DNA of 64,000 nucleotides, taken from assembly GCA_018817165.1 (NCBI GenBank), contig JAHITY010000062.1, positions 26,958 to 90,957 of the forward strand. The letters run 5' to 3'. Positions 1 through 64,000 of the stretch are shown here, piece after piece. The stretch comes from Candidatus Omnitrophota bacterium (GTDB lineage Bacteria > Omnitrophota > Gorgyraeia > B26-G9). Within the stretch, counting starts at the first letter, position 1. Each line of letters opens with the position of its first letter. A program made the position numbers and the translations under genes. The notes beneath the pieces are model-generated. The model was not told the origin of the DNA, did not search any database, and saw only the letters and a list, made by a program, of their open reading frames with translations.

Positions 1-945
1 ATTCCTCAAGACGGGAGATTTAAAGTAAGGCTTGGTGAAAAAGAAGTTGATTTTCGTGTTTCTGTTTTGCCAATAAGTTTTGGCGAAAAAGTAGTAATGC
101 GTGCTTTGGATAAAGCTAATCTTAGCATTGGTCTTGAAGCTTTAGGGTTTTTACCGCAAGCAATGGATGCTTTTGCTTACGCGGTTGCTCAGCCTTATGG
201 AATGATTTTGGTAACCGGTCCAACGGGAAGCGGAAAGTCTACCACTTTGTATTCAGTTTTAAATAAGCTTAATATCCCTGAGCGAAATTTGATTACAATT
301 GAAGATCCGGTTGAATATCAGGTTGATGGGATAACTCAGGTTCAGGTAAAAGCAGATGTTGGGCTTACTTTTGGCCAAGGACTGCGGGCAATTTTGCGTC
401 AGAATCCTGATATTCTGATGGTTGGAGAAATTCGTGATTTTGAGACAGGGGATATCGCGGTAAAAGCTGCTTTGACGGGAGCATTGCTCTTGAGCACTTT
501 ACATACTAATGATGCTCCGGGCGCGGTAACTCGAATGATCGATATGGGGATTGAGCCTTTTTTGATCGCGAGTAGTGTTATCGCGGTTGCCGCGCAGCGT
601 TTAGCGCGTTCAATTTGTAAGAACTGTAAGGAGCCTTATAAAATTCCTCAATCGGTTTTAGATCGCATGGGGCTGGTGGTGGATGCGGAAACAATTACAG
701 TATATCGCGGCAAAGGTTGTGATAATTGCGGCGGGACGGGATATAAAGGGCGTTTTGCGATTTTGGAAGTAATGGTGGTGAATGATCATATCAGAGAAAT
801 GATCATGAATCGAAATTCCAGTGATGAAATAAAACGTTATGCTCGAAAAAACGGGATGTTGACATTGCGTGATTCCGGTATTCAGAATTTTCTTAGAGGT
901 CAGACAACCTTGGAAGAAGTATTAAGAGTGACAGCTAAAGATTAA
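1..945 (+). CDS. pilB: Type IV pilus assembly ATPase PilB/GspE family, C-terminal part (5' end outside window)
   Basis: Frame is open from base 1. Walker A GPTGSGKSTTLYS, Asp box ITIEDPVEYQ, His box/RQNPDILMVGEIRD, and C-terminal tetracysteine CKNC...CDNC motif typical of GspE/PilB. Confidence 0.9.
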   Translation: MPQDGRFKVRLGEKEVDFRVSVLPISFGEKVVMRALDKANLSIGLEALGFLPQAMDAFAYAVAQPYGMILVTGPTGSGKSTTLYSVLNKLNIPERNLITIEDPVEYQVDGITQVQVKADVGLTFGQGLRAILRQNPDILMVGEIRDFETGDIAVKAALTGALLLSTLHTNDAPGAVTRMIDMGIEPFLIASSVIAVAAQRLARSICKNCKEPYKIPQSVLDRMGLVVDAETITVYRGKGCDNCGGTGYKGRFAILEVMVVNDHIREMIMNRNSSDEIKRYARKNGMLTLRDSGIQNFLRGQTTLEEVLRVTAKD

Positions 946-1047
946 ATTTTTGAAATTATTAAAATATAGTTATAAAAAAATATTTTTGTTGTATAATAAC
1001 TGTAAGTAAAATTAAAAACATCTGCTTTGATTTAATAAGGAGGAGAA

Positions 1048-2256
1048 ATGCCTTTATTTAAGTATGTCGCAAAAGATGAAGACGGCAATGCGGTTAATGA
1101 TCTGATTGAAGCAAAAGACGAAATGGTTGCTCTGGATATGCTCAGGGTTAAAAACCTGATCATTATCTCGATTACTGAACAAAAAGCCGAGAAAGTAGCC
1201 AAGGCAAAAATGGGGAGTAAAAAAATTAAACCGGAAGAGCTGGTTATTTTTTCCCGCCAGTTGGCTACAATGGTAAATGCTGGAATTCCGCTTGTGCAAA
1301 GTCTGGATATTTTAAGCGAACAGATGGAAAGTATAACTTTTAGAAATGTGGTAACCACGATCAGAAGTGATGTTGAATCAGGATCAAGTTTGTCCGCGGC
1401 TTTGGAAAAACATCCAAAAGTTTTTACTATGCTCTATACGAATATGGTAAGAGCCGGTGAAACCAGCGGTATGCTTGATGAAATTCTTGAGAGACTTGCC
1501 GGTTATTTAGAAAAAAGCGGGTCTTTGGCGCGTAAAGTAAAATCGGCAATGGTTTATCCAGCAGTTGTTTCACTGATGGCTATGGGTATTACTTTAGTCC
1601 TTTTACTTAAAGTTATTCCAACATTTAAAGAAATATTTGCTTCTTTGGGCGGAACGCTTCCCATGCCTACACAAATATTGATTAATATTTCAGATACATT
1701 ACAAGCTTATTTTATATATTGCGTTGCTGTGGTTGTTGGTTTAGGTTTTGCTGTTGCTAAGCTTGTGGAGACTCCTCAGGGTAAATTGCGTTTTGACCAG
1801 ATAAAACTTAGCTTGCCTGTTTTTGGGCCATTGCTGAGAAAAGTTGCTGTTGCCCGGTTTTCTCGAACCTTATCAACTTTGATTAGAAGCGGTGTTCCGA
1901 TTTTAGGCGCTTTGGAGATTGTGGGGAAAACATCGGGAAATGTGGTGATTGAAGCAGCGGTAGAGGGCGCTCGCGTGGGGATTCGTGAAGGTGAAAGTAT
2001 TTCTTCGCCCTTGGCAAAGAGTAAAGCTTTTCCTCCGATGGTAACAAGAATGATTTCTGTGGGAGAAGAATCTGGAGAACTGGAAAAAATGCTTACAAAA
2101 ATTGCTGATTTTTATGAAGATCAGGTTGATGCCGCGGTAAGCGGTTTGACTAGTTTGATTGAGCCATTGATTATTGCTTTTTTAGGTATTGTTGTGGGTT
2201 CAATTGTTATTGCGATGTTTTTACCGATATTCAAGATCAGCGAGCTAATTGGGTAA
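1048..2256 (+). CDS. pilC: Type IV pilus inner-membrane platform protein PilC (GspF family)
   Basis: 402 aa with two GspF-like repeats and three TM segments; AGGAGA RBS upstream; directly follows pilB. Confidence 0.9.
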   Translation: MPLFKYVAKDEDGNAVNDLIEAKDEMVALDMLRVKNLIIISITEQKAEKVAKAKMGSKKIKPEELVIFSRQLATMVNAGIPLVQSLDILSEQMESITFRNVVTTIRSDVESGSSLSAALEKHPKVFTMLYTNMVRAGETSGMLDEILERLAGYLEKSGSLARKVKSAMVYPAVVSLMAMGITLVLLLKVIPTFKEIFASLGGTLPMPTQILINISDTLQAYFIYCVAVVVGLGFAVAKLVETPQGKLRFDQIKLSLPVFGPLLRKVAVARFSRTLSTLIRSGVPILGALEIVGKTSGNVVIEAAVEGARVGIREGESISSPLAKSKAFPPMVTRMISVGEESGELEKMLTKIADFYEDQVDAAVSGLTSLIEPLIIAFLGIVVGSIVIAMFLPIFKISELIG

Positions 2257-2312
2257 ATTTATAAACTATTGATATATTTAAAGTTGTTTATGTTAAATAC
2301 TTTTAAAAAGTA

Positions 2313-2341
2313 TTGACAAATGATTGTAGCTCATGTATACT
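2313..2341 (+). promoter_or_regulatory. sigma70-like promoter (TTGACA-17 nt-TATACT) for the minor-pilin operon leader
   Basis: TTGACA at 2313-2318, 17-nt spacer, TATACT at 2336-2341; followed by a perfect 9-bp hairpin GGTAAAAAT/ATTTTTACC at 2360-2381. Confidence 0.45.
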
Positions 2342-2392
2342 TGTATTGTAGGAAAGTACAGGTAAAAATATAATTTTTACCCTTTTATCGAT

Positions 2393-2552
2393 AATGGCAA
2401 ACCCACTGAAAGGTGGGGGCGTTTCTCTGAGATTGCTTACTGGTTAATCCATCAATGAAACTTCGAATGATCTGCTAAATCATATGGGATCAGTCGGAGC
2501 AAAGCTACGGGTCTAATGGTGTTCCTTAATAGACGGCCGGGTTACCGAAATA
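2393..2552 (+). promoter_or_regulatory. c-di-GMP-I (GEMM)-like riboswitch candidate with an atypical ~75-nt insertion
   Basis: Hairpin GGCAAACC-CACU-GAAA-GGUGGG (2396-2418) resembles the GEMM P2 hairpin with GNRA tetraloop. GCAAAGCUACGGGUCUAAUGGUG (2499-2520) and CCGGGUUACCGAAAU (2537-2551) resemble the conserved P3 and 3' P1 segments recalled from the Vibrio Vc2 aptamer. Lies in the 380-nt pilC to minor-pilin spacer. Confidence 0.5.
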
Positions 2553-2577
2553 AAAAGGAAAAGCCAATGATAGCCGA

Positions 2578-2608
2578 GCTACCGAAATAAAAGGTAGGTC
2601 GGTTTTTT
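2578..2608 (+). terminator. Putative intrinsic terminator/expression platform of the leader RNA
   Basis: CTACC-GAAATAAAA-GGTAG hairpin followed by GTCGGTTTTTTGT. The motif ACCGAAATAAAA(A)GG occurs twice (2543-2557 and 2581-2594), compatible with alternative pairing. Confidence 0.4.
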
Positions 2609-2635
2609 GTCTAAAAAAGGGGAGTTGGATAATTT

Positions 2636-3106
2636 ATGCGAAGAAAAAAGGGGTTTACGCTGGTTGAAGTTTTAGTGTCTACATTAATTATGGCAATTGC
2701 GATTACTTCAACTTTACAGATTTTAATTTATTTGCTGCAGATGAATGAAGCCAATCAATCTTCAGTCACTTGTATGAATGAAGTTCAGGGGCGGATGGAT
2801 GCAATAAAAAGTGTGCTTTATGAAGATATTGTGGGTAGTTATAATCGGCTTAATTTTACGTCTGCTGAATTAACCAGTCGCGGAGTTCGGCATAGCGGAA
2901 TAATTTATGCTACTGAAATCCAGCCGCCTTTTCTGATTGATGTTAAAATAGTTGTTTGTTGGGAAAACAAAAATAGAATAATCGGTGAAGATACTAATTT
3001 GAATGGGTTGCTTGATGGCGGAGAAGATACAAATGGTAATGGGATTATTGATTCACCGACAATGATTGAAGGTACAATTTTAAATAGAGCGTATCAGGGG
3101 AGTTGA
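2636..3106 (+). CDS. Minor pilin with prepilin-type N-terminal cleavage/methylation domain
   Basis: N-terminus MRRKKG|FTLVEVLVSTLIMAIAI: class III signal peptide with Gly-1, Phe+1 and Glu+5; 156 aa. Confidence 0.8.
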   Translation: MRRKKGFTLVEVLVSTLIMAIAITSTLQILIYLLQMNEANQSSVTCMNEVQGRMDAIKSVLYEDIVGSYNRLNFTSAELTSRGVRHSGIIYATEIQPPFLIDVKIVVCWENKNRIIGEDTNLNGLLDGGEDTNGNGIIDSPTMIEGTILNRAYQGS

Positions 3107-3109
3107 AAA

Positions 3110-3754
3110 ATGTTGAAGAATAATAATGCTTATACATTGGCTGAACTTTTAGTTTCACTGGCAATTTTCAGTGTGGTTATTGGCTCATTAATGACGATCT
3201 TAATTTCCCAAAATGCTTTTTTTAGTCGGGCTTCAGCATCTGTTGAAGTCGGCGCTAATGCCCGAAAAGTAATGTCTTTGATGGTTAAAGAGCTGCGTTT
3301 GTCTAAAGTAGATCGGGTAGAGGTTTATGATAAAAATGGCAATAAGTATGATAAGGATACGCATCCAGATGGGGCGGATATTTATTTTAAGGTGCCGATA
3401 GATTGTGACAACGACGGAGATAGATTTGATGTGAATGGTAATATCGAATGGGGTTGTGAAGGCGGTTTGGAGTGGTTTATTGAATATTATTTTGACGAAG
3501 CTAATAAAAGAGTTATGCGCCGTTTATTAGACGCGTCTAAAATTGCTCAATCAGAAACTGTGATTGCGAATAATATTAGTGGTTTTTTAATTCAAGGATT
3601 TCATTATAATTTTACAAATAAAATATATGAACCAGATTCTGCGTGCAATGTTCTGCGAATAACGATTACTTCGGAAAGAGATTCTATTTCCGGGCGGATA
3701 TTAGATACTCCTTTGACTTATACTCTAACAAATCAAGTTTCATGGCGCAATTAA
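3110..3754 (+). CDS. Pilin-like protein with non-canonical prepilin leader (no Gly at -1)
   Basis: N-terminus MLKNNNA|YTLAELLVSLAIFSVVIG: a hydrophobic pilin helix with Glu at +5 only if cleavage follows Ala; 214 aa; next gene in the minor-pilin operon. Confidence 0.6.
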   Translation: MLKNNNAYTLAELLVSLAIFSVVIGSLMTILISQNAFFSRASASVEVGANARKVMSLMVKELRLSKVDRVEVYDKNGNKYDKDTHPDGADIYFKVPIDCDNDGDRFDVNGNIEWGCEGGLEWFIEYYFDEANKRVMRRLLDASKIAQSETVIANNISGFLIQGFHYNFTNKIYEPDSACNVLRITITSERDSISGRILDTPLTYTLTNQVSWRN

Positions 3755-3770
3755 CTTTAAGGAGGGGGCA

Positions 3771-6548
3771 ATGAAAATAATTATGAATAGAAAAGGAACG
3801 ATTCTTGTCGCGACTTATATGGTCTTATGCGTAATCATTGTTGTTGCCAGCTCTTTTTTTTCCATGGTGCTTACGGATAATAAAGCAGTTACCAGAAGTA
3901 ATGATGGAGCAAGAGCTTTGTCAAACGCGGAAAGAGGTATAGCTTATGCTTATTTTGAAGCCTATAATCTTGGCTGGGATTGGAAAACCCATGATTGGCA
4001 TAATGCTGCGCATAAAGTTGAACTTAAGGTAGTGCCTCCAGGCCAGCAGCTTAAAACCCGGCCGGATTGTGATTTTAATGCTGATGGTTTTTTTGTGCAT
4101 GATTCAGGTGATTTCATGATAAAAGCATATCCTGATATGACTCGGGAAAATGATACTGTAGTTGTTTCCATGGGGATTTGCGGCAAAGAGACTAAAGTAT
4201 TAATGTATTATTTAACCCGCAGGGGAATATATGATTTTTTTCTCTATACTCCGTATAATTTAGATCTTTATGCTGCTGTGGGCAATCATCCTGACTTGAA
4301 TGGCGGCGGGATTCATTCAAATGGCGATATTCATATTGATAGCGCGATGCGCCTTGAGGATATTTCTGAATTAAGTACCGGAGAAACCGGCAGAATTTAT
4401 TATGAAGGCAATCAATATATTCCACCTTATTACGCGGATCGTTTGGATGGAATTATGGATGGAAAATCCCCGATAACTAGGTTGGATAGATTGGGTGATG
4501 TATTTCGCGATGACCTTAAATTAGAAACGGGCCCTTTTGGTTATTATAATGCTTATGGTCAATGGAATTGGGATAGCGGAGCAACTTATTTTGTAAATAC
4601 ATCTATTGGTCTGCAAAATTCTTTTCAAAGCACTGAGGGGCATTTTGCCGGTTCAATATTAGATGTTTATAATGTTGCTCCAGGCAAGACGAATATTGTT
4701 AAAAATGACAGCACGGATACATTAAATTCGCAAAATTGTTGGATAAAACCATATATTCTTGATGCGGATGGTAATAAAGTTGCTACAACTTGGACGGAAA
4801 TCCCTGCGGAAATGGATACGCAATGGGAATGGGATAAATACGGTTGGAATAAATATGGCACAGTTGCCGGAGAACAGCCGGTCAGCTTTTATACCTATAA
4901 AGATGATGGAACTAGTGTGGGGGTTGCGAACACGTATTGGGAAATAAATGCCAGTAATAAAGTTGAAATGCTTGATCCGCCAATCGGCGGGACTCCGGAA
5001 CAGTGGGCGGCTTTTAATGCGGCGCATCCTAGCGCAAAGCAGTATTGGGATATGTATTCTACCCCGGAATTTTGGAATGCAACCTATGGCAATTCATCGC
5101 GTGAATACTATGCAGAGATGATCAATCCTGAAGTGCTTGATGGGACTTATGGGGATGAACGCTTAAATAATGATAGTATAATGGTTAATCATACTGATTC
5201 CTTAAAACAACCGAATGATTGGAAAAGTTTTCTTACTAAGTCAGGCTTAGATAATATCGTAAGAGATGGGAATACCGGCGGTGAGTATCTGTCACCGCCT
5301 GATTTTGATCAAACCTACTCCCGCTTAGCAGCGACTGATGGATTATTGCTCGATTTAGATTCTAGTTTTGATGGTGATTATGATGATTATGCTGAATGGC
5401 AGGCTGTGTTGGAAAAAAGTATTGATGCTGCGGTGGATAATCTGAATAAAGATACTAAACATAATGATGTGGCAAAAAAAGTTAAATTCATTAATACTTT
5501 TACCGGTGAATGGAATGTTGTTTTGGAAATTGATTTTGAGAATATGCAAAAAGAAAGCAAGTATCCGAAGAATGGGATTTTGTACACTCGCGTGCCGGTG
5601 AGAATTACCAATGCGGCCAAACTTGCTAGAGCAAAGCCCAAATACGGATTCACTATTTTAGGCGAAGAAAATGTCTATTTAAAAGGGGATTATAATACGG
5701 ATCAATGGGTAACCAGCGCGATTATTTCCAAAAAACGGATATTTACTTTATCGGATGATTTTAATGATCCCCAGGTTAAGCCGGCTTTGGAGCATTATCC
5801 TGACTATCCTTATATTTATGTTAAAAATGATGGCAGTGATAATTATGCCGAAGTTGCCAAAGGAACTGTGGGCGGACAATGGGTAATATTAGATTATTTG
5901 GATGCTGATGGATCAATTGATAAAATTGATTATTATCCGACAATTGATGATGTCAATGAAGCCAATTTGCGGGCAACAATTCTAAACAAAGAAGCGGATT
6001 ATCGCAGTGTGTTTAATAAGGATGATCCCACTGGTGCAGCAGAATCTACCTGGGTCTGGAGCGGAACCGGAGAAAGCTATACTTCCGGGATGATGCCGAA
6101 TAAAGTGCTAAATGATACAACTTATAATGCTTTGATGGCATCTAATCGCTGGTTAGAGTCGTATCAAAGTAATAAGGGGGATATTCTGGAAAATTGGTAT
6201 TATAATGACGGAACAAAAAATATTTCCAAAAAACGTAATTTAAACGGAGCTTTTTTTGTTTTAGAAAATGCGTCAGCCGGCGGTTTTGCCGCGGCAAATA
6301 ATGAATTTGTTGATTATCGCAATGAATCCGGGCTGGGGTATGATCAAAGAGGCCGTTCCCCGGGAACCGGCGATAATTATTCTTATAATCGGGGTTCTTT
6401 TCTGCGGACTTATGATGCGGCGGAATCTATTTCTTATGATGAACAGTTTAGAACTGCTACCAGAGCGCCTTCAGATGTGTTTTTTGGCGGGGCTGAGTCT
6501 TTATGGGCAGAATCAACAGAAGAGTTTTTCTATCAGATGAAATTTTAA
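3771..6548 (+). CDS. Large PilX-N-terminal-domain protein, candidate PilY1-like pilus tip/adhesin
   Basis: N-terminus MNRKGTILVATYMVLCVIIVVASSFFSMVLTDNK resembles a PilX_N helix. 925 aa, rich in W/Y/D/N/G (beta-rich). Sits in the minor-pilin operon where pilX/pilY1 normally sit. Confidence 0.5.
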   Translation: MKIIMNRKGTILVATYMVLCVIIVVASSFFSMVLTDNKAVTRSNDGARALSNAERGIAYAYFEAYNLGWDWKTHDWHNAAHKVELKVVPPGQQLKTRPDCDFNADGFFVHDSGDFMIKAYPDMTRENDTVVVSMGICGKETKVLMYYLTRRGIYDFFLYTPYNLDLYAAVGNHPDLNGGGIHSNGDIHIDSAMRLEDISELSTGETGRIYYEGNQYIPPYYADRLDGIMDGKSPITRLDRLGDVFRDDLKLETGPFGYYNAYGQWNWDSGATYFVNTSIGLQNSFQSTEGHFAGSILDVYNVAPGKTNIVKNDSTDTLNSQNCWIKPYILDADGNKVATTWTEIPAEMDTQWEWDKYGWNKYGTVAGEQPVSFYTYKDDGTSVGVANTYWEINASNKVEMLDPPIGGTPEQWAAFNAAHPSAKQYWDMYSTPEFWNATYGNSSREYYAEMINPEVLDGTYGDERLNNDSIMVNHTDSLKQPNDWKSFLTKSGLDNIVRDGNTGGEYLSPPDFDQTYSRLAATDGLLLDLDSSFDGDYDDYAEWQAVLEKSIDAAVDNLNKDTKHNDVAKKVKFINTFTGEWNVVLEIDFENMQKESKYPKNGILYTRVPVRITNAAKLARAKPKYGFTILGEENVYLKGDYNTDQWVTSAIISKKRIFTLSDDFNDPQVKPALEHYPDYPYIYVKNDGSDNYAEVAKGTVGGQWVILDYLDADGSIDKIDYYPTIDDVNEANLRATILNKEADYRSVFNKDDPTGAAESTWVWSGTGESYTSGMMPNKVLNDTTYNALMASNRWLESYQSNKGDILENWYYNDGTKNISKKRNLNGAFFVLENASAGGFAAANNEFVDYRNESGLGYDQRGRSPGTGDNYSYNRGSFLRTYDAAESISYDEQFRTATRAPSDVFFGGAESLWAESTEEFFYQMKF

Positions 6549-6582
6549 TTTTAATATTTGTGAAAATTAAATTGGGGGGAAC

Positions 6583-7005
6583 ATGGATATCAAAGTTAAA
6601 ATAACCTTGATCACAACCAGTGTTTTGCTAGTGCTGATTATTAGTACAGGTTTGTACAATACTCTTAATCCAAAAATAAGCTCTATAGTAGAGATTAAGC
6701 CGGTTATTACGCAAAGTTCGCAGAATAATGTGGCGCGGGTAAGACCTAAATTAGGGGAAAAATCAAATTTGCCGCTTAAATTAAATGATTATTATTTTCC
6801 GCAGAGAAATACTGTAAAAGCAAAAGTTGATCCTAATGGGGCTTTAAATCAAGAGGAGCAGGAAGAGGATGCTTTTTTTGAACCAGAGCAGCCGAAGCCT
6901 TTTGATATTATAGCAGACTTTGATGATGATTATGTTCAAGCTCCTGATGCAGCTGGGTCAATGGATTTAAATCCGAGCGGTGATTTGGAACCGCCTGAAG
7001 ATTAA
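6583..7005 (+). CDS. Hypothetical membrane-anchored protein with acidic C-terminus
   Basis: One N-terminal TM (ITLITTSVLLVLIISTGL) and an Asp/Glu-rich tail; no recognisable family. Confidence 0.35.
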   Translation: MDIKVKITLITTSVLLVLIISTGLYNTLNPKISSIVEIKPVITQSSQNNVARVRPKLGEKSNLPLKLNDYYFPQRNTVKAKVDPNGALNQEEQEEDAFFEPEQPKPFDIIADFDDDYVQAPDAAGSMDLNPSGDLEPPED

Positions 7006-7063
7006 GCTGTTTAGATTATTAGGATAAGAGGGGTTGATTTAATTTATAGAGGAAGAACTGAGA

Positions 7064-8350
7064 TTGACTTTTTGTTCTTCCTCTTCTATAATAGGGGCAA
7101 TGCAAGTAGACAGAAATTCAATTTATTCAGTAATTTTTTTCCGATTTGCCATTGCCACAGTGATTTTTATTGTCAATACAACGCTTTTTGGCTTAGGGCG
7201 TATTCCGGTTTATTTTATAATTACCGCTATCTATGGTCTGACAATAATGTATTCCTTGCTGACTTTAGCAAATATCTTTAATCGGAAATTTCTTTATGTT
7301 CAGATTTTTCTTGATTTGATTATGGAAACATTATTGGTTCATTATACCGGAGGGGTTAATTCGGTATTGAGCATTTTGTTTCCCTTGTCGAGTATAGCGG
7401 CGAGTATTATAATTTCTCCGGCAGCGGCAATAATTATTGCTCTTTCAGGTAGTATTATGTATGCGGGCATAGTAACCTTGGAATCTTTGAATATTTTTTC
7501 TGTGCCTGCTCTGGGAGTAAACGCGCTGGTAACTCCCAGCGATTATGTTTTTTCTTTATTGTATTTTAGGGTTACAGTATTTATTGTGATCGGCTTTTTG
7601 AGTTCATACATTGCTGATCAGCTGAGAAAACAAAATAAAGTCGTTCTATCATTACAGGAGAAACTGCGCCGAGAAGACCGTTTGTCGGCTATCGGCAAAC
7701 TTGCGGCAAGTACAGCCCATGAGATCCGTAATCCATTGGCTTCAATATCCGGCTGTGTCGAGGCTTTAAAAGATACGATTTATTTAGAAGCAAAAGATAA
7801 AAAATTGTTTGATCTTATTTTAAAAGAAACAGCGCGTTTAAATGATATTATTAATGGTTTGCTTGAATATGTCAAACCGCGAAAACTTAAACTGGAAAAA
7901 ATATCAGTGGATGAGTTGATTGATGAAGTGGTATTTTTGCTTAAAAGCAGCAAGAAATTCAATCAAAATATAATTATAAAAAAAGAAAACTCTTTGCCTG
8001 AGGTAATGATTAGCTGTGATCCCCAGCAGATAAAGCAGGTTTTGTTTAATCTTTTGATTAATGCTGTGGAAGCCGTTGATAGTCAAGGGAAAATCATAAT
8101 CAAGCAGAATGTTAAGAAAGATATTAAGGGAATTGAATTAGATATAATTGATAATGGAATCGGCATGTCCAAAGAACAATTAGGTACTCTTTTTGAACCA
8201 TTTTCCAGTGGAAAGGATCAGGGGGTTGGTTTGGGGTTGCCGATAGTAAGTACAATTATAAAGGAACATGGCGGAACTATTAATATTCAAAGTGCTTTAG
8301 GTAAAGGGACGACATTTTCTATCTTTTTACCAGAAAAAATAAAGGAATAG
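7064..8350 (+). CDS. pilS: PilS-like sensor histidine kinase (polytopic membrane N-domain, HisKA, HATPase_c)
   Basis: About 6 TM segments; H-box AASTAHEIRNPLASISG; N/G boxes DNGIGMS...GLGLPIV. Probable TTG start at 7064 (ATG at 7100 is an alternative). Confidence 0.8.
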   Translation: MTFCSSSSIIGAMQVDRNSIYSVIFFRFAIATVIFIVNTTLFGLGRIPVYFIITAIYGLTIMYSLLTLANIFNRKFLYVQIFLDLIMETLLVHYTGGVNSVLSILFPLSSIAASIIISPAAAIIIALSGSIMYAGIVTLESLNIFSVPALGVNALVTPSDYVFSLLYFRVTVFIVIGFLSSYIADQLRKQNKVVLSLQEKLRREDRLSAIGKLAASTAHEIRNPLASISGCVEALKDTIYLEAKDKKLFDLILKETARLNDIINGLLEYVKPRKLKLEKISVDELIDEVVFLLKSSKKFNQNIIIKKENSLPEVMISCDPQQIKQVLFNLLINAVEAVDSQGKIIIKQNVKKDIKGIELDIIDNGIGMSKEQLGTLFEPFSSGKDQGVGLGLPIVSTIIKEHGGTINIQSALGKGTTFSIFLPEKIKE

Positions 8351-8351
8351 T

Positions 8352-9704
8352 ATGCAGGCGAGAATACTCTTGGTTGATGATGAAAAAGATCTGCTTGAAT
8401 GGTTGAGCATTGTTTTAGAAAAAGAAGGTTATCAGATTAAATGCGCTACTTCCGGAGAAGAAGCGCTTAAGTTGTTTGCTCAAGAACAGTTTGACATGGT
8501 AATCAGCGATATTCGGATGACTCCGATCAATGGTTTAGACCTGCTTAAAAAACTCAAAGCGATAAACCCGGAAATTATCGTGCTGATGGTTACGGCTTAT
8601 GCTTCTGTTGATACAGCGGTTAAAGCTCTAAGATATGGAGCATATGATTATTTGTTTAAACCGTTTAAACTAGATGATATTAAGCTGATTATAAAGAAGG
8701 CCTTTAGCCAAAGAAGAATTTTCGCGGATGATAAAAACAGTGAGAAGAAATTAAAAGAGCGGTACCGGTTTGCGAATATTATTGGCAAAAGCGCTCCGAT
8801 GCAGAAAATATTTGATATGATTGATAAAATTGCCAAGACCAATACAACAGTTTTAATTAATGGAGAGAGCGGTACAGGAAAAGAGCTTATTGCCAAAGCG
8901 ATTCATTATAATAGTTTAAAATCGAATAAACCTTTTGTTTCGATAGATTGCGGTGCCTTGCCGGAAGAACTTTTGGAAAGTGAATTGTTTGGGCATGTAA
9001 AAGGTTCTTTTACCGGAGCTATTTCCAGCAAACAGGGATTATTTGAAGTTGCCAGCGGAGGCACATTGTTTTTAGATGAAATTGGTGAAACCTCACAGGC
9101 GATGCAGGCTAAAATGCTGCGAGCGCTTCAGGAACGGGAAATCAGAGCTGTGGGCGCGACTAAAACCATAAAAGTCGATGTCCGGGTGATTGCCGCGACA
9201 AATAGAAATTTAGAAGATGAAGTGCGCCGAGAAAATTTTCGCAAGGATCTTTTTTATCGAATAAGTGTTATTAGTTTGGGTCTCCCTAAATTAGCGCAGC
9301 GTAGAGAAGATATTGGCTTGTTGGTAAATCATTTTCTGAAAAAATATCAATTAGCCGGAAAATCAGTTAAATCAATATCCAAAGAATGCATGGATTTATT
9401 TATTCAATACTCCTGGCCTGGTAATGTTCGCGAGCTGGAGAATGCGATTGAAAGCGCGGTGGCGCTTTCTGAGTCTAATGAAATCAAAGTCAATGATCTG
9501 CCCGAGCGAATCCAGGATCAATCCTCCTCAGCCGAATCGGAAGTAGTTACAAGCGATTCTTTAAAAGGTAAGGTTGAGCAGTTTGAGAAAGAACTTATTG
9601 CTAAAACCTTAAAAGAAGTGGGTGGGAACAAAAATCTGGTGGCTAAAATCCTTAAGATGACTCGGCGCAATCTGGATTATAAAATTAAGCGCTATGAGAT
9701 ATGA
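8352..9704 (+). CDS. pilR: Sigma-54-dependent response regulator (NtrC/PilR family)
   Basis: REC domain (LLVDDE...D), AAA+ sigma-54 activator domain (GESGTGKE, GSFTGA variant of GAFTGA), C-terminal Fis-type HTH. Starts 2 nt after pilS. Confidence 0.9.
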   Translation: MQARILLVDDEKDLLEWLSIVLEKEGYQIKCATSGEEALKLFAQEQFDMVISDIRMTPINGLDLLKKLKAINPEIIVLMVTAYASVDTAVKALRYGAYDYLFKPFKLDDIKLIIKKAFSQRRIFADDKNSEKKLKERYRFANIIGKSAPMQKIFDMIDKIAKTNTTVLINGESGTGKELIAKAIHYNSLKSNKPFVSIDCGALPEELLESELFGHVKGSFTGAISSKQGLFEVASGGTLFLDEIGETSQAMQAKMLRALQEREIRAVGATKTIKVDVRVIAATNRNLEDEVRRENFRKDLFYRISVISLGLPKLAQRREDIGLLVNHFLKKYQLAGKSVKSISKECMDLFIQYSWPGNVRELENAIESAVALSESNEIKVNDLPERIQDQSSSAESEVVTSDSLKGKVEQFEKELIAKTLKEVGGNKNLVAKILKMTRRNLDYKIKRYEI

Positions 9705-9711
9705 TCTAACC

Positions 9712-9803
9712 GTAGGGGCGCTGCTTGCCTGCGCCCGGTTATCAATAATTTTGATATATGATAATTGTATATTATTTTGGGTCGAGACAAGCACGGCCCC
9801 TAC
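9712..9803 (+). promoter_or_regulatory. GC-rich nested inverted repeats immediately downstream of pilR (candidate PilR upstream-activating site or RNA structure)
   Basis: GTAGGGGC (9712-9719) pairs with GCCCCTAC (9796-9803), enclosing hairpin GGGCGC-tgcttgcct-GCGCCC (9716-9736) and an AT-rich stretch. About 200 nt upstream of the sigma-54 promoter. Confidence 0.3.
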
Positions 9804-10008
9804 ATTGTGAATAGGTGTCCCTATATCTTCTGCTAAACGCTGCGTTCCTGTTTTTAGGAAAAAGTTTTCATATTCTGGAAAAAAATTTCTAAGTTTATTT
9901 TTTGCTTAATTTTTGTCCCCAAATTCAGTAATAAAAATCTAAATCTTAAGTGCTTGCATTTAAACGAGTTAATTGATATTTCAAAAAAATAAAAAAATAA
10001 AATTATCT

Positions 10009-10024
10009 TGGCATATCCATTGCT
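10009..10024 (+). promoter_or_regulatory. Sigma-54 (-24/-12) promoter for the major pilin gene
   Basis: TGGCAT-atcca-TTGCT: GG at 10010-10011 and GC at 10022-10023 with the canonical spacing, about 65 nt upstream of pilA; the cognate activator PilR is encoded just upstream. Confidence 0.7.
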
Positions 10025-10090
10025 ATTACATACCTGGAATCAACTATTTATTAACGGGTAATTTGTGGTAATTAAAGAAAGGGGTGTTGT

Positions 10091-10570
10091 ATGAATCGTA
10101 AGGGCTTTACATTGGTAGAAATCATGATTGTTGTAGCGATTATTGCCTTATTGGCAGCTATTGCTATACCTAACCTTATGCGTGCAAGGTTAAACGCGAA
10201 TGAAGCGGCTGCGCAATCGACATTAAAAACAGTAGCTACCGCAGCGGAAAGTTTTAGAGCAGCGCAAACGAATCCTTTATATCCGGCAAATGCGGCCGCG
10301 ATGACAGGGGCAACTCCGGCTTATTGTGATGCGGGAATTTTTGCCGCGGCGGGAAGACAAGGGTATTTACTTACTTATACTCAATTAGATGCTGGTCTGA
10401 GATATGTTGCGGCAGCCCAACCAGTAACTTTTCAGGTAACTGGGGTAAGAACATTTGCAATTAATCAAACTGGTGTTCTCAGAGCAACAGATGCAGGAGC
10501 AGCAGCGGTAACAGCTGGGCCAGCGACAACAGCTGCGTATGAAGCTGCAGCTTTCGTGGCTGTCCAATAA
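10091..10570 (+). CDS. pilA: Type IVa major pilin PilA (paralog 1)
   Basis: MNRKG|FTLVEIMIVVAIIALLAAIAIPNL, the canonical T4a pilin N-terminus. 159 aa; Ala/Thr-rich C-terminal half with a single Cys; GC content locally much higher than neighbours. Confidence 0.9.
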   Translation: MNRKGFTLVEIMIVVAIIALLAAIAIPNLMRARLNANEAAAQSTLKTVATAAESFRAAQTNPLYPANAAAMTGATPAYCDAGIFAAAGRQGYLLTYTQLDAGLRYVAAAQPVTFQVTGVRTFAINQTGVLRATDAGAAAVTAGPATTAAYEAAAFVAVQ

Positions 10571-10589
10571 TTAGTGCGATAAAATCTAA

Positions 10590-10631
10590 AAGAGGGATTG
10601 TATAGAAATATATGATTCCTCTTTTTTTATT
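10590..10631 (+). terminator. Intrinsic terminator after pilA paralog 1
   Basis: AGAGGGA...TTCCTCT hairpin followed by TTTTTTTATTT. Confidence 0.6.
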
Positions 10632-10730
10632 TCAGGTTATTGTTGAGATTGAAAAGAATATTTGTTATAATAAAAAAAAGTTATAATGTTTGTCTCTAAT
10701 TAATTTGGTTAATTAGTTGAAAGGCTTGCG

Positions 10731-11279
10731 ATGAATTCAATAAAATCATTATTACTATTAAAATCGTTTAAGAATAAAATTAATCGATTTATCAAATCAG
10801 TAAATCTGAACAATAATAAATTAGGGTATAGTTTGGTGGAAATAATGATTGTTATCGCGATTATTGCTTTATTAGCCGCGGTTTCCATTCCTAATATGTT
10901 AAGAACTAAACTTAATGCCAATGAACAGGCGGCCCAAACCACTTTAAAAGAAATTTCTAAAGCATGTGAAAGTTATCGAATTACTCAGTCAGTAACTACT
11001 TATCCCGCGGTTATTGCTGACTTGACTGAGGCCGATGATCCATATATTTCCGCTTTGGTTTTTGATTTAAATGGGCATCGAGGCTATTTGTTTACTTTTA
11101 CTGCCGGACCAACTGCAGCATTCGAAGGGGTTATTCAGACATTTGATTGCGGCGCAAGGCCGGTTTCTGCTAATGTTACGGGAAACCGCTGGTTTGTAAT
11201 TGATGAAACCGGAGTATTAAGAGAAGATCTTGATGCTGATGGTATTGCTGATGCCTCAGATACGGCAATTCAGGATTAG
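10731..11279 (+). CDS. Type IV pilin paralog 2 with unusually long (about 32 aa) leader
   Basis: ...NNNKLG|YSLVEIMIVIAIIALLAAVSIPNML; two Cys in the C-terminal half; AAAGG RBS before the ATG at 10731. Confidence 0.75.
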   Translation: MNSIKSLLLLKSFKNKINRFIKSVNLNNNKLGYSLVEIMIVIAIIALLAAVSIPNMLRTKLNANEQAAQTTLKEISKACESYRITQSVTTYPAVIADLTEADDPYISALVFDLNGHRGYLFTFTAGPTAAFEGVIQTFDCGARPVSANVTGNRWFVIDETGVLREDLDADGIADASDTAIQD

Positions 11280-11327
11280 TTATGATGAATTGAAATAAAT
11301 TGTAAATTTGCAAAAGAAAGCATTTTT

Positions 11328-11804
11328 ATGCAATTGAAAATAAAACATGGATTTACATTGGTTGAAATATTAATCGTTGTCGCCATAATTGCCATGCTTG
11401 CAGCTTTGGCAATTCCTAATCTTATATACGCGCGTTTAAATTCAAATGAAGCCAATGCTCAAGGCACGTTAAAAGTTATTGGCAGTGCCTGTGAGAGTTT
11501 TCGGGTTGTTCAGGCAATTCCTCAATTTCCGGTTGATTTAGCGGCAGTAACTGATGCGACTCCGCCTTATTTAGCCGCGATTATTGATACCGCGACAACC
11601 GGGTCGCCGAAAAACGGTTATAATTATACGTATACGAGAATTGGTTTTCAGCAGTTTGTTTGCTGTGCAACACCAGAAACTTATCAGGTTACGGGAATCA
11701 GGACTTTTGCTTTAAACGAGAGCGGTGTGATCAGAGCGATTGACAATACTGCTGCGGTGGTAAATACGGAAGCTGCATATGATTTGATGACTCCGACCAA
11801 TTAA
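11328..11804 (+). CDS. Type IVa pilin paralog 3
   Basis: MQLKIKHG|FTLVEILIVVAIIAMLAALAIPNL; Cys pair present (SACESFR...FVCCATPE). Confidence 0.85.
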   Translation: MQLKIKHGFTLVEILIVVAIIAMLAALAIPNLIYARLNSNEANAQGTLKVIGSACESFRVVQAIPQFPVDLAAVTDATPPYLAAIIDTATTGSPKNGYNYTYTRIGFQQFVCCATPETYQVTGIRTFALNESGVIRAIDNTAAVVNTEAAYDLMTPTN

Positions 11805-12144
11805 ATATTTTTATGAAATGATTATTTTACGTAAGTCATTTGAAGTAATGATTTTCATTGACAAAAATAAAAAAAAATGCTAAATTAAAATAGTAATAAA
11901 TAGAGGAAGAATTTTTACTAAAAAATGGAGTTTGAGAAATGACAGGGAAATGTCTTTCTAGAAAAAGAAGTATACCCTCTAATTCTATGTATGACTGCAA
12001 TTATTTTTTCCCCTCATATTTTTTAAAACTCATATCTCTTGTGTATAATAAAGCATACAGCTTTTCGATTAAGCCTGAAAATGATTCAAATCTTATTATT
12101 TGTGGGAATTGTCGAACCAGTTTAAAAAAAAGGTTTAGGTATTA

Positions 12145-13416
12145 ATGGACAAAGTGATAACTTTATTGCCATTTATCAGCATTTTATTTTTAATTGTTTT
12201 TTGGGTTTTTAGTCCGAATATGGGGGCGGCTCTATTAACAATTACTATTCCTTTTGTTATTTTTGCCGTTTATTCTAATTTAAAAAGAAAAGAATTACTC
12301 TCGGAATTAAGGGATACTGTTAAATCTTTTCAAGCGGAAAAAGAAGAAATTATAAAAGAAATTCAGAAAAAAGAAAAAAAACAAAGAGCGCAAAATGAAG
12401 AATTAAGACAGTTTGGAAAAAGTCTTTCCACGGCAATTAATAAAGATCAGCTTTTGCGTTTAATTGTAAAAAATTTCAGCAAGGTTACTGAATCTAAAGA
12501 AGGCGAAAGCCAATGTTTTCTTTTAAGCCGGCAGCAAGGGACAGATGAGTTTATTTACGAAGCCGGACATAATTTTGACAGCAATACCTTGAAATCAATG
12601 AGGTTTAGTGAGAATGATGAAATTATTCAGGCAGTAGTAAAAAGCAAAAAAATCAATACTTTTATTAGTGATATATTTGGCGGAGATTCAAATATTAGAT
12701 ATTTTCTTAAAGAGGAACGGACAACTTATTTATCGCAATTAGGATCACTGGCGCTTATCCCTTTAATAATGGAAGAGGAAGTGTGGGGAATTATTGTAAT
12801 TTTTTGCCGAGAAGGGGCTGCGGCTAATATAAAAAATGATGAAGCTTTTTTTCGGCTTTTGGTCGCGCAGGCTTCAATTGCTTTAGGTAGCGCGATTCAT
12901 CGCGGTCTTGCTTCGATCGATAAACTAACTCAGTTGTATAATCGTACTTTTTTGCAAAAACGAATGAATGAAGAAGTCGAATTTTGTAATCGGCAGCTTC
13001 TGCCTTTAAGTTTGTTGATGCTGGATATTGATCATTTTAAATTAATTAATGATACTTATGGGCATCAAGAAGGCGATATGGTGCTTAAAAAAATAGCGCA
13101 GATTATCAGTAAAAGTGTGAGATTAACTGATATTTGCGCGCGTTATGGCGGAGAAGAATTTGTTATTGTTTTACCGGGAATTGAGGAAATCGCGAACGAT
13201 AAATTTTCTATAGCTGAAAAATTAAGGCAGGCTGTTGAAAGTTCTGATTTTGTTGTGCTGGGTGATAAGCATATAAAAGTTACTATTAGTATTGGGGTTA
13301 CTGTAGGCAGATATCCTGAGGATAAAGACTTAGGGATGGACGCGTTTATCCAAAAAGCGGATCTATTGCTCTATAAAGCAAAAGAAGCTGGTAGAAATAG
13401 GGTGTGTTATAGTTAA
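12145..13416 (+). CDS. Membrane-anchored GAF-GGDEF diguanylate cyclase
   Basis: Two N-terminal TM helices, a coiled-coil, a GAF-like middle domain, and a C-terminal GGDEF domain with an intact active site RYGGEEFVIVLPG. A sigma70-like promoter TTGACA-17-TAAATT sits at about 11868-11896. Confidence 0.85.
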   Translation: MDKVITLLPFISILFLIVFWVFSPNMGAALLTITIPFVIFAVYSNLKRKELLSELRDTVKSFQAEKEEIIKEIQKKEKKQRAQNEELRQFGKSLSTAINKDQLLRLIVKNFSKVTESKEGESQCFLLSRQQGTDEFIYEAGHNFDSNTLKSMRFSENDEIIQAVVKSKKINTFISDIFGGDSNIRYFLKEERTTYLSQLGSLALIPLIMEEEVWGIIVIFCREGAAANIKNDEAFFRLLVAQASIALGSAIHRGLASIDKLTQLYNRTFLQKRMNEEVEFCNRQLLPLSLLMLDIDHFKLINDTYGHQEGDMVLKKIAQIISKSVRLTDICARYGGEEFVIVLPGIEEIANDKFSIAEKLRQAVESSDFVVLGDKHIKVTISIGVTVGRYPEDKDLGMDAFIQKADLLLYKAKEAGRNRVCYS

Positions 13417-13452
13417 GATGCTAAAAACCTTTTTGTTTAAAATGGGAGAGTA

Positions 13453-15123
13453 ATGTTTCAAAAAAACAATGATTCTATAGGACTGGAAATAGGTGACGGT
13501 TTAGTTAAGGCAATGCATATGCGTTGTTCGGCTAAAGAAAACAGGTTGCTGGGATACGAGATTGTACCAGTGAATTTTCGCGAAGGTCGCCAAGGAATTG
13601 TCAATGCAATGAATGAGGTATTGACGCGTCTTGCCCTTAATAAGAAAAAGCATAAAGTTAATATCTCTGTTTCTGGCGAATCAGTTATGGTTCGAGATAT
13701 CCATTGGCCGCAAATGGCTGATGAGGAGATCCGTAAGGCATTGAAATTTGAAGTGGAACGACAGGTCCATTATAAAACTGATGAAATTGTATTTGATTAT
13801 TATTCTGTTTTGGATAAAACGATTGCTGAAACAAAAACAAGAGTTATTCTGGTTGCTGCTAAAAAAGATCTTATTGAAAATTATGTTAGCCTGATTGATT
13901 CGACGGGTTTTCTGCCGGGTTTTATTGAAGTAGACACCTTTAGTCTGCTGAATTGTTTTTATGTTAATGGGCCAAAACTGGCTGCTGAAAAAACAATAGC
14001 GATTATTAATATAGGCATGGAAGTTACTAATATTGATATAATTCGAGGGAGAATTGTCGGTTTAACAAAAGATGCTTTTGTTGCCTGGAGCAATTTGATT
14101 GATGCTTTGCCGGAAGATGTTGAATTAGACTTTTCGGATGTGACTTCGCTTAAAGGCGTGATGGGTACTGATGATATTTATGAATTGAGTCTGTTTATCA
14201 TGAACGCGCTTTCAAATCAGATAAGGCGTACGATTGAATTTTATGAAAGTCAGGGACGGGATACGGTAGAGGAAATATACTTAAGCGGCAAAGTGGCAAT
14301 GTATAAGAATCTGGATAAGTATCTGCAGAATATTCTGGGATTACAGGTTACTATTTGGGATCCGCTGGCTAATGTGCAATATGACCCCAAATTGTTCGCG
14401 GACAAGAAAATAAAGGAACAGGCTTTAATGCTGGCAGTTTGTACTGGGCTTGCCTGCTTTAGATCTTTTAATATAAATTTGGCTAGCAATAAAAAAGAAG
14501 TTAAAAAAAGCAAGCTGATGAAGTTTGTTAATCAAAATAAGATATTGTTTTATCTGGTATCAATTGCAATTATTTGTTTGATCGGGGTTTGGGTCATTTT
14601 GAGTAGTCAGCTTAAAATTAAAGAAGTTAATAAACAAAAATTGCTTGATCAAAATCAAAAATTGGAAGGGATTTTGCAGGACATTGAAAATTTAAAACAG
14701 GCTAGGTTTACTTTGCAGCAGCATATGCAGATAGCTAAGGCTTTACTTTCCCGAAGAATAATCTGGGGTAAAAAATTTCATCAAATAAGTACTAGTTTAC
14801 CGGAAGAAATGTGGCTGACGGATTTATATCTCAAAGACGCGTCAGTATCTCCAGCTAAGAGTCAATTTGAAGTAATAACTGATATTGGTGGGGCTGATTC
14901 TTTTAGGCCAAAGGATACTGTCCAGATCTTAATCATCAAAGGAACGGCATTTTCCAAAGCAAGTGATAATATGCTTAAAATAATAAATGATTTTATTAAT
15001 GCTTTAAAGTATAACCAGGAATTTGCTAAAGATTTTTCAACAATAGAATTAAAGCGCTCCCAACGTGTTGATATCGGTGATAGAGCGATTATGAAATTTA
15101 GTATGGAGTGTGTTTTAAAATAA
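13453..15123 (+). CDS. pilMN: Fused PilM-PilN (actin-like ATPase domain, then a TM helix, then a PilN-like periplasmic coiled-coil domain)
   Basis: Residues 1 to about 345 are PilM-like. Then comes FNINLASN (resembling the PilN INLLP motif) and a TM helix ILFYLVSIAIICLIGVWVILSS, followed by a coiled-coil and a C-terminal domain. 556 aa in total. Confidence 0.75.
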   Translation: MFQKNNDSIGLEIGDGLVKAMHMRCSAKENRLLGYEIVPVNFREGRQGIVNAMNEVLTRLALNKKKHKVNISVSGESVMVRDIHWPQMADEEIRKALKFEVERQVHYKTDEIVFDYYSVLDKTIAETKTRVILVAAKKDLIENYVSLIDSTGFLPGFIEVDTFSLLNCFYVNGPKLAAEKTIAIINIGMEVTNIDIIRGRIVGLTKDAFVAWSNLIDALPEDVELDFSDVTSLKGVMGTDDIYELSLFIMNALSNQIRRTIEFYESQGRDTVEEIYLSGKVAMYKNLDKYLQNILGLQVTIWDPLANVQYDPKLFADKKIKEQALMLAVCTGLACFRSFNINLASNKKEVKKSKLMKFVNQNKILFYLVSIAIICLIGVWVILSSQLKIKEVNKQKLLDQNQKLEGILQDIENLKQARFTLQQHMQIAKALLSRRIIWGKKFHQISTSLPEEMWLTDLYLKDASVSPAKSQFEVITDIGGADSFRPKDTVQILIIKGTAFSKASDNMLKIINDFINALKYNQEFAKDFSTIELKRSQRVDIGDRAIMKFSMECVLK

Positions 15124-15132
15124 GGGAAAATA

Positions 15133-15726
15133 ATGAAAAAAGAACTTTCTAAAAAAGATCAGACATTAATCGCGGGAATTATTGGAATTTTTATTCTAGT
15201 GGTTCTGTCTTTTGTGACCGTATTCCAGCCTTTAATTACAAAAATTTTAAATTATAATAAACAGGAAAAGACAATGAGTGAACAGTTGGCTAAAGTTGAA
15301 AGCATGTCAGCTGATAAAGAAAAACTATCAAGGGAATTAGAAATTATTACTAAGAAAATAGATTATTATGAAAAAAAATTACCGCAACAGACTGATATCC
15401 CGGAAATACTCGCGGAATTGATTAAAATAGGCGAAAAAAGCAATGTTACATTTATTATGATTGAGCCGCAGAACACAAAGCAGATAGCTGTGGGAGATTC
15501 TCAGAATAAAACATATTTAGAAATCCCCATAGAAATTAAGCTCAAGGCAGGGTATCATCAGTTCGCGGCTTTTGTTAATGGTGTGGAAAATTTTCAAAGA
15601 TTCATGAAAGTGGATAATATAAAGATTACTTCTAAAGATGACAGCGCTGAGAAATTACATGAGGCGAGTTTAACGGTTAGCGCATTTGCTATAGAAAGAA
15701 AAAATACTGATGAAAAAACAAATTAA
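15133..15726 (+). CDS. pilO: PilO-like inner-membrane pilus alignment protein
   Basis: N-terminal TM, coiled-coil and a small periplasmic domain; position between pilMN and pilP. Confidence 0.6.
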   Translation: MKKELSKKDQTLIAGIIGIFILVVLSFVTVFQPLITKILNYNKQEKTMSEQLAKVESMSADKEKLSRELEIITKKIDYYEKKLPQQTDIPEILAELIKIGEKSNVTFIMIEPQNTKQIAVGDSQNKTYLEIPIEIKLKAGYHQFAAFVNGVENFQRFMKVDNIKITSKDDSAEKLHEASLTVSAFAIERKNTDEKTN

Positions 15727-16150
15727 ATCGAAAGTAATTTTATTAGTGATATTAATAATCATTATTAATTCAATGGCTTTAGGGCTTAATGCATTGTTAA
15801 CTGATGCTTTTGCGCAACAACCTATAGTAAGTGATGAATCAACGGAGGTATTTGTTTATACTCGGAATGAAAGACCTGATCCGTTTGTTAGTTTAATAAA
15901 TAAAAGCGGAGATTTTAAAGATAATGTTCCCAGCGCAAGAGAAGAAATGATGGATTTAGTTCAACTGATTAAAGTTGATGGAATCCTTTGGGATTCTCAA
16001 ATGCCCTTGGTAATGATCAATAAAGAAATTCATAAAATCGGTGATATAGTCAATAGGCTGACTGTTAAAGAAATTACTGCTGAATCAGTTACTTTTGCGT
16101 ATTCAGATTTAACGTATACAATTACTATTATAGAAAAGAAATATTTTTGA
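15710..16150 (+). CDS. pilP: PilP-like protein
   Basis: Signal-anchor N-terminus plus a small beta domain; overlaps pilO and the pilQ start (ATGA); position in the operon. Confidence 0.5.
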   Translation: MKKQIKSKVILLVILIIIINSMALGLNALLTDAFAQQPIVSDESTEVFVYTRNERPDPFVSLINKSGDFKDNVPSAREEMMDLVQLIKVDGILWDSQMPLVMINKEIHKIGDIVNRLTVKEITAESVTFAYSDLTYTITIIEKKYF

Positions 16151-17880
16151 ATATCAAGGAGGAGTTAATGGACGTTAAAAATTTAATCTCAAGGAAGAGA
16201 ATTACACTGTGTTTGTTTTTATTGAGCATGATCTGCTGTTTTTCTTTAAACTCAGAGCTGAAATTCGCGTATGCTCAGCAGAGCGTTGAAAATCAATCAG
16301 ATTTTTCAGAACAGCTGAAAAATAATGATACTAGTGAGGATAAATTAATTTCGATTACTCTTAAGGAAACGGATATTAGAGAAGTGCTTAATATCCTGGC
16401 ATTTAAGGGGGGAGTCAATATCGTTGCGGGTGATGATGTTGTGGCGAAAATATCTGTTCAGCTTAAAGATGTTCCTTGGGAGCAGGCGCTGGATGTTATT
16501 TTGAAGACTTATAATTTCACTTATAAGCGCGATGGAAGCCTGATTCGGGTCATGAGCCTGGCTCGCGCATTGGAAGAAGAAGGTAAGACACCGCTTAAAA
16601 CTAAAATATTAGCGCTTAATTTTGCTGATGTTGTAGAATTGAAAGAGTCATTGAACAAAATGTTGAGTAAAAGAGGCACAATGGAGGTTGATAAACGCAC
16701 TAATTCTTTGATTATTACCGATATCCCGGAAATGGTAGATGCAATTGAGGAATCAGCAACTAGGCTGGATACTCTGACGCCACAGGTATTGATTGAAGCG
16801 ATGATGGTTGATATTAAAATAACTGACAAAAATCAATGGGGAACATTATTGAATGTATTAGATTTAAAAAATAGTCCGAATGGTTTAGACTCAGTATTGT
16901 CTGACGGCTCAGGCACTGGTCTTTTAAACTTTGGCACAATAACAGATAATTTTGATTTAACTGGGGCAATCGTGTCCCTGGTTTCACAAGGTATGGCTTC
17001 AATCCTGGCTAATCCAAAGGTGCTTACTTTAGATAATCAAAAGGCAATGATAGAAATAATCACGGAAATTCCTTATCAAGAGTCTGTTGATTCCGGTGGA
17101 GCAATTACTACTACGATTAAGTTTAAAGATGCGGGAATTAAATTGTCAGTAACTCCGCATATTACCAGTGGCAGATTTATTTCGATGAATGTTATGCCTG
17201 AACAAAGTTTTCAGTCTGGTTTTGCTGAAAACACAACGCAGCCGATTATTGATAAACGCTCGGCAGAAACAAATCTTCTGGTTAAAGATGGCCAGACAAT
17301 TGTGATTGGCGGTTTAAGACAAACTACTGATAACATCGATCAAGGAAAAATTCCTTTTTTTGGGGATATACCCTTTTTCGGATTGTTTTTTAGAAGCAAA
17401 TTAAGAACAAAAGTGGAGACAGAATTGGTTATTTTTGTTACTCCGCATATTGTGGAAACAGCGCTTTTAAGTGATCGAGAAATAGAATTGTTTGAAAAAC
17501 TAGATAATACCGCTAGGTTATGTTTTGACGAACGGTCTGAAATGGAAAAATTCAAAGCTTTTATGAATATTAAAAAAGATGTAAATAAAGCTGAAAAAAT
17601 TGCTGAGCATGAAAGTAAACGCTTACGCTTAGAACAAGAAGTAAAATCAGATCCCTTGATTGAGGCCAATTATCAATCAACAGCTTCGGAACCACTAAAA
17701 ACGCAATTACGCCAGAGGCGTAAGCAAATTATCGAAAAAGATGCGCCGGCACCGGTTCAAGAGGTTCCGGTAGTTTTTGAGCAGGATTTTTCATCCGAGG
17801 TTTATCAACAAAACAAAGCTTTAGAACTGGAAGCTGATCAATTTCGCAAATCAATGGATTTGCTGAAAAGTGAACATTAA
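16147..17880 (+). CDS. pilQ: Type IV pilus secretin PilQ
   Basis: Signal peptide, N0/N1-like domains, and the secretin C-domain signature IPFFGDIPFFGLFFRS...ELVIFVTPHIV; 577 aa. Confidence 0.9.
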   Translation: MNIKEELMDVKNLISRKRITLCLFLLSMICCFSLNSELKFAYAQQSVENQSDFSEQLKNNDTSEDKLISITLKETDIREVLNILAFKGGVNIVAGDDVVAKISVQLKDVPWEQALDVILKTYNFTYKRDGSLIRVMSLARALEEEGKTPLKTKILALNFADVVELKESLNKMLSKRGTMEVDKRTNSLIITDIPEMVDAIEESATRLDTLTPQVLIEAMMVDIKITDKNQWGTLLNVLDLKNSPNGLDSVLSDGSGTGLLNFGTITDNFDLTGAIVSLVSQGMASILANPKVLTLDNQKAMIEIITEIPYQESVDSGGAITTTIKFKDAGIKLSVTPHITSGRFISMNVMPEQSFQSGFAENTTQPIIDKRSAETNLLVKDGQTIVIGGLRQTTDNIDQGKIPFFGDIPFFGLFFRSKLRTKVETELVIFVTPHIVETALLSDREIELFEKLDNTARLCFDERSEMEKFKAFMNIKKDVNKAEKIAEHESKRLRLEQEVKSDPLIEANYQSTASEPLKTQLRQRRKQIIEKDAPAPVQEVPVVFEQDFSSEVYQQNKALELEADQFRKSMDLLKSEH

Positions 17881-17941
17881 GGAAAATAAAGCGATGTAAT
17901 TAAGAAATAAATCATATTTTCATACAATTATGTTTGGGGGC

Positions 17942-17969
17942 TTGACAATTGTATATTTAAGAGTATACT
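17942..17969 (+). promoter_or_regulatory. sigma70-like promoter (TTGACA-16-TATACT) for the rimP-nusA-infB operon
   Basis: Sequence match upstream of rimP. Confidence 0.4.
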
Positions 17970-17985
17970 AATAAGAACGGCAATC

Positions 17986-18501
17986 ATGAGTTTAAGTCAA
18001 AAAGTGGGAATTAGTTCCCGCTTTTTTTGTGGAGTAAAGCAGATGGATTTTAATCCAAAAGTTAAAAAGGTAGTCCAGGAAGTATTGGAACTTTATCCAG
18101 ATATTGAACTTGTGGATCTTAGTATTAGATCGCAAGACGGTATTCAGATGATTACATTGCTAATTGATACTTCTAAAGGTGTGCGTTTAGATCAATGTGT
18201 GAAAATTAATAAGCAGATTGGGTATAAGCTGGAAGAAACCGAGGGATTTAAGCCAAAATACAAAATTGAGGTTTGTTCTCCAGGAATTGACAGAATCCTT
18301 AAAACCGCTGTTGATTTTAAACGGGTTTGTGGAAAAACTATAAAATTAACAATGTTAAATCCTGGATTAAATGAGCATGTTTTAGTTGGGGTTTTAAATC
18401 AAGTTGCGGAAGATAATATAGTTTTAGAACTTAGTAAAGATAATCAAGTGCAAGTAAATATTGATAATATTAAACAAGCGAGATTGGAAATCGGGTGGTA
18501 G
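17986..18501 (+). CDS. rimP: Ribosome maturation factor RimP
   Basis: RimP-like N- and C-domains; canonical position upstream of nusA. True start may be the internal Met at about 18046. Confidence 0.7.
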   Translation: MSLSQKVGISSRFFCGVKQMDFNPKVKKVVQEVLELYPDIELVDLSIRSQDGIQMITLLIDTSKGVRLDQCVKINKQIGYKLEETEGFKPKYKIEVCSPGIDRILKTAVDFKRVCGKTIKLTMLNPGLNEHVLVGVLNQVAEDNIVLELSKDNQVQVNIDNIKQARLEIGW

Positions 18502-19652
18502 CTATGAGTAATGAACTTATAACAGTACTGGATTATATAGAAAGGGAAAAGGGCATTGACCGTGAAATTATTGTCAAAGCCATTGAATCAGCTTTACTTT
18601 CAGCAGCGAAAAAACGTTATGGGGAAGAGGCGGATTTAGAAGTTTCTATTGATTCAAAAACTGGAAATATTAATGTTATGCACGATGGTGTAGATGTGAA
18701 GTCTGGAGAATTCGGAAGAATCGCGGCGCAAACTGCTCGTCAAATAATTACCCAGAAAATACGCGAAGCAGAACGGGAAGTTATTTTTCAGGATTACCAA
18801 ACTAAAATCGGCGATATTACTAATGGGATTGTCCATCGTTTTGAAAAAGGGAATATTATTGTCGATTTGGGGAAATCTGAAGGAGTTTTGTCTTTTAAAG
18901 AAATTTTACCCAAAGAGGAATTCAAGCAAGGCAACAGAGTGCGCGCGCTTATTTTAGATGTTAAAAAGACAAATAAAGGGCCGCAAATAGTGCTTTCAAG
19001 AACTAATGCTGGTTTTGTCAGCAGATTATTTGAATTGGAAGTTCCGGAAATATATGAAGGGATTGTGGAAATAAAGGCAATTTCTCGTCTTGCCGGGGAA
19101 CGCACTAAAGTCGCTGTTTCTTCAAAGGATGATAAAATTGATTGCGTGGGTGCTTGTGTCGGAGTTAGAGGCTCGAGGATTAAAAACATTGTACGGGAAC
19201 TCCAAGGGGAAAAAGTGGATATTGTTCGCTGGAGTGAGGATATTAAGGAATATGTTAAAGCCGCGATTAGTCCGGCAAAAGTTGCCAGCATTGAGCTTTA
19301 TTTAGATGAGAAAAAACTCGATATTGAAGTTGAGGATGATCAGCTTTCGCTAGCTATTGGAAAGCGCGGTCAGAATGTTAGGCTTGCTTCTAAACTGGTT
19401 AATTGGTCGATTAATATCAAAAGTCAATCACAGGGACATGCTGTTATTGAAGAAAAAAAGTTAGATAAGCAGGAATCAGTTTTAGATAAAATATCCGGTA
19501 TCGGCAAGAAAACGCTGGATGCATTGGTCGAAGCTGGTTTTGATGATATTGATGTTTTAAATAATTCTACAGCAGATGATCTTACTAAAGTAAAGGGCGT
19601 TGGTAAAAAACGCGCAGAACAGATAATCGAAGAATTAAAAGATCTTACTTAA
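18495..19652 (+). CDS. nusA: Transcription termination/antitermination factor NusA
   Basis: N-terminal domain, S1 and two KH domains (GACVGVRGSRIKNI), C-terminal HhH region. Confidence 0.9.
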   Translation: MVAMSNELITVLDYIEREKGIDREIIVKAIESALLSAAKKRYGEEADLEVSIDSKTGNINVMHDGVDVKSGEFGRIAAQTARQIITQKIREAEREVIFQDYQTKIGDITNGIVHRFEKGNIIVDLGKSEGVLSFKEILPKEEFKQGNRVRALILDVKKTNKGPQIVLSRTNAGFVSRLFELEVPEIYEGIVEIKAISRLAGERTKVAVSSKDDKIDCVGACVGVRGSRIKNIVRELQGEKVDIVRWSEDIKEYVKAAISPAKVASIELYLDEKKLDIEVEDDQLSLAIGKRGQNVRLASKLVNWSINIKSQSQGHAVIEEKKLDKQESVLDKISGIGKKTLDALVEAGFDDIDVLNNSTADDLTKVKGVGKKRAEQIIEELKDLT

Positions 19653-19682
19653 TAGATTCTATAAACATAAGAAAAGGATGCT

Positions 19683-21689
19683 ATGGGCGTTAGAGTATAC
19701 GAATTAGCTAAAGAATTCGGGATTAGCAGCAAGGACATGGTGCTTAAATTAGAGAAGTTAAATGTCATTGTTAAAGGGCATATGAGCGCTATTGATGAAG
19801 ATACCGCAGAGTTGGTTCGTCATGAATTTGCTCCAAGCCATTCTGAAAAAATTAAAGTTCCCAAAAAAGAAGCGAAAAAAGAATTAAAAAAAGTTGTGGA
19901 AAAAGTTGTGGAAAAAGAAGCAGTTAATCCTGCGGCCAAGACAATTATTGGGAAAGTGCCGATGAGTGTAAAAGAGCTTTCCGCAAAAATGCAAATCAAT
20001 CCTGCCGAGATAATAAAAAAATTGATGGGTTTGAAAATTATGGCAACGGTCAATCAAAGCTTGGATAAAGATGTTTTAGAGCTTATTTGTTTGGAATTTG
20101 ATTGTCATTTTGAAAAAGAACTTAATGCTGAGGAAAAGCTTTTAGTAAAACATATTCACTCTGAGGATAAATCAAGACATCCTCGTCCTGCAGTAGTTAC
20201 TCTTATGGGGCATGTTGATCATGGAAAAACATCATTATTAGATGTAATTAGAAAGTCTAATATCACTAATAAAGAATCCGGAGGAATTACCCAGCATATC
20301 GGTGCTTATGAAGTTATGCTGGAAAAGGGAAGTATAACTTTTCTTGATACTCCTGGACATCAAGCTTTTACTGCTATGCGTGCGCGGGGAGCAAATATAA
20401 CTGACATTGTAATAATTGTTGTGGCAGCTGATGACGGGTTAATGCCACAGACTATTGAAGCAATCAATCATGCTAAAGCTGCGCAAGTCCCGATAATAGT
20501 GGCGGTTAATAAAATGGATGTGCGCGGGGCTGATATTGATAATGTAAAACGTCAATTAGCTGAGATTAATTTAACTCCTGAGGATTGGGGAGGAAAAACA
20601 ATGACTATTCCTGTTTCAGCTAAAGAAGGGACCGGGATAGATCATTTGCTGGAAATGATCATTCTTGAGGCAGAAATGCTAGAATTAAAAGCTAATGAAG
20701 AAGGTTTGGCTAGAGGGGCAATAATCGAAAGTAAGCTTTCTAAAGGAAGTGGACCAACAGCAACTATTTTGGTCCAGAACGGGACATTGAGAATTGGTGA
20801 TATTTTTGTTTGCGGTAATACTTTTGGTAAAGTCCGTTCAATGATTAATGATGCTGGACAAAGAGTTGAGCAAGCTGGACCTTCTGTTCCGGTTGAAATA
20901 TCAGGATTGTCTCAAGTCCCTCAGGTCGGTGATGAGTTCTTTGTGGTTGAAGATGAACGCAAAGCTAAAGAAATATGTATTAATAAACATGAAGCTCTAA
21001 GACGGGAAAGATTAGTCCCGGCGCAAAGAGCGACATTAGAACAGATTTTTGAACAAGCCCTAACCGGTAAGATAAAAGAACTGTATTTGATAATAAAAGC
21101 GGATGTTCAGGGATCTTTAGAGGCCTTAAGTAGTTCTTTAGAAGATTTGTCTACTGATGACATTAGAGTAAGGATAATTCATTCTCAGGTCGGCAATATT
21201 AATGAATCAGATGTTATGCTGGCAATAGCAAGTAAAGCGATTATTCTTGGCTTTCATGTGGGTGTTGAATTAAAGGCTAATGAAACAGCCGCGAAAAAGG
21301 GCGTGGATATTAGATTATATAGAATAATTTATGAAGCCATAAATGAAGTTCGTTTAAGTATGGAAGGGTTGCTTGATCCAACAATAAGAGAAACTTTTAT
21401 TGGCCGGGCAAAAGTACTGCAGGTTTTTGCGGTTTCTAAAGTGGGCAAGATTGCCGGATCAACTGTTGTTAAAGGTAAATTTGTTCGCAATTCTGATCTG
21501 TTGAGAGTTTTTAGAGGTGAGCAGTGTGTTTATGAAGGAAAAATGGATTCTTTAAAACGATATAAAGACGATGTTAAAGAAGTTGGAGAAGGTCTTGAAT
21601 GCGGAATAGGTTTTGATAAGTTCAGCTCGATTGAGCCGGATGATATCATTGAATGTTACCGCGTTGAAAAGATCGCTCGCAAACTCTAA
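19683..21689 (+). CDS. infB: Translation initiation factor IF-2
   Basis: G domain [12 protein letters not shown]...DTPGH...NKMD; 668 aa. Confidence 0.95.
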
Positions 21690-21697
21690 TTTAGCCC

Positions 21698-22681
21698 ATG
21701 AAAAAAAAGATTCTAAGCGGGATGCGCCCCACCGGAAAACTTCATTTAGGCCACCTTGTTGGTGCGCTTAAAAACTGGAGTAAATTGCAGGATGAGTATG
21801 ATTGCTTGTTTATGGTTGCTGATTGGCATGCCTTGATGAGTGAATACAAAAATCCTGAAAACCTAAAAGAATATGCTTTGGATAATGTTATTGATTGGAT
21901 CAGTTGTGGTATTGATCCGGAAAAATCAACTTTATTCATTCAGTCCCAGGTTCAGGAACATTTGGAGCTATATATGACTCTTTCCTGTATTACTCCTTTG
22001 GGCTTGCTGGAGAGATGTCCTACTTATAAAGAACAGTTGCGTGAGCTTAAGACCCGGGAAGTAAATAATTATGCTTTTCTGGGTTATCCTGTTTTGCAGG
22101 CTGCAGACATTTTGCTGTATAAGGCTGAGGTTGTGCCAGTGGGTGAGGATCAATTACCCCACTTGGAACTTACGCGGGAGCTTTCCAATCGATTTAATTC
22201 AAATTTTAAACAGCAGGTATTTCCTGAACCTCAAGCTATGTTAACCCAGTTTCCGCGTCTGCTTGGGCTTGACGGAAGAAAAATGTCTAAAAGTTATGAT
22301 AATTATATTGGCTTAAGTGATGATTCGGATATCATATTTGCTAAAGTAAAAACCATGATCACTGATCCTAAAAGAATCAGAAAAACAGATCCCGGGGATC
22401 CTGAGGTTTGCAATGTTCATAGTTATTATAAGGTGTTTAGTGATCAACAAATGTGCGCAACTGTAGAGAAGCAGTGTCAAAATGCTGAGATTGGCTGTAC
22501 TGATTGTAAAAAAAGATTAGGGGACATCTTGGTGAAATTTCTCGAGCCAATACAGGCAAAAAGAAAAGAATTATTAAATGATAAGAAAATAATCTTAAAA
22601 ATTTTGGAAACAGGCCAAGAAAAGGCCGCAACTATTGCGGGAGCTACCATGAAGCAAGTCCGTCAGGCGGTAGGCTTATGA
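21698..22681 (+). CDS. trpS: Tryptophanyl-tRNA synthetase
   Basis: Class I motifs GKLHLGHLVGAL and KMSKS; 327 aa. Confidence 0.9.
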   Translation: MKKKILSGMRPTGKLHLGHLVGALKNWSKLQDEYDCLFMVADWHALMSEYKNPENLKEYALDNVIDWISCGIDPEKSTLFIQSQVQEHLELYMTLSCITPLGLLERCPTYKEQLRELKTREVNNYAFLGYPVLQAADILLYKAEVVPVGEDQLPHLELTRELSNRFNSNFKQQVFPEPQAMLTQFPRLLGLDGRKMSKSYDNYIGLSDDSDIIFAKVKTMITDPKRIRKTDPGDPEVCNVHSYYKVFSDQQMCATVEKQCQNAEIGCTDCKKRLGDILVKFLEPIQAKRKELLNDKKIILKILETGQEKAATIAGATMKQVRQAVGL

Positions 22682-23421
22682 GTTATAAAATTAAGTTAGA
22701 AATATTTGAGGGTCCATTAGACTTGCTGCTTTATTTGATTAAACGAAATCATTTGGATATTACGAATATCCCAATTGCTAAGGTAACAGAGCAATACATG
22801 CAGTATATGGAGCTGATGCGTTTGCTTGATTTGGGGATTGCCGGAGAGTTTTTGGTAATGGCAGCGACTTTAATGCACATAAAATCTAAAATGCTTTTGC
22901 CTCCGGATCAAACCGAAGAAGAAGTTTTGGAAGAGGATCCGCGAGCTGAGTTGATTAAAAAACTTTTAGAGTATAAAAAATTTAAGGAAGCAGCTAGTTT
23001 TTTAGAAAACAAAGAATCAATCCAGCGGAAAGTGTTTAAACGGGTAAATCCCTCGGCTAATGTGGAAGGCGAGGAAGAGATATTTTTTGAAACCCGACTG
23101 TTTGATTTAATTGGAGCTTTTTCAAAAGCATTACGTGATATTCCGAAGGATCTGTTTCGGGAAATCATGAAAGATGAATTTACTGTTGAAGGTAAAATTC
23201 ATGATTTGCTGCATACTCTTGTGGAAAAAAGAAAAATTCTTTTAAATGATCTCTTCGCGGAATCAAAAAATAAGTATGAAGTAATTGTGACTTTTCTGGC
23301 TGTTTTGGAACTTATCCGTCAAAAAGAAATTGTTGGTGCGCAAAAAGGACTATTTGGAGAAATCTTTATTTTTTTAAATGAAGAAAGAATCTTGCCGTCA
23401 ATGCATGTAAGTACAATATAG
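22678..23421 (+). CDS. scpA: Segregation and condensation protein A
   Basis: N-terminus IKLEIFEGPLDLLLYLIKRNHLDITNIPIAKVTEQY is typical of ScpA. Confidence 0.85.
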   Translation: MSYKIKLEIFEGPLDLLLYLIKRNHLDITNIPIAKVTEQYMQYMELMRLLDLGIAGEFLVMAATLMHIKSKMLLPPDQTEEEVLEEDPRAELIKKLLEYKKFKEAASFLENKESIQRKVFKRVNPSANVEGEEEIFFETRLFDLIGAFSKALRDIPKDLFREIMKDEFTVEGKIHDLLHTLVEKRKILLNDLFAESKNKYEVIVTFLAVLELIRQKEIVGAQKGLFGEIFIFLNEERILPSMHVSTI

Positions 23422-23432
23422 GAGTTTTTATT

Positions 23433-24332
23433 ATGATCGAACTGGAGTTAAATAAAATTATCGAGGCGCTTTTGTTTGTCAGCGAGAAACCTCTTACTAT
23501 AAAACAAATTATTGAGGTTTGCCCAAAAGCGACTCCTGGAGATATTAAAAAAACGCTTAAGGATTTAAAGGAGCAGTATAGCGCGCCGGAAAGAGGTGTG
23601 CAGATCATTGAAGTTGCTGGCGGGTATCAGTTTTGCTCTCATCCCGACTGTGAGCCATATCTGAGTAAGCTTTATAAAACAAAAAAAGTTTTTCGGTTGT
23701 CCGGCCCGGCATTAGAGACTTTAGCGATAATTACTTATAAACAGCCTGTAACCAAAGCGGAAATGGAATTTATTCGCGGGGTAAATGTTGATGGCGTTAT
23801 GAAAAGTTTGGAAGATCGTGAACTGATAAAGATTAAAGGTCGTAAAGAAGTTGCCGGCAGGCCGATTCTTTATGGAACTAGTGATAAGTTTTTACATTAT
23901 TTTGGCTTAAAATCATTACAGGATTTGCCTAGTCTGGAGGAGTTTGCCGCTACTGCTTTGGAAAAAGAAGCACAAATCAAGCAAGAGCATGATGAAGAAA
24001 ACGAGCTCAATGAACAAGTAGAGCAAAATGGAGAACAAGCTGATATAAAAAAGCAAGAGCCGGAAAACGTCGATTCAGATTCAGAGCAGGATTTATCAGA
24101 AAATGATTCCGAGCTTGAGATAGAAGAAATTGATCAGAAAAATGATAATTATGAAAATACTGATGATTCTGAAGCTGAAATAAAATTAGATTCTGAATTG
24201 GAATCAGGAGCAGCTGTGGAAGAGATTTTGGAATCTGAGGATGAAAAAACGCCTTCAGAACAAATGCAAACTCAAACAGGAGATGCATGTGATGAGCAAG
24301 ATGAACATACAGAAATTGCGAAAAGCAATTGA
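23433..24332 (+). CDS. scpB: Segregation and condensation protein B with long acidic C-terminal extension
   Basis: ScpB winged-helix domains (IIEALLFVSEKPL...), then about 110 aa of E/D/Q-rich low complexity. Confidence 0.8.
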   Translation: MIELELNKIIEALLFVSEKPLTIKQIIEVCPKATPGDIKKTLKDLKEQYSAPERGVQIIEVAGGYQFCSHPDCEPYLSKLYKTKKVFRLSGPALETLAIITYKQPVTKAEMEFIRGVNVDGVMKSLEDRELIKIKGRKEVAGRPILYGTSDKFLHYFGLKSLQDLPSLEEFAATALEKEAQIKQEHDEENELNEQVEQNGEQADIKKQEPENVDSDSEQDLSENDSELEIEEIDQKNDNYENTDDSEAEIKLDSELESGAAVEEILESEDEKTPSEQMQTQTGDACDEQDEHTEIAKSN

Positions 24333-25362
24333 TCTAATTGATGAAAAATTAATTGAGCTGCTAAATAAGCGTACCAATTATGCTATTGAAATCGGTAAGC
24401 TTAAAAAAATGACAGGCGAGCCTGTGTTTATGCCCGCCCGTGAGCAAAAAGTGTATGACAATGTGTGCAAATTCAATAAAGGCCCGCTTGATAGTAAAAT
24501 GCTTATGGCTATATACAGAGAAATAATGTCTTCAACGATTATGCTGCAGCATCCGATGAAAGTAGCTTATCTTGGTCCACAGGCAACTTTTACTAATTTG
24601 GCTTCGATTAAAAAATTTGGTTCTCAGGTTGAGTATATTGCCAGTCAAACAATTACTGATGTTTTTTCGGAAGTAGAAAGGGGTAATTGTGACTTTGGCG
24701 TAGTTCCAGTAGAAAATTCGATTGAAGGTGCTGTGAATCATACATTGGATATGCTGGTTGATTCTGATTTGAATATTTGTTCGGAAATTCGTTTGGATAT
24801 CGCCCATAATCTTATGGCTAAATGTCTGCTTAAAGATATAAAGCGGATATATAGCAAAGATCAGGTTTTTGGCCAATGCCGGATTTGGATTGAAACCCAT
24901 TTACCGAACTGTGAATTAATTGAGGTTAATAGTACAACTAAAGCTGCGGAAATTGCGGGCAAAGAGGAAAATTCAGCAGCTATTGCCAGCTCTTTGGCAG
25001 CCCAGGTTTATCAGCTTGATATCTTAGCTGAATCAATCGAAGATTCTCCGCATAATATGACCAGGTTTCTGGTCATTGGAAAAAAACAGGCAAAGCCGAC
25101 AAAGCGGGATAAGACTTCAATTGTTTTTTCAATAAAAGATAAGGTGGGAGCTTTGCACGATATGATTAATGTGTTTAGTTCTGCTAAAATAAATTTAACC
25201 AAAATCGAATCAAGACCTTCAAAAAGAAAAGCCTGGGATTATTATTTTTTCGTTGATATGCAGGGGCATATGAGTGACCCAAAATTAAAAAAAGCTTTTG
25301 CGCAGCTTGAGAAAAAATGTTATTTTCTTAAGGTTATTGGTTCCTATCCAATGAGTATTTAA
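24301..25362 (+). CDS. pheA: Bifunctional chorismate mutase / prephenate dehydratase (P-protein)
   Basis: CM domain (LRKAIDLIDEKLIELLNKR), PDT domain and C-terminal ACT. The ORF opens at 24241, but the start is more likely the Met at 24292 or 24301, to limit overlap with scpB. Confidence 0.75.
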   Translation: MNIQKLRKAIDLIDEKLIELLNKRTNYAIEIGKLKKMTGEPVFMPAREQKVYDNVCKFNKGPLDSKMLMAIYREIMSSTIMLQHPMKVAYLGPQATFTNLASIKKFGSQVEYIASQTITDVFSEVERGNCDFGVVPVENSIEGAVNHTLDMLVDSDLNICSEIRLDIAHNLMAKCLLKDIKRIYSKDQVFGQCRIWIETHLPNCELIEVNSTTKAAEIAGKEENSAAIASSLAAQVYQLDILAESIEDSPHNMTRFLVIGKKQAKPTKRDKTSIVFSIKDKVGALHDMINVFSSAKINLTKIESRPSKRKAWDYYFFVDMQGHMSDPKLKKAFAQLEKKCYFLKVIGSYPMSI

Positions 25363-25422
25363 AGCAAGCTATATATTTATAGACGTATTGTTGATTATTC
25401 AATATTTTTTGAGGGCTTTAAA

Positions 25423-26529
25423 ATGAATCTTAAAAAAGTAGTCAGAGAAGTTGTTGCCGGGATTAAGCCTTATATCCCGGGGAAACCGATCGAAGAAGTA
25501 AAAAGAGAGTATAAACTGAAAGAAGTTTATAAGATGGCTTCTAATGAAAATCCTTTGGGACCTTCACCGCGTGCAGTTTCCGCGATAAAAAAAGCTTTAG
25601 CCGGAATTAATTTATATCCAGATGGTTCTTGTTTTTATCTTAAAAAAGCTCTATCTGCAAAATATAAACTAGATATGGAAAATCTTGTAATTGGCAATGG
25701 TTCTGATGAGCTGATTGTTTTGGCTTTGCACGCGTTTATAAATAAAGGGGATGAAGTTATTATTGCTGATCCCACTTTTTTGGTATATAAGCTAGCGGCG
25801 ACATTGATCGAAGCAAAGGTAATCTCAGTGCCGCTTAAAGATTTTCAATATGATCTTGTGTCGATGAAGGCTAAAATTACTAAAAAAACAAAAATGATTT
25901 TCATTGCTAACCCGGATAATCCAACCGGAAGCTATGTGAATAATAAGCAGGTTGCGGAATTTCTAAAAGCATTGCCCAAACATGTAATTGTTTTTTTTGA
26001 TGAAGCTTATTTTGAATACGCGCAAAATATAAAAGATTATCCAGATACATTGAAATATTTAAATCAAGGTAATATCATTGTCAGCCGGACTTTTTCAAAA
26101 ATTTATGGTTTGGGTGGATTACGTGTTGGTTGGGCAGCGGCAAGCAAGGAGATTATTGGCTATTTAAATCAGGTGCGTGAACCGTTTAATGTTAATACTC
26201 TGGCCCAAGTCGGGGCAATTGCCGCTTTGAATGATAAAGCGCATATCGCTAAATCAAGAAAGCTGGTGGAAAAAGGACTTAAGTTTTTCACTCAAGAGTT
26301 TAAAATGCTTGATTTATTCTTTGTTCCCAGCGCGGCCAATTTTATCTTAGTTAAGGTGGGAGCAAATTCCAAAATTATTTATGAAAAATTGCTCAGCAAA
26401 GGAATAATTGTTCGGGAAATGTCAGCTTGGGGATTAAAGGGTTTTATTCGAATTACAATCGGCAATTCCAAAGAAAACAATTTATTTATAACGGAACTTA
26501 AAAAAACATTAAAAACAGGAAATAGCTAA
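25423..26529 (+). CDS. hisC: Histidinol-phosphate / aromatic aminotransferase (class II PLP aminotransferase)
   Basis: SNENPLGPSP motif and PLP-lysine region (SRTFSKIYGLGGLRVG). Confidence 0.8.
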   Translation: MNLKKVVREVVAGIKPYIPGKPIEEVKREYKLKEVYKMASNENPLGPSPRAVSAIKKALAGINLYPDGSCFYLKKALSAKYKLDMENLVIGNGSDELIVLALHAFINKGDEVIIADPTFLVYKLAATLIEAKVISVPLKDFQYDLVSMKAKITKKTKMIFIANPDNPTGSYVNNKQVAEFLKALPKHVIVFFDEAYFEYAQNIKDYPDTLKYLNQGNIIVSRTFSKIYGLGGLRVGWAAASKEIIGYLNQVREPFNVNTLAQVGAIAALNDKAHIAKSRKLVEKGLKFFTQEFKMLDLFFVPSAANFILVKVGANSKIIYEKLLSKGIIVREMSAWGLKGFIRITIGNSKENNLFITELKKTLKTGNS

Positions 26530-26546
26530 ATAGAGGAGACGTCAAA

Positions 26547-27560
26547 ATGATTATAGTTCTTAAGCCGCATACGTCAAAAGAAGATAAGGATAAAATACTG
26601 GATAAAATCCATTCGCTTGGTTTGAAAACTTTGGTTTCCGAGGGAGTTGAACGTTCGATAATCGGGATCATTGGAGAAGAAGATATTATTCGCATGCAGC
26701 CTTTAGAAGCCTATCATGGAGTGGAAAGTGTTATTCCTGTGTTGGCGCCTTATAAGCTTGTTTCTCGAGAATTTAAACCGGAAAACAGTATTATTAAAAT
26801 TAAAGACCAGGAAATCGGCAGTCAGAGAATAAGTATAATGGCCGGTCCTTGCGCTATTGAAAATTATGATTCACTGCGGGCGATTGCTCGAGTAGTTAAA
26901 CAAAAAGGGGCAACGATATTAAGAGGCGGCGCGTTCAAACCGAGAACTTCACCATATTCTTTTCAGGGCTTAGGCGAAGAAGGCTTAAAAATAATGAAAC
27001 AGGTTTGTGATGAGTTTGGGCTGCTGAGTGTTACGGAAATTATGGATCCGCGTGACATGCCTTTGATGCACAAATATGTGGACATTATTCAGATCGGGGC
27101 AAGAAATATGCAGAATTTTAATTTGCTCAAAGAAGTGGGTAAATCAAAAATTCCGGTTTTGCTCAAACGAGGAATGATGTCGACAATAAATGAGTTTTTA
27201 ATGAGCGCGGAATATATATTAAGCGAAGGTAATTTTAATGTTATTCTCTGTGAAAGAGGAATTAGAACGTTCGAGACTTATACCCGTAACACTTTGGATA
27301 TCAATGCTGTGCCGGTGATAAAAAAACTTTCCCATCTGCCGATAATTGTTGACCCCAGTCATGCTACAGGAAAGTGGGAATTAGTTATTCCGGCAAGCCT
27401 TGCTTCTATTGCGGCTGGTGCTGATGGGTTAATCATTGAAGTGCATACTAATCCGGAAATTGCCGCTTCTGATGGGTCTCAGACCTTGAACCCGAAAAAT
27501 TTTGAAAAATTAGTTAAAGAAGTCAGCGCAATAGCAAATGCAGTTGGCCGAAAAATTTAA
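26547..27560 (+). CDS. aroF: DAHP synthase, class I-beta with N-terminal regulatory domain
   Basis: N-terminal ferredoxin-like domain plus a KDO8P/DAHP synthase core (AGPCAIE, KPRTSPYSFQG, DPSH). Confidence 0.85.
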   Translation: MIIVLKPHTSKEDKDKILDKIHSLGLKTLVSEGVERSIIGIIGEEDIIRMQPLEAYHGVESVIPVLAPYKLVSREFKPENSIIKIKDQEIGSQRISIMAGPCAIENYDSLRAIARVVKQKGATILRGGAFKPRTSPYSFQGLGEEGLKIMKQVCDEFGLLSVTEIMDPRDMPLMHKYVDIIQIGARNMQNFNLLKEVGKSKIPVLLKRGMMSTINEFLMSAEYILSEGNFNVILCERGIRTFETYTRNTLDINAVPVIKKLSHLPIIVDPSHATGKWELVIPASLASIAAGADGLIIEVHTNPEIAASDGSQTLNPKNFEKLVKEVSAIANAVGRKI

Positions 27561-27580
27561 AAACACAAAAAGATTAGCTT

Positions 27581-28426
27581 ATGAAAATAAAATTTAAAAA
27601 TGTAGTGATTGTTGGCCCGGGATTGATCGGCGGCTCAATCGGCTTGGTTTTACGCAAGCAAAAAATGGCGGAAAATATTATCGGAGTTGCCCGCCATAAA
27701 GCTACTTTGCTTAAGGCTAAGAAAAAAGAATCAATTATAACCGGAGTTACTGATTTAAAAAAAGCGGTGGCTGATGCTGATTTAGTTGTGTTGGCAACGC
27801 CGGTTATGACGATTAAAGGGATTCTTAGCAGTATTAGTCATTTGCTGAAAAAAGATTGTATTGTTATGGATGTAGGGAGTACAAAGGCAGAGATTGTGGC
27901 TTACGCGGAAAACGTTTTGCCGGATAATGTTTATTTTATTGGAACCCATCCCATGGCTGGTTCGGAAAAAGCCGGAGCCGAATTTGCTTCCGATGCATTA
28001 TTTGATGATTCAATATGTTTTATTACAAAAAATTCTAAATCTAATCGAGCAGCTTTGACAGTAGTAACAAATCTTTGGAAAATGCTCGGCGCAAGAACGG
28101 TGTTGATCGATCCTAAACAGCATGATGATATTGTGGCACAGATAAGTCACTTGCCGCATTTAGTTAGTGTTGCTTTGGTTGATTCTATTAGTTCGGGATT
28201 TTTTAAATTCGCCGCATCCGGGTTTAAAGATACTACCCGGATTGCCGCGGGTGATCCGCAAATTTGGCGGGATATATCTTTTAGCAATAAAGAAGCGATT
28301 TTAAACGCGATTGCTAATTTTGAGAAAAAACTGGCTTTAATTAAAAAAGCAATTAAAAACAATCAAAAACAAATTCTTGTTCGACAGCTAATAAATGTCA
28401 AAAGAAAAAGAGATTCTTTAAAGTGA
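27581..28426 (+). CDS. tyrA: Prephenate dehydrogenase
   Basis: Rossmann motif VIVGPGLIGGSIG and the THPMAGSEKAG catalytic region. Confidence 0.8.
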   Translation: MKIKFKNVVIVGPGLIGGSIGLVLRKQKMAENIIGVARHKATLLKAKKKESIITGVTDLKKAVADADLVVLATPVMTIKGILSSISHLLKKDCIVMDVGSTKAEIVAYAENVLPDNVYFIGTHPMAGSEKAGAEFASDALFDDSICFITKNSKSNRAALTVVTNLWKMLGARTVLIDPKQHDDIVAQISHLPHLVSVALVDSISSGFFKFAASGFKDTTRIAAGDPQIWRDISFSNKEAILNAIANFEKKLALIKKAIKNNQKQILVRQLINVKRKRDSLK

Positions 28427-28444
28427 GAGTATAATAGGATAGTT

Positions 28445-29113
28445 ATGATTATTGCTGTTGACGGACCTGCCGGTGCTGGAAAAAGTACAATTGCCAAATT
28501 GCTGGCTGAGAAATTAGGATTTCTATATGTTGATACCGGGGCTATGTATAGGGCTCTGACGCTAAAAGCGGACAATCAAAATATGGATTTTTCTGATATT
28601 CCGGGTTTGGTTAAAATGGCAGAAAAAACAAAAATTGTTTTAGAAAAAAATAAAAAGGGTAAAACAATTGTTTTTTTGGATGGATTTGATGTGAGTGACG
28701 CGATTCGCGAGCCAATTATCACCAATGCTGTTTATAAATTAGCGCGTTTAGCGGAAATACGCCAGATTATGGTATCTTGGCAGCGTGATTATGGAAAAAA
28801 ACACAGTATTGTTATGGAAGGCCGAGATATTGGTACAGTAGTTTTTCCTAAGGCTGAGATAAAATTTTATCTTGATGCTACTGCTGAAATTAGAGCAAAA
28901 CGCCGGATGATTGAGTTAAAAGAAAAAGAAATTGATATTTTACTCGAGGAACTTATTAAACAAATTGAAGAGCGTGATCATAAAGATAAAACTAGAAAAT
29001 GCGGGCCATTAAAAATTGATGATGATGCAATTTATATTGATTCATCTGCTTTGGATATCCCGCAAGTGGTGGATACAATGCTTAATTACTTAAAGGATTA
29101 TAATGAAAAATAG
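28445..29113 (+). CDS. cmk: Cytidylate kinase
   Basis: IIAVDGPAGAGKSTIAKLLAEKLGFLYVDTGAMYRA. Confidence 0.9.
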   Translation: MIIAVDGPAGAGKSTIAKLLAEKLGFLYVDTGAMYRALTLKADNQNMDFSDIPGLVKMAEKTKIVLEKNKKGKTIVFLDGFDVSDAIREPIITNAVYKLARLAEIRQIMVSWQRDYGKKHSIVMEGRDIGTVVFPKAEIKFYLDATAEIRAKRRMIELKEKEIDILLEELIKQIEERDHKDKTRKCGPLKIDDDAIYIDSSALDIPQVVDTMLNYLKDYNEK

Positions 29114-29735
29114 TTTTTATTTGTTCTGTAGATTTCTCCTTTTTTTAAAATTAAAGGTATTGTTTTTTTTTAAAGTTAAGGGCAGAGGTTTTGTTCCCAA
29201 GAGGGGCGGATGCATAATCGCTTCTAATCACTTGAGTTATTTAGATCCGATTGTTCTCGCGGTGGCTAGTCCCCGAATTCTCAGTTTTATGGCCAAAAAG
29301 GAGCTGTTTAGTCAGCATGGTAATTTTTTTAAATGGTTAATAACTGCTTTGAATGCTTTTCCTTTGGAACGAGGTACTGCGGATTTAAAGGCAATCCGGT
29401 TTGCTATAAATAAATTAAAAAATGGTCATTGCTTGATTGTTTTTCCCGAAGGTACGCGCAGTAAATCAGGAGAAGTAAAGGATCCGCAATCCGGCGTAAG
29501 CATGTTGGCGGCTAAAGCTAATGTCCCAGTAATTCCGGCTTTTATTACTGGTTCAGATAAGGCTTTACCTGCTGAATCTAAAAAAATCGCTTTTTTTACC
29601 CCAATGAGTGTGCGTTTTGGTCCTGCGCTTACATTTAAGCCAGATCCCAGCCGAAATGATATAAAAGCTGATTATCAAATATTTTCCAATCAGATTATCG
29701 AGCAGATCAGGCTTTTAGAGGATTTTGAAAAGTAG
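29103..29735 (+). CDS. plsC: 1-acyl-sn-glycerol-3-phosphate acyltransferase
   Basis: NHLSYLDP (HX4D) and FPEGTRS motifs. Confidence 0.8.
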   Translation: MKNSFYLFCRFLLFLKLKVLFFFKVKGRGFVPKRGGCIIASNHLSYLDPIVLAVASPRILSFMAKKELFSQHGNFFKWLITALNAFPLERGTADLKAIRFAINKLKNGHCLIVFPEGTRSKSGEVKDPQSGVSMLAAKANVPVIPAFITGSDKALPAESKKIAFFTPMSVRFGPALTFKPDPSRNDIKADYQIFSNQIIEQIRLLEDFEK

Positions 29736-29850
29736 AAATTGAATCCTGTTTATATTGTATATGTTTTCTTAAAAATAGCTTGAAAACAATATACATATTT
29801 GTTATACTCTACAGAACCAAATATAAAATAAAGAAGGAGGTTGTAATGAA

Positions 29851-31578
29851 ATGTCTAGAAAAAAGAAGAAGTTTGCCAGTTTCGAAGAATTAGAAGAAAG
29901 AAAGGATAGTGTATTTGCCAAAGAATTTGAGGCTTTTTACGCTAAAGGAGTTACTACGCTTGCCGAGGGTGAAATAATCCAGGGTAGGATCGTAGGGATA
30001 ACCGGAAAAGAGGTGTTAGTCGATATCGGTTATAAATCCGAAGGGATTCTTGCTTTAGAAGAATTTGATGATCCATCTGAGGTGCAAATTGATGCTGAAA
30101 TCAATGTTCTTTTAGAGAAAAAAGAAGATGAAAATGGTATGGTTATTGTCTCTAAGCGTAAAGCTGATCGTTCTCTCGGGTGGGAGCGAATTATAAATAA
30201 TTATAATGAAGGCGATAATATCGAAGGCAGAGTCTCGAGAAAAGTTAAAGGTGGATTAATGGTGGACATTGGTCTGGATGCTTTTTTACCTGCTTCTCAA
30301 ATATCATTAAGAGGTGCTAAAAATATTGATCAGTATATTGGCAATACTTATGAGTTTATGATTGTTAAAGTCAATAAGCCAAGAAAAAATATTGTTCTTT
30401 CCCGTAGAGAATTATTGCTTAAGGAAAGAGAAGTAAATAGAGATAAACTGCTTAAAGAAATTGAAGTCGGGCAGGTTAGAACCGGACTAGTTAAAAATAT
30501 CGCTGATTTTGGTGTGTTTATTGATTTAGGCGGGGTTGATGGTTTGCTGCATATTACTGATATGAGTTGGGGGCGGATCAGCCATCCTTCAGAAATGGTA
30601 GCGATCGGAGATAATATTGATGTTAAAATCCTGGGAATTGATAAGGAATCAAATAAAATCAGTTTAGGGTTAAAGCAAAAAAGCTCAAGCCCATGGGTCG
30701 GGATTGAAGAAAAATATCCAGCAGGCAGTAAATTAAAAGGTAAGGTTGTGAATTTAGTTCCTTATGGTGCGTTTATTGAACTGGAAAAAGGGGTTGAGGG
30801 TTTAATTCATATTTCTGAATTTTCCTGGACACGCCGGATAAGTCACCCATCAGAAATGTTGGCAATTGGCGATATGGTGGAAGCGGTTGTGCTGAACCTT
30901 GATATTGCGAATCAGAAAATTGCTTTAGGTATTAAGCAGACTGAATCAGATCCTTGGAAAGGGATAAGCGATAAATATCCAGCGGGAGCAAAAGTAAAAG
31001 GTAAAGTTAGAAACTTGACTGATTATGGCGCTTTTGTTGAATTGGAAGAAGGTATTGATGGTTTGATTCATATTTCGGATATGTCTTGGACTAAGAAGAT
31101 AAACAATCCTTCGGAATTTCTGAAAAAAGGTCAAAAGCTGGAAGTGGTTGTGGTAAGTGTTGATGAAGTTAATCACAAGATCTCACTGGGATTAAAACAG
31201 CTTACGGTTGATCCATGGACATCGTTAGTTGAGAAATATCAAATTGATACTCAGGTCGAAGGGACAATTACAAAAATAACTACTTTTGGGATTTTTGTAG
31301 AGATTGATACTGAGCTTGAAGGATTAGTTCATGTTACTGAAATTGTGCTTGATCCGTCAATGAAAGTTGAAGACTGTTTTAAAGTCGGAGACATGGTTAA
31401 AGCCAAAGTAATTAAAGTTGATAATGAACAAAGAAAAATTGGTCTTACTATGAAAGATGAACCATATCAAGGTGAGACTAAGGCTGAAACTAAAGCTAAG
31501 GTTGAGGTTGAAACTAAACCTGAGGTTGAAGCTGAGTTTGAAGAAGCGGCTGAGATTGAAAACGAAGAAGAGGCTTAA
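29851..31578 (+). CDS. rpsA: 30S ribosomal protein S1 (six S1 domains, acidic tail)
   Basis: Repeated S1 motifs (GxV...G.FV.L..G..GL.H.S....); AAGGAGG RBS; sigma70-like promoter TTGAAA-17-TATACT at about 29779-29807. Confidence 0.9.
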   Translation: MSRKKKKFASFEELEERKDSVFAKEFEAFYAKGVTTLAEGEIIQGRIVGITGKEVLVDIGYKSEGILALEEFDDPSEVQIDAEINVLLEKKEDENGMVIVSKRKADRSLGWERIINNYNEGDNIEGRVSRKVKGGLMVDIGLDAFLPASQISLRGAKNIDQYIGNTYEFMIVKVNKPRKNIVLSRRELLLKEREVNRDKLLKEIEVGQVRTGLVKNIADFGVFIDLGGVDGLLHITDMSWGRISHPSEMVAIGDNIDVKILGIDKESNKISLGLKQKSSSPWVGIEEKYPAGSKLKGKVVNLVPYGAFIELEKGVEGLIHISEFSWTRRISHPSEMLAIGDMVEAVVLNLDIANQKIALGIKQTESDPWKGISDKYPAGAKVKGKVRNLTDYGAFVELEEGIDGLIHISDMSWTKKINNPSEFLKKGQKLEVVVVSVDEVNHKISLGLKQLTVDPWTSLVEKYQIDTQVEGTITKITTFGIFVEIDTELEGLVHVTEIVLDPSMKVEDCFKVGDMVKAKVIKVDNEQRKIGLTMKDEPYQGETKAETKAKVEVETKPEVEAEFEEAAEIENEEEA

Positions 31579-31617
31579 GCTTTATTCTTAGTTGGATTTA
31601 AAACAGATAAACAAAAA

Positions 31618-31650
31618 GGCGAGCAGCAAAACTGCTCGCCTTTTTTTTAT
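31618..31650 (+). terminator. Strong intrinsic terminator after rpsA
   Basis: GGCGAGCAG-caaaa-CTGCTCGCC followed by TTTTTTTTATT. Confidence 0.8.
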
Positions 31651-31693
31651 TAAACTTTTTCATTCAATTAGAATTTTAAAAGTAACTTGGCTA

Positions 31694-31910
31694 CAAGATG
31701 CAGGTGAATTTTTAAGCTTTTCACAAATTTAGGTAAATACGTGTTGTATTTTTGGGGACCCGTTAGGGCACGAGGACCTGTTTGAGCTTATTCATTTAAA
31801 TTTAAGGGCGAGTTCCGCAGTGCCAGAAATACAGCGCGGATTTGCCGATCTTGATGTTTAAATCAAGAAAATTTGTGACTTGCGTAAAATTTGTCTGCAT
31901 CTTGTATACC
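31694..31910 (+). repeat. Structured ~215-nt intergenic element, copy A (paralog of 46108-46320); candidate ncRNA or MITE
   Basis: Terminal inverted repeat CAAGATGCAG...CTGCATCTTG. Internal hairpins AATAC-gtgtt-GTATT, CTTGAT-gtttaa-ATCAAG and GGGCAC...GTGCC, plus long-range pairing CACAAATTT/AAATTTGTG. More than 80% identical to copy B, with compensatory substitutions in several stems. Confidence 0.6.
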
Positions 31911-32544
31911 CCGTAAGTTGCTTTACAGGCAAAAACACATCTTTTCGCTAAGCCTGAGCCTGCATCGTGCAGGCCCAGCCGCGCGTTCTCTCTAAGGATT
32001 CCGAAAATATCTGCTAGGTCTCAGATATTTCGGACTAAATTCGAGCAGGCTGACTTGACCTCGCTAACACTCCGTAAGTCAGGCTCTCATTTAAAGCGCC
32101 GCTCAAAGAGAATTTTTGCCTATCGAGATTTTAACTTTATGAACTTTATAAGTTGATGACTGTTTTAGCTTTGTAACTCATAACTAATCATTCATAACTT
32201 CATGTTTGTGATTTTGTAGCCAACTTGTCGAAGTCGGTCCGGAATCAATCATTTCTGCTCATTCTCGTCCCGCATCGTGCGGGACTCCGAGGATGAATCT
32301 CTGATTTTGCCAGTCCTATCAAAATCAGGCTTCAAACCCGCTAAAATGATTATTCCTGCCCTCTACACAGCGTTTAGTTATTTAGCAGCTTGTATTTTTT
32401 TTTGCGCAATACGCAATACTCAATACGCTTTTGTCCTTGTGTAAATCATCTCAAGCTTGACTGTACGCAAGTGCTGCTATATTATATTAATGAGGTTTAG
32501 TGGATATTAAAAAAAATACGCTAAAAGAAAGAAAAGGGGGGATT

Positions 32545-33054
32545 TTGAGGAAATATATAAATTGTTTGATTTTTGGTTTAATCATTGGCTTGTTTAATTT
32601 TAATGCTTTTGCATTTGAGCTTGCTTCTGAGTTTGTTGATTCAGAATACGGCTATTCTATAAAGTATCCTTTGGATTGGTATTCAAAAATCAATCGCTCG
32701 GGTATGGTGCTGGCTGATATCAATACTAAAGATAATAAATCGGGTTTACAGATCAGAGTTACTCAGAGCAATCAGTCAATCGATGATTATGTGTTACGAT
32801 ACATTGATAAGTTTAAGCAGGATATGCAGGCGCAGTTAACCAATCAAGAATATATGCTGATTGATAATAAAAAAGCTTACAAAATAAGTTTTCAAGCTAA
32901 TCGCCGAGGCAAGGATTATTTGCTGTTAAGTTATATTATGGCTGATGATCAAACAGCCAGAGTTTTTATTTTTCAAGCAGGAGTTCTTTATGATCAAAGA
33001 TATGAAATTATTCCTGTGCTTGATGCAATTGCCGGTTCTTTTGAACTGAAATAG
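32545..33054 (+). CDS. Hypothetical secreted protein (possibly PsbP/DUF1795-like fold)
   Basis: The ORF opens at 32500 (GTG). A G-rich RBS (GGGGGG) followed by TTG at 32545 gives a clean signal peptide MRKYINCLIFGLIIGLFNFNAFA. Confidence 0.45.
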   Translation: MRKYINCLIFGLIIGLFNFNAFAFELASEFVDSEYGYSIKYPLDWYSKINRSGMVLADINTKDNKSGLQIRVTQSNQSIDDYVLRYIDKFKQDMQAQLTNQEYMLIDNKKAYKISFQANRRGKDYLLLSYIMADDQTARVFIFQAGVLYDQRYEIIPVLDAIAGSFELK

Positions 33055-33096
33055 AAGAACCTCAAAAACCAGAAAATTTCTTAAAAAGGATAAATA

Positions 33097-33603
33097 ATGC
33101 TTAAGAAAATAGTCAGTATCGCAGTTGTCCCTTATGTGCTTTGGTTGATTTTTGCTTATCAATATCATTTTATTGACGGAGCTAATCTACTTTTTCATGA
33201 AGCAGGACATTTAGTTCTTTCATTCATGGGGCCAGTTGTTCATTTTCTCGGAGGGACAATCGGGCAATTAGTTTTTCCTACTGTTTGTATTATTAGTTTT
33301 TTAAAGAAAAATCAGAAATTTGAAGCGGCGATCTGCGGCATATGGTTTGGTGAAAATATGGTTAATATTGCTTGGTATATGGGAGATGCCCAAACCATGA
33401 TGATCCCCTTGGTCGGTGGGGGAATTCACGATTGGAATTGGCTGCTTTATCGCGCTGGTTTATTAGCGCATTGTAAAATTTTAGCAGGATTAGTGCATAT
33501 TATTGCCGCTCTGATTCTGATTGGTAGTGTGATAGTATTATTTCAGCAGTCATTTTTTACTGATTCTCAGCAGCAGGGAAATGATCCTGATATCGGTTTT
33601 TAA
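33097..33603 (+). CDS. Small polytopic membrane protein with HExxH motif (DUF3267-like putative zincin)
   Basis: FHEAGHLVLSF motif within 4-5 TM helices; 168 aa. Confidence 0.45.
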   Translation: MLKKIVSIAVVPYVLWLIFAYQYHFIDGANLLFHEAGHLVLSFMGPVVHFLGGTIGQLVFPTVCIISFLKKNQKFEAAICGIWFGENMVNIAWYMGDAQTMMIPLVGGGIHDWNWLLYRAGLLAHCKILAGLVHIIAALILIGSVIVLFQQSFFTDSQQQGNDPDIGF

Positions 33604-33668
33604 GCGCTATCTTACGGTTTGACAACAACTTATTTGTATGTTATTATTACTGAAAAAAGGAAAATTCA

Positions 33669-34910
33669 ATGAAATTTAAATCAGTAAAAGAACAATTAGA
33701 AATTATTAAACGCGGAGCAATCGAGATTATTTCGGAAGGGGAATTAGAAAAGAAGCTGGAAAAGTCTTTTCAAACAGGCAAACCATTGGTAATAAAAGCT
33801 GGTTTTGACCCAAGTGCTCCGGATATTCATTTAGGACATACTGTTTTATTGCGGAAATTGAAACAGTTTCAAGATTTGGGCCATGATGTTAAATTTCTTA
33901 TTGGCGATTTTACCGGGATGATCGGAGATCCCACGGGAAAATCAGAATTGCGCAAGCAGTTGACCAAAGAGGAAGTGGAAGCTAATTCTAAAACTTATCA
34001 GGTTCAGGTCAGCAAAGTTCTTAAAAAGGAAATTCAGCCGGTATTTAACAGTACCTGGTTTGAAAAATTCACACCTTATGATTTTCTTAGATTAACCAGT
34101 CACTTAACAGTTGCCCAGATCTTGGCGCGTGATGATTTTAAAAAACGTTATAATAGCGGTAAAGATATAAGCGTGCTTGAATTTATTTATCCTTTATTGC
34201 AGGGATATGACTCCGTGGAGTTAAAAGCGGATGTTGAATTGGGTGGTACTGACCAGAAATTTAATCTCTTGGTGGGCAGGCAATTGCAAAAAGATTTTAA
34301 TTGCTCTTTGCAATGCGTTCTGACAATGCCTTTATTAGAAGGCCTTGACGGTGTTCAGAAAATGAGCAAGAGTTTGAATAATTATATTGGTATTGATGAA
34401 TCAGCGGATGATATGTTTGGTAAGATCATGTCGATAGCTGATGAGCTGATGTTTCGCTACTATGAATTGTTAACGGATATTCCAATTGCTGAGATTGAGC
34501 AAATGAAACAGCAGATAAGCCGGCAGGAACTCCATCCTAAGGATTGCAAACAAAAATTAGCTCAGATTATTATTGAGTTTTATTATGATTCTCAGGCAGC
34601 CGAAAAAGCAGCGGAAGTATTTGCTGCTCGGTTTAGCGGCGGAACAGATTGGGATAATAGTGATAATTTTGAAGACAGAGTTATCGATAAATCAGATTGG
34701 GTAGAGGGGAAACTGTGGATCTGTAAAGTTCTTACCTTGGCTAAAACTTGCAAAAGTAATTCTGATGCCAGACGTTTAATTGAGCAAAAAGCCGTGAGTT
34801 TAAATGGAGAAGTGATCACGGATTCTAATTTTGAGCTGGCTTTGCCAACTGAAGAATGTCTGCTTAAGGTGGGGAAAAAACAATTCATCCGCATAATTAT
34901 TAATGGATAA
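33669..34910 (+). CDS. tyrS: Tyrosyl-tRNA synthetase
   Basis: HLGH (HIGH) and KMSKS motifs, C-terminal S4-like domain; promoter TTGACA-17-TATTAT at about 33620-33648. The 65-nt leader leaves no room for a T-box. Confidence 0.9.
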
Positions 34911-37002
34911 TATTCAAACTATTAAGAAGAAACTGATCTTAAATCAGAGCGCACAGTTTGTAAAAGGTGTTGGGCCGCAGCGCATAAAGACCCTGGCTAA
35001 ACTTAATATTCATACAGTTAAAGATCTCCTGTTTTATTTTCCCCGGCGTTATGAAGATCGCAGCAATTTTAAACCAATAAATAAAGTAATAATTGGACAA
35101 GTCGAAACCGTGCGCGGTCGAGTGCTTACTTCGAGTCTGCGGCGAATAAAAGGCAATCGTACGATATTTACTCTGGCTTTAGGTGATGAGAGCGGAGTGA
35201 TATATGCTATTTGGTTTAATCAGCCTTATATGAAAAATGTTTTTGCCGTGGATGATGATGTAATACTTTATGGTAAGGTTGACCACTATGGAAAAATTCA
35301 AATTAACTCTCCGGAATATGAAATCTTAAAACCGGATGAAGACCATGATCCAGTGCATACGGGAAGAGTTGTGCCGATTTATCCTTTAAAAATGGATATT
35401 GGTCAGCGTTATCTGCGTAAAGTGATTAAATACAGCATTGACCATTATCTGGACAATGTATTGGAGTTTATTCCTCAAGAGATAGTTAAACGCAATTCCT
35501 TTTTAGAGCTTAAGCAGGCTTTGCTTAATATCCATTTTCCTGATAATTTTGATCAACTTGCGGCAGCGAGGAGAAGATTGATATTTGATGAGTTTTTCCT
35601 TTTGCAATTGGCTTTGGGTTTAAAACGCAAAGCACTAAAGGAAACAAAAAAAGCAATTAAATTTAAACTCAAGGCTGAGCTGATTGAACAGTTTAAAAAA
35701 TCCCTGCCTTTTGAGCTGACCTCAGCGCAGAAAAATGTTATTAATGAAATTGAAGCGGATATGGGGAAAAAGCAGCCGATGAATCGTCTCCTGCAGGGAG
35801 ATGTGGGTAGCGGGAAAACAATTGTCAGTATTTGGGCGATTGTTGTTTGTGTACAAAGCGGTTATCAGGCAGCATTAATGGTTCCAACTGAAATATTGGC
35901 AATGCAGCATTATGAAACTTTAAATAAAATTTTATCTCCCCTGGGTATTAAAGTAACCATGTTGACCAGCGGCTTGAAAAAAAAGGAAAAAGAAAAAGTC
36001 ATTCAGGATATTTGCGAACATAAATTCAGCGTGATTGTCGGCACTCATTCCTTGATTCAAGGTGATATTAAATTTAAAAAATTAGGACTGATTATTGTCG
36101 ATGAACAACATAAATTTGGGGTTATGCAAAGAGTTAAACTGCAGCAAAAAGCAAATATGCCGGATATGCTGGTTATGAGCGCGACTCCGATTCCTCGAAC
36201 TTTGGCGATTACGGTATATGGCGATTTAGATATCTCGACAATCAGAGAACTTCCTCCGGGGAGAACACCGGTGGAGACTTATTGGATCAGTGAAAAAAAA
36301 CGCCAGGATTTATATATTTTTCTTAAGAAAAAAATCAAAGATAAAAATCAGATTTACGTGGTGTATCCTTTAGTAGAAAAATCAAAATCAATTGATTTAA
36401 AAGCAGCAACTAAAATGTATGAGCATTTTCGCGATGATATATTTGCGGAAAACAGGGTGGGACTTTTGCATGGCCGGATGAAGGATTTGGAAAAAAATCA
36501 GGTAATGCAGTTGTTTAAGGCCGGAGATTTAGATATCCTAGTGGCAACAACGGTTATTGAAGTCGGTATTGATGTGCCTAATGCTTCGGTTATTTTGATT
36601 GAACATGCTGAGCGTTTTGGTTTAAGTCAATTGCATCAATTGCGAGGACGGGTGGGAAGAGGTAAAAAACAAGCTTATTGTGTTCTTTTATCTGAAGGCA
36701 AAAGCGAAGACTCAGTAAAACGTTTAAGCGCGATGACGAAAACAACTGATGGCTTTAAAATCGCGGAATATGATCTGTTGATTCGCGGCCCAGGAGAGTT
36801 TTTTGGCACAAGGCAGCATGGTTTGCCTGAGCTGAAAATAGCTAATATCATCACCGATACTCAGCAGTTAATAGTTGCGCGAAAAGAAGCAACTGAGTTT
36901 TTAGAGCAGTTTTTCTCGGAAATCAATGATTCTAATAGCTTGATTGCTCAGGAATTGGCTGAAAAATTCCCGAAAACTGGCGATTCTTTGCTGGCAAGGT
37001 AA
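34903..37002 (+). CDS. recG: ATP-dependent DNA helicase RecG
   Basis: Wedge domain plus SF2 helicase motifs [31 protein letters not shown]. Confidence 0.9.
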
Positions 37003-37221
37003 TGTATAATTTGGGAGATTATTGATTCGGTAAGGTTTAACGGTAACGAAGCCCGTATCAGTAACGTTAACGGTTACGGTTAAAAATAATAAATTTTAGG
37101 CCGATAGACGTGCCCTAAAACGAAACGGGCATCGTAACCTTTACCTTAACTTTTTAAAGCTGTAACTGTAAACCCGACTCTGGAATTATACACCACAGAT
37201 AGTCACAGATGTTTATTTCTA

Positions 37222-37250
37222 TTGACTGAAACATGAATTTTTGGTATATT
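37222..37250 (+). promoter_or_regulatory. sigma70-like promoter (TTGACT-17-TATATT) for the NSS transporter gene
   Basis: Consensus-like hexamers about 60 nt upstream of the ATG at 37313. Confidence 0.45.
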
Positions 37251-37312
37251 CAATTTTAAGTCATCGACGAATAGAATGTCTTTAAAAGCAATCTTACAGG
37301 AATGATTTTCTT

Positions 37313-38833
37313 ATGGCAAAAGACGTTTTTACCCAGCATAGACCTCAATGGAAGACACATATTGGGTTTTTGCTTGCGGCAATTGGTTCTGCTGTTGGTT
37401 TGGGGAATATATGGCGTTTTCCCTATCTTTGTTATAAAAACGGTGGTGGCGCTTTTCTCGTGCCTTATTTTATCGCATTGCTTGTTGTTGGTATTCCCTT
37501 AATGATTTTGGAAATAGGGCTGGGGCATAAAATGCGCGGGTCTGCGCCGGCAAGCATCGCGGTTATTTCCCGAAAGTGGGAATGGGCTGGCTGGTGGCAG
37601 GTAATACTGGGTATGTTTGGTATTCTGCTTTATTATTCCGTGGTTATATCCTGGTGTTTAAATTATTTCTTTTTTGCTTTCAATGGCCAATGGGGCTCTG
37701 ATCCCAATACTTTTTTCTTTAAACAGTTTTTAATGGTGTCTGAGGGACCATTTGAAATCGGTGATTTGAGAACCCCGATTTTACTTGGCTTGATGCTGGT
37801 TTGGTTTTTTAACTGGTTGATTGTTTTTGTCGGGGTGCAAAAAGGCCTGGAGCGGGCAAATAAAATATTCATGCCTTTGCTCATGGTTTTAACTGCTTTG
37901 ATCGTGTTTTGGGGAATTAGTCTTCCCGGAGCATCTGAAGGAATTAAACTTTATTTAAAACCGCAATTCAATCGTTTGTCAGATATCAGAGTTTGGATGG
38001 ATGCTTTTTCCCAGATTTTCTTTTCTTTGAGTTTAGGCTTTGGGGTGATTTTGGCTTATGCTTCATATTTGCCGAAAAAAAGCCAGATTGTTCGAGATGC
38101 GGTTATAATTAGTTTTGTAAATTGTTTATTTTCAGTTTTTGCCGGCTTTGGGGTTTTTTCGGTTTTGGGTTATATGGCGCATAATACCGGTCAGCCAATA
38201 AGTGAGGTTGTTACTGAGTCGATTGGACTGGCTTTTGTGGTTTATCCTAAAGCAATCAGCATGCTGCCGGCATTTTCCCGGGAATTCGGTTTGATGTTTT
38301 TCGCGATTCTGGTCATAGCCGGACTTTCTTCCGGAATATCAATTCTCGAAGGCATAACCTCAGCAATCATCGATAAATTTCATTATTCCCGAAAAGTGGT
38401 TGTTTCCGCTTTATCAATTATTGGATTTCTGGGGGGAATAATTTTCACTACGCGAGCCGGGATATTATGGCTGGATATAGTCGACCATTTTGTGACTAAT
38501 TATGGGATTATTATCGCCGCGATTTTAGAATGTATTATTATTGGCTGGATTTTTAAAGCTAAAAAATTAAGAGACCATATTAATCATTTCAGCAGCTGGA
38601 ATTTGAATAAATGCTGGTGGGATATTTCCGTGAAAGTGATTGCTCCGGTAATCTTAGGCGGGTTGCTGATTTCCACAATACTCGAAGAGATTGCCCGGCC
38701 TTATGGCGGATATACTCGTTTAGCGCTGCTGGTGATTGGCCGCGATTGGATTGTGTTGACTGTGTTTATGGCAATTTTGGTTAGTGCTAGTGCTTGGAAA
38801 GTTGAACCCAAGCATAGAATAATTGAGCATTGA
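37313..38833 (+). CDS. Neurotransmitter:sodium symporter (NSS/SNF) family transporter
   Basis: GNIWRFPYLCYKNGGGAFLVPY signature; 12 TM; 506 aa. Confidence 0.85.
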   Translation: MAKDVFTQHRPQWKTHIGFLLAAIGSAVGLGNIWRFPYLCYKNGGGAFLVPYFIALLVVGIPLMILEIGLGHKMRGSAPASIAVISRKWEWAGWWQVILGMFGILLYYSVVISWCLNYFFFAFNGQWGSDPNTFFFKQFLMVSEGPFEIGDLRTPILLGLMLVWFFNWLIVFVGVQKGLERANKIFMPLLMVLTALIVFWGISLPGASEGIKLYLKPQFNRLSDIRVWMDAFSQIFFSLSLGFGVILAYASYLPKKSQIVRDAVIISFVNCLFSVFAGFGVFSVLGYMAHNTGQPISEVVTESIGLAFVVYPKAISMLPAFSREFGLMFFAILVIAGLSSGISILEGITSAIIDKFHYSRKVVVSALSIIGFLGGIIFTTRAGILWLDIVDHFVTNYGIIIAAILECIIIGWIFKAKKLRDHINHFSSWNLNKCWWDISVKVIAPVILGGLLISTILEEIARPYGGYTRLALLVIGRDWIVLTVFMAILVSASAWKVEPKHRIIEH

Positions 38834-38889
38834 GCTAAACAGGTGATTTTTGATTATTTTTTACTTAACATAGCGAGGAGGTAACAAGA

Positions 38890-40950
38890 ATGGACAAATA
38901 TTCTGGAACTACTGTTCGTAATGTGATTTTGGTGTCTCACTCCGGTGCGGGAAAAACATCGCTAGCAGATGCGATGCTGTTTTCTTGTGGACAGGTGAGC
39001 CGCCAGGGTAATGTCGATGAGGGGAATTCGGTCAGTGATTATGATGCATTGGAAGTCAATCATAAGATATCAATTAATGCGTCAATTTTACATTGTATAT
39101 CGGGTAATACCAAAATAAATATTATTGATGCTCCCGGTTATGCTGATTTTGTCACAGAACTGCGTAATGCGGTTCCAGCTTCTGATGCGGGGATTATTGT
39201 GATCAGCGCGGTTGATGGAATTGAAGTCGGGACACAAAGAGTTTGGCAGATATTGGCAAACAATAATGTTCCGCGGGCAATATTTATCAGTAAGATGGAG
39301 AAAGATAATGCTGATTTTTATAAAGTAATTGAAGAAATTAAAAATGAATTTGGAAAACAATGCACGCCATTATTTTTACCTATAGGATCGCAATCAGATT
39401 TTAAAGCTGTTGCTAATCTTTTGACCAAAGAAAAATGGGATGAACTCTCGCTTGAAGAACAGGCAAAGGCCGCAATGTTTCGCGAAGCGTTTATTGAGAG
39501 TGTTGCTGAAGCCGATGATGCTATGGTTGAAAAATATCTTAATGGCGAAGAATTAACCCATGAGGAAATCTGTAAATATTTTAAAATTGCTTTTAAACAA
39601 AATAAAGTCGTTCCGATTTTCTGCGGAAGCTCAGTAAAACAGCTGGGGGTCAAACAGCTGATTGAAAAAATAGTCAGTTATTTCCCATCGCCTGCTTGCT
39701 GGGAAACAATGCCGGCAACAGATCCGGAGACTGGTGAGAAAAAAGAAGTTTTAACCACTGAAGATCAGCCTTTTTCCGGATATATTTTTAAAACAGTATC
39801 GGATCCTTATGTTGGACAGTTAAGCATATTCAGAGTAGTGTCCGGAGTACTTAGCTCAAACACCGAATTCTTTAATGTGCAGGCAAATGCAGTAGAACGT
39901 ATCGGACAATTATATGTTTTGCAAGGCAAGGAACAGCTGCCAGTGGATGCTATTTTGGCCGGAGATATCGGAGCTGTGGCTAAGCTTAAAAATACGCATA
40001 CTAGTGATTCTATTTGTGATCCAAAAAGAAAATTAGTGTTTAATGTGAAAAAAGAAGCATCTCCGGCTATAGCTTTTTCTTTAAAACCAAAAACCCGACA
40101 AGATGAAGAGAAGATATCACATGCTTTGTCAAAAATGACAAGTGAGGATCAAGGGCTAAAAGTCAGCCGGGATCCGCAGACTAAGGAATTAATTCTTTCC
40201 GGTATGGGTAATATGCATCTGCAGCTTGCGATTGAACGTTTAAAAACAAAATATCATGTTGACGTTGAAGTCGGTACCCCAAAAGTCGCTTATAAAGAAA
40301 CAATAAAGAAATCAACTAAAATACATCATAAATATAAGAAGCAGTCTGGCGGACGTGGTCAATATGGTGATGTTTGGCTGGAAATCGCGCCTTTAGAAAG
40401 AGGTCAGGAATTTGAATTTTTGAATAAAGTTGTCGGCGGAGCAATCCCTAGGCAATATATTCCTTCGGTTGAAAAGGGTGTGAGAAGTAAAATGCTTCAA
40501 GGCGTATTAGCCGGGTATCCGTTGGTAGATATTCAGGTAACTGTTTATGACGGTTCTTATCATGATGTTGATTCTTCGGATATGGCTTTTCAAATCGCGG
40601 GAGGAATTGCTTTGAAAAAAGGGGTGTTAGAAGCCTCGCCGATATTACTAGAACCAGTGATGGAGGTTGAAATTGTTATTCCAGATGAATGTATGGGGGC
40701 AATAACCGGGGATCTTAGTTCCCGCCGAGGCAGAGTCCAAGGTATGGAGCAGGCCGGCAGGAATGAAAAAGTAAAGGCTCAGGTTCCTTTATCCGAAATG
40801 TTGCGTTACGCGACTGATCTGCGCTCAATGACTCAAGGCAGAGGATCATATACCATGACATTTTCTCATTATGATGAAGTGCCGCATAAGAATGCGGAAA
40901 AGATAATTTCCGAGGCAAAAATTGAGGACGATGAAGAGCATCATCATTAA
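38890..40950 (+). CDS. Elongation factor G paralog (EF-G2-like translational GTPase) with His-rich C-terminal tail
   Basis: G domain HSGAGKTSLADAML, DAPGYADF; domain IV motif QSGGRGQYG; ends EDDEEHHH. Divergent from canonical fusA, which is not at an str-operon position here. Confidence 0.75.
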   Translation: MDKYSGTTVRNVILVSHSGAGKTSLADAMLFSCGQVSRQGNVDEGNSVSDYDALEVNHKISINASILHCISGNTKINIIDAPGYADFVTELRNAVPASDAGIIVISAVDGIEVGTQRVWQILANNNVPRAIFISKMEKDNADFYKVIEEIKNEFGKQCTPLFLPIGSQSDFKAVANLLTKEKWDELSLEEQAKAAMFREAFIESVAEADDAMVEKYLNGEELTHEEICKYFKIAFKQNKVVPIFCGSSVKQLGVKQLIEKIVSYFPSPACWETMPATDPETGEKKEVLTTEDQPFSGYIFKTVSDPYVGQLSIFRVVSGVLSSNTEFFNVQANAVERIGQLYVLQGKEQLPVDAILAGDIGAVAKLKNTHTSDSICDPKRKLVFNVKKEASPAIAFSLKPKTRQDEEKISHALSKMTSEDQGLKVSRDPQTKELILSGMGNMHLQLAIERLKTKYHVDVEVGTPKVAYKETIKKSTKIHHKYKKQSGGRGQYGDVWLEIAPLERGQEFEFLNKVVGGAIPRQYIPSVEKGVRSKMLQGVLAGYPLVDIQVTVYDGSYHDVDSSDMAFQIAGGIALKKGVLEASPILLEPVMEVEIVIPDECMGAITGDLSSRRGRVQGMEQAGRNEKVKAQVPLSEMLRYATDLRSMTQGRGSYTMTFSHYDEVPHKNAEKIISEAKIEDDEEHHH

Positions 40951-40970
40951 AACAATAGCTGTTAAGGTGG

Positions 40971-41372
40971 ATGTCTATGATTAAGCGAAAAACTGGGTTT
41001 ACTTTGATTGAAATAATCATGGCTTTAGCTATTCTGGGGATTGGGATAGTGTCGGTAATGGGCTATTTGCCAATTGCTTTAGACGCAGCTAAAAAAGCTT
41101 CTGATTTGACCCGGGCGTCGATGGTCGGGCAAAGAGTCTTAGAAGAAGTTAAATTAGCAGGATTAGATAATATTATTGGCGCTGACAGTTTACATACTGG
41201 AACCAACTTTCAAAGTGATCCTTTTCATAGTGAGTTTGAGTATAGGGTAATCGTTAATCCACTTTTAGCGGCAAATGCTAAGGATATAACCGTCATTGTA
41301 CGTTGGCAGTCTCGGGGAAATCTGATTACTGAAGAATTTGAAACTAGAATCCCGAAATATAATCCGCATTGA
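40971..41372 (+). CDS. Orphan pseudopilin/minor pilin (prepilin-type N-terminal domain)
   Basis: MSMIKRKTG|FTLIEIIMALAILGIGIV: canonical Gly-1/Phe+1/Glu+5; 133 aa; located outside the main T4P locus. Confidence 0.7.
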   Translation: MSMIKRKTGFTLIEIIMALAILGIGIVSVMGYLPIALDAAKKASDLTRASMVGQRVLEEVKLAGLDNIIGADSLHTGTNFQSDPFHSEFEYRVIVNPLLAANAKDITVIVRWQSRGNLITEEFETRIPKYNPH

Positions 41373-41432
41373 TTATGTGTGTTTAATTTTTAGATATTAT
41401 TGAGTATTATTTAAAAAAAGGAGTTAAAGTTT

Positions 41433-42185
41433 ATGTCAGGACATTCAAAGTGGGCAAGTATAAAACATAAAAAAGCCGCGACTGATCAGAAAAGAGGTAA
41501 AGCGTTTACTAAGCTGATCAAAGAGATAACTGTAGGCGCGCGCGAAGGCGGCGGTGATCCGGACGCGAATCCACGTTTACGTTTGGCAATTCAAAAAGCT
41601 AAAGACGCGAACATGCCAAAGGACAATATCTCTAATGCGATTAAAAAAGGAACTGGTGAGTTGCCGGGGGTTGTTTATGAATCAATTTTGTATGAGGGGT
41701 ATGGTCCGGCTGGAGTAGCAATATTAGTTGATGTTTTAACTGATAATAAAAACCGCGCGGCAGCGGAAATTCGCAGCATTTTTACCAAGAGAAACGGTAA
41801 TATGGCTGGAGCGGGATCAGTTGCGTGGCAGTTTAAGCAAAAAGGAATAATTATTGTTGATAAAGATAAAAGTGATGAAGATAAATTAATGAATATTATC
41901 CTGGAAAACGGCGCTGATGATATGGTGGTAGAAGATACTTGCTTTGAGATCAGCGTGCAGTTAAAGGATTTTGAAACTGTGAAAAAAGCAATTGAAGACA
42001 ATGGAATCGCCATGACTCAAGCGGAGATAACCATGGTCCCGGATACAACTGTAAAGATAAATGAAAAAGCGGTGGCTCAGCAAGTCGTAAATTTAGTCAG
42101 TTTTCTGGAAGATTATGATGATGTTCAGAATGTTTATTCCAATTTTGATATTCCAGATGATATCCTAAATGAAATAGTAACTTAA
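41433..42185 (+). CDS. yebC: YebC/PmpR family DNA-binding regulator
   Basis: MSGHSKWASIKHKKAATDQKRGKAFTKL N-terminus is diagnostic. Confidence 0.9.
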   Translation: MSGHSKWASIKHKKAATDQKRGKAFTKLIKEITVGAREGGGDPDANPRLRLAIQKAKDANMPKDNISNAIKKGTGELPGVVYESILYEGYGPAGVAILVDVLTDNKNRAAAEIRSIFTKRNGNMAGAGSVAWQFKQKGIIIVDKDKSDEDKLMNIILENGADDMVVEDTCFEISVQLKDFETVKKAIEDNGIAMTQAEITMVPDTTVKINEKAVAQQVVNLVSFLEDYDDVQNVYSNFDIPDDILNEIVT

Positions 42186-42193
42186 GGATATCT

Positions 42194-42706
42194 ATGCGTG
42201 TTTTAGGTGTTGATCCTGGTTTGCGGTGTGTGGGATACGGAATTGTGGAAAGTAATAATACCGGATACTTTCCGAGTCAAGGGAGAAATAAAAATCTTAA
42301 ACTAATTGAAGCTGGGATTATCAGAACAACCGCGAAACAAGAGTTGCCTGTAAGACTTAAAAAAATATATGCTGGTTTATTAGAGGTGGTTGAAACTTAT
42401 CATCCTCAGGTTTTAGCTTTAGAGGAATTATTCTCTCATTATAAAAATCCTAAAACAGCAATAATGATGGCTCATGCCCGGGGAGTTATTTGTCTGATTG
42501 CTGCTCAGCAGAACATCCAGGTATTTGGCTATGCGCCAAAGAAAATTAAAAAAGCAATCACCGGTGCTGGTGCCGCGCAAAAAGCACAAGTCCAAAAAGT
42601 AATAAAAGAAATTCTCGGATTAAAAACAGTGCCTGAGCCGAATGACGTGGCTGATGCTTTGGCAATTGCCCTAACCCATATTAACATAAGTAGCAGGCAA
42701 ATATGA
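42194..42706 (+). CDS. ruvC: Holliday junction resolvase RuvC
   Basis: MRVLGVDPGLRCVGYGIVE with catalytic acidic residues; 170 aa. Confidence 0.9.
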   Translation: MRVLGVDPGLRCVGYGIVESNNTGYFPSQGRNKNLKLIEAGIIRTTAKQELPVRLKKIYAGLLEVVETYHPQVLALEELFSHYKNPKTAIMMAHARGVICLIAAQQNIQVFGYAPKKIKKAITGAGAAQKAQVQKVIKEILGLKTVPEPNDVADALAIALTHINISSRQI

Positions 42707-43323
42707 TTTGTAGAATAGCCGGTAAAATAGTGCAGCGTAAAGAAAGCTCTTTGATTATAAATGTCCAGGGCCTGGGATATGAAGTGTTTATTCCCAAAGG
42801 CGTGTTTATGTCTTTGCCATTGCAAAATGCAGAGTGTGAGTTGTTTACATTCCATTATTTGCAGACAGATCCCAGTAAAAGTTTTCCGATATTAATTGGG
42901 TTTGTAAATGAAATTGAAAAAGAATTCTTTGAAAAGTTTATCACGGTTTCGGGAATTGGTCCGAAAGCAGCAGTGCGCTGCTTGAGTGAACCGATAGCGC
43001 ATATTGCCCGGGCAATTGATGCGGGGGATGTGCTTTTTTTAAAATCATTGCCGGGAATCGGTACGCAAAGAGCTAGGGAAATAGTCGCTAAACTGCAGGG
43101 GAAGGTGGGAAAATTCAGTCTTATTCAGGTCTCGGGACAAGCTCAAATTGTGCCTGAGATTAAAACGGATCTTGAACAGGAAGCATTGACTGTCCTCTTA
43201 CAGCTACAGTATAAAAAACCAGAAGCAGAGCTTATGGTTAAAAAAGCAATGCAAAGGAATAATAATATTACTAATTCGGAAGAGCTATTAAATGAAGTCT
43301 ATAGACAAAAATCTAAACAATAA
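42703..43323 (+). CDS. ruvA: Holliday junction branch-migration protein RuvA
   Basis: Domain I OB fold and HhH motifs (GIGPKAA, LPGIGTQRA); overlaps ruvC by 4 nt. Confidence 0.85.
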   Translation: MICRIAGKIVQRKESSLIINVQGLGYEVFIPKGVFMSLPLQNAECELFTFHYLQTDPSKSFPILIGFVNEIEKEFFEKFITVSGIGPKAAVRCLSEPIAHIARAIDAGDVLFLKSLPGIGTQRAREIVAKLQGKVGKFSLIQVSGQAQIVPEIKTDLEQEALTVLLQLQYKKPEAELMVKKAMQRNNNITNSEELLNEVYRQKSKQ

Positions 43324-44371
43324 TAATGATTCAAAAATACTCAGGGAGCCTGTGCTGATTCAGCAGGAAACCGAAGAAGATCTTGTCCTGAATTTATCTT
43401 TACGGCCGATCAAATTTGCCGATTTTATTGGTCAGGATAAATTAAAAGAAAATCTGCTGATTGGGATTGAAGCCGCAAAAGCCAGACAAGAACCTTTGGA
43501 GCATCTTATCTGTGCTGGCCCTCCTGGTCTGGGAAAAACAACTTTGGCGCATATTGTGGCTCATGAAATGGGTACAAAAATTACCACAACATCTGGTCCA
43601 GCAATTGAGCGGGCTGGGGATTTGATCGGTATTCTGACTAATCTTGAACAGGGCGATATTTTATTTATTGATGAGATCCATCGCTTGTCTAAAGTTGTTG
43701 AAGAATTTCTTTATCCGGCAATGGAAGATTATAAAATTGATTTTATAATTGATAAAGGTCCATATGCTAAGACGATTCAATTTAATTTAAAACCATTTAC
43801 TTTAATTGGCGCGACCACTCGATCCGGTTTATTAACTGCTGCTTTACGCAGCCGTTTCGGGATGAATTATCATCTTGATTTTTATCCTTGGGAAGAACTG
43901 GTTAATATTGTTATAAAATCCGCGGAAAAGCTTAGTTTGCCGATTGATCAAGAAAGCGCGATTTTAATTGCCAAACGTTCTCGGGGCACTCCCCGGGTGG
44001 CTAATCGGCTTTTACGCCGCGTGCGGGATTATTGTCAGGTAAAAGCGCAAGGTAAGCTTACTCCTGAACTGACTGATGCAGCGCTTAATCTTCAGGGGAT
44101 TGATAATTTGGGGCTTGATGATATTGACCGGAGAGTTTTAAGCGTGATTATTGATACTTATGATGGCGGGCCAGTGGGAATTGAATCTTTGGCTGCTACT
44201 TTAAATGAAGAAAATGATACAATTGTTGATGTAGTTGAACCTTATTTATTAAAAATGGGTTTGCTTAAACGCTCGCCAAGAGGCAGGCAGGCAACGCAAT
44301 TGGCTTATCAGCATTTAAGCCGTAATCGGGTAAAGGATGAGCAAAAGGATATAATCAGCGATGAAGTCTAA
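43292..44371 (+). CDS. ruvB: Holliday junction ATP-dependent DNA helicase RuvB
   Basis: AAA+ motifs GPPGLGKTTLA, DEIHRL and the winged-helix C-terminus. Confidence 0.95.
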   Translation: MKSIDKNLNNNNDSKILREPVLIQQETEEDLVLNLSLRPIKFADFIGQDKLKENLLIGIEAAKARQEPLEHLICAGPPGLGKTTLAHIVAHEMGTKITTTSGPAIERAGDLIGILTNLEQGDILFIDEIHRLSKVVEEFLYPAMEDYKIDFIIDKGPYAKTIQFNLKPFTLIGATTRSGLLTAALRSRFGMNYHLDFYPWEELVNIVIKSAEKLSLPIDQESAILIAKRSRGTPRVANRLLRRVRDYCQVKAQGKLTPELTDAALNLQGIDNLGLDDIDRRVLSVIIDTYDGGPVGIESLAATLNEENDTIVDVVEPYLLKMGLLKRSPRGRQATQLAYQHLSRNRVKDEQKDIISDEV

Positions 44372-44927
44372 AACTATCTTACTGCATGTCTGTTGCGCTC
44401 CCTGTATGATCGTTCCTTTAGAACGCTTGAGAAAACAGAGTTTTCAAGTCAATGGGTTTTTTTATAATCCGAACATTGAGCCAAAAGAAGAACTAGAAAA
44501 ACGTAAAACAAATGTATTGGCTTATTCCAAGCGTAATGATTGCGCCATGTTTTTTGATCAAAACGAAAATAGTGAACAGTTTTTTGCTGCTTTTGCCGGA
44601 AAATTAGAAGGTCCTGAGCGTTGTCATACCTGTTGGTATTTTAGGCTTAAAAAAACTGCGGAACACGCTAAAAAAAATAATGCTGATTATTTTACTACAA
44701 CTTTATTGGTAAGTCCTTATCAGGATGGGGAGAAAATCCGGGAGATCGGAGAAAAAGCAGCCGCGGAAACAGGAGTTATGTTTCATTATGAAAATTTTAG
44801 CACTGGATATCAGCAAGCAGTACAGATTTCCCGCTTGGAAAATATGTATCGTCAAAAGTACTGCGGCTGCAAACTAAGTTTAGCGCAAAGACAGGCTGCT
44901 AAAAAAACAAGAATAAAGCCTAGCTAA
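44361..44927 (+). CDS. queH: Epoxyqueuosine reductase QueH (DUF208)
   Basis: LLHVCCAPC...CHTCW...YCGC cysteine pattern and overall collinearity with the QueH family; 188 aa. Confidence 0.8.
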   Translation: MKSKTILLHVCCAPCMIVPLERLRKQSFQVNGFFYNPNIEPKEELEKRKTNVLAYSKRNDCAMFFDQNENSEQFFAAFAGKLEGPERCHTCWYFRLKKTAEHAKKNNADYFTTTLLVSPYQDGEKIREIGEKAAAETGVMFHYENFSTGYQQAVQISRLENMYRQKYCGCKLSLAQRQAAKKTRIKPS

Positions 44928-45967
44928 TGCAGATAAATGAATTTGACTATCATCTTCCGACAAAGCTTATTGCCCAGTATCCCGCCGAGCAGCGTGATCA
45001 ATCCCGACTTTTAATTGTGAATCGCAAAACTAATAAAATCACTCACAGTATGTTTAAAGATATTAGCAATATGTTTGAGCCGGGTGATGCTTTGGTTTTA
45101 AATGATACTAAAGTAAAGCCAGTGCGATTGATTGGAAAAATTCAGGAAAAAGAAATTGATATTCTCCTGGTTGAACGCCTAGAAAAAAATAAGTACTTGG
45201 TTTTTGCTAAACCCGGAAAAAAATTAAAAGATAAAATAAACATCAGCTTTGCTGATGGGCAATATACAGCGATTGTCGAGGATATAGAGCCAGCTAGAGA
45301 AAAAGGGATGAAGTGTATTAAGTTTCAGCTAGAGTTTGATATTGAAGCTGTTTTAGAAGAATTTGGAATGATGCCTTTGCCTCCATATATTAAACGCTGT
45401 GTAATGAATGCGGATAGTGCGAGATATCAAACTGTATATGCGAAAAATTCCGGAGCAATCGCTTCGCCAACTGCTGGGCTGCATTTCACTCAGGGAATAT
45501 TAGACCAGCTGCATAAGAAAAAGATAAATACAATCTATGTTACTTTGCATGTGGGACTGGGAACTTTTTTACCAGTTAAAGTGGATGATATTGAACAGCA
45601 TCAGATGCACAAAGAAGCTTATGACTTGACAAATTCAGCGGCGCAGGAAATTGAGGCGGTTAAAAAAGCAAAACATCGGATTTGCGCTGTGGGCACAACC
45701 GCCTGCCGCGTTTTGGAAAGCTGTGCTAATATTGATAATGGCTTTTCTATTGCCGCGGCAAAAGGCTCAACAGAAATTTTTATTTATCCGCCGTATAAGT
45801 TTAAAGCCGTTGATATGCTATTAACTAATTTTCATTTACCAAAAACAACTTTGCTGATGCTGATCAGTGCTTTTGCCGGTAAAGATCTGATCATGGAAGC
45901 CTATCGGCAGGCAGTAGAGCAGGAATATCGGTTTTTTAGCTATGGCGATGCCATGTTGATTATTTAG
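44927..45967 (+). CDS. queA: S-adenosylmethionine:tRNA ribosyltransferase-isomerase QueA
   Basis: FDYHLP..LIAQYP...R..SRLL N-terminus and the GTTxxR region; start overlaps the queH stop (TAATG). Confidence 0.9.
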   Translation: MQINEFDYHLPTKLIAQYPAEQRDQSRLLIVNRKTNKITHSMFKDISNMFEPGDALVLNDTKVKPVRLIGKIQEKEIDILLVERLEKNKYLVFAKPGKKLKDKINISFADGQYTAIVEDIEPAREKGMKCIKFQLEFDIEAVLEEFGMMPLPPYIKRCVMNADSARYQTVYAKNSGAIASPTAGLHFTQGILDQLHKKKINTIYVTLHVGLGTFLPVKVDDIEQHQMHKEAYDLTNSAAQEIEAVKKAKHRICAVGTTACRVLESCANIDNGFSIAAAKGSTEIFIYPPYKFKAVDMLLTNFHLPKTTLLMLISAFAGKDLIMEAYRQAVEQEYRFFSYGDAMLII

Positions 45968-46107
45968 CGTATAGCGATTAGCGGATAGCGGTTAGGAGAA
46001 ATAGAAGACATCAAACCGAGGGATGAGGGACGATCGCTACGCTAGGAAGATGGACGATAAAGCAGAAAAAGACATTAGGTCTCATGGGGCCCTACGTCAT
46101 CAGGTTA

Positions 46108-47449
<1,342 letters not shown>

Positions 47450-47469
47450 TAATTCATTCAATAAGAACA

Positions 47470-47498
47470 TTGACAATCTTTAATAAATCTTGTAAAAT
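47470..47498 (+). promoter_or_regulatory. Near-consensus sigma70 promoter (TTGACA-17-TAAAAT) for the H-NOX gene
   Basis: Exact -35 hexamer and 17-nt spacer; AAGGAGG RBS 7 nt before the GTG start. Confidence 0.5.
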
Positions 47499-47552
47499 TA
47501 AAAAAGGGAATAAAACTTAATAACAGTAACATGCAAATCAAGGAGGAAAATT

Positions 47553-48074
47553 GTGAAGGGAGTAATTCCAAAATGTTTAGGAGAATTAGTTGTAAGTAAA
47601 TTTGGTAAAGACAGATGGAAAAAAATTTTATCAGAATCCGGGCTTAGTGAGAATACTCTGTTTATGGCTGTACAGGATATTGATGATGGGGCTGTAATAA
47701 AAGTTATTGAAAATACATGCAAAATATTAAATATTACTTTAATTCAGGCCGCTGATGCTTTTGGTGAATATTGGGTCTGTGAATTCGCGCCTAAACTTTA
47801 TTCAGGGTATTATAAAAATAAAACAACTACAAAAGATTTTCTTGCAGCTATGGATGAAGTGCATCAAAAAACAACGATAAACATTCCCGGGGCTCATCCT
47901 CCGCGCTTTGAGTATGAATGGACATCTGAGGATACACTCATAATGCATTATAAATCATCAAGAGGTTTAATTGATTTCTTGGTGGGTTTAGTTAAGGGGG
48001 TTGTTAAATATTTTAAAGAAAATCATAAAGTGACAAAATTAAGCGATACTAAAGTGCAGATTGTGTTTAAATAA
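47553..48074 (+). CDS. hnoX: Stand-alone H-NOX (haem nitric oxide/oxygen-binding) domain protein
   Basis: MKGVI N-terminus, candidate proximal His about 104 (DEVHQ), Pro-rich IPGAHPPRF, and the Y-x-S-x-R haem-propionate motif (HYKSSRG). Collinear along its 173-aa length with the Thermoanaerobacter H-NOX sequence as recalled from memory. Confidence 0.8.
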   Translation: MKGVIPKCLGELVVSKFGKDRWKKILSESGLSENTLFMAVQDIDDGAVIKVIENTCKILNITLIQAADAFGEYWVCEFAPKLYSGYYKNKTTTKDFLAAMDEVHQKTTINIPGAHPPRFEYEWTSEDTLIMHYKSSRGLIDFLVGLVKGVVKYFKENHKVTKLSDTKVQIVFK

Positions 48075-48127
48075 GCAATGTGTTAAATAAATATTTGTAG
48101 ATTTAGTTGTGCGGTAAAATAATAAAT

Positions 48128-48176
48128 AGGGGAAGTTTTTAAGTTATCTTAACTTAAGACTTCTCCTGTTTTTTTT
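48128..48176 (+). terminator. Intrinsic terminator after hnoX
   Basis: Long hairpin GGGGAAGTTTTTAAGTT...AACTTAAGACTTCTCC followed by a T9 run. Confidence 0.7.
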
Positions 48177-48516
48177 TAAAATATATTATTTGTTCGGTTG
48201 CGTATATAAGGGGGCATCAAATAATTATTTCTTAAAAAAATCAAAAATGAATAATTAAATCACGCATTTTAATAATATTTTAGCTCGTCTTTTTTGTAGA
48301 TTGCTTAATTATTAGTTTGAAAAATCCTGATTTAAAACCGCTAATTTGTTAAGGATCCTAAATTATTAAACTTAAAAATTTAAAATATTTATTGTTTTAT
48401 CGTATCTTGTTTGAATCCAATTAGTTGTGAGTGTGGGTATATTTGCAATATAGTTTTATTTGTGGTAGACTTTACAGTTCATATATATTGTCTAAAACTA
48501 TTGGGAAAACTAAGTA

Positions 48517-51500
48517 ATGAAATTTTTTAATAAAAAATCAATTCAATTAAAAATTATTGCTTTGCTATTATTAAATAGCTTTTCTGGAATTAATAGCAGC
48601 AATGCTTTTGACTTTAAAATAGAGCATAATTCTCAGCAACATTGTCTTGCTCCTGTGCTCCAGCTTGACAACTCAATCTTTTCTAAGCTTCTTATTGATT
48701 ATAATCGTGAAGTATTAAGTATCCTGCATACCATGAAGTATGCGCCTCAGCTTGCCCTAGGTAATGACCGGGTGATCGGGGCTGCCATACAAAAAAATTC
48801 AAACCAAGAAGATCCCGAATACTGGCTGATGCTTTCTCATCGCGGTTCTCCCATGGCTGCGGATATTAATTTTCTCCCAGACAATCTTGAGCAAAAAGGT
48901 AATGGTCTAGGCGTATTTAATCCTGATCAAGATGATTATGTTTATGAGCTTGTCGAATTTTTTGATAATAATCAATCGGATATTAATTCAATTATTAATC
49001 CCAAACGCATGTTGGTAACCGGGCGTTCTTTGCGGGTATTGGGAATGGGTTTTTATCAGCCTTTGCCGATTTCAGTAACAAAGATATACAAATTTAGAAA
49101 AGTAGCCGCGCAAATTCCTAGTCAAGATAAAGCTGATTATAATGTATTGTTAAAATACTCATTATTAAATTATAAACGGTTTGCTCCCCAATACCGGATG
49201 GAGAACAGTTTTATCGCTAGAGAAATAATTAAAGCACTTAATGCCGGCAGTGTTGAATTTACGGGATTATTTTACGCTTTATCTGAAATGATTGATGACG
49301 ATCAGAAAATTGACTTTAGTGAATTAAGCCGCATATTTAGTGATATTATTTTTTATGGTGATCAGCAGTTAAAAGATAATGCCCAAAAAATTTTGATTGA
49401 TATTGCGATTGCTGGGCAAATCAAAGAAATTTCAGTCCATGGTTTAGCCAAAGCTTCAATTGTTGGCGCGCGTTCTAGTGAAAACGCGATTAAGCTCTTA
49501 CGCAGTTCGACTGTGGGTGAAATAGTGCTTACTTCTCCGGAAAGTTTATGGAGTACTGGAACAGGAGGAATGGCTTTGTATGTTTCTGATCTGGCCAAAG
49601 AACTCGCGGCCTTGGGAATCCCGGTCACTGTTATTGTCCCATTGTTTAATGAACCTATTCGAAAAAAAGAGATTTTTCAATCATATAATTTGCATGATAC
49701 AGGCCGAGGGATAAATTTAAACTTCGGTAGGGCGGGGGATGAAACCGCGCATGCAAAAATTTACGAAGCTAATCAGGAGGGGGTAAGAATATTATATTTG
49801 GAGAATGATAAGTATTTTAATCTGCTAAAAGGTTCTGATGGCGGAGATAATGCTTACAATGGATCAGTTAGTTTTCGCTTGCGGTTTGCCCGGATGCTTT
49901 CCTTAGGAACTTTGTTGGCAATCCGGGAAATGAATATTCATCCTCGAATTATTCAGACCAATGATTGGACAACTGCTTACTTAAAAGCTTATTTAGAAGG
50001 CAGAGAGCGGATTGATCCAAGTCTTGAAGGCTTACGCTTTGATCCTCATTTGCAGTCAACAAAAGTTTTAAGCATATTGCATAATTCACATGCTTATTAT
50101 CAAGGGAATATGTGGGTTCCTGATTTAGCGCAGAGAGATAAGCACATTTGGGATGATCTGGGATTTAATCCGGAAAAAGACACGGATATTCTTGTTTTGG
50201 GCCATGATCATACCCAGCATGATCATAATCCTGTTTTAAGAGCCAGAGCGTGGCTGGATATTAATCCGACTTATACTGCGGTCAGAACAGGAGATAATAT
50301 TATAGATGTAAGTGAAGGTCATCGAGATCGAAGTATTAATCCTGTTTATGCTCCGGAATTCGGATATCTTGATGGCGTTTTGGGCTGGAAAGCGAGTATT
50401 GGCGATTTTTATGGCCAGGCTAATGGTTTTGGCTTAGCGCAAAGGCAGCGCGATTTTTTAAGTAAAATGCTGATTGCTAATAAAGAATCCAAAGTATCAA
50501 TTAAAGACATGGCTGTTAATATTAGCAAAAAGAATTCCCAGAGTAAAATTGAAGAGGGGTATATTAATTGGCTGTCAAATCCTGAATCAATGTTGAGAGG
50601 TTTTTATGGCATTAGCTCAGACCAGGAAAAATCATGGCTGAATAAGTTGTGCAATGATTTAAAACCGCAAGACAAATCAATGGCTGAATTTAAGTTGGAG
50701 ATGCGCAAGCTTTTAGAAGCAGAATTGCTGCAAAAAACCACAAAGCTACTGCGTTCAAATATCTATATTGCTTTAGAAGATAAAAATTATTTTAAACATG
50801 ACTTGGAATATAGAAAAATGCTTCAGGATTTTCTTGATAAACCAGAACAGTCGATCAAGAGTTTTTTTGATATAGGCCATGAATCAGAGCGGAGGAGATT
50901 GGCAAATTTTCATTTTGAGTTTATCAAACCTTTACAAAAATCAATATTGCAGAATATTTTTGGCATAGAAAAAGATGAACAAAAATTTACTTATTCCATG
51001 CTTCACCGTGTTGGAGAACAAAAAGGGCATCAATTATTAACTGCAGAAATCTGGAATAGCCATAATCCCGGATCGCTTAAGGCTATAAAGGGAACAATTT
51101 TCTATGATAAGATTGAGAGTCATGATTATGAAATAGGCTTAAGTCTGGAAGATCAAAATAAATTATCTGATTTTGCCAATAAACATAATTTGATTAATTT
51201 GCGGGCCATGGAAGTGGCAATGATTTTAAATCATGATGTGCAATTTGTTATAGTTGGCTCAGCTGATGGTGATTTAGATAAAGCCTTTCAGGAAACATAT
51301 AAAATATTTAAACATACAAAACAATTTGCTTATTTGCCGGAATTTATCTCCATTAACAGTGCTTTGTATGATTTGATTTATTCAGGCTCAGATCGTTTTG
51401 GCATGCCTTCTTGGTATGAACCAGGCGGATTATCTAATCAAGAAGCGGCAGGATATGGTACCCCGCGGCATCTTACTCGGAGAGACGGATTACTTGACGG

Positions 51501-52161
51501 AGAAATAAAAGTTGAGGGTTTAAGAGAAAGTTTTGAGGAATTTAATCCTGTTGCTTGGCTTGTGTCCTTGCAGGAGCATAGTAAGTTTTTTAAAGAAAAT
51601 AAATCCGAGGAAAGAGAACTGCGTTATCAGGCGATAACTCAGGATAATCGCTGGCTGAACCGGGCGAGAAATTATGTTGAGCTTTACCGCAAACTTGCCG
51701 GCGCGGAAAGAATCCCGGAATTAAAATCCTTGGTAATGACTGCGGCAATTCATCAGGCGGCGATTCGCGCAGATAATGATCCGGCTGATGAAATTATGCG
51801 CAATGGATATACTGCTGAAGAAACAGTAGATAATCTGATTAATGTTGTTAAATCTTCATCAAATAATGTTTTGGTTTCGGCATTAATTGAAAAATATATC
51901 CCTTATTTAGCTAAAATTTTAGAAATCAGACAAACTTTAATTAATCGCATAGATGTGATTGTTGAAGAGTGTAGAATTAATGGTGATAGTGGAATTTTAT
52001 GCCAAAGATTTGAAATGCTTAGAGATAATATTATTCAATTAAATAAAATAACAGCTAAGGAAATTATGCCATACGCGAATGTGGATTTAGCTACTTTAAA
52101 ATTAAAGCAAAAAGAATATATCCTCAGTTTAAAATTTAGCTTTGTTGATCAGGCGATTTAG
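48517..52161 (+). CDS. Very large glycogen/starch-synthase-like (GT5) glycosyltransferase with N- and C-terminal extensions and internal insertions
   Basis: GT5 N-half motifs STGTGGMALYVSDLAKELAALGIPVTVIVP and IIQTNDWTTAYL (cf. KTGGLADV / HxHDWxTAL). GT5 C-half FVIVGSADGDL...IYSGSDRFGMPSWYEPGGLSNQEAAGYGTPRHLTRRDGLLD. 1214 aa, versus about 480 for GlgA. Confidence 0.6.
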   Translation: MKFFNKKSIQLKIIALLLLNSFSGINSSNAFDFKIEHNSQQHCLAPVLQLDNSIFSKLLIDYNREVLSILHTMKYAPQLALGNDRVIGAAIQKNSNQEDPEYWLMLSHRGSPMAADINFLPDNLEQKGNGLGVFNPDQDDYVYELVEFFDNNQSDINSIINPKRMLVTGRSLRVLGMGFYQPLPISVTKIYKFRKVAAQIPSQDKADYNVLLKYSLLNYKRFAPQYRMENSFIAREIIKALNAGSVEFTGLFYALSEMIDDDQKIDFSELSRIFSDIIFYGDQQLKDNAQKILIDIAIAGQIKEISVHGLAKASIVGARSSENAIKLLRSSTVGEIVLTSPESLWSTGTGGMALYVSDLAKELAALGIPVTVIVPLFNEPIRKKEIFQSYNLHDTGRGINLNFGRAGDETAHAKIYEANQEGVRILYLENDKYFNLLKGSDGGDNAYNGSVSFRLRFARMLSLGTLLAIREMNIHPRIIQTNDWTTAYLKAYLEGRERIDPSLEGLRFDPHLQSTKVLSILHNSHAYYQGNMWVPDLAQRDKHIWDDLGFNPEKDTDILVLGHDHTQHDHNPVLRARAWLDINPTYTAVRTGDNIIDVSEGHRDRSINPVYAPEFGYLDGVLGWKASIGDFYGQANGFGLAQRQRDFLSKMLIANKESKVSIKDMAVNISKKNSQSKIEEGYINWLSNPESMLRGFYGISSDQEKSWLNKLCNDLKPQDKSMAEFKLEMRKLLEAELLQKTTKLLRSNIYIALEDKNYFKHDLEYRKMLQDFLDKPEQSIKSFFDIGHESERRRLANFHFEFIKPLQKSILQNIFGIEKDEQKFTYSMLHRVGEQKGHQLLTAEIWNSHNPGSLKAIKGTIFYDKIESHDYEIGLSLEDQNKLSDFANKHNLINLRAMEVAMILNHDVQFVIVGSADGDLDKAFQETYKIFKHTKQFAYLPEFISINSALYDLIYSGSDRFGMPSWYEPGGLSNQEAAGYGTPRHLTRRDGLLDGEIKVEGLRESFEEFNPVAWLVSLQEHSKFFKENKSEERELRYQAITQDNRWLNRARNYVELYRKLAGAERIPELKSLVMTAAIHQAAIRADNDPADEIMRNGYTAEETVDNLINVVKSSSNNVLVSALIEKYIPYLAKILEIRQTLINRIDVIVEECRINGDSGILCQRFEMLRDNIIQLNKITAKEIMPYANVDLATLKLKQKEYILSLKFSFVDQAI

Positions 52162-52246
52162 AAATAATTAAGCTGTATGTTGTGTTAAAACTTGACTTTA
52201 AGCTGATAATATTTTATACTCTATTTAAATTATAAAATAAATTATC

Positions 52247-52296
52247 AGCCCTTACACGGATCGTATGGCGAGATCTGTAAGGGCTATTTTTATTTA
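52247..52296 (+). terminator. Hairpin plus T-tract (terminator of the upstream gene, or leader attenuator of the surface-protein cluster)
   Basis: AGCCCTTACA...TGTAAGGGCT 10-bp stem, followed by ATTTTTATTT; a TTGACT-17-TATACT promoter-like sequence lies just upstream at about 52189-52217. Confidence 0.5.
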
Positions 52297-52344
52297 ATGG
52301 CAAATTATTTAAAAAGAAAAACAATCTAGTTATTTAGGAATATA

Positions 52345-52674
52345 ATGCAAATATCAAAATTGTTTATAAGTATTATAATATCTATCTTTTGTTTGTTTTT
52401 GGTAATCTCCTCTTCTTACTGCCAAGAGGCAGTGCATACTGTTAGTGGTAATGTATCTAGTCTTAGCAGTGCCGGTCAGTTATTGTCGATTAATTATACT
52501 GATCAAACAAATTCTATTCAAAATGTCCAGCTTGTTATTGGAGAAGATACCGAATTTTTTGACCTGCCGGATATTTACTCCTTACACATAGGTGATGATA
52601 TTACAGTTGATTATATTATAGATGAGCAGGGTGATAATCAGGCTGTTTCTCTATATAAATTTGCAGCAAAATAA
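52345..52674 (+). CDS. Small secreted hypothetical protein
   Basis: Signal peptide followed by an ~85-aa acidic beta-rich domain. Confidence 0.4.
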   Translation: MQISKLFISIIISIFCLFLVISSSYCQEAVHTVSGNVSSLSSAGQLLSINYTDQTNSIQNVQLVIGEDTEFFDLPDIYSLHIGDDITVDYIIDEQGDNQAVSLYKFAAK

Positions 52675-52708
52675 GTTGTTTTGTGAAAAGTTAAACATCG
52701 GAGATACT

Positions 52709-53767
52709 TTGAGAATCACTAGTTGTTTACTGGTTATATTAGCTTGTATATCCTTTTTTGCCCCTTGTGCTGTTTTTGCGGCTGACCTAGCAGGTACTGC
52801 TAGTCTTAGTGGCTATGTAAAAGATTCAGTAACTGGGCAGCCGATTTTTGATGCGAGAATAAGCCTTAAGTGCGGGCCGGACAAGTTAAAAACAACCAGC
52901 AATTTTCAAGGTTATTATCAGTTTTCCGAGATTTTAATATACAGTAAAAATGGTGATTTGCTGGAATTCGCAGAAATAAAAATCTCCGCGCAGCAATACA
53001 TTTCAATAATAGATTTCAAAGATTTGCTTCCGGATCAATCATATACAATGGATTTTAATCTACATACCCGGTTTACCTATCCGATTGTAAGAGGTAAGGT
53101 TTTTGATACTTCCACATTATCCGGTATTCCTGAAGCAGTCGTAACTGCCAATAGTGATAATAACGTATTTACCACGGTTGCTGATTTAAATGGTAATTAT
53201 GTCCTGCGCATTGAATCTAAAAACCCTCAAGAATATTCAATTATTGCCAAAGCCGATGAATATTATGAAAGTTCACCTCAAATTATCAAAGTTTTTCCTT
53301 ATGATACATATAATATAGATTTCCCCCTTGATATTATGGCCTTGGGTGTCAGTGTGTCTCCGGACAGTTGGCAGATTGGCAGCATTGGACCTAATTCAGT
53401 AGCCACCATGCAGCTAGGGCAGCAAATTACTGTTACAAATACAGGTAATGATAATTTGACTTATAGTTTGATGTTAATAAGTCCAGAAGGCTGGACAGCT
53501 TCACAAACAGCTGTGGCAGCAGAACAATATATTCTTAATGTCTGCTTTTCATCAGAAATAGAAACAATATCATGGAATGATGAAAATCATTCTCTTCTTG
53601 AAATATTGCAACGCTGCTCAGAAATAAAATTTGCTGGTGATCAGAATGGCGTAGATATTATCCCCGGACAACAAAGAACTCTTTGGATGCAGTTTAAAGC
53701 ACCGCTTTCAACAATAATAGAAAATGAACAGGTAATTGAAGTTATCATTAATGCAGAAATGCCATAA
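52709..53767 (+). CDS. Secreted protein with two carboxypeptidase-regulatory-like (transthyretin-like) domains
   Basis: Probable TTG start at 52709 (GGAG RBS), giving signal peptide MRITSCLLVILACISFFAPCAVFA. Motifs GYVKDSVTGQPIFDARISL and GKVFDTSTLSGIPEAVVTA. The track's 52622 start would overlap the upstream gene. Confidence 0.45.
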   Translation: MRITSCLLVILACISFFAPCAVFAADLAGTASLSGYVKDSVTGQPIFDARISLKCGPDKLKTTSNFQGYYQFSEILIYSKNGDLLEFAEIKISAQQYISIIDFKDLLPDQSYTMDFNLHTRFTYPIVRGKVFDTSTLSGIPEAVVTANSDNNVFTTVADLNGNYVLRIESKNPQEYSIIAKADEYYESSPQIIKVFPYDTYNIDFPLDIMALGVSVSPDSWQIGSIGPNSVATMQLGQQITVTNTGNDNLTYSLMLISPEGWTASQTAVAAEQYILNVCFSSEIETISWNDENHSLLEILQRCSEIKFAGDQNGVDIIPGQQRTLWMQFKAPLSTIIENEQVIEVIINAEMP

Positions 53768-53846
53768 TTCTTTATTACGCTCAATAGCGTTTACATAGAA
53801 AGTATATTTTTTATAACTGCCTTAGGGCAAAAACAAGGAGGAAGAA

Positions 53847-54323
53847 GTGAAAAAGGGTTTAATTTTGGCTTTAATATTAACATTTGCATTTTCAGGGGCT
53901 GCTTTTGCTGCTGAGAGCGCACAAATTGCGGTAACTGTAACTATAACTCAAAGCGTATCTGTTACTGTAAATCCAGGCAGCTATGCCTTTGGGGCAACTG
54001 ATGCTGGAGCAACTCTATCAACAGCTCCAGATACTTTTACCGCAACTAATGATGGAAATGGCGCTGAAAACTTAGTAATTACAGTTGCTAATACAACTAA
54101 CTGGATAGCTGGTTCAACAGTTGGAACTGATCAGTTTGCAATGAATGTTGATACTGGAAGCGGATGGACATTAATTGATCCAGCAACTGGTTCTTCATTG
54201 GCAGCAGGGGTAGTGGCTGCAGGTACTCAGGATTTTGGATTGCAGTTGCTTGTTCCTAGTGCAACAACTAATGCAGGTGCGGAACAGTCAATAGCAGTTA
54301 CTGTAACAGCTTCAGCTCAATAA
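53847..54323 (+). CDS. Secreted Thr/Ala/Gly-rich beta protein, candidate surface-fibre subunit (SCPU/fimbrial-like pattern, no Cys)
   Basis: GTG start with AAGGAGG RBS; signal peptide ...GAAFA|AE. Alternating-hydrophobic beta strands at both termini (AQIAVTVTITQSVSVTV...IAVTVTASAQ); followed by a perfect 10-bp hairpin. Confidence 0.45.
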   Translation: MKKGLILALILTFAFSGAAFAAESAQIAVTVTITQSVSVTVNPGSYAFGATDAGATLSTAPDTFTATNDGNGAENLVITVANTTNWIAGSTVGTDQFAMNVDTGSGWTLIDPATGSSLAAGVVAAGTQDFGLQLLVPSATTNAGAEQSIAVTVTASAQ

Positions 54324-54350
54324 TAAGTAATTAATAGAATAAAGGGTTTA

Positions 54351-54377
54351 GGTGAAGAGCTGATTTTGCTCTTCACC
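54351..54377 (+). other. Perfect 10-bp stem-loop after the candidate fibre-subunit gene
   Basis: GGTGAAGAGC-tgatttt-GCTCTTCACC; no T-tract, so likely a partial terminator or mRNA-stabilising hairpin. Confidence 0.5.
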
Positions 54378-54408
54378 TGGGCTACTTTAAAAACGAGAAA
54401 GTTAGTCT

Positions 54409-54870
54409 ATGCTGAATTTAAAAAAATATCTTATTGCACTTATAATTATCTTAAATTTATTTATTACTCTCCCGGCCTTTGCCGGAGGACTTTCCTCGAA
54501 TTGGGGAGAAGTTCATATTGATAATCTTGAGGTCGGCAAGTCATATGATTTAAATGACTTTTTGAACACTACTTTTAAAATCATGAATAATTTTGACAAA
54601 GTTATTCTTTTAAATATTTCTATTGTAAAACCTGAATTATCAGAGTTAAAGCCTGGTTATTTAGTGATTGAAGATACTTCTTGGGTACAGGTAAAAAATG
54701 AAGTTATTATTCCGGCACAGTCACAGGGAGTTGTTCCCATAAATATTAGTATCCCTGATTCAGATGAGTATAAAGGTAAGAAATATCAGTTTTGGATATG
54801 GACCCGCACATCTGGTCAGGCAGTTGGCGTGGGATTGAAAAGTCGGATATTGATTAGTATTGTTAATTAG
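54409..54870 (+). CDS. Small secreted hypothetical beta-sandwich protein
   Basis: Signal peptide ...LPAFA|GG; 153 aa; no recognisable motif. Confidence 0.4.
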   Translation: MLNLKKYLIALIIILNLFITLPAFAGGLSSNWGEVHIDNLEVGKSYDLNDFLNTTFKIMNNFDKVILLNISIVKPELSELKPGYLVIEDTSWVQVKNEVIIPAQSQGVVPINISIPDSDEYKGKKYQFWIWTRTSGQAVGVGLKSRILISIVN

Positions 54871-54898
54871 AATTAATTTAGACAAAATTTATAATTAT

Positions 54899-57800
54899 AT
54901 GATAAAAAAACGCTTTTTAAAAATTATCGTAGGCATTCTTTTCATTACCGGTATGGTTGGCTCAGCTTATGCCCAGCCATTTGCTACTATTTTATTAAGC
55001 GTAACAGTAACTGATACCACAGCGCCATTAGCTCCTACAGGACTTACTGCTGTAGATGGTGATGGGATAATTAATCTTAACTGGAGTGCCAATCAAGAAG
55101 GAGATCTTGCTGGATATAATCTTTATAGATCTCTTACTTCAGAAAGTGGATACAGTAAATTAAATTCAGGATTGATCACAACAATATCTTATCAAGATAC
55201 AGGGCTTATAAATGGTAATATCTATTACTATAAAATAACCGCAGTAGATGCAAGTAATAATGAAAGTCTTTATTCCGGAGAAATAAGCGTCAGTCTTGAG
55301 CTTTTAGTTACGGATGAAGTTGAACCTAATGATAGTTTTGCCCAGGCAAATAATCTGGGGATTAATTCACTGATGAATGGAGCCATTGCTGATTTAGGAG
55401 ATATTGATTATTACCGGTTTACAGTTGATTCCCCCGGAATTTTAAATGTATCCTTAACAAATGTCCCGGCTAATATTAATGCCGCTGTCGTGATCTATGA
55501 TTCTATTTATTCAATGAAGACTTCCCAGGGCGCAGGTTATGGCTCAGATATAGTTATAAATTATGAGGTTGCTTCTTCGGGGGTATATTATGTGAGCATT
55601 TTTGATAGTGGTAATGATGGAATATCAGCTTCTTTGTATGATCTTAAGGTTACACATATTCCTGGACTTGATGTATATGAGCCAAACCCTGATTTTGCTC
55701 AAGCGACGAATATAAATTCTGGCGATGATATTCAGGCAACGATTTTTCCTGTAAGTGATAATGACTATTATAAGATTACCTCAAATAGTGTTAGCATGAT
55801 GCATGTTCACCTCACTAATGTTCCCAATAATATTAATGCTTATTTAACAGTTTATGATTCTAATTTTATTACAAAATCTGCGAAGGCTGGCATTAACGGT
55901 GCAGATATTGACTTAGAACTTGAGACAAAAGAAAATGAAGAATATTTTATTAGAGTATACGATACTACAAATGACAGTAGTTCTCTATTATTATATAATC
56001 TTCAGGCAATTGTTACCCTTGGACTGGATGCATATGAGCCTAATAATGATTTTGATAATGCTGCCGTAGTAAATCTAAATGAGCCTATCCAGGCAAATAT
56101 ATTTGGTATGGGTGATAATGACTACTATAAGGTTTCGGTAACAGAGCCGGGAGTGTTTACGGTCGCTTTATCTAATGTACCTGCAAATATAAGGCCGTAT
56201 GTTTATGCTTACAGAGCTGATCAAAGTTATTTGATGTCTAAGATGGGGCAAACAGGTGATAATCTTGAATTTAATTTTGAAGTTTCAGCGACCGGAGATT
56301 ATTATATAAGGGTTTATGATTCGTTAAACTATTTGGTTTCAACTGAGACATATGATTTACTAATTTCGCAGACACCGATTTCTCTGGATAATGTTGTCGA
56401 TACCCCAGATGCATTTAGTCCTAATGGAGATAATAATGCTGATATTAATACTATAACTTATTATCTAACAAAGAACGGGCTTGTTACAATAAAAATTTAT
56501 GATGCTCAGGATGCGCTTGTTAGAGTATTAAAAAACGAGCAAGCAGAAAATTACGGGACAAGGACTGCTGTTTGGGATGGAAAAAATGATACAGGGAATA
56601 TTCTCGCGGACGGGATTTATAAATATATTATTGAAGCCGTGGATTTGCAGGGCAATCCTGCTTTATCACATCAAAGTACAATTACCATTGAAAATAATTT
56701 TCTGGTCATTGTCGAACCATCAAGTCCGATTGCCGGACAGGTAACTTTTAGAGCTGTGCCTTCGCAAAATATTACTACTGTGCGCCAAGTGCGTTTTCGC
56801 TATAACCTTAAAGGCTCAATTTCTTCTTATGATGTAGATCCAGTCAATATTCTTGCCCAGGAGCAGGCTGATAGCAGCTGGACAGTATCATGGGATACAA
56901 CTAAAGTAAAGAACGGTGAGTATGAGATATCTGTTGGCGCGGCTTATTATGATTTAAATGGGATCCAGCGATATGAGACTTTGCCGCCAGTGAATTATAT
57001 AATATCTAATATTATTGTAATTAATAATCTTTCTGTTAGCTCAAATGCGTTTAGTCCTAATGGAGATAATTATAATGAAATTACAAATATAAATTATCTG
57101 ATCACCAAAGACGCGAATGTAACTATTAATATTTATGATGATCAGGGAACACTTGTGCGTGCGCTGATAACTGCCCAAGCAAAACTTGCTGGAGATAATT
57201 TGGAAATTTGGGATGGCAAGGATAATGATGCTGTGCTGCTGGATGAAGGTGTTTATACTTGTATTGTGACTGCCACTGAGAATTGGGGCGACGCAAGTCC
57301 TAAACAAATAGATATTGTTATTGATAATCATGCAATGACAATTACTGAACCTGTTGAGGGAAATATTTTATCAGGTGAAGTTAGCATTACAACAGTACCT
57401 TCTATATATGCTAATGCTTATTCTGTTTACTTGGAGTGCAAAGCAAAAAATGATCTTTGGTGGACAATGATCAATAATGCGGTAAAACAGCCTGATGCCA
57501 GCTGGATAAGCACATGGGATACAGCAGCTTTGCCCAGTGGGGAGTATGAACTCAGAGTGTGTGTTGCGTATCGGGATTTAAATAATCTAGGTAGGAGCGA
57601 ATTCTCCGCGCCGATTACTTGTTCAGTATCTAACAGTTTTGCAATATTAAGTTTCTCAGATCGGCCTGACGCGTTCAGCCCAAATAATGATTATAATGCT
57701 GATGTAACAATAATAAATTATTTAATTACTGCTGATGCTCAGGTAAGCCTGAAAATATTTGATCAAAATAATCTGCTAATTAGAACCCTTAAAGACAATG

Positions 57801-59815
57801 TTCAGGAATTAGCTGGTAGCATAAATACTGAATGGGATGGTAAAGATGATCTTGGAGTCCTGGTTCCCGAGGGAGAGTATACCTATATCTTAGATGCCAT
57901 GGATGCCCAGAATAATGCTGTTCAGAAACAGGGAACAATAACAGTTGATAATCATTTTCTAACGATTACAATTCCTGCTAGCGGAACTACATTAAGTGAT
58001 ACAGTAGTTTTGCAAGGAGTTCCTTCTGCAAATACAACTGTAACTTCAGGACAATTTCGCTATCGAATCTATAATGTCAATTATTGGATAAATATAGGTG
58101 CATGGGTAAAACAATCGGATGGAAGTATAACTGGTAGTTGGGATACCACAGTAATAGAAAACAACGATTATGAGGTGCAGGCTTATGTTAATTATATAGA
58201 TAAGGACGGATTGGCTAGAAGTGAATATACGATTCCTGTACTTTATACGGTAGATAATATTGCGGTGCTTAGTTGCTCTACGTGGCCTGTAATAATTTCA
58301 CCGAACGCTGATTCTGTAAAAGATACTACGACACTTATTGCTAATTTATCAGATGTATTTGATTGGATAATTACTATAAAGGATTCTTTGAATGTAGAAG
58401 TTAAGAGTTTTTCAGGTAATGGCAAGACTATATCATTGGACTGGGATGGAAAAGATACTAGTGATAGCATTGTTGCGGATGGAGTGTATACTTGTTATGT
58501 TCAAGCAATAGATCCCGATACTGGTTTGCCTGTTTCCACAAAATCCTGCGCAATTGAAATTGATAATACTCCAGCGCAGGCTGTTATTACATTTCCGGTA
58601 GCGGACAGTATTGTTTCTGGTAATTTGGATATAATAGGTACAGTTAATGATATTAATTTTAAATCAGCAGTGCTTCAGTATGGAGAAGGCAGCAATCCTT
58701 TGACATGGGTGGATATTGTTTCTATAAATACTGTGGTTATTGCTAATAAATTAGGCGAGATTGATACTGGTACTTTACCTAATGGGATTATAACTTTTAA
58801 AATTGTTGGAGAAGATAATGCCGGCAATATTAGCGAAGGCTCAGTCCAGGTTACTACTGATAATGTGAAGATTACAAATGTTTCTGCTAACCCAAGGACT
58901 ATTGATCCTGCTGTGTCAGAAAGCACATCAATTAATTTTAGTCTTGACCGCGATGCAAATGTAACGATAAGAATTTACAAAGCTGAAAATCCGTATGACT
59001 ATAATTATATTGTAACTTCATATGTAAAAACATATGTTTTTACTCCTGTTGATAATATACCTTATTCCTCCGGGCAACATGCATTTGTTTGGGACGGCAG
59101 AGATGGAAATGGCGAGTTGCTTCCAGTAGGTACCTATGTTTTTACTATGGAAGCTACCGCAGCAGGCGCAGGAGATGGCTATTATGATCCAGAGTATGTA
59201 GATGGTGATTCATTGATAGATAATACAGGTTTTAGTTTAATTTTTAATCCTTATAAAAATGAAAATTGTTTGATCGATTATGATATTGTATCACCTGCAT
59301 GGCTAACAATAATGACATTTTCCAGCGATGGACAGACTGTGCGAAAATTGGTTCGTTGGGAATTTCGTGATGCCGGAAGCTATACTGAATACTGGGATGG
59401 GCGTACATATGATGGTAATGTTGTTAGCGTGGGGTCATATAATATTCGAGGTTATACAAAACAGATGCCTGAGAACTACATTATTATTAAAAATTCTCCA
59501 ATTTCTGTCACCTCCTTGGAAACAGAAGCATATCTGATTTTACCTTTGTATGATCAGGTCAGCACAATTAAATACGCAATATCGCGTGATGCTTTTGTAA
59601 CCATAAAACTGTATGATCCTAATGGAAGTTATTATTGTACTTTAGAAGAAGGATCCATACTAAAACAAGGCGGTAACTATTCTGTGGAGTGGAATGGAAC
59701 TAATGATGATGGGAAATATATAAATGTTTCCGGTGATTATAGGGTTGAGATTACTTTAACTGATGCCGAGGGTGTGAGCATTGTGCGTAACGGTAATATA
59801 GTTGTTTATAAATAG
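54899..59815 (+). CDS. Giant surface protein: Fn3 domain, four pre-peptidase C-terminal (PPC) domains, then about six FlgD-Ig-like repeats alternating with Ig-like modules
   Basis: Signal peptide MIKKRFLKIIVGILFITGMVGSAYA. PPC signatures EPNDSFAQAN...GDIDYYRF occur four times. FlgD-Ig signatures DAFSPNGDNNADI...IKIYD...VWDGKNDTGNILADGIY are repeated. The track start at 54860 overlaps the previous gene. Confidence 0.7.
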   Translation: MIKKRFLKIIVGILFITGMVGSAYAQPFATILLSVTVTDTTAPLAPTGLTAVDGDGIINLNWSANQEGDLAGYNLYRSLTSESGYSKLNSGLITTISYQDTGLINGNIYYYKITAVDASNNESLYSGEISVSLELLVTDEVEPNDSFAQANNLGINSLMNGAIADLGDIDYYRFTVDSPGILNVSLTNVPANINAAVVIYDSIYSMKTSQGAGYGSDIVINYEVASSGVYYVSIFDSGNDGISASLYDLKVTHIPGLDVYEPNPDFAQATNINSGDDIQATIFPVSDNDYYKITSNSVSMMHVHLTNVPNNINAYLTVYDSNFITKSAKAGINGADIDLELETKENEEYFIRVYDTTNDSSSLLLYNLQAIVTLGLDAYEPNNDFDNAAVVNLNEPIQANIFGMGDNDYYKVSVTEPGVFTVALSNVPANIRPYVYAYRADQSYLMSKMGQTGDNLEFNFEVSATGDYYIRVYDSLNYLVSTETYDLLISQTPISLDNVVDTPDAFSPNGDNNADINTITYYLTKNGLVTIKIYDAQDALVRVLKNEQAENYGTRTAVWDGKNDTGNILADGIYKYIIEAVDLQGNPALSHQSTITIENNFLVIVEPSSPIAGQVTFRAVPSQNITTVRQVRFRYNLKGSISSYDVDPVNILAQEQADSSWTVSWDTTKVKNGEYEISVGAAYYDLNGIQRYETLPPVNYIISNIIVINNLSVSSNAFSPNGDNYNEITNINYLITKDANVTINIYDDQGTLVRALITAQAKLAGDNLEIWDGKDNDAVLLDEGVYTCIVTATENWGDASPKQIDIVIDNHAMTITEPVEGNILSGEVSITTVPSIYANAYSVYLECKAKNDLWWTMINNAVKQPDASWISTWDTAALPSGEYELRVCVAYRDLNNLGRSEFSAPITCSVSNSFAILSFSDRPDAFSPNNDYNADVTIINYLITADAQVSLKIFDQNNLLIRTLKDNVQELAGSINTEWDGKDDLGVLVPEGEYTYILDAMDAQNNAVQKQGTITVDNHFLTITIPASGTTLSDTVVLQGVPSANTTVTSGQFRYRIYNVNYWINIGAWVKQSDGSITGSWDTTVIENNDYEVQAYVNYIDKDGLARSEYTIPVLYTVDNIAVLSCSTWPVIISPNADSVKDTTTLIANLSDVFDWIITIKDSLNVEVKSFSGNGKTISLDWDGKDTSDSIVADGVYTCYVQAIDPDTGLPVSTKSCAIEIDNTPAQAVITFPVADSIVSGNLDIIGTVNDINFKSAVLQYGEGSNPLTWVDIVSINTVVIANKLGEIDTGTLPNGIITFKIVGEDNAGNISEGSVQVTTDNVKITNVSANPRTIDPAVSESTSINFSLDRDANVTIRIYKAENPYDYNYIVTSYVKTYVFTPVDNIPYSSGQHAFVWDGRDGNGELLPVGTYVFTMEATAAGAGDGYYDPEYVDGDSLIDNTGFSLIFNPYKNENCLIDYDIVSPAWLTIMTFSSDGQTVRKLVRWEFRDAGSYTEYWDGRTYDGNVVSVGSYNIRGYTKQMPENYIIIKNSPISVTSLETEAYLILPLYDQVSTIKYAISRDAFVTIKLYDPNGSYYCTLEEGSILKQGGNYSVEWNGTNDDGKYINVSGDYRVEITLTDAEGVSIVRNGNIVVYK

Positions 59816-59828
59816 GGTTTTGATTTAT

Positions 59829-60695
59829 ATGAAAAAGAAAATAATAATATTCCTTGGCTTATTTTTTATTGTAACAAATGCTTTTGCTCAAGGTTTAGAG
59901 AATAAGATTATATATTCCAGATTTACCAATGGGTATTGGCAGATTTGGAGTTATTCTTTAGATTTAAACCAGCATGAGCAATTAACAAAATCAGCATATG
60001 ATAAACGCAATCCTATTTGTATAGATATTAAGGGAAAGATAATTTTCCGTTCAAGCAATGCTAATATGTATTTACTGGATACAAATACTGCTAAAGAAGA
60101 ACAGATTTTAAAAGATCTGGGGAGAATTGCCTATCCTGCCTGGTCAGAGCAAAATAATTCACTGGCTTTTACAAGATATGATGATACATTAACTGATGAA
60201 AGTGAACTTTGGACAGTGGCTTTAGACGGCACAGGACAAAGAGTTCTGACTAATTTACCGGGCATGCAGTATGACGCTTCCTGGTCAAATGACGGCAAAC
60301 ATATCTTATATTCAGCGCTTGAGTCTTATGGCAAACATCATATCTGGATTATGGATATTGACGGCAAGAATAGTAAACAGCTTACTTCTAATGACAAAGC
60401 GTATGATTTATCCGCAGTGTTTTCACCAGATGATAAAACTATTGCTTTTGCTTCAAATCAAACTGGAAATTTTGAAATATGGCTAATGGATAATAATGGA
60501 AAAAACCTTAAAAATATCACAAACAACAATGCGTTTGACGCAAAACCAACATTTTCTCCTGATGCAAAACAAATAGCTTTTGTTTCATCAAGAAGCAATA
60601 GTTTACAGATCTGGATTATGAATACTGATGGATCAAATCCTGTCATGATAAGTGACGGTAAAGAAGAGGCGCAGGATCCTTTTTGGGTGAAATAG
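59829..60695 (+). CDS. TolB-like periplasmic beta-propeller protein (PD40 repeats)
   Basis: Signal peptide, then repeated FSPDGK/WSNDGK-type PD40 motifs; no N-terminal TolB domain. Confidence 0.6.
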   Translation: MKKKIIIFLGLFFIVTNAFAQGLENKIIYSRFTNGYWQIWSYSLDLNQHEQLTKSAYDKRNPICIDIKGKIIFRSSNANMYLLDTNTAKEEQILKDLGRIAYPAWSEQNNSLAFTRYDDTLTDESELWTVALDGTGQRVLTNLPGMQYDASWSNDGKHILYSALESYGKHHIWIMDIDGKNSKQLTSNDKAYDLSAVFSPDDKTIAFASNQTGNFEIWLMDNNGKNLKNITNNNAFDAKPTFSPDAKQIAFVSSRSNSLQIWIMNTDGSNPVMISDGKEEAQDPFWVK

Positions 60696-60708
60696 ATAAG
60701 GTGACGTA

Positions 60709-61854
60709 ATGTTAAGACAAATAAACAAAATAAACGCAATACTTTTTATTATATTGGGACTACTTTTATTTAGTCTGGTTAATTATTCTTATGCGGATAG
60801 TCAAAAGTTTCAAACAGCTCAAGCAGGAAAAAATTCAGCTAAAAAAAAATTAAAACTATTAATAACCAATGTTTCTTTAGATAAAAAAGCAATCAATCCT
60901 GTAAAGAATGAAGCAGCTAGCATAAGATTCCGGCTTAATAAAAAAGCGCAAATAAGCGCGAAAATATATAATTCTCTTGACCAGCTTGTCAGGGAAATTA
61001 AATCGCGGGATATGTGTAAATCTGGTTATAATGAAATTATCTGGGATGGTAAAGACAAAGACGGGCAAATTGTTATCCCGGATGCTTATGTTTACACCTT
61101 AACTGGTTATGATCAAAAAAATAATGAATTAATGGTCTTTGATCCGGCTGATGAAACCGGGGGGTTAACTCTTGCGATAAGAGAATTCGCTACGGATAGT
61201 ACAAGGGGCCAGATTACTTATGTATTGCCCAAAGCTGCTAGAGTAAGAATTCGCATTGGCTTAAAAAATGGGGGGCCTTTATTACGCACGCTTATTGATT
61301 TTAAACCACAGCCAGCAGGCAGAAATAATCTGATCTGGGATGGCTTTGACAGTTCTCATGTTTTTAATTTTCTGGGCAATGAAAATCTGTTTATAAATAT
61401 ATCGGCTTTTAGTTTGGCGGAAAACAGTATTATTGTTGATTATTCGCAACCAATTATTTCTAATGAAACTAAAAACTATTCAGACGCGGAAATGAGGATT
61501 AAGAAAGAAACTGATTTGCCAAAAGATATGCATGCTTTGCATGAAAGAGATAAATGTCATGAGCCTGATTTTGGATTTCAAGTCATGTATGAAAACAAGA
61601 AGGATGATATTATTCCTATAAAAATCAGACTTTCAGATAAAGATAAAATTGAATTGATTGGCACTCGTTATGAAATTGTATTTTTTTTGGATAATGTTTT
61701 TATTTTTGAAGAAGAAGAAGGAATATCTCCGCTTACTTATCAATTTGATACTAAAGGGATTAATTCAGGCAAGCATTTATTGACTATAAATCTTCATGGT
61801 TTTGATAATCATGTGGCAACCAGGTCTGAGGAAATTATTATAAAGAGGGAATAA
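60709..61854 (+). CDS. Secreted protein with FlgD-Ig-like domain
   Basis: Signal peptide; ASIRFRLNKKAQISAKIYNSLDQLVREIK...IWDGKDKDGQIVIPDAYVY. Confidence 0.5.
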   Translation: MLRQINKINAILFIILGLLLFSLVNYSYADSQKFQTAQAGKNSAKKKLKLLITNVSLDKKAINPVKNEAASIRFRLNKKAQISAKIYNSLDQLVREIKSRDMCKSGYNEIIWDGKDKDGQIVIPDAYVYTLTGYDQKNNELMVFDPADETGGLTLAIREFATDSTRGQITYVLPKAARVRIRIGLKNGGPLLRTLIDFKPQPAGRNNLIWDGFDSSHVFNFLGNENLFINISAFSLAENSIIVDYSQPIISNETKNYSDAEMRIKKETDLPKDMHALHERDKCHEPDFGFQVMYENKKDDIIPIKIRLSDKDKIELIGTRYEIVFFLDNVFIFEEEEGISPLTYQFDTKGINSGKHLLTINLHGFDNHVATRSEEIIIKRE

Positions 61855-64000
61855 TGAAAAGATTAAAAAAACTAATCGCAAGTTTATTAATAATCCTGTT
61901 TATATTGCAAACAAGTGGTATTCAAACTTTGCGTGCTGATTGCTGGAATGGAAGCGGGGATAGTTTTGGCGTTGTAGAAGCTATTGTGGATGTAATGATG
62001 CATTATGCAGGAGCTAAGAACTCCAATGAAAATGCTAATGAAAGTGAGGGGATTGATCCTGTTTATTTGAATAGCGGTGAATACAATTATTCTCAGCAGG
62101 ATTTATTTATTCCAAGCCGTGCTATGCCTATTGAAATAAAGCGCTATTATAAAAGCCAAAAAGATGTTAATGGAGTTTTAGGCTTTGGCTGGTTTTTAAG
62201 CTGTAATATCAGGTTAAAGCGTTTAATAAATAATAATATTGTAGTTATTCAGGGTGATGGCAGAAAAGATGAATATCTTAGAGATTATGTAAATGATCAA
62301 TATATTCCGCCTGCGGGAATTTATTCAGACTTGGTACAGAACCAAGACGGCACAGTTACGCTCACAGAGAAAAACGGTAAAAAATACAAATTTGATATTA
62401 ACGGCAATCTGGCAACAATAATTGATCGCAATAATAATAGTATGAGTTTTAGCTATTCTGCTTTAAAAGAACCGATTGTCGGCAAATCACCTTATTTTGT
62501 TAATCAAGTGCAGGGTTTGCTGGGCTATGAATATAAACTGCAGAAAATAACTGATACTGTTGGCAGGGATATAGATTTTACTTATAATTCTAATGGTCGG
62601 CTTGAGAAAATAAAAGATTTTACCGGCAGGGAAATAATCTACAGTTTTGACAGCAATGATGATTTGGCTTCAGTACAGGATCCAATGGGTAATCTTGTTC
62701 ATTATACTTATGATACAAACCATAATCTTTTGACGATTAAAGATAAAAAAGACCAGACCTATGTAACCAATGAATATAATGCTTCAGATAAACTTATAAC
62801 CCAGAATTACGGTGGTTATACCAGTACAGTTAACTATGATGAAGAAAACAGTATTACCACAGTTACTGACCGCAGAGGCTACACAACTGTTTCCACCTTT
62901 GATGATGCGGGAAATCCAATAAAGAAGGAAGTATTTACTGATAATGTGCGGACTGGTGATCCTGCATCCTATGTAACTCAAACAGAATATAATCCTGATA
63001 AAGAAGTAACAAAGATTATATATCCAAAAGGCAATTCTCTTAGCAAAGAATACGATGCAAAGGGTAATGTTTTAAAAATCATAAGAAGTCCTGTTGCTGG
63101 ATCAAGTGAGCCGGATATTGTAACCGAGTTTACATATGATTCGGTGTTTAATTTTATTAAGACAGTAAAAGACCCTTTAGGACGAATTACAATATATGAC
63201 TATGATAATGATGGCAATATTATAACCATAACTTATCCTGAAGTTGATTCTCAAATACCGGAAGTGACATTTACCTATAATCAATACGGACAGCTGGAAA
63301 CCAAAACCGATCAAAACGGAGTAATTACCAAATTTGAATATTATCCTGCTACAGGATATTTGCATAAAACAATCACGGATTTTGGAGATATTACCCATAA
63401 TAATGTCACAACGGAATTCACATATGATGATAGAGGAAATATATTAACAGTAACTGATGCCAAGGGTAATATAACAACAATGGAGTATGATGTTTTAAAC
63501 AGACTGACTAAAACCATATCGCCTGCACCGTTTAATTATCAGACTAAATATACATATGATGAAAATGATAATCTGATCAAGCTGGAAAGACAAAAAGACG
63601 CAGCTGCAACCCAGTGGCAGCTAACAGAATATGAATACGATAATCTTGATCAATTAGTTCTAACCAAACAATATCTAACAGATGTAGATATTTATACAAC
63701 TGCTTTTGAATATGACGGAAGTCAAAACAGAACTAAAATCATTGATGCGGAAAATAAACAAACAAACTATGTTTACGATGAACGCGGACTATTGTATACA
63801 GTTACAGATGCTGAAAATAATATTACCACTTACAGCTATGATGCTAATGGTAATTTAAAAGAGATTATGGATGCAAAGACCAATACGACAGACTATGAAT
63901 ATGATGATTTCAACAGGGTTTTAAAGACAATATATCCTGATACTTCTTATGAAGAATTTACTTATGATGCTAATTCAAATCTAAAAACCAAACGCACCAG
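61854..64000 (+). CDS. RHS/YD-repeat protein, N-terminal ~715 aa (continues beyond window end)
   Basis: ATG at 61854 overlaps the upstream stop (TAATG). Signal peptide, then more than 10 YD repeats (YTYDTNHNLLTI, FTYNQYGQLETKTD, YTYDENDNLIKLE, YVYDERGLLYTVTD, YSYDANGNLKEI, FTYDANSNLKTK). The frame is open to base 64000. Confidence 0.8.
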   Translation, partial: MKRLKKLIASLLIILFILQTSGIQTLRADCWNGSGDSFGVVEAIVDVMMHYAGAKNSNENANESEGIDPVYLNSGEYNYSQQDLFIPSRAMPIEIKRYYKSQKDVNGVLGFGWFLSCNIRLKRLINNNIVVIQGDGRKDEYLRDYVNDQYIPPAGIYSDLVQNQDGTVTLTEKNGKKYKFDINGNLATIIDRNNNSMSFSYSALKEPIVGKSPYFVNQVQGLLGYEYKLQKITDTVGRDIDFTYNSNGRLEKIKDFTGREIIYSFDSNDDLASVQDPMGNLVHYTYDTNHNLLTIKDKKDQTYVTNEYNASDKLITQNYGGYTSTVNYDEENSITTVTDRRGYTTVSTFDDAGNPIKKEVFTDNVRTGDPASYVTQTEYNPDKEVTKIIYPKGNSLSKEYDAKGNVLKIIRSPVAGSSEPDIVTEFTYDSVFNFIKTVKDPLGRITIYDYDNDGNIITITYPEVDSQIPEVTFTYNQYGQLETKTDQNGVITKFEYYPATGYLHKTITDFGDITHNNVTTEFTYDDRGNILTVTDAKGNITTMEYDVLNRLTKTISPAPFNYQTKYTYDENDNLIKLERQKDAAATQWQLTEYEYDNLDQLVLTKQYLTDVDIYTTAFEYDGSQNRTKIIDAENKQTNYVYDERGLLYTVTDAENNITTYSYDANGNLKEIMDAKTNTTDYEYDDFNRVLKTIYPDTSYEEFTYDANSNLKTKRT

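Follow-up and report, generated by a model that had tools for sequence, protein, structure and literature searches.

What controls the assembly of type IV pili in Candidatus Omnitrophota, and does a single gene cluster carry its own c-di-GMP input? The question is raised by a 64-kb stretch of DNA from one such bacterium (64,000 nucleotides, hereafter the window), which begins with pilus genes that surround a GGDEF gene and a GEMM-like leader. A reading of the sequence alone had described a self-contained locus, with neither pilT nor pilD in the window, and had suggested a locally wired c-di-GMP circuit. Our main finding is that the region is probably this bacterium's principal set of type IVa pilus (T4aP) genes and its leader a c-di-GMP-responsive terminator switch; this joint claim leaves aside the direction in which the switch works.

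The true cluster starts about 4.6 kb ahead of the window and ends at position 17880. Indeed, positions 1-12256 are 100 % identical to positions 8954-21209 of contig L001, which carries, ahead of the window pilB, another pilB as well as genes for a stand-alone MshEN protein, PilT and a receiver protein. The window pilB (1-945; T2SSE, E 2e-113) is cut by the window start and corresponds to the C-terminal 314 aa of a 571-aa protein (L001 8183-9898; TIGR02538, 642 bits) that starts 771 nt before the window and is the second of two tandem PilB paralogues. It is followed by pilC, the platform protein gene (1048-2256; two T2SSF domains, E 7e-66), and the calls of both genes stand; PilC orthologues that are 97 to 48 % identical occur in 80 genome loci, mostly of Omnitrophota. 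The absence of pilT is true of the window alone: on L001, pilT (TIGR01420, 488 bits versus a cutoff of 319) stops about 3.2 kb upstream of it, in the same co-directional cluster. The locus is thus not self-contained without pilT, and such a neighbor, expected to reveal an ordinary split locus, makes it more complete instead. The search for pilD gave nothing in the window, as had been stated, and nothing in the 9 kb upstream on L001. The pilus genes do share one strand, but this co-directionality is uninformative because every long ORF of the window lies on the plus strand, as do the genes and leader elements below and the promoters of the leader, of pilA1 and of the GGDEF gene. The gene order would then be receiver, pilT, stand-alone MshEN, pilB, pilB and pilC; a promoter, the c-di-GMP-I riboswitch and its terminator, two minor pilins, a 925-aa tip-type protein and a 140-aa ORF; and finally pilS, pilR, a sigma-54 promoter, three pilins, a further promoter, the GGDEF cyclase and pilM(N)OPQ.

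Both genes announced as minor pilins have N_methyl matches (2636-3106, 33 bits; 3110-3754, 26 bits). The next gene (3771-6548) encodes a clade-specific protein of 925 aa with a pilin-like N-terminus. It had been called PilY1-like, an identity that we reject: Pfam, NCBIfam and a profile search of PDB sequences gave no match, and Foldseek returned no PilY1, its best match among PDB structures being ComZ with a non-significant E of 0.027. The AlphaFold model (mean pLDDT 67) consists of a helix (7-67) and then a beta sheet. Just 23 homologues exist among 5.8 billion proteins, and those with a named source are all from Omnitrophota/Omnitrophica, except for the weakest, which is labeled only 'bacterium' and carries PilX_N. 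We regard the protein as a possible large tip or minor pilin. The last gene of the riboswitch-controlled module is the 140-aa ORF (6583-7005), which has an N-terminal hydrophobic segment, an acidic tail, weak orthologues at the same position and no family match in Pfam or NCBIfam.

The proposed pilS/pilR pair is recognizable by its domains, as a PilS-like sensor histidine kinase (7064-8350; HisKA and HATPase_c) and a PilR-like sigma-54 activator (8352-9704; REC, Sigma54_activat at 239 bits, HTH_8); the PilS-type domain, 6TM_PilS, is sub-threshold here (21.8 versus 27) and detected in the L202 orthologue. The sigma-54 promoter, described as consensus, is a -24/-12 element, TGGCATATCCATTGCT (10009-10024), located 67 nt before the pilA1 ATG. 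It has one mismatch to the consensus and, by count alone, such elements are at chance level in the window, but in all seven related loci, one of them at 62 % PilC identity, an equivalent element precedes the ATG of the first pilin by 74-123 nt. All three predicted pilA paralogs are N_methyl pilins: pilA1, the major pilin candidate (10091-10570; 35 bits), paralogue 2 (10731-11279; N_methyl at residues 28-52), the true start of which is probably internal, and paralogue 3 (11328-11804; 30 bits). A 17-pair terminator (10588-10625) follows pilA1, and a sigma-70-like site (10643-10671) precedes paralogue 2. At the end of the cluster, PilM (13453-15123; PilM_2 118 bits, TIGR01175 146 bits), PilO (15133-15726; PF04350, 76 bits) and the PilQ secretin (16147-17880; Secretin 163 bits, Secretin_N, STN) are as first named. 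The names PilN and PilP are weaker and come from architecture and position: the former designates a C-terminal membrane extension of PilM, and the latter an ORF (15710-16150) with a T2SSB match of 21.5 bits, below the cutoff, at a position conserved in relatives.

The leader in front of the minor pilins had been compared to GEMM, rightly so. It starts from a sigma-70-like promoter, TTGACA-17-TATACT (2313-2341; 11 of 12 consensus positions), a motif that most orthologous leaders have at an equal distance. The c-di-GMP-I aptamer, in what we term its A-form (2381-2558), comprises an extended P1, a P2 hairpin and a P3 closed by a 3' half called copy A; G2396 is equivalent to G20 and A2501 to A47. 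Rfam family RF01051 matches positions 2386-2549 with 37.7 bits, just 2.7 bits over the gathering score of 35 because of an insertion, and R1, an independent covariance model derived from generic GEMM-I sequences, scores it at 41.9 bits (E 1e-6). Rfam scores of other leaders are 50.3 (L004), 38.8 (L003) and 40.3 (L202), and compact orthologues reach about 68-83 bits (L203, 76.5; L009, 71.8; L011, 67.7). R1 matches occur at 14 pilC-anchored and 2 GGDEF-anchored loci, and every one of them follows pilC, immediately precedes a pilin-type or tip-protein gene, or does both. Twelve Omnitrophota loci share this placement of the riboswitch, with covarying helices. Over 13 leaders, 93.7 % of A-form cells are paired and compensatory changes affect 9 pairs. 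In P2 (CCCACU-GAAA-GGUGGG, 2402-2417), five of the six pairs covary, 98.7 % of cells are paired and the GAAA tetraloop, of GNRA type, is invariant; among leaders, this loop, the GCAAAGC junction and the G20-equivalent G show little or no variation. Judged from these alignments, we are dealing with a genuine and conserved c-di-GMP-I riboswitch that has a terminator.

Its architecture is unusual in two respects. The insertion (2421-2498; 82 nt in the Rfam alignment) is lineage-specific and made of two hairpins, i1 (2421-2461) and i2 (2462-2498), placed beside the ligand pocket, with the GGC after P2 on one side and the GC-AAAGC junction on the other. All expanded orthologues fold into two hairpins there, of unrelated sequences and lengths; the compact L009, L011 and L203 have none, and such an insertion is rare among 123 generic GEMM-I matches. 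Moreover, the aptamer 3' half is present twice, as copy A, AAUAGACGGCCGGGUUACCGAAAUAAAAAGG (2528-2558), and copy B, AAUGAUAGCCGAGCUACCGAAAUAAAAGG (2566-2594), giving two folds that are predicted to be near-isoenergetic. Across the 13 leaders, P3 is 99.2 % paired when copy A closes it, and the B-form, in which the 5' half pairs with copy B, is 91.2 % paired, with a C-A mismatch in 10 of the 13. Copy B doubles as the 5' strand and loop of the intrinsic terminator (2572-2608), which has a 12-pair stem with one G-G mismatch, a 9-nt loop and a U run, and is 91 % paired with 3 compensatory pairs. The P3 apical loop (2517-2527) and the linker (2555-2566) can also pair, in a loop-linker helix (2517-2566) that is incompatible with the extended A-form P1; it appears in minimum-free-energy folds, with compensatory changes at 4 of 10 pairs and 85.8 % of cells paired. 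The 5' half would thus have a choice of two near-identical 3' halves: pairing with copy A would free copy B to form the terminator with its 3' strand (strand C), and pairing with copy B, together with the loop-linker helix, would sequester the terminator 5' strand plus the initial two bases of strand C. Before strand C is made, no more than about 5 kcal/mol separates the two forms, in either direction (11 leaders); at full length, the A-form with terminator is the minimum-energy fold in 11/11 leaders, by 3-11 kcal/mol.

Could such a leader sense another ligand, for example 3'3'-cGAMP or an unknown dinucleotide? The insertion lies two nucleotides from the pocket adenine, immediately before the GC-A2501 junction; the highest Rfam scores of compact orthologues are with the variant family c-di-GMP-I-GGC, for which no ligand is established to our knowledge; and a paralogous copy (L003 11339-11505) has an A at the G20-equivalent. 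The idea nevertheless seems to us very improbable: this position is a G in the window RNA and in 12 of 13 leaders, and all 13 have an A where the GGC variant consensus has a G, which at the level of sequence is the canonical c-di-GMP signature, and the compact and expanded forms are orthologous, with otherwise identical cores. The sign of the switch is a closer matter. We lean slightly to the view that c-di-GMP turns the tip operon on, by locking the B-form and so permitting read-through into the tip genes, copy A being a decoy that would stabilize the terminated state without ligand. The ligand-free full-length minimum is terminated, which matches the default that an ON switch needs. Copy B has the generic receptor-side consensus A-U-G-A-Y (with A in 83/91 and U in 62/91 there), copy A always has an A where generic sequences usually have a U, and in a single-copy relative (L093) the sole 3' half overlaps the terminator 5' strand, as in an ON layout; these features would favor the B-form as the binding fold. 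C. difficile also offers a precedent, with a pilus cluster under the control of a c-di-GMP ON riboswitch (PMC11477304). The ligand-contact nucleotides are, however, kept in both forms alike, and c-di-GMP might therefore not tell one form from the other. It is quite conceivable, if not our preference, that c-di-GMP binds the A-form, which is transcribed first and has about 45 nt of extra ligand-binding time, and blocks invasion by copy B, which with strand C would terminate transcription before the minor-pilin/tip genes; without ligand, the loop-linker helix would nucleate displacement of copy A, and copy B would act as antiterminator. The perfect A-form P3 in 13/13 leaders, as against the conserved B-form mismatch, the alignment of the A-form by both covariance models (Rfam and R1) and the near-equal energies before strand C are consistent with this OFF switch, as is the behavior of C. 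difficile class I c-di-GMP riboswitches, which are OFF switches (PMC11477304). Since the ligand-free minimum is already terminated, it would need purely kinetic read-through without ligand; moreover, the generic A-U receptor-side dinucleotide is missing from copy A, whose distal P3 stem has just 2-4 bp, and L093 has the opposite layout.

The likely source of the signal is the embedded cyclase (12145-13416; GGDEF 154 bits, TIGR00254 184 bits), although other cyclases elsewhere in the genome could supply c-di-GMP. It is a membrane-anchored sensor diguanylate cyclase located, as described, between the pilins and pilMNOPQ; its GAF-like domain is less certain than had been assumed (20.1 bits versus a cutoff of 22.4). 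The GG(D/E)EF, metal-binding and RxxD I-site residues are intact across 18 orthologues, in which R326/D329 (RxxD), G335, G336, E338, F339, D294 and D296 are invariant, and we predict from this conservation an active, product-inhibited enzyme. A sigma-70-like promoter (11858-11886; 10 of 12 positions, extended TG) precedes the gene, a TTGACA-type site lies upstream of it or of a small MerR-like gene before it in 5/5 loci, and two relatives have a strong terminator after the last pilin; the GGDEF gene is therefore probably outside the pilin transcript, and it, or the small MerR-like gene, probably starts a GGDEF-pilMNOPQ unit in which the cyclase would be co-transcribed with pilMNOPQ. This separate transcription would also suit a cyclase that is a mere neighbor, feeding a global c-di-GMP pool or some other target, with the riboswitch reading that pool: c-di-GMP is diffusible, and a 38 %-identical homologue sits in a ribosomal-protein neighborhood. 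We find this unlikely, as the exact pilin-GGDEF-pilM position is retained in orthologues whose identity ranges from 100 % to 54 %, the GGDEF-pilM gap is just 37 nt, and in a more distant Omnitrophota clade a different GGDEF gene adjoins pilT in the same cluster. At the protein level, the MshEN-type proteins just upstream of the window are candidate c-di-GMP receptors, the stand-alone one included, though none of the three MshEN-bearing proteins matches the published c-di-GMP motif, strict or relaxed; neither PilZ proteins nor phosphodiesterases were seen in the part of the genome examined. The conserved riboswitch, the intact GGDEF and the MshEN candidates thus uphold a c-di-GMP input at the pilus locus; that the leader senses c-di-GMP from the local cyclase is what we infer.

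Two regulatory inputs would therefore act on different building blocks of the same pilus. PilS/PilR with sigma-54 would drive the major pilin, as follows from the established PilSR paradigm, and c-di-GMP would regulate the minor-pilin/tip operon at its leader RNA, through control of the intrinsic terminator. The circuit is of a known kind, built from known types of components, in a phylum where it is new; the architecture of the riboswitch is its unusual part.

The only Rfam family to exceed its gathering score anywhere in the window was c-di-GMP-I (RF01051), matched at 2386-2549 with 37.7 bits against a threshold of 35. The match falls in the leader between pilC and the minor pilin genes (2381-2608), which the sequence-only reading had described as GEMM-like; that description is upheld by the score and by covarying helices. 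The score is low because the alignment must skip 82 nt of the window leader. Other orthologues expanded by an insertion scored 38.8-50.3 bits on RF01051, and the compact ones (in the database loci L203, L009 and L011) 67.7-76.5 bits on the clan member RF03167, their best-scoring family, above its threshold. A homologous leader lies directly 5' of a minor-pilin or tip-protein gene in L002-L009, L011, L012, L202 and L203, and in most of these loci it is immediately 3' of pilC. We also used a covariance model of our own, R1, trained on 28 generic metagenomic GEMM-I sequences and the three compact orthologues. It gave matches of 38-83 bits at 14 pilC-anchored loci (window included) and two GGDEF-anchored loci, always after pilC and/or directly 5' of a pilin-type or tip-protein gene. 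Two R1-positive loci, L014 and L020, belong to a more distant Omnitrophota clade; they carry a canonical GEMM-I (11288-11378 and 11325-11415, respectively; 53-54 bits on R1) 3' of pilC, followed by a terminator, a second sigma-70-like promoter and a pilin gene, and are devoid of a PilSR pair.

Alignment of 13 leaders showed that the GAAA loop, the GC-AAAGC junction, the 5' strand of P3 and the G equivalent to Vc2 G20 are invariant or nearly so. In helices P1, P2 and P3, 93.7 % of cells are paired and nine pairs have double changes; five pairs covary in P2. None of 500 shuffles equalled the observed covariation score, and versions of the helices slid by 1-3 columns were just 26-50 % paired. Taking as reference the ligand-contact nucleotides G20, A47 and C92 of Vc2, alignment to the Rfam consensus places their equivalents at G2396 (12/13 leaders), at A2501 (13/13) and at a C that occurs twice, C2537 and C2574, each in 13/13 leaders, one in either copy of a duplicated 3' half (copies A and B, see below). 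Of a type 1 tetraloop/receptor pair, the GAAA loop and the UCUAA of the receptor 5' side are invariant, and the generic receptor 3' side depends on which copy closes P3 (see below). Judged by its sequence, the leader is a real c-di-GMP-I riboswitch, predicted to bind c-di-GMP and to control expression.

Filing the leader under c-di-GMP-I-GGC (RF03167) was rejected: the window sequence reaches 33 bits there for a gathering score of 59, and all 13 leaders read GC-A-AAGC where the consensus of that family is GACGC-G-AA, a column mismatched in the Rfam alignment. Since all of them have A where the GGC variant has G, the binding-site signature is that of the canonical class. Nor does the leader have the A20 that marks cGAMP riboswitches (GEMM-Ib), as G occupies this position in the window and in 12/13 leaders, the sole A being found in the first, extra copy of L003. 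In this relative (93 % PilC identity), the second riboswitch copy (11339-11505) thereby displays a cGAMP-type signature at the G20-equivalent, and behind it (11613-14805) resides an extra cassette encoding two pilins (135 and 194 aa), a 567-aa protein and a 140-aa protein. The same extra cassette is present in L006 (3791-7015), with no detectable GEMM-I. Another relative, L012, has two tandem copies of a minor pilin-minor pilin-~925-aa cassette (11586-20086), with a riboswitch only before the first copy, which suggests modular, exchangeable tip sets.

The window leader shares with canonical c-di-GMP-I riboswitches (RF01051; V. cholerae Vc2 type 1) P1, the GAAA-loop P2, the GC-AAAGC junction, P3 and the ligand-contact nucleotides, but departs from them in two ways. 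One is an insertion between the post-P2 GGC and the junction GC, which forms two extra hairpins (2421-2461 and 2462-2498; 17-60 nt each among the leaders) and converts the internal loop into a four-way junction. In the ten expanded orthologues, the sequences and lengths of the insertion are unrelated and the two-hairpin fold is common to all; three orthologues lack the insertion. Nearly all of 123 generic metagenomic GEMM-I matches have the canonical 25-26-nt spacing, and one shows a clear similar insertion, a frequency of about 1/123. A metagenome scan with the core 18-mer yielded a background set of 91 unique GEMM-I sequences; this 18-mer proved generic to GEMM-I in many phyla, and the scan added few Omnitrophota leaders. 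In L202 (843-1160) the insertion reaches ~135 nt, and the riboswitch lies directly 5' of the homologue of the 925-aa protein, not of minor pilins.

The other departure is a duplication. The 3' half of the aptamer (3' strands of P3 and P1) is present twice, as copy A (2528-2558) and copy B (2566-2594), and copy B also provides an intrinsic terminator with its 5' strand and loop, the 3' strand and the U run being at 2593-2608. The 5' half of the aptamer may be closed by copy A (A-form) or by copy B (B-form), and both folds are conserved: 93.7 % paired for the A-form with its terminator, and 91.2 % for the B-form. Constrained folding of 11 leaders placed the two forms within ~5 kcal/mol of each other before the 3' strand of the terminator exists; at full length, the A-form with terminator was the most stable fold, by 3-11 kcal/mol. 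The P3 apical loop and the linker can pair in a helix with four covarying pairs, which only the B-form, or an intermediate leading to it, can accommodate.

Which fold the ligand would stabilize determines the sign of the switch, and we weighed constrained folding, pair counts, receptor consensus and covariance-model alignments on this point. We lean slightly towards c-di-GMP being an ON signal, which would lock the B-form and prevent termination, allowing read-through into the tip genes. The ligand-free thermodynamic default is already terminated, only the B-form has a long distal P3 stem, the generic 3' side of the tetraloop receptor (A-U-G-A-Y) is found only when P3 is closed by copy B and not by copy A, and a single-copy relative, L093, has a classical ON layout. 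In the opposite reading, the c-di-GMP-bound leader would adopt the A-form and terminate transcription. In favour of this, the P3 of the A-form is perfectly paired in all leaders, while the B-form has a C-A mismatch in 10/13; the A-form comes first in transcription; covariance models pick the A-form alignment; and class I c-di-GMP riboswitches of C. difficile are OFF switches (PMC11477304). The evidence thus points both ways.

A duplicated 3' half with terminator also occurs in two metagenomic contigs, L082 (~1440-1790, +) and L085 (reverse strand, ~440-790), where the genes after the leaders, in two unrelated operons, encode a small secreted protein and a PilZ-like protein (called by eye from RRxxxR and NxSxxG motifs). 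Since both carry the same design, the duplicated platform is not confined to pilus genes.

Most gene calls of the sequence-only reading were recovered by Pfam and NCBIfam. On the + strand, these families identify a PilB C-terminal fragment truncated by the window start (1-945), PilC (1048-2256), two N_methyl minor pilins (2636-3754), a HisKA/HATPase kinase (7064-8350), a REC-sigma54-HTH_8 regulator (8352-9704), three N_methyl pilins (between 10091 and 11804) and a GGDEF protein (12145-13416). Of the alignment complex and secretin, PilM with a C-terminal membrane extension (13453-15123), PilO (15133-15726) and the secretin PilQ (16147-17880) score above cutoff, and PilN (fused to PilM) and the PilP-position ORF (15710-16150) are assigned from position only. 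The pilus cluster is followed by rimP, nusA and infB, from 17986. The common orientation of the genes was rejected as a sign of an operon: it is worthless as such evidence because every long ORF of the 64-kb window is on the + strand. G+C content is low (0.34-0.40), and GC skew is positive throughout. A lone pilin-like gene (40971-41372, +; N_methyl, 29 bits) resides directly 3' of an EF-G-like gene, ~23 kb from the pilus cluster.

The locus had been described as self-contained and without pilT, and neither statement is correct. A 73-kb ENA metagenome contig (L001), which encodes PilC and is 100 % identical to the window over an overlap of 12,256 bases, reveals five same-strand genes upstream of window position 1. 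They encode, in order, a 136-aa receiver protein, a 354-aa PilT/PilU-family ATPase (L001 4735-5799; TIGR01420, 488 bits against a cutoff of 319), a stand-alone 204-aa MshEN protein, a full PilB of 572 aa, and a second PilB of 571 aa, the 3' end of which is the window start. As pilT lies just upstream on the identical contig, its apparent absence was an artefact of the window edge, and with this gene outside the window the type IVa machinery comprises PilB, PilC and PilT. The claim that pilD is missing held further than it had been made: neither the window nor the 9 kb before it yielded a prepilin peptidase (peptidase A24-like) or a PilZ protein. A search of species-representative genomes with PilC returned 80 loci, and the nearest (97-77 % identity) are almost all labelled Candidatus Omnitrophota. 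Upstream of the receiver-pilT pair, L004, L008, L009, L011 and L012 contain a second PilT-family gene (55-60 % identity, at about 3000-4300), in the place of which a radical-SAM gene occurs on the contig of the window itself.

The 925-aa protein encoded at 3771-6548 is the gene call that failed, as nothing sustains its description as PilY1-like. The protein matches no Pfam family even at E up to 5, the PilY1/PilC C-terminal beta-propeller domain (PF05567) included, and none in NCBIfam; a profile search of PDB sequences with the 925-aa family was empty, and a Foldseek comparison of its model with the PDB gave nothing significant, PilY1 being absent among the matches. Its homologues number 23 among 5.8 billion proteins, and those named by source are all Omnitrophota or Omnitrophica hypothetical proteins, except the weakest, which carries PilX_N. 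The AlphaFold model (19-sequence alignment, mean pLDDT 67, confident at residues 180-500) starts in a pilin-like manner, an N-terminal helix of 60 residues leading into a beta sheet. We take the protein for a putative large tip protein or minor pilin-type protein specific to this clade. The best Foldseek match, not significant (E 0.027, TM 0.07-0.13), was the large minor pilin ComZ of Thermus thermophilus (PDB 6QVI), likewise a large protein that begins with a pilin-type helix and is encoded beside small minor pilins. The 925-aa protein shows no sequence similarity to ComZ, and its family is clade-specific.

The PilS-PilR-sigma-54 system controls pilA in Pseudomonas, Myxococcus and Geobacter. 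The same arrangement is found here: a sensor kinase and an NtrC-type activator (REC-AAA+-HTH_8) are encoded immediately 5' of the pilins, and a -24/-12 promoter precedes the first of them. The PilS-type 6TM domain is sub-threshold in the window kinase and was detected in an orthologue; apart from this weak recognizability, no difference from the known systems was detected at the sequence level. The promoter element called previously (10009-10024) matches at chance level when counted singly, but an equivalent element lies 74-123 nt 5' of the first pilin gene in 7/7 loci, one of them with just 62 % PilC identity, so that the call is retained. A 17-pair terminator lies 3' of pilA1. Between the pilR stop and the sigma-54 promoter (9712-9803), the two arms of an imperfect inverted repeat, GTAGGGGCGCTGC and GCACGGCCCCTAC, are ~90 nt apart; the repeat may act as a terminator or bind a regulator, or it may be a small repeat element.

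As for the supposed GAF-GGDEF enzyme between the pilins and pilMNOPQ, its GGDEF domain and its position are confirmed, and its GAF domain falls short of the Pfam gathering score (20.1 bits against 22.4); homologues at 36-40 % identity have precomputed GAF matches. Invariant in 18 orthologues are GGEEF (335-339), the metal and substrate residues D294/D296 and N302/D303, and the RxxD I-site (R326-x-x-D329); the protein has the residues of an active diguanylate cyclase and is predicted to be one. Orthologues at 67 % and 54 % identity occupy exactly the same position, in the order pilR - pilin(s) - GGDEF - pilM - pilO - pilP - pilQ - (rimP) - nusA - infB. A homologue at 38 % identity is elsewhere in its genome, and in more distant Omnitrophota a different GGDEF gene of the same cluster adjoins pilT. 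In 5/5 loci, GGDEF, or a small MerR-like gene before it, has a sigma-70-like promoter upstream; in two relatives the last pilin is followed by a strong terminator; and only 37 nt separate GGDEF from pilM. Given this promoter, these terminators and the short gap, GGDEF-pilMNOPQ likely forms one transcription unit. The MerR/HTH_17-like gene (62 aa) lies between the last pilin and GGDEF in L011 (20433-20618) and L202 (9792-9980) and is absent from the window, where a 68-codon ORF (11939-12145) has no similarity to it and is probably not a gene.

Candidate receptors at the protein level are the MshEN domains. Such domains are established c-di-GMP receptors on pilus ATPases, namely V. cholerae MshE and the GSPII domains of Thermus PilF (PMC5013675, PMC11731258), and their published motif is a tandem of the 24-residue RLGxx(L/V/I)(L/V/I)xxG(L/V/I)(L/V/I)xxxxLxxxLxxQ (PMC5013675). 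Like these, the domains encoded upstream of the window pass the cutoff of the MshE-related c-di-GMP domain (NCBIfam NF053729, cutoff 38), with 85.1 bits for the stand-alone protein and 49.1 and 39.1 bits for the PilB N-domains, and all three proteins align to the MshE and PilF structures. Unlike them, none of the three matches the published motif, in either a strict or a relaxed pattern, and the best candidate is the stand-alone protein, not an ATPase. Of the key positions, the stand-alone protein matches 9/11 and 8/11, correctly spaced by 5 residues, and the PilB paralogues match 7+5 and 8+5. Since the motif is unmatched, we do not claim that PilB binds c-di-GMP; sensing by MshEN domains is possible, though not strongly supported. 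Overall, the sequence-only reading was largely right as an observation, and right in spirit in its interpretation that c-di-GMP is wired into this pilus locus.

Elsewhere in the window, a stand-alone H-NOX (haem-NO-binding) protein (47553-48074, +; HNOB, 143 bits) is encoded between tgt and the gene for a 1214-aa glycosyltransferase. Proteins of this type often regulate cyclases or kinases; none of the adjoining genes is such a partner. Further downstream are a 1651-aa surface-type protein (54860-59815, +) with four FlgD_ig domains, PPC domains and CHU_C-type C-terminal signal domains, and a smaller FlgD_ig protein (60709-61854, +), both adjoined by a PD40 beta-propeller protein.

Further known systems invite comparison. 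Kellenberger (2015) and Nelson (2015) reportedly described Geobacter GEMM-Ib (3'3'-cGAMP) riboswitches with A at position 20, upstream of pilMNOPQ and of cytochrome genes. There as here, a GEMM-I-fold riboswitch accompanies T4aP genes in a diderm with PilSR and sigma-54 acting on pilA, but those RNAs have A20 and sense cGAMP, while the window RNA has G. The adenine riboswitch add of V. vulnificus, said to have been characterized by Reining in 2013, is reportedly a translational, three-state switch whose alternative fold is a P1 register shift. The analogy is conceptual only: a binding-incompetent fold competes with a binding-competent apo fold in both cases, but here a whole second copy of the aptamer 3' half is involved, and the output is termination. 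In the C. difficile T4P cluster (CD3513-03), the c-di-GMP-II riboswitch Cdi2_4 is an ON switch on the major pilin operon (PMC11477304). Both leaders join a c-di-GMP riboswitch to a transcription terminator before pilus genes, the second messenger setting pilus production. The C. difficile RNA is of class II, in a monoderm, and acts on the major pilin operon, whereas the Omnitrophota leader is of class I (GEMM-I), in a secretin-bearing diderm, and precedes the module of minor pilins and tip protein, the major pilin being under PilSR and sigma-54.

Every component of the locus is of an already known kind. The novelty lies in the phylum, in the split logic by which the riboswitch serves the tip module and sigma-54 the major pilin, in the conserved cyclase within the cluster and, most of all, in a riboswitch architecture that is both expanded and duplicated. 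The Omnitrophota are bacteria that have not been cultured; most are ultra-small, and they are thought to attach to other cells or to prey on them. T4aP are near-universal among them and are their most widespread candidate attachment device, in a study where neither 'riboswitch' nor 'diguanylate' occurs (PMC10066038). Our literature search found no paper tying Omnitrophota pili to c-di-GMP control or to c-di-GMP riboswitches.

A bolder proposal combines an undescribed GEMM-I architecture, made of a four-way-junction aptamer and a three-strand decoy platform, with a choice of adhesive tip by cyclic dinucleotides; we regard it as speculative and unlikely to hold as a whole. The two expansion hairpins beside the pocket would make the aptamer a four-way junction, and the duplicated 3' half would serve as a decoy within the platform, making the response sharper and three-state (decoy, ligand-bound, terminated). 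Cyclic dinucleotides could select the adhesive pilus tip shown by these host-dependent nanobacteria. We raise tip selection because some relatives have at least two alternative riboswitch-associated cassettes of minor pilins and a giant tip protein, one of them with a cGAMP-type A20 aptamer.

The importance of these observations is moderate and derives mainly from the RNA architecture, which can be tested directly in vitro, without culture. Compact and expanded versions of one orthologous aptamer, and the duplicated 3' half with them, amount to a natural experiment on what the GEMM-I core tolerates beside its pocket, and inform on how expression platforms are built. For Omnitrophota, the locus offers a concrete, testable wiring diagram, with a major pilin under PilSR and sigma-54, a tip module under a riboswitch, and a conserved cyclase embedded between pilus genes.

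Follow-up and report, generated by a model that had tools for sequence, protein, structure and literature searches.

The window analysed here is a 64,000-nt stretch of Candidatus Omnitrophota DNA. It contains two intergenic copies, A and B, of a hairpin repeat family that we label E1. Copy A lies between an rpsA-like gene and a psbP-like open reading frame, and copy B lies in the queA-tgt spacer. The features at these two sites are as follows.

31613..31645, + strand: intrinsic terminator of the rpsA-like gene, just 5′ of copy A and outside the repeat; conserved in L030, L032 and L033
31695..31903, + strand: E1 copy A, complete hairpin repeat AAGATGCAGG...TCTGCATCTT; covariance-model score 223 bits
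31766..31787, + strand: 5′ half of the core of copy A, GGGCACGAGGACCTGTTTGAGC; one position is T or C (Y), the rest is invariant in 11 close copies
31810..31824, + strand: 3′ half of the core of copy A, GAGTTCCGCAGTGCC; its GTGCC pairs with GGCAC of the 5′ half
31849..31868, + strand: side hairpin in the 3′ arm of copy A, TCTTGATG-TTTA-AATCAAGA; helix 8 of the consensus
31916..32121, − strand: arms of the repeat family E3 with an apex of the family E2, in the same spacer as copy A; both fold better on the minus strand
46108..46318, + strand: E1 copy B, complete hairpin repeat; covariance-model score 231 bits
46178..46199, + strand: 5′ half of the core of copy B, from the exact 30-nt core match
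46223..46237, + strand: 3′ half of the core of copy B, from the alignment
46263..46281, + strand: side hairpin of copy B, CTTACTG-TTTTT-CAGTAAG

The initial annotation had described copies A and B as aligning over their full length in the same orientation, and we obtained the same alignment (218 nt, 85.3% identity, E=2e-64). An exact 30-nt core occurs twice in the window vs zero expected occurrences. The element that actually pairs is slightly shorter than had been annotated, spanning 31695-31903 in A and 46108-46318 in B. The proposed terminal inverted repeats were found in both copies, as CAAGATGCAG/CTGCATCTTG in A and as AAGATGATGG/CGATCATCTT in B (9/10). With its flanking bases, copy A extends over 31692-31906 with TAC/GTA at the ends, and it starts 50 nt 3′ of the rpsA terminator. 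Across the family, E1 is 208-234 nt long, and its terminal repeat AAGATGAT.../...ATCATCTT continues into the arms to give ~70 paired bases. No open reading frame was found within E1, and a short reading frame is not kept between A and B. Sequence and covariance-model searches detected no third copy in the window.

The tgt start codon (ATG, 46346) lies 27 nt past the end of copy B. In the list of open reading frames, tgt is extended 5′ to a TTG inside copy B (window 46289-46345), as it is in one JGI gene call (386 aa). The true start is the ATG at 46346, which is preceded by AAGGAG. This mis-extension indicates that E1-type repeats can cause wrong gene starts.

The predicted fold of either copy is a single long, imperfect hairpin, with free energies of −86.3 kcal/mol for A and −73.9 kcal/mol for B and z-scores against dinucleotide shuffles of −8.8 and −5.8, respectively. 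The RNAalifold consensus of 11 full-length copies is likewise one long hairpin with 74 pairs. Its two arms pair over nearly their full length and meet in a three-way apex, where a small CCC/GGG hairpin and a variable apical hairpin are combined with a conserved internal loop that is asymmetric; the 3′ arm carries the separate small side hairpin. This internal core, not the termini, is the best-conserved part of E1. The pattern used for retrieval overlapped the 5′ half of the core, so that its conservation is partly due to ascertainment; three copies found by BLAST alone also keep it except at Y. A kink-turn in the core was considered by inspection and rejected: L027, a distant copy described below, agrees with the consensus of that motif, but on the non-bulged strand the main family carries CA in place of GA.

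Standard pairs occupy 97.4% of the paired cells, vs 35-52% when the partners are slid by 1-3 columns. Both sides have changed in 12 of the 74 pairs among the 11 copies (6.6±1.6 in column shuffles; 0/500 reach the observed value) and in 19 of 70 with L027 added (6.8±1.7; 0/500), counts that are inflated by the common ancestry of the copies. The covariation of the stems that had been put forward thus exceeds that of the shuffles. In L027, the core pairing GGCAC/GUGCC has become GGUGC/GCACC, and the side hairpin and the small hairpin are retained despite complete sequence change. The slid controls and this distant copy argue that the structure is real.

Individual stems of the initial annotation fared differently. 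The side hairpin had been reported to change on both strands between the copies (CTTGATG/ATCAAG in A, CTTACTG/CAGTAAG in B), and among 12 members 5 of its 8 pairs are double-changed. The long-range pairing CACAAATTT/AAATTTGTG was likewise borne out and covaries (AU:3, CG:3, UA:3). A local AATAC-loop-GTATT hairpin had also been proposed; this one found no support, the 3′ half being GGATT or GAATT in 7 of 11 copies. In the consensus fold, the bases of that 3′ half pair over a long range with CCAGAAATAC.

Copies A and B are real, but the 'two paralogous elements' of the initial annotation belong to a larger family. With an exact 20-mer of the core we recovered two contigs of the Omnitrophota MAG JAHITE01, and with a 19-mer eight contigs of the metagenome Ga0180007; BLAST on the retrieved contigs revealed second, more divergent copies on several of them. 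The search for further copies that had been recommended thus yielded at least 12 in related contigs, which brings E1 to at least 14 copies with mutual identities of 75-98% in the window and related Candidatus Omnitrophota contigs. The region of the window itself is also present in the ENA sample ERZ27247128, and the Tgt and RpsA proteins of the window are 100% identical to NCBI entries for Candidatus Omnitrophota. Nhmmer and covariance-model searches of the related loci (R1; 279 kb) added a single member, L027 9484-9684 (GCA_964437495.1), a distant relative of ~55-60% identity found by profile search. The other hit of the R1 search, a 54-nt AT-rich hairpin at window 48121-48174, was dismissed as spurious. 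Another ~12 kb of flanking sequence taken from the same genome as the window contained no more E1, and neither viral contigs (exact pattern) nor plasmids and phages (distant blastn) gave a match. As a dispersed repeat, E1 would belong to a genus-level clade of Candidatus Omnitrophota.

All copies are intergenic and adjoin unrelated genes. The proteins flanking the copies on related contigs had no match in the window, and in pairwise comparisons the similarity between copy contexts stops before the neighbouring genes. Of the 14 copies, approximately nine have the orientation of the local genes; about five run antisense, typically just past the terminators of convergent genes. Copy B and the copies in L011, L006 and L007 lie 27-88 nt 5′ of a start codon. 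The L027 relative sits in the queA-tgt spacer of a third genome, antisense to the genes. Two subfamilies can be told apart by the side hairpin, a GATG type that is copy A-like and a GCTG/ACTG type that is copy B-like; both types were seen in the genome of the window as well as in related contigs.

Close relatives keep the gene order around copies A and B, which allowed occupied and empty orthologous spacers to be compared, also for a copy in L011 (percentages are protein identities).

queA-tgt spacer with E1, 378 nt: window, copy B
queA-tgt spacer without E1, 425 nt: L025 (Tgt 95% identical), other repeat families only
queA-tgt spacer without E1, 36 nt: L029 (84%)
rpsA to psbP-like open reading frame (32500) with E1, 922 nt: window; E1 is followed by three other repeat modules and a promoter
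rpsA to psbP-like spacer without E1, 437 nt: L030 (95%)
rpsA to psbP-like spacer without E1, 277 nt in L032 and 173 nt in L033 (93%): terminator and promoter only
rubredoxin-fprA spacer with E1, 418 nt: L011
rubredoxin-fprA spacer without E1, 2 nt: L037/L038 (JAHITE01)
rubredoxin-fprA spacer without E1, 47 nt: L039

The queA-tgt spacer of L027/L028 (728 nt; Tgt 84%) holds the distant relative and hence is not empty. E1 was missing at three of three compared sites in some or all of the close relatives examined, and the flanking proteins of relatives with empty sites are 86-95% identical. These sites are too diverged or too filled with repeats for an exact reconstruction of the junctions. They nevertheless imply that E1 was gained or lost since closely related species split and that it is mobile now or was so recently. 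As judged from these sequence comparisons, E1 is not an obligatory regulator of adjacent genes.

Beside the repeat-rich spacer of copy A, the window has tandem psbP-like genes (32500-33054 and 33097-33603). L030, L032 and L033 have one such gene, which indicates a local duplication; by DNA similarity to L030 (72%), the first gene of the window is the ortholog.

The fold of E1 is strongly biased towards one strand, the only one on which compensatory and wobble changes maintain the hairpin. On the + strand, 101 cells of the paired columns are G·U vs 3 that are A·C, and positions polymorphic with Watson-Crick pairs number 25 for G·U vs 3 for A·C. RNAalifold gave −68 kcal/mol for the + strand vs −32 kcal/mol for the independently folded reverse-complement alignment, and every copy is 7-38 kcal/mol stabler on the + strand. 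Since G·U and A·C pairs each arise from two different transitions, a simple mutational skew cannot give 25:3, and we infer that it is ruled out as the source of this ratio. It is suggestive, although the numbers are tiny, that the antisense copies of full length, three in all, account for every A·C cell and for the smallest strand differences. The proportion of G·U pairs (~12%) is commoner in RNA than in DNA hairpins, and we lean towards RNA as the propagating strand. A host RNA role, although unlikely, would also be in keeping with this proportion.

Variants shared by at least two copies preserve pairing in 20 cases and disrupt it in two. For variants private to one copy, the numbers are 20 and 17 (shared vs private: Fisher p=0.004). 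Private single changes away from Watson-Crick pairs comprise nine G·U, three A·C and six transversion mismatches, which is not far from the neutral expectation. Because shared variants keep pairing and private ones do so much less, the pattern points to selection that would act mainly on the lineages yielding new copies and not on each insertion site. We also saw five private double-compensatory changes; these are likely to stem from unsampled subfamilies or, alternatively, hint at some selection in place. The full copies analysed number 11-12 only and are phylogenetically related.

A scan and inspection by eye found neither a sigma-70-like promoter nor an intrinsic terminator on the + strand of E1. 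TTGAC(C/T) and TAAAAT are present in the 3′ arm with a spacing of only 4 nt, and on the minus strand CTGGCA-16-TAAAAT occurs in some apex variants only. Copy A, situated between the rpsA terminator (31613-31645) and the promoter of the next gene (32457-32485) and having no promoter of its own, would be transcribed by read-through only. Copy B and the copies in L011, L006 and L007, judged by their positions, would be within mRNA. Three further candidates were dropped on inspection: a sigma-54 promoter (there is a TGGCAC but no correctly spaced TTGC), a hammerhead or other ribozyme (motif and Rfam match both absent) and a retron ncRNA.

The statement that E1 has no riboswitch, 6S or T-box signature proved correct. 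At the gathering threshold, no Rfam 15 family covered E1, and permissive scans of A, B and L027 gave noise. The sole match in the window at that threshold, unrelated to E1, was a c-di-GMP-I riboswitch (RF01051) at 2386-2549 (37.7 bits; gathering threshold 35). Its aptamer has an 81-nt insertion in the first hairpin and lies 5′ of a type II secretion/type IV pilus-like cluster.

Target-site duplications had been named as a hallmark to look for; inspection of the flanks of 14 copies by eye revealed none that was consistent. TA is found on both sides of copy A only, and the other copies lack it at the same register. Most copies on related contigs are preceded by an A-rich leader ending in GAATTTTGTGA and followed by GAGTA(C/T), and GTGA precedes nine of 12 copies. 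These common GTGA/GAGTA flanks look like part of a longer composite unit, not like a duplication. In ~200 kb of Pfam-annotated related contigs, which represent part of each genome, we detected no transposase, HUH (Y1_Tnp) or reverse transcriptase domain; the sole recombinase domain was that of a Phage_integrase (tyrosine recombinase) gene. No parent insertion sequence with E1 ends was present in the 279 kb of related sequence.

E1 shares its spacers with other repeat families. E2 is a ~105-nt two-hairpin module (window 31993-32096, L005 6817-6918, L017 5902-6008) that stands alone just 5′ of a gene in L005, forms the apex of an E3 copy in the window and lies within an E1 copy in L017; in the window its minus-strand fold is slightly better. 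E3 (window 31916-31994 plus 32093-32121, L005 6575-6699, L025 9646-9770, L023 2610-2746) has the arms GGCAAAAACACATC.../...GAGAATTTTTGCC and an exchangeable centre, which is the short hairpin TTTTGACA elsewhere and E2 in the window. All four E3 copies are 9-15 kcal/mol stabler on the strand opposite to the window's + strand. At L017 5821-6074, E2 precisely takes the place of the E1 core. In both chimeras (E3+E2 and E1+E2), module and arms are joined in the strand sense that each favours.

We conclude that E1 is probably (at roughly 0.7) a non-autonomous mobile hairpin repeat, MITE- or REPIN-like, which spreads or acts as a single strand. The initial annotation had left a functional structured RNA family and a MITE derived from IS ends as its two mutually exclusive options, neither of which matches the data in full. 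The mobile-repeat option gains from the many insertion-polymorphic copies, but the duplications were not found; the structural argument of the other option, covariation, stands and is joined by a fold on one strand. A one-strand fold together with selection at the level of lineages favours a folded single strand over the recognition of double-stranded terminal repeats. Propagation would need an intact + strand hairpin, and the substrate would be either ssDNA read by an HUH/Y1-type enzyme, which has been proposed for REPINs, or RNA. Once inserted, E1 copies would mostly drift, and those co-transcribed with their neighbours would bring a very stable hairpin into the mRNA. A host function would not be needed to account for the data.

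Strand-specific covariation with many G·U pairs could also mean that E1 is a family of structured small RNAs with a host function in trans or in cis, its copies being selected locus by locus and dispersed by gene duplication. The nearly invariant core of close copies, the internal loops at fixed positions, the side and small hairpins that survive in L027 and the several copies 27-88 nt 5′ of a start codon are in line with such RNAs. However, the + strand has no associated promoter or terminator, 5/14 copies are antisense behind their neighbours' terminators, orthologous sites are empty despite 86-95% identical flanking proteins, copy-private changes disrupt pairing nearly as often as not (17 vs 20), the core can be replaced by the unrelated module E2 (L017) and an Rfam match is absent. 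We therefore regard small RNAs of this kind as unlikely. It is quite improbable, too, that E1 is a classical MITE of a DDE-transposase IS (e.g. IS630/Tc1), moved by double-stranded cut-and-paste, in which the covariation would reflect co-evolving subfamily termini. Terminal inverted repeats, a length of ~210 bp, intergenic dispersal with insertion polymorphism, the TA on both sides of copy A and two subfamilies with concerted differences in both species would suit this origin. Yet double-stranded recognition predicts neither pairing over the full length nor a G·U/A·C ratio of 101:3, other copies lack TA at the same register, and no matching ends were seen beside a transposase in the 279 kb of related sequence.

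Locus-specific cis-regulatory leaders, such as a queuosine-related riboswitch of tgt or an rpsA 3′ UTR element, are suggested by the end of copy B 27 nt before the tgt start and by a preQ1-II-like match that is very weak at 16 bits (E=6.8). That score is far below the gathering threshold of 47 bits, near-identical copies stand beside unrelated genes, and tgt of close relatives has no such leader; the empty sites effectively refute this idea. A broader proposal takes E1, E2 and E3 as one undescribed modular, strand-specific hairpin system in which apical modules are swapped among arm families and copied via a folded single strand, possibly RNA (SINE-like), or by a new hairpin-recognising enzyme of Omnitrophota. 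We offer it as a very tentative idea that we think has little chance of being right.

The mobile hairpin repeat that we prefer can be set against known element classes. MITEs have terminal inverted repeats, a transposase-less core and a size below ~400 bp; those of bacteria are described as folding into long stem-loops in RNA, as frequently co-transcribed and as able to change mRNA stability, and stem-loop MITEs include ERIC/IRU in Enterobacteriaceae, Correia/CREE in Neisseria and Chunjie in Geobacter (PMC3184786). When co-transcribed, ERIC and Correia repeats are reported to bring a very stable hairpin into the mRNA. E1 has the inverted ends and the size of a MITE, its mobility is indicated by three occupied/empty comparisons and at least 14 copies, and a direct target-site duplication was not found in the flanks of 14 copies. 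Like ERIC, Correia and Chunjie, which are non-coding elements of 100-400 bp with inverted ends and a stable stem-loop, E1 occurs as many intergenic copies in either orientation that are present or absent among close relatives. Its positions at gene ends or just 5′ of genes, where MITEs are often found and co-transcribed, are also alike. E1 differs from these MITEs in having no consistent duplication (no regular TA), no sequence similarity to them, a host of a different phylum and a strong one-strand fold bias. Its best conservation lies in the internal asymmetric core and not in the termini, which would be unusual for a transposase-bound MITE. For ERIC, conservation at the RNA level was reportedly argued by Wilson and Sharp in 2006.

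REPINs are REP doublets mobilised by RAYT/TnpA-REP HUH transposases (PMC3116915, PMC8266576); their hairpins, in ssDNA or mRNA, often show compensatory changes (PMC3116915). In REP-RAYT systems, two inverted REP palindromes of 20-40 nt with a GTAG/CGTC tag are separated by a short spacer (PMC3116915; PMC3733652). E1 resembles REPINs as a non-autonomous, extragenic hairpin that would replicate as a unit, shows compensatory changes and appears to be selected as a replicating entity. However, REPINs have conserved ends ~71 bp apart, so that E1 is 2-3 times longer, and they consist of two short G+C-rich REP palindromes, which the E1 arms do not. The GTAG/CGTC tag is absent from the E1 consensus ends, and GTAG follows the right end in only two copies. 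E1 apparently reaches tens of copies vs hundreds for REPINs. Thus, E1 fits neither class as defined, having neither the duplication of a MITE nor the architecture and tag of REP elements.

Two other hairpin elements were compared with E1. Integron attC sites have R″/R′ core sites of the form RYYYAAC...GTTRRRY and stand in one-orientation cassette arrays with an adjacent intI. This class was rejected, as E1 ends in AAGATG.../...CATCTT, its sole GTTAGGG is internal and ends in G, not Y, and its copies are single, dispersed and in both orientations. PATEs derived from IS200/IS605 have subterminal hairpins but no terminal inverted repeats, a conserved 4-5-nt target on the 5′ side of their left end, no duplication, and a strand or orientation bias. 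E1 agrees with them in the lack of duplication and in the GTGA before nine of 12 copies; it differs in having true inverted repeats as ends and an orientation ratio of 9:5.

A full-text literature search on repeats and structured RNAs in Omnitrophota/Omnitrophica found nothing relevant. Members of this phylum are uncultured and little studied, and, going by this search, E1 is the first description of such a repeat there, a further family within a known kind of element and not a new class of structured RNA. In E1, a mobile repeat has evolved by compensatory changes on one strand, apparently under selection on the propagating lineage; this bears on how REPIN- and MITE-like elements replicate, favouring a single-stranded hairpin over double-stranded terminal-repeat recognition. 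For RNA discovery it is a caution that covariation by itself is insufficient to call a host RNA gene. E1 repeats enlarge intergenic spacers, also inside operons (rubredoxin-fprA) and directly 5′ of genes (tgt). They are likely to break up MAG assemblies and are usable as a strain-typing marker in this clade.

The spacers that contain E1 are mosaics of short repeat modules in varying order, as in BIMEs. Two further families, E4 (window 32242-32365, L025 9851-9974, L030) and E5 (window 37003-37182, 3′ of recG; L005, L006, L023), also form hairpins, with no clear strand preference. Degenerate tandem heptamers (window 45969-45998; E1 flanks in L006, L011 and L015; L025 9790-9830) occupy the spacers on either side of hairpin repeats, and compact empty spacers lack them. 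They include TATAGCG ATTAGCG GATAGCG GTTAGGA, GGCTGAT GGTCAAT GGTCGAT AGCTAAT and ATAATTC x5. Small dispersed repeats of cyanobacteria, with heptamer STRR repeats, were reportedly described by Elhai et al. in 2008, in Genome Res 18:1484; the window heptamers presumably resemble these STRR heptamers. Nested hairpin modules with degenerate heptamers alongside are thus common to BIMEs, cyanobacterial repeats and the E1 spacers, although organisms and sequences differ and the cyanobacterial repeats, at 21-27 nt, are much smaller than E1.

A GGACGA-rich module is, like the degenerate heptamers, often found beside E1. The purine-rich module GAGGGAYGAGGGACGAYCGC...GCTAGGAMGAKGGACGA (window 46012-46060, L006, both L017 copies) lies 50-130 nt 5′ of E1 in four copies, and its recurrence hints at either a larger composite unit or a neighbourhood that is preferred. 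Another recurring sequence, (A)ACTATATTAGGACAAGAC(A), lies directly 5′ of the fprA start codon in two genomes (L039 5975-6000; L011) and also in the E1 flanks of L013, L014, L005 and L015, in spacers where no start codon follows. In L013, TTGATA stands 17 nt before it, which gives a good sigma-70-like promoter; (A)ACTATATTAGGACAAGAC(A) may be a portable module of promoter and ribosome-binding site.

Follow-up and report, generated by a model that had tools for sequence, protein, structure and literature searches.

The analysis concerned the long, hairpin-rich gap downstream of rpsA in an uncultivated member of the Omnitrophota. In the window, by which we mean the whole stretch of 64,000 nt of DNA that was analyzed, rpsA is located at 29851-31578 (stop at 31578), and the next gene, located at 32545-33054 on the plus strand, encodes a PsbP-like protein (Pfam PsbP, E 2.9e-6; signal-peptide-like N-terminus). 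The original prediction, made from the sequence alone, had placed one or more structured RNAs, rather than junk, between these genes. Conserved folds with covariation were indeed found there, but they belong to dispersed repeats and not to a single or unique RNA gene. We consider it likely that short, dispersed repeats without coding function, which populate the intergenic DNA of a narrow Omnitrophota clade, have piled up locally to form the spacer, in which case the hairpins that had been noticed would be intrinsic stems of the repeat units.

The S1 protein of the window was identical to a protein of an NCBI MAG, and its nearest relatives were all from Omnitrophota. The gap between rpsA and the PsbP-like gene measured 966 nt without a credible ORF, in good agreement with the earlier estimate of about 965 nt. 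Inside the gap only ORFs of 30-55 aa were present, the longest of them 55, 46 and 36 aa, and none of the six small ORFs of the gap had a match in Pfam. As far as can be read from its sequence, the hairpin-rich stretch is not a decayed gene. The terminator scan located the intrinsic terminator of rpsA at 31613-31645; with an A-run on one side of the stem and a T-run on the other, it scored on both strands, and it was kept in the related contigs L083 and L085. At the other end of the gap, the start codon of the PsbP-like gene is most likely the TTG at 32545, which gives a protein of 169 aa and matches the 169-aa orthologue in L083.

The GC content of 45-48% that had been attributed to the spacer was found in its two repeat modules (0.487 at 31928-32121 and 0.481 at 32237-32360) but not in 31911-32544 overall, which had 0.409 against 0.369 for the window; the linker between the modules had 0.288 and the stretch at 32366-32499 had 0.351. 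Reading of the sequence showed that all four predicted hairpins were present, within 1-2 nt of where they had been placed: the hairpin CCTGCATCGTGCAGG at 31959-31973, the hairpin CCCGCATCGTGCGGG at 32269-32283, a 13-bp stem, interrupted by a single bulge, at 32000-32034, and the stem CTGATTTTG/CAAAATCAG formed by 32301-32309 and 32320-32328. Folding of 31650-32500, an 851-nt stretch that takes in the neighboring element A (see below), gave an MFE of -267 kcal/mol on the plus strand, with z = -11.9 relative to shuffled sequences, and z = -6.7 on the minus strand. When the parts were folded on the minus strand, z was -4.85 for 31928-32121 and -4.60 for 32237-32360, with 0 of 200 shuffles equally stable in either case. 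The linker at 32122-32236 had z = -0.21.

The known RNAs that were searched for did not account for these folds. ARAGORN found no tRNA or tmRNA, as had been judged by eye. The models of Rfam 15, which covered riboswitches, ribozymes, 6S, RNase P, SRP, tmRNA, OLE, GOLLD, ROOL, raiA and others, gave no family in the spacer at the gathering score, and in the whole window they gave nothing but a c-di-GMP-I riboswitch at 2386-2549. When the threshold was relaxed to E<=10 for 31500-32650, the matches were confined to the rpsA terminator and its surroundings (31511-31785), apart from four weak ones to miRNA/snoRNA families with E values of 4-10 within 31725-32342. Copies of the modules described below (short B, A and F) from the metagenome contig L127 gave nothing at E<=1 except a 12-bit isrF match. 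Searches with the spacer by nhmmer and blastn against 80 rpsA loci of GTDB species revealed no homologue, viral contigs scanned for exact patterns (one core each from C, B and A) yielded no match, and neither did blastn against phage and plasmid collections.

The first of the two modules, B (31928-32121, minus strand), is the long form of a 124-nt repeat family, the ends of which were taken to be the termini GGCAAAAACAC...GAATTTTTGCC. It has the closing stem GGCAAAAA.../...TTTTTGCC and contains the first GCATCGTGC hairpin (31959-31973), and the window copy had an MFE of -73.8 on the minus strand versus -60.2 on the plus strand. A second long copy was found in L081, a contig of the same strain obtained via the exact S1 protein, where it lies between two fumarase genes at 7030-7225; it was 86-88% identical to the window copy, and the sequence of its 13-bp hairpin was wholly swapped with the pairing kept. 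Scanning of JGI contigs with a 19-nt core resulted in 35 metagenome loci, of which 27 were true copies and eight were chance pattern matches that were dropped (L096, L101, L103, L106, L110, L119, L124 and L125). About 20 of the 27 true copies came from one JGI metagenome, and almost all B copies were on metagenome contigs of closely related Omnitrophota. Distinct copies comprised 22 short ones (122-124 nt) and five long ones (193-196 nt; besides the window, L081 7030, L107, L116 and L121), at least 27 in total, a count that underestimates the breadth of the family because the search needed an exact 19-mer, and that exceeds the number of independent events, the copies being interrelated. With one doubtful exception (L102), the copies were located outside long ORFs. 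A covariance model, R1, was built from the reverse complement of 21 short B copies; it recovered all B copies at 89-152 bits, and the window copy matched the full model with 94.8 bits (E 3e-21).

Alignment of the long and short forms showed that a further module, F (31993-32094, minus strand), is nested in B. In the long form this module of ~100 nt replaces the AUUUUGACA...UGUCAAAAU hairpin of the short form, and the 13-bp stem at 32000-32034 belongs to it. F was also present alone at three loci (L105 11736-11837, L127 11864-11965 and L120 ~1779-1838), and it folded better in the antisense direction in all eight copies. The lone F of L127 is located directly upstream of the ribosome-binding site and ATG (11978) of an epimerase-like gene and is preceded by an extended -10-like TGGTATAAT; the ribosome-binding site contains GGAGAG, to which the CUCUC at the 3' end of F could be complementary in pairing.

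The second module, C (32237-32360, minus strand), holds the second GCATCGTGC hairpin (32269-32283) together with the CTGATTTTG/CAAAATCAG hairpin. Although no C copy was included in R1, all four C copies were matched over the full length of the model (the window, L081 5387-5510, L083 7746-7869 and L115 3826-3949), the window copy with 39.1 bits (E 9e-7, positions 1-124). As a model made from B only matched C over 124 positions, C is a diverged member of the B family. The two hairpins with the common GCAUCGUGC, which had been noticed as a covariation-like pattern, are therefore the homologous hairpin of two paralogues, and the covariation is real. The GCAUCGUGC loop itself is dispensable: the copy in L083 has UUCCU instead, and the copy in L115 has another stem and loop that still pair.

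The fold of the family consists of a closing stem and two hairpin arms. Terminal inverted repeats were present, as GGCAAAAA...TTTTTGCC and UCUCUU/AAGA(U)G constitute helix 1, which was 96-97% paired across copies. In an alignment of B copies only, 96.3% of the cells paired, and 10 pairs were changed on both sides compared to 2.8 in shuffles (0/500). When C was added, 94.7% of the cells paired and 27 of 47 pairs were changed on both sides, compared to 9.8 in shuffles (0/500) and with at most 47% pairing in slid controls; this alignment was fitted to the model, so that the pair counts are inflated and the structure is favoured. The reverse complement of B was the more stable strand in 21 of 22 copies, with a mean MFE of -50.8 versus -39.9, and cells with G.U outnumbered those with A.C by 43:7 for B and by 61:10 overall. 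Taken together with the strand preference of F, this folding asymmetry and the excess of G.U over A.C show that the structural constraint acts on one strand, which in the window is the minus strand, antisense to rpsA. An RNA read from the plus strand of B was rejected, the reverse complement being ~11 kcal/mol better in 21/22 copies. A long-range pairing of GAGCCUGC with GCAGGCU, suggested by RNAalifold for two long B copies on the plus strand, was likewise discarded, since none of the 22 short copies contains the partner segment and it is the local hairpin that covaries.

Taken as a whole, the spacer was not conserved at this position. In sister genomes with S1 proteins that are 92-95% identical to that of the window, the gaps downstream of rpsA measured 174 nt (L086), 278 nt (L085), 438 nt (L083) and ~1700 nt (L088), and the first three lacked B. 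B was absent from the rpsA site of L083, L085, L086 and L090 and present as the long form in the window. The part corresponding to window 31654-32232 was missing in L083/L084 (S1 95% identical), where C was kept, and L085 and L086 had neither B nor C. L088 had B there in its short form, together with a partial A, and had no C. Its ~1.7-kb spacer also contained a GC-rich hairpin region (7420-7540; ...GGCGGCGAACCCCGCAAATGCGGGGTGAAGTCGGAG...) followed by a T-run.

In 19 of 23 cases, a count that is based on crude ORF calls and non-independent copies, the gene located 3' of B was encoded by the opposite strand. The better-folding strand is thus usually preceded, at a distance of 30-250 nt, by a gene that runs in its own direction. 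In the window, B and C were antisense to all neighboring genes. Because of this orientation the window copies are probably passengers, which widened the rpsA gap from ~170-440 to 966 nt, and not regulators. A regulatory role for rpsA or the PsbP-like gene appears unlikely from the arrangement of the sequence, since B and C are antisense to their neighbors and the promoter block of the PsbP-like gene is located downstream of C.

The ends of the copies were inspected for traces of insertion. With boundary offsets of -4 to +4, no direct repeat of 3 bp or more was found in more than 4 of 25 copies, and the dinucleotides flanking B were heterogeneous. An upstream ...TT(T/G)ACA was present in only ~8 of 25 copies, and CGTC occurred only in copies with G at the variable position of ...CAC(A/G)TC.... 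In ~0.55 Mb of loci, wherever a 5' core had no 3' counterpart within 300 nt it was situated at a contig edge, and these loci contained no autonomous element with the ends of B.

These features place the family near several known kinds of repeat. ERIC, Correia, BIME and BOX elements have been described in bacteria (PMC3184786). ERIC is an imperfect palindrome of ~127 bp that is intergenic, is often found at gene 3' ends and can be co-transcribed, and ERIC-type repeats are flanked by TA duplications (PMC3184786). The B unit is similar in length (124 versus ~127 bp) and is likewise an imperfect palindrome with terminal inverted arms that is intergenic and often located at gene 3' ends. However, B has no sequence similarity to ERIC and no TA or other target duplication, forms a three-arm junction instead of one long hairpin, and belongs to Omnitrophota, not Enterobacteriaceae. 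Longer ERIC variants that carry internal insertions, and shorter forms with deletions, have also been reported. The Correia elements (NEMIS/CREE) of Neisseria are 100-160 bp long, dispersed, and have long and short forms as well as presence/absence among strains (PMC3184786). B resembles them in size, in having a long and a short form distinguished by an internal segment, in its dispersed intergenic location and in its presence or absence in relatives. Correia elements differ in that their terminal inverted repeats measure 26 bp and are accompanied by a TA duplication, and in that they carry promoters and IHF sites.

As in BIME and pneumococcal BOX elements, the repeats form mosaics of short modules in variable order and orientation (here A, B, F, C, D and E together with arrays). 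REP units are palindromes of 20-40 nt with a GTAG/CGTC tag that often occur as inverted doublets and are associated with a RAYT gene, whereas the units described here are 100-220 nt long and have multiple hairpins, B being 124 nt with three arms. Strand-specific hairpins, an orientation bias and the lack of a target duplication are shared with REPINs and IS200/IS605-derived repeats. The latter have subterminal hairpins, neither terminal inverted repeats nor target-site duplications, a target tetranucleotide and a TnpA (HUH) partner; B differs in that its termini are complementary, which the ends of IS200/IS605 are not. The family is best named ERIC/REP-like and not MITE; the latter label was withheld because no target duplication was found and an autonomous partner of B is at most putative. 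In a full-text literature search, no description of intergenic repeats of Omnitrophota was found. What is new are the phylum and the sequences, and the kind of object is the same as in ERIC, Correia, BIME and BOX elements.

The covariation on one strand and the orientation bias lead us to propose that the B/C units may function, or be propagated, in single-stranded form. This would most likely be as RNA that is co-transcribed at gene 3' ends, in the way that ERIC, REP and Correia elements shape the ends of mRNAs, and an alternative route would be a single-stranded DNA transposition intermediate. A reading that goes further, and which we regard as rather doubtful, is that B/C, F and A are undescribed strand-specific, structure-constrained elements that act as RNA or are partners of single-strand (HUH-type or RNA-guided) mobility. 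In the RNA version, they might form a lineage-specific system of modules, 3'-terminal or antisense, that works with a defined protein; as mobile DNA, they could possibly be the non-autonomous partners of a system that leaves no target duplication. The heptamer arrays described below could be insertion sites or by-products in either version.

It is still less probable that B, C and F are multi-copy functional small RNA genes, on the minus strand here, that were spread by gene duplication. The three-arm fold, the many compensatory changes and the excess of G.U on one strand would suit such genes, and so would the high identity of the copies (mean column identity, 95%) with hairpin tips that were swapped while their pairing was kept. 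At this locus a promoter-like site on the minus strand (32510-32481) and the bidirectional terminator (31645-31613) could even bracket a transcript, but promoter-like sites in the spacer were not above shuffles (2 versus 3.3 in the promoter scan). Moreover, no conserved promoter or terminator accompanied the copies, whose flanks differ, and copies were gained and lost between genomes with S1 proteins as close as 92-95% identity. The nesting of one module in another and the lack of an Rfam relative also argue against small RNA genes and for dispersed repeats.

The position of C directly upstream of the PsbP-like gene, both in the window and in L083, raises the alternative that C serves this gene in cis, as a regulatory leader or as an upstream element, and C was indeed better conserved between the two (92% identical) than the adjacent coding sequence (72%). 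This is very unlikely. The promoter scan detected the promoter-like site of the PsbP-like gene, TTGACT-17-TATTAT, at 32457-32485 on the plus strand, in a block (AAGCTTGAC...GCTGCTATATTATAT) that was conserved in L083 and L088. The site is located downstream of C, so C would lie outside that mRNA, and R1 matched C on the minus strand. Furthermore, C also occurred at unrelated loci (with RNase PH in L081/L095 and with a B copy in L115), and L088 had the PsbP-like gene and the promoter block but no C.

The remaining parts of the gap were assigned to further repeats and to the linker. Element A (31690-31912, plus strand) is a separate structured repeat family of ~220 nt, which was detected by self-comparison of the window (repeats D2/D3/D17). 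A second copy at 46103-46327 (plus strand), between queA and tgt, was 89% identical, ended ~20 nt before the start codon of tgt and had no spacer after it. Other copies were found in L127 (11300-11526 and 2250-2472) and L123 (3096-3314, minus strand). The fold of A is closed by a long stem; the core GGGGACCCGUUAGGGCACGAGGACCUGU...GGGCGAGUUCCGCAGUGCC is conserved, and the internal hairpins are interchangeable. Among five copies, 16 of the 78 predicted pairs were compensatory, and the MFE was -86.5 on the plus strand versus -63.7 on the minus strand. The AT-rich linker between B and C (32122-32236; GC 0.29) had no significant fold. Its first ~30 nt (TATCGAGATTTTAACTTTATGAAC...) were also present beside some other B copies, and BLAST of the linker showed 97% identity over 30 nt in L120 and 87-92% over 26-38 nt in L105, L108 and L109.

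Because A prefers the plus strand and B and C the minus strand, the modules are not parts of one RNA. That the whole 630-nt (or 850-nt) spacer forms one large structured non-coding RNA is highly improbable: the z of -11.9 for the 851-nt stretch and its lack of an ORF would fit, but the unstructured linker (z = -0.21) separates modules with different preferred strands, these modules were found separate and reordered elsewhere, and the syntenic spacer is missing in the sisters.

Short tandem arrays adjoin these modules. A degenerate heptamer array of the CTCATAA/TTCATAA type at 32173-32210, within the linker, was recognized by eye below the TRF score; arrays of this type were also present beside other B copies. 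TRF detected CGCAATA x 3.4 (period 7) at 32405-32428, a type that also flanks B copies in L112, L113 and L127, and a second array at 45964-45995 (period 7 x 4.6). The flanks of B varied from copy to copy and often contained degenerate arrays that repeat every 7-8 nt, with units such as GACTATC/GCCATTA, CTTGTGAC, CTCATAA, CAATACG and AGAACAG. In general, the intergenic DNA of the lineage was rich in short arrays with a period of 7-8 nt, of many unit families and often adjoining B/C. Heterocystous cyanobacteria carry heptanucleotide repeats, termed STRR. The intergenic tandem arrays with a period of 7 found here (32405-32428, 45964-45995 and more beside B) are similar to these, but differ in their unit sequences, come in many families, are short (3-5 units) and degenerate, and belong to another phylum. 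The CGTCC-rich repeat D, which also has a period of 7, was located upstream of the second A copy at 46000-46069 and recurred in either orientation near B (L081 7353-7422, inverted; L104, L117, L128 and L113). Repeat E, a ~90-nt hairpin with a GC-rich 19-bp stem (AGTAGGGGCGC...GCGGCCCCTACT), was found at 9712-9807, in L081 at 5517-5603 and in L117 at 5045-5141, with 75-81% identity.

The two contigs of the strain diverged at the end of C. The window and L081 were 99.9% identical over 26851-32362 and unrelated beyond, with the junction at 32362 in the window, at 5512 in L081 and at ~4876 in the JGI contig L095. C was followed by the PsbP-like gene in the window, and by repeat E and then RNase PH in L081 and L095. 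As the order of L081 was recovered independently in L095, the divergence at the 3' end of C would reflect either rearrangement at a repeat or a fork in the assembly there. Although the repeat could have caused one of the two joins to be misassembled, a decayed pseudogene or an assembly chimera is scarcely credible as the origin of the spacer, given small ORFs without Pfam matches, the nhmmer and blastn searches of 80 rpsA loci that found nothing, a window order that is syntenic with L083, an L081 order that recurs in L095, and repeat copies from many independent contigs and samples.

Recognition of the spacer as a pile-up of repeat modules keeps a large structured RNA gene from being annotated by mistake behind rpsA, and accounts for the breaks and conflicts that assemblies of this lineage show here. 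It adds modular, nestable repeat families that are constrained on one strand from an uncultivated phylum with small and otherwise tightly spaced genomes. With their strand-specific covariation, these families offer a test case for whether ERIC/REP-like repeats are kept for a role as RNA or for spreading.

Further features were recorded in the window outside the gap. The C-terminal tail of the S1 protein was coded by tandem repeats of 12-24 nt at 31481-31543 (low-complexity sequence of the KAETKAKVEVETKPEVEAE type), and its length varied among relatives, the S1 proteins being 535 to 579 aa long. The c-di-GMP-I riboswitch match, on the plus strand, scored 37.7 bits against a gathering threshold of 35 bits and carried an 81-nt insertion in its first hairpin.

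Follow-up and report, generated by a model that had tools for sequence, protein, structure and literature searches.

Bacterial H-NOX haem proteins are usually divided between facultative aerobes, in which an NO sensor is encoded beside a kinase or a DGC, and obligate anaerobes, for which the published rule is an O2 sensor fused to an MCP and carrying a distal Tyr (PMC8738867). An H-NOX protein that stands alone controls a kinase or c-di-GMP enzyme that has a gene of its own, and does so by binding to it directly; the characterised genes usually lie beside such an enzyme, and the characterised pathways usually end in the control of c-di-GMP (PMC8738867). The HnoX-HnoK and H-NOX-DGC/PDE systems of Shewanella, Vibrio and Legionella are of this kind, each consisting of a stand-alone, NO-type protein that binds directly to a separate enzyme encoded by an adjoining gene (PMC8738867). 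In Shewanella and Vibrio the protein carries a C-terminal Cys3 Zn site, and the H-NOX of Vibrio cholerae (Vc) is able to signal oxidation via its cysteines (PMC7108781). The H-NOX of Caldanaerobacter subterraneus (Tt H-NOX; PDB 1U4H/1U55) comes from an anaerobe, is the sensor domain of an MCP and binds O2 via a hydrogen-bond network formed by Trp9, Asn74 and Tyr140. The H-NOX of Nostoc sp. PCC 7120 (Alr2278; PDB 2O09) is a stand-alone protein of ~180 aa with an apolar pocket that lacks a Tyr. The H-NOX proteins characterised to date respond to NO or O2. For CO, the number of dedicated sensors known is very small; those named are CooA and RcoM, haem proteins encoded with CODH (PMC9670170), which differ from H-NOX in being CRP-family and PAS-LytTR transcription factors with a 6-coordinate haem and a DNA-binding domain.

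The gene described here, hnoX, lies in a 64-kb stretch of DNA from a Candidatus Omnitrophota genome (the whole stretch is referred to below as the window). It encodes a further member of this well-known sensor family, and one that departs from both textbook bacterial arrangements (PMC8738867); the departure is common to a large clade of relatives.

The hnoX gene, its product and its surroundings

The product of hnoX matches the HNOB profile (PF07700) from end to end, residues 2-161 covering profile positions 1-162 of 163, with an E-value of 1.4e-41 and a score of 142.6 bits (cut-off 25.5). Pfam finds no second domain in its 173 residues. By sequence, the best solved relative is Nostoc Alr2278 (1.8e-18), with matches also to Tt H-NOX (6e-13) and to the haem domain of sGC beta1 (1e-10). 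An AlphaFold2 model computed from 30 clade sequences (pLDDT 93.3, pTM 0.87) has the N-terminal helical and C-terminal alpha/beta subdomains of the H-NOX fold. When this model was compared with the PDB by Foldseek, the top 47 matches were all H-NOX proteins or the haem-domain subunit of sGC beta1 (TM 0.73-0.89), and the values for Tt and Nostoc H-NOX together span 0.82-0.89 (0.82-0.86 at 29% identity for Tt; 0.87-0.89 at 26% identity for Nostoc, the closest solved relative). The Shewanella, Vibrio and Legionella proteins are 16-19% identical to the window protein in structural alignment. An NCBI entry from a Candidatus Omnitrophota MAG (MBU1043852.1, 'heme NO-binding domain-containing protein') is identical in sequence to the product; the gene is therefore real and has already been annotated automatically. 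Two other Omnitrophota species, L008 (88% protein identity) and L009 (70%), share the tgt-hnoX gene order, and dN/dS of hnoX is 0.24 against both of them; hnoX is a constrained gene under purifying selection. Apart from AT-rich intergenic DNA, no anomaly of composition, as a sign of recent transfer, was found at hnoX.

The first-pass annotation had assigned hnoX a promoter and a terminator of its own, and both are either conserved or replaced by equivalents in L008 and L009. The promoter (Table 1) scores 11/12 against the consensus. Nine matches of at least 11/12 occur in the window against 1.03 expected, a number reached in none of 100 shuffles, and most of them are intergenic and on the coding strand, from which it appears that this organism uses sigma70-type promoters. 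In the two other species the -35 hexamer is unchanged and the -10 is represented by a similar hexamer, while the flanking intergenic sequence has diverged; the ribosome-binding site is kept as AAGGAGG or AAAGGAGG, and ATG stands at the position of the window's GTG start codon. The terminator hairpin has a dG of -23.5 kcal/mol (z -5.74), and none of 200 shuffles was equally stable. L008 has a homologous hairpin with changes on both arms, and L009 a different GC-rich hairpin followed by T5, directly after the stop codon. The gene ends a transcription unit, and very probably also starts its own; read-through from tgt is still possible, because no terminator separates tgt from hnoX. The Rfam scan found no RNA element near hnoX, its sole hit being a c-di-GMP-I riboswitch 45 kb away. 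The near-consensus promoter and the ribosome-binding site suggest high expression, which is untypical of a low-copy sensor.

Of the 53 open reading frames of at least 120 aa in the window, 51 are on the plus strand and the remaining two overlap plus-strand frames. The genes before hnoX are arranged in the order yebC-ruvCAB-queH-queA-tgt; the window also contains housekeeping genes and a type IV pilus cluster. As had been stated at first pass, the immediate neighbours of hnoX are tgt (PF01702, 4.4e-158) and the gene of a giant glycosyltransferase, a 1214-aa Glyco_transf_5 protein; genes for large surface proteins are also present. The window has three signalling genes in all, none of them closer to hnoX than 34 kb; they encode a GAF-GGDEF protein, a kinase resembling PilS and a sigma54 regulator resembling PilR. 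No other signalling gene, MCP or CODH was found in the 64 kb, and tblastn detected no trace of cooS, cooF or FNOR there, whether as a remnant or as a distant copy. Reading was extended by ~10 kb beyond each end, to ~84 kb in all, and no MCP, che or CODH gene was found in these flanks, of which the upstream one encodes a PAS kinase, a REC protein and pilus ATPases (MshEN-domain PilB) and the downstream one surface proteins. The gene thus has no adjacent or fused partner, as first proposed: neither the adjacent kinase or GGDEF/EAL gene that defines HnoX-HnoK and H-NOX-HaCE operons nor a cooS gene within three genes is present.

Table 1. Positions in the window of the hnoX gene, its signals and selected codons, and of distant signalling features (Tt, Caldanaerobacter H-NOX).
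Feature	Position	Strand	Remarks
Type IV pilus cluster	67-17880		Includes PilS-like kinase, PilR-like sigma54 regulator and GAF-GGDEF protein
c-di-GMP-I riboswitch	2386-2549		Upstream of a pilin gene; Rfam
PilS-like kinase	7064-8350		Signalling gene
PilR-like sigma54 regulator	8352-9704		Signalling gene
GAF-GGDEF protein	12145-13416		Signalling gene, inside the pilus cluster
sigma70-type promoter	47470-47498	+	-35 TTGACA 47470-47475; 17-nt spacer; -10 TAAAAT 47493-47498
Ribosome-binding site AAGGAGG	47540-47546	+	6 nt before the GTG start; read from the sequence
hnoX coding sequence	47553-48074	+	GTG start, 173 aa; HNOB profile, AlphaFold2, Foldseek
Cys8	47574-47576	+	Clade-specific cysteine
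Leu9	47577-47579	+	Distal pocket; Tt Trp9
Trp74	47772-47774	+	Distal pocket; Tt Asn74 (Trp also in Nostoc)
Phe78			Distal pocket; Tt Phe78
His104	47862-47864	+	Putative proximal haem ligand; Tt His102, Nostoc His105
Pro117 (P116-P117)			Conserved Pro, by alignment; Tt Pro115
Y133-K-S135-S-R137	47949-47963	+	Haem-propionate motif; Tt Tyr131-Ser133-Arg135
Phe142	47976-47978	+	Distal pocket; Tt Tyr140
Leu146			Distal pocket; Tt Leu144
Intrinsic terminator	48129-48177	+	Hairpin GGGGAAG...CTTCTCC 48129-48166 (38 nt); T-tract 48169-48177

Haem-binding residues, distal pocket and cysteines

A Tt reference sequence, checked to be identical to PDB 1U4H, was aligned with the Nostoc protein, clade members and the window protein. 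His104 falls on the proximal ligand of both solved proteins, and this, together with the profile match and the fold, upholds the earlier assignment to the H-NOX family with a proximal His. The position is His in 246 of 248 relatives. P117 and the YxSxR motif are kept across the 248, and the haem-propionate motif and the Pro are invariant in the clade. The residues equivalent to His102, Pro115 and Y131-S133-R135 are shared with Tt H-NOX; with the Nostoc protein the window H-NOX has in common the proximal His, YxSxR, Trp74 and the apolar pocket without Tyr, and it differs in having Phe where Nostoc has Met (position 142) and cysteines at positions 8 and 56, where Nostoc has Ala and Ser. The window protein also has both hinge glycines, G71 and G145.

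The distal pocket is apolar throughout (I5, L9, W74, V75, F78, F142 and L146), and in the alignment it lacks a hydrogen-bond-donating Tyr. The members of the Trp9/Asn74/Tyr140 network of the MCP-fused Tt H-NOX are here Leu, Trp and Phe, on a separate polypeptide; alignment with the exact Tt sequence confirmed the Leu and Phe that had been read earlier at the positions of Trp9 and Tyr140. At position 142 the 248 relatives have F, L, I or V, and Tyr never occurs there. As far as pocket residues can tell, the O2-binding Tyr type is ruled out, and the window protein falls outside the Tt-type subclass. Apolar H-NOX pockets bind CO too. On the strength of its pocket, the ferrous haem of the window H-NOX should exclude O2 and bind NO and/or CO, and H-NOX pockets without the distal Tyr are known to exclude O2 and to bind NO (reviewed in PMC8738867). 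It is very likely that the product of hnoX is a functional H-NOX haem protein, an orphan whose pocket excludes O2.

Cysteine occurs at just three positions, C8, C56 and C76. None follows residue 76, and the window protein thus has neither the C-terminal Cys3 Zn site of the Shewanella and Vibrio proteins nor the residues of Zn-Cys redox H-NOX (Vc Cys149/174/182). In the part of the clade at 55% identity or more, C8 is conserved in 118 of 120 members and C56 in all 120, and in more distant relatives both are replaced by Ala or Ser; judged from these alignments, C8 and C56 together are a signature of the clade at that level of identity.

A clade of ~173-aa proteins and its gene neighbourhoods

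More than 500 database proteins match the window H-NOX at E <=1e-5, and the best 120 of these are almost all of 172-175 aa and 53-63% identical to it. An exhaustive search of 1.84 billion representatives returned 1399 clusters at E <=1e-3, the close ones nearly all stand-alone proteins of ~173 aa. In GTDB species genomes the clade is found in more than 15 phyla of bacteria and in several lineages of archaea. Its bacterial hosts include Omnitrophota, Nitrospirota, Thermodesulfobacteriota with cable bacteria (Electrothrix), Cloacimonadota, Spirochaetota and Bacillota; its archaeal hosts are many independent Methanoperedenaceae genomes, Methanophagales, Promethearchaeota and Altiarchaeales. Clade members are 50-63% identical to the window protein, even across domains of life, whereas RuvA, RuvC and QueH of the window are 33-42% identical to those of a Nitrospirota genome, below the 50-60% of H-NOX across domains. 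This difference points to strong constraint and to horizontal spread. No co-mention of H-NOX with Omnitrophota, Methanoperedens or cable bacteria was found in the literature searched, and a paper on CO in Methanoperedens (PMC13079737) does not mention H-NOX in its text or supplements. The clade of stand-alone H-NOX in anaerobes and archaea appears to be large and uncharacterised.

Gene neighbourhoods were compared in 81 non-redundant loci, in which open reading frames were called and the neighbours clustered and annotated by Pfam and iterative profile searches. Within three genes of hnoX, CooS is encoded at 16 loci, an MCP, CheB or CheR at 13, a histidine kinase at eight, a sigma54 activator at five and a REC-GGDEF protein, directly downstream of hnoX, at two; the categories overlap, seven loci having two partner types. 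At 43 of the 81, some of them on short contigs, no histidine kinase, GGDEF, MCP/Che, sigma54 or CODH gene lies within that distance. The orphan state, which had been taken as unusual at first pass, is the commonest state in hnoX's own clade and no anomaly. Partner types vary widely among the relatives (CODH, hybrid histidine kinases, sigma54 regulators, REC-cyclase, GGDEF and HTH-V4R), which makes neighbours a weak basis for extrapolation. In another Omnitrophota genome (L038) the order is CooF-CooS-[REC + class III cyclase]-HNOX, and in a genome of Methanoperedenaceae (L028) a gene for an HTH-V4R regulator lies upstream of hnoX.

Of the signals from the neighbourhoods, the association with CooS is the strongest. 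All 16 loci that encode CooS in the flanking 10 kb on either side have it within three genes of hnoX, 10 of them directly adjacent (P about 9e-7 against uniform position). The CooS neighbours are true Ni-CODHs, that of the Nitrospirota locus L004 matching CODH-II at 3e-263. A reading of the Prismane-family neighbours as hybrid-cluster proteins, which would have provided a link to NO, was rejected, since all are of CODH type, including a divergent protein at L059, and none is Hcp. The cooS genes are often accompanied by cooF and a FAD/NAD oxidoreductase (FNOR) gene. The link recurs in Nitrospirota, Methanoperedenaceae, Omnitrophota, Deltaproteobacteria, Peptococcia and Bacteroidetes MAGs, in differing gene orders and with CooS lineages that are 28-77% identical to that of L004, and two Nitrospirota loci with differing upstream contexts retain an hnoX-cooS-cooF-FNOR block. 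In the H-NOX tree the members linked to CODH are found at scattered positions and do not form the window's subclade. The neighbour families listed (the top 25 on each side) include none of NO metabolism. The order yebC-ruvCAB-queH-hnoX is common to the window and L004, and its reading as orthology with loss of cooS from the window was rejected, L004 being from Nitrospirota (its RuvB is 96% identical to a Nitrospirota RuvB); the likeness crosses phyla and may be coincidental.

The lineage closest to the trio of the window, L008 and L009, and the nearest one with a partner, is a sister Omnitrophota lineage (63% identical; three assemblies) in which hnoX is followed after 9 nt by the gene of a 549-aa HAMP-MCP. 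At a locus of Methanophagales (L060) hnoX lies between cheB and cheA, and in three relatives at 34-42% identity (P0162, P0174 and P0267) the H-NOX is fused to MCPsignal domains; such fusions are rare. The sister-lineage MCP was also considered as a route to the partner of the window's hnoX and rejected, no close orthologue of it being present in the database, where identity falls from 89% to 47% or less. The best of its distant homologues was found in a different sample, where its gene is paired with one for a stand-alone hemerythrin; this suggests that small gas-binding inputs are interchangeable.

Ligand, partner and significance

On balance, the window H-NOX is probably a cytoplasmic, O2-excluding haem sensor of NO/CO. 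It would act in trans, on a partner whose gene lies elsewhere and which is most plausibly an MCP. The model adopted is that of the Shewanella, Vibrio and Legionella proteins. In the mechanism that we infer, in which haem loading, ligand identity, signalling in trans and partner class are all conditional, hnoX would be transcribed from its own strong promoter to its own terminator, downstream of ruvCAB-queH-queA-tgt. Its product would bind a single haem b, ligated by His104 and anchored at the propionates by Y133, S135 and R137, and the ferrous haem would take NO and/or CO and exclude O2. Ligand binding would shift the N-terminal helical subdomain about the Gly71/Gly145 hinges, as in characterised H-NOX, and the shift would alter binding to, and regulation of, a separate signalling protein. 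That effector would be encoded elsewhere in the genome, an MCP-type receptor being the best guess. An MCP is favoured because the closest lineage with a neighbour has one and because rare relatives are MCP-fused, and the 13 loci with MCP, CheB or CheR genes and the Methanophagales locus also speak for it; by this analogy with relatives, the partner may tentatively be taken as a HAMP-containing MCP of a Che-type pathway. Against the main reading stand the lack of any MCP or che gene in the ~84 kb of genome read, the missing close orthologue of the sister-lineage MCP, the variety of partner types and the signals for high expression.

The first-pass annotation had proposed an NO-selective sensor. 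The apolar pocket without Tyr is in keeping with NO binding, but selectivity for NO is only one reading, as Ni-CODH is the commonest neighbour. Since NO-metabolism genes were, moreover, unseen among the neighbour families listed, CO is a serious alternative to NO: the protein could be a CO sensor or CO-handling protein of a clade that evolved with Ni-CODH operons, the window copy serving a CODH/CO pathway encoded elsewhere. The frequency and closeness of the CooS neighbours, the recurrence of the link in bacteria and archaea with differing gene orders and CooS lineages, and the Nitrospirota block all argue for this. In addition, Methanoperedens oxidises CO via several CooS, and the word 'regulator' is absent from the main text of the paper concerned (PMC13079737); the shortage of dedicated CO sensors points the same way, and in the literature searched 'H-NOX' and 'CODH' occur together only in an unrelated review. 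The analogy with CooA and RcoM is functional only. Many relatives of the window protein hold the position of those sensors beside CODH, whereas the window H-NOX itself has no DNA-binding domain and does not lie beside a CODH. The role in CO is also opposed by the lack of cooS, cooF and FNOR in the window and readable flanks, by the dispersal of the CODH-linked members, which do not form the window's subclade, by the NO or O2 responses of the H-NOX characterised so far and by the absence of an obvious output domain in a stand-alone H-NOX beside cooS; it must be regarded as possible but doubtful. A combined version, in which the cross-domain anaerobe clade senses CO together with cooS-cooF-FNOR and the Omnitrophota copy has become uncoupled and reports CO to a chemotaxis-type receptor or other partner, is rather more speculative.

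The PilS kinase or the GGDEF enzyme of the window had been suggested as the partner, so that H-NOX would modulate the c-di-GMP network of the pilus cluster through the GAF-GGDEF protein or the PilS-like kinase. The usual outcome of characterised H-NOX pathways in c-di-GMP control (PMC8738867) is in favour of this, as are the apparent regulation of the cluster by c-di-GMP (the riboswitch, the GAF-GGDEF protein and the MshEN-domain PilB upstream of the window) and the two relatives with REC-GGDEF directly downstream of hnoX. The candidate genes, however, lie 34-40 kb from hnoX, and sharing a 64-kb window is no evidence of linkage; PilS and PilR form a self-contained pair, and no relative has a GAF-GGDEF protein or a 6TM PilS-type kinase beside hnoX, so the suggested partnership is not borne out and is unlikely. 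Very unlikely, too, is an abundant haem protein without a signalling role, which would buffer or scavenge NO or CO or carry haem, for example to protect metalloenzymes. Such a protein would suit the near-consensus promoter and strong ribosome-binding site, the lack of a signalling neighbour at about half of the clade loci, the CODH loci in which hnoX is co-oriented with enzyme genes with no regulator nearby, and the two loci where hnoX neighbours sirohaem synthase-like (haem-synthesis-like) genes. The very strong conservation of the hinge glycines and of the whole surface fits a protein-protein interface better than a ligand sink, though, and the wider group contains MCP fusions and members in che operons; no H-NOX is known as a scavenger. 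Finally, a haem-independent thiol or redox sensor in which Cys8 and Cys56 play a part analogous to the Cys/Zn switch of V. cholerae H-NOX would account for the conservation of these cysteines in the clade and has a precedent in the oxidation signalling of the Vc protein (PMC7108781). The Zn site of the Vibrio and Shewanella proteins is, however, C-terminal, in a region where the window H-NOX has no Cys; the change of C8 and C56 to Ala or Ser further out is what is expected of small buried packing residues, and the haem-binding residues are all invariant, which makes such a sensor highly improbable.

The window gene is one member of a clade that falls outside the textbook division, in which facultative aerobes have an NO sensor beside a kinase or DGC and obligate anaerobes an MCP-fused O2 sensor bearing a distal Tyr. 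Taken alone, an orphan hnoX is of modest interest; the clade and its link to CODH merit experiment. Strict anaerobes, cable bacteria and methane-oxidising archaea have hundreds of stand-alone H-NOX proteins with an O2-excluding pocket and of nearly identical length, none of which has apparently been studied. The repeated position of their genes beside those of Ni-CODH provides a concrete and cheap hypothesis, that CO is sensed or handled by H-NOX, and it bears on how anaerobes, including Methanoperedens, control the oxidation of CO, for which few sensors are known. If true, these proteins would join CooA and RcoM as a third kind of haem-based sensor of CO, and H-NOX signalling would be extended to archaea such as Methanoperedens.

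Association of hnoX with carbon monoxide dehydrogenase genes
Among relatives of the H-NOX protein of the window, we found a recurrent module formed by hnoX, cooS (encoding a Ni-CO dehydrogenase), cooF and a gene for an FAD/NAD oxidoreductase. The module is present at the database loci L004, from Nitrospirota, and L006 (see table), at L087, L015, L019, L022, L012, L026 and L038, and at others. The flanks of the 81 non-redundant loci compared contain 16 CooS genes, all of them at most three genes from hnoX, and no description of this association was found in the literature searched. At L038, which belongs to another Omnitrophota genome, the order is CooF, CooS, a response-regulator receiver with a class III adenylate/guanylate cyclase, and HNOX; this split HNOX/class III cyclase arrangement is reminiscent of soluble guanylate cyclase.

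H-NOX genes also occur in many independent archaeal genomes, with 47–60% identity to the bacterial ones: in Methanoperedenaceae (L012, L020, L026, L028–L030, L034, L039, L049, L053 and L068), Methanophagales (L060), Promethearchaeota (L064) and Altiarchaeales (L074). Some of them are located within che operons or adjoin cooS. In the H-NOX tree, L032, from a contig labelled 'Flavobacteriales', forms a tight group with L034 of Methanoperedens, which suggests a binning error in the 'Flavobacteriales' MAG.

Possible receptor partners and conserved cysteines
In the sister Omnitrophota lineage, hnoX precedes a gene for a chemoreceptor (MCP). The closest homologue of this H-NOX-linked MCP (L091, 41% identical) is preceded, with a gap of 1 nt, by a gene encoding a 141-aa stand-alone hemerythrin. 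Receptors of this subfamily seem able to take their input from more than one kind of small gas-binding protein. Within the clade of stand-alone H-NOX proteins of about 173 aa, Cys8 and Cys56 are almost invariant at identities of at least 55%, and H-NOX proteins further removed carry Ala or Ser at these positions; the two cysteines may have roles in packing, a gas tunnel or thiol chemistry.

Genomic setting of hnoX and the pilus cluster
A yebC-ruvC-ruvA-ruvB-queH block precedes hnoX both in the window, where queA-tgt is inserted, and in L004, and folE, folK, dapB or MTHFR genes adjoin hnoX in other relatives. These neighbours could be there by coincidence, or could point to a weak connection with GTP, pterin or C1 metabolism. 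The protein encoded downstream of hnoX carries a Glyco_transf_5 domain (the starch/glycogen-synthase catalytic domain) at residues 336–603, surrounded by long unannotated regions, an architecture that is unusual for this family. Over the full 64 kb (1–64000), genes show an extreme strand bias: 51 of 53 ORFs of at least 120 aa are on the + strand, the two on the − strand overlap + strand ORFs, and GC skew is above zero in almost all windows sampled between 43 and 54 kb.

Features of the window and of related loci
Feature	Locus	Position	Strand	Remarks
Promoter-like site 5' of riboswitch	window	2313–2341		11/12 sigma70 promoter match
c-di-GMP-I riboswitch	window	2386–2549	+	Rfam RF01051, 37.7 bits vs gathering score 35
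Pilin gene	window	2636–3106		
GAF-GGDEF gene	window	12145–13416		
yebC block to hnoX	window	41433–48074		
Cys8 codon	window	47574–47576		
Cys56 codon	window	47718–47720		
Gene downstream of hnoX	window	48517–52161	+	1214 aa, signal-peptide-like N-terminus
yebC block to hnoX	L004	3891–8522		
hnoX-cooS module	L004	8001–12478		
hnoX-cooS module	L006	8001–12314		
CooF to HNOX	L038	6487–10516		
Hemerythrin and MCP genes	L091	832–2884		

The riboswitch is flanked by pilC on one side and the pilin gene on the other, and PilB ATPases with an MshEN domain are encoded just upstream of the window (L093). Taken together, the riboswitch, the GAF-GGDEF gene in the same cluster as riboswitch and pilin gene, and these ATPases suggest multi-level control of the type IV pilus system by c-di-GMP in this Omnitrophota bacterium.
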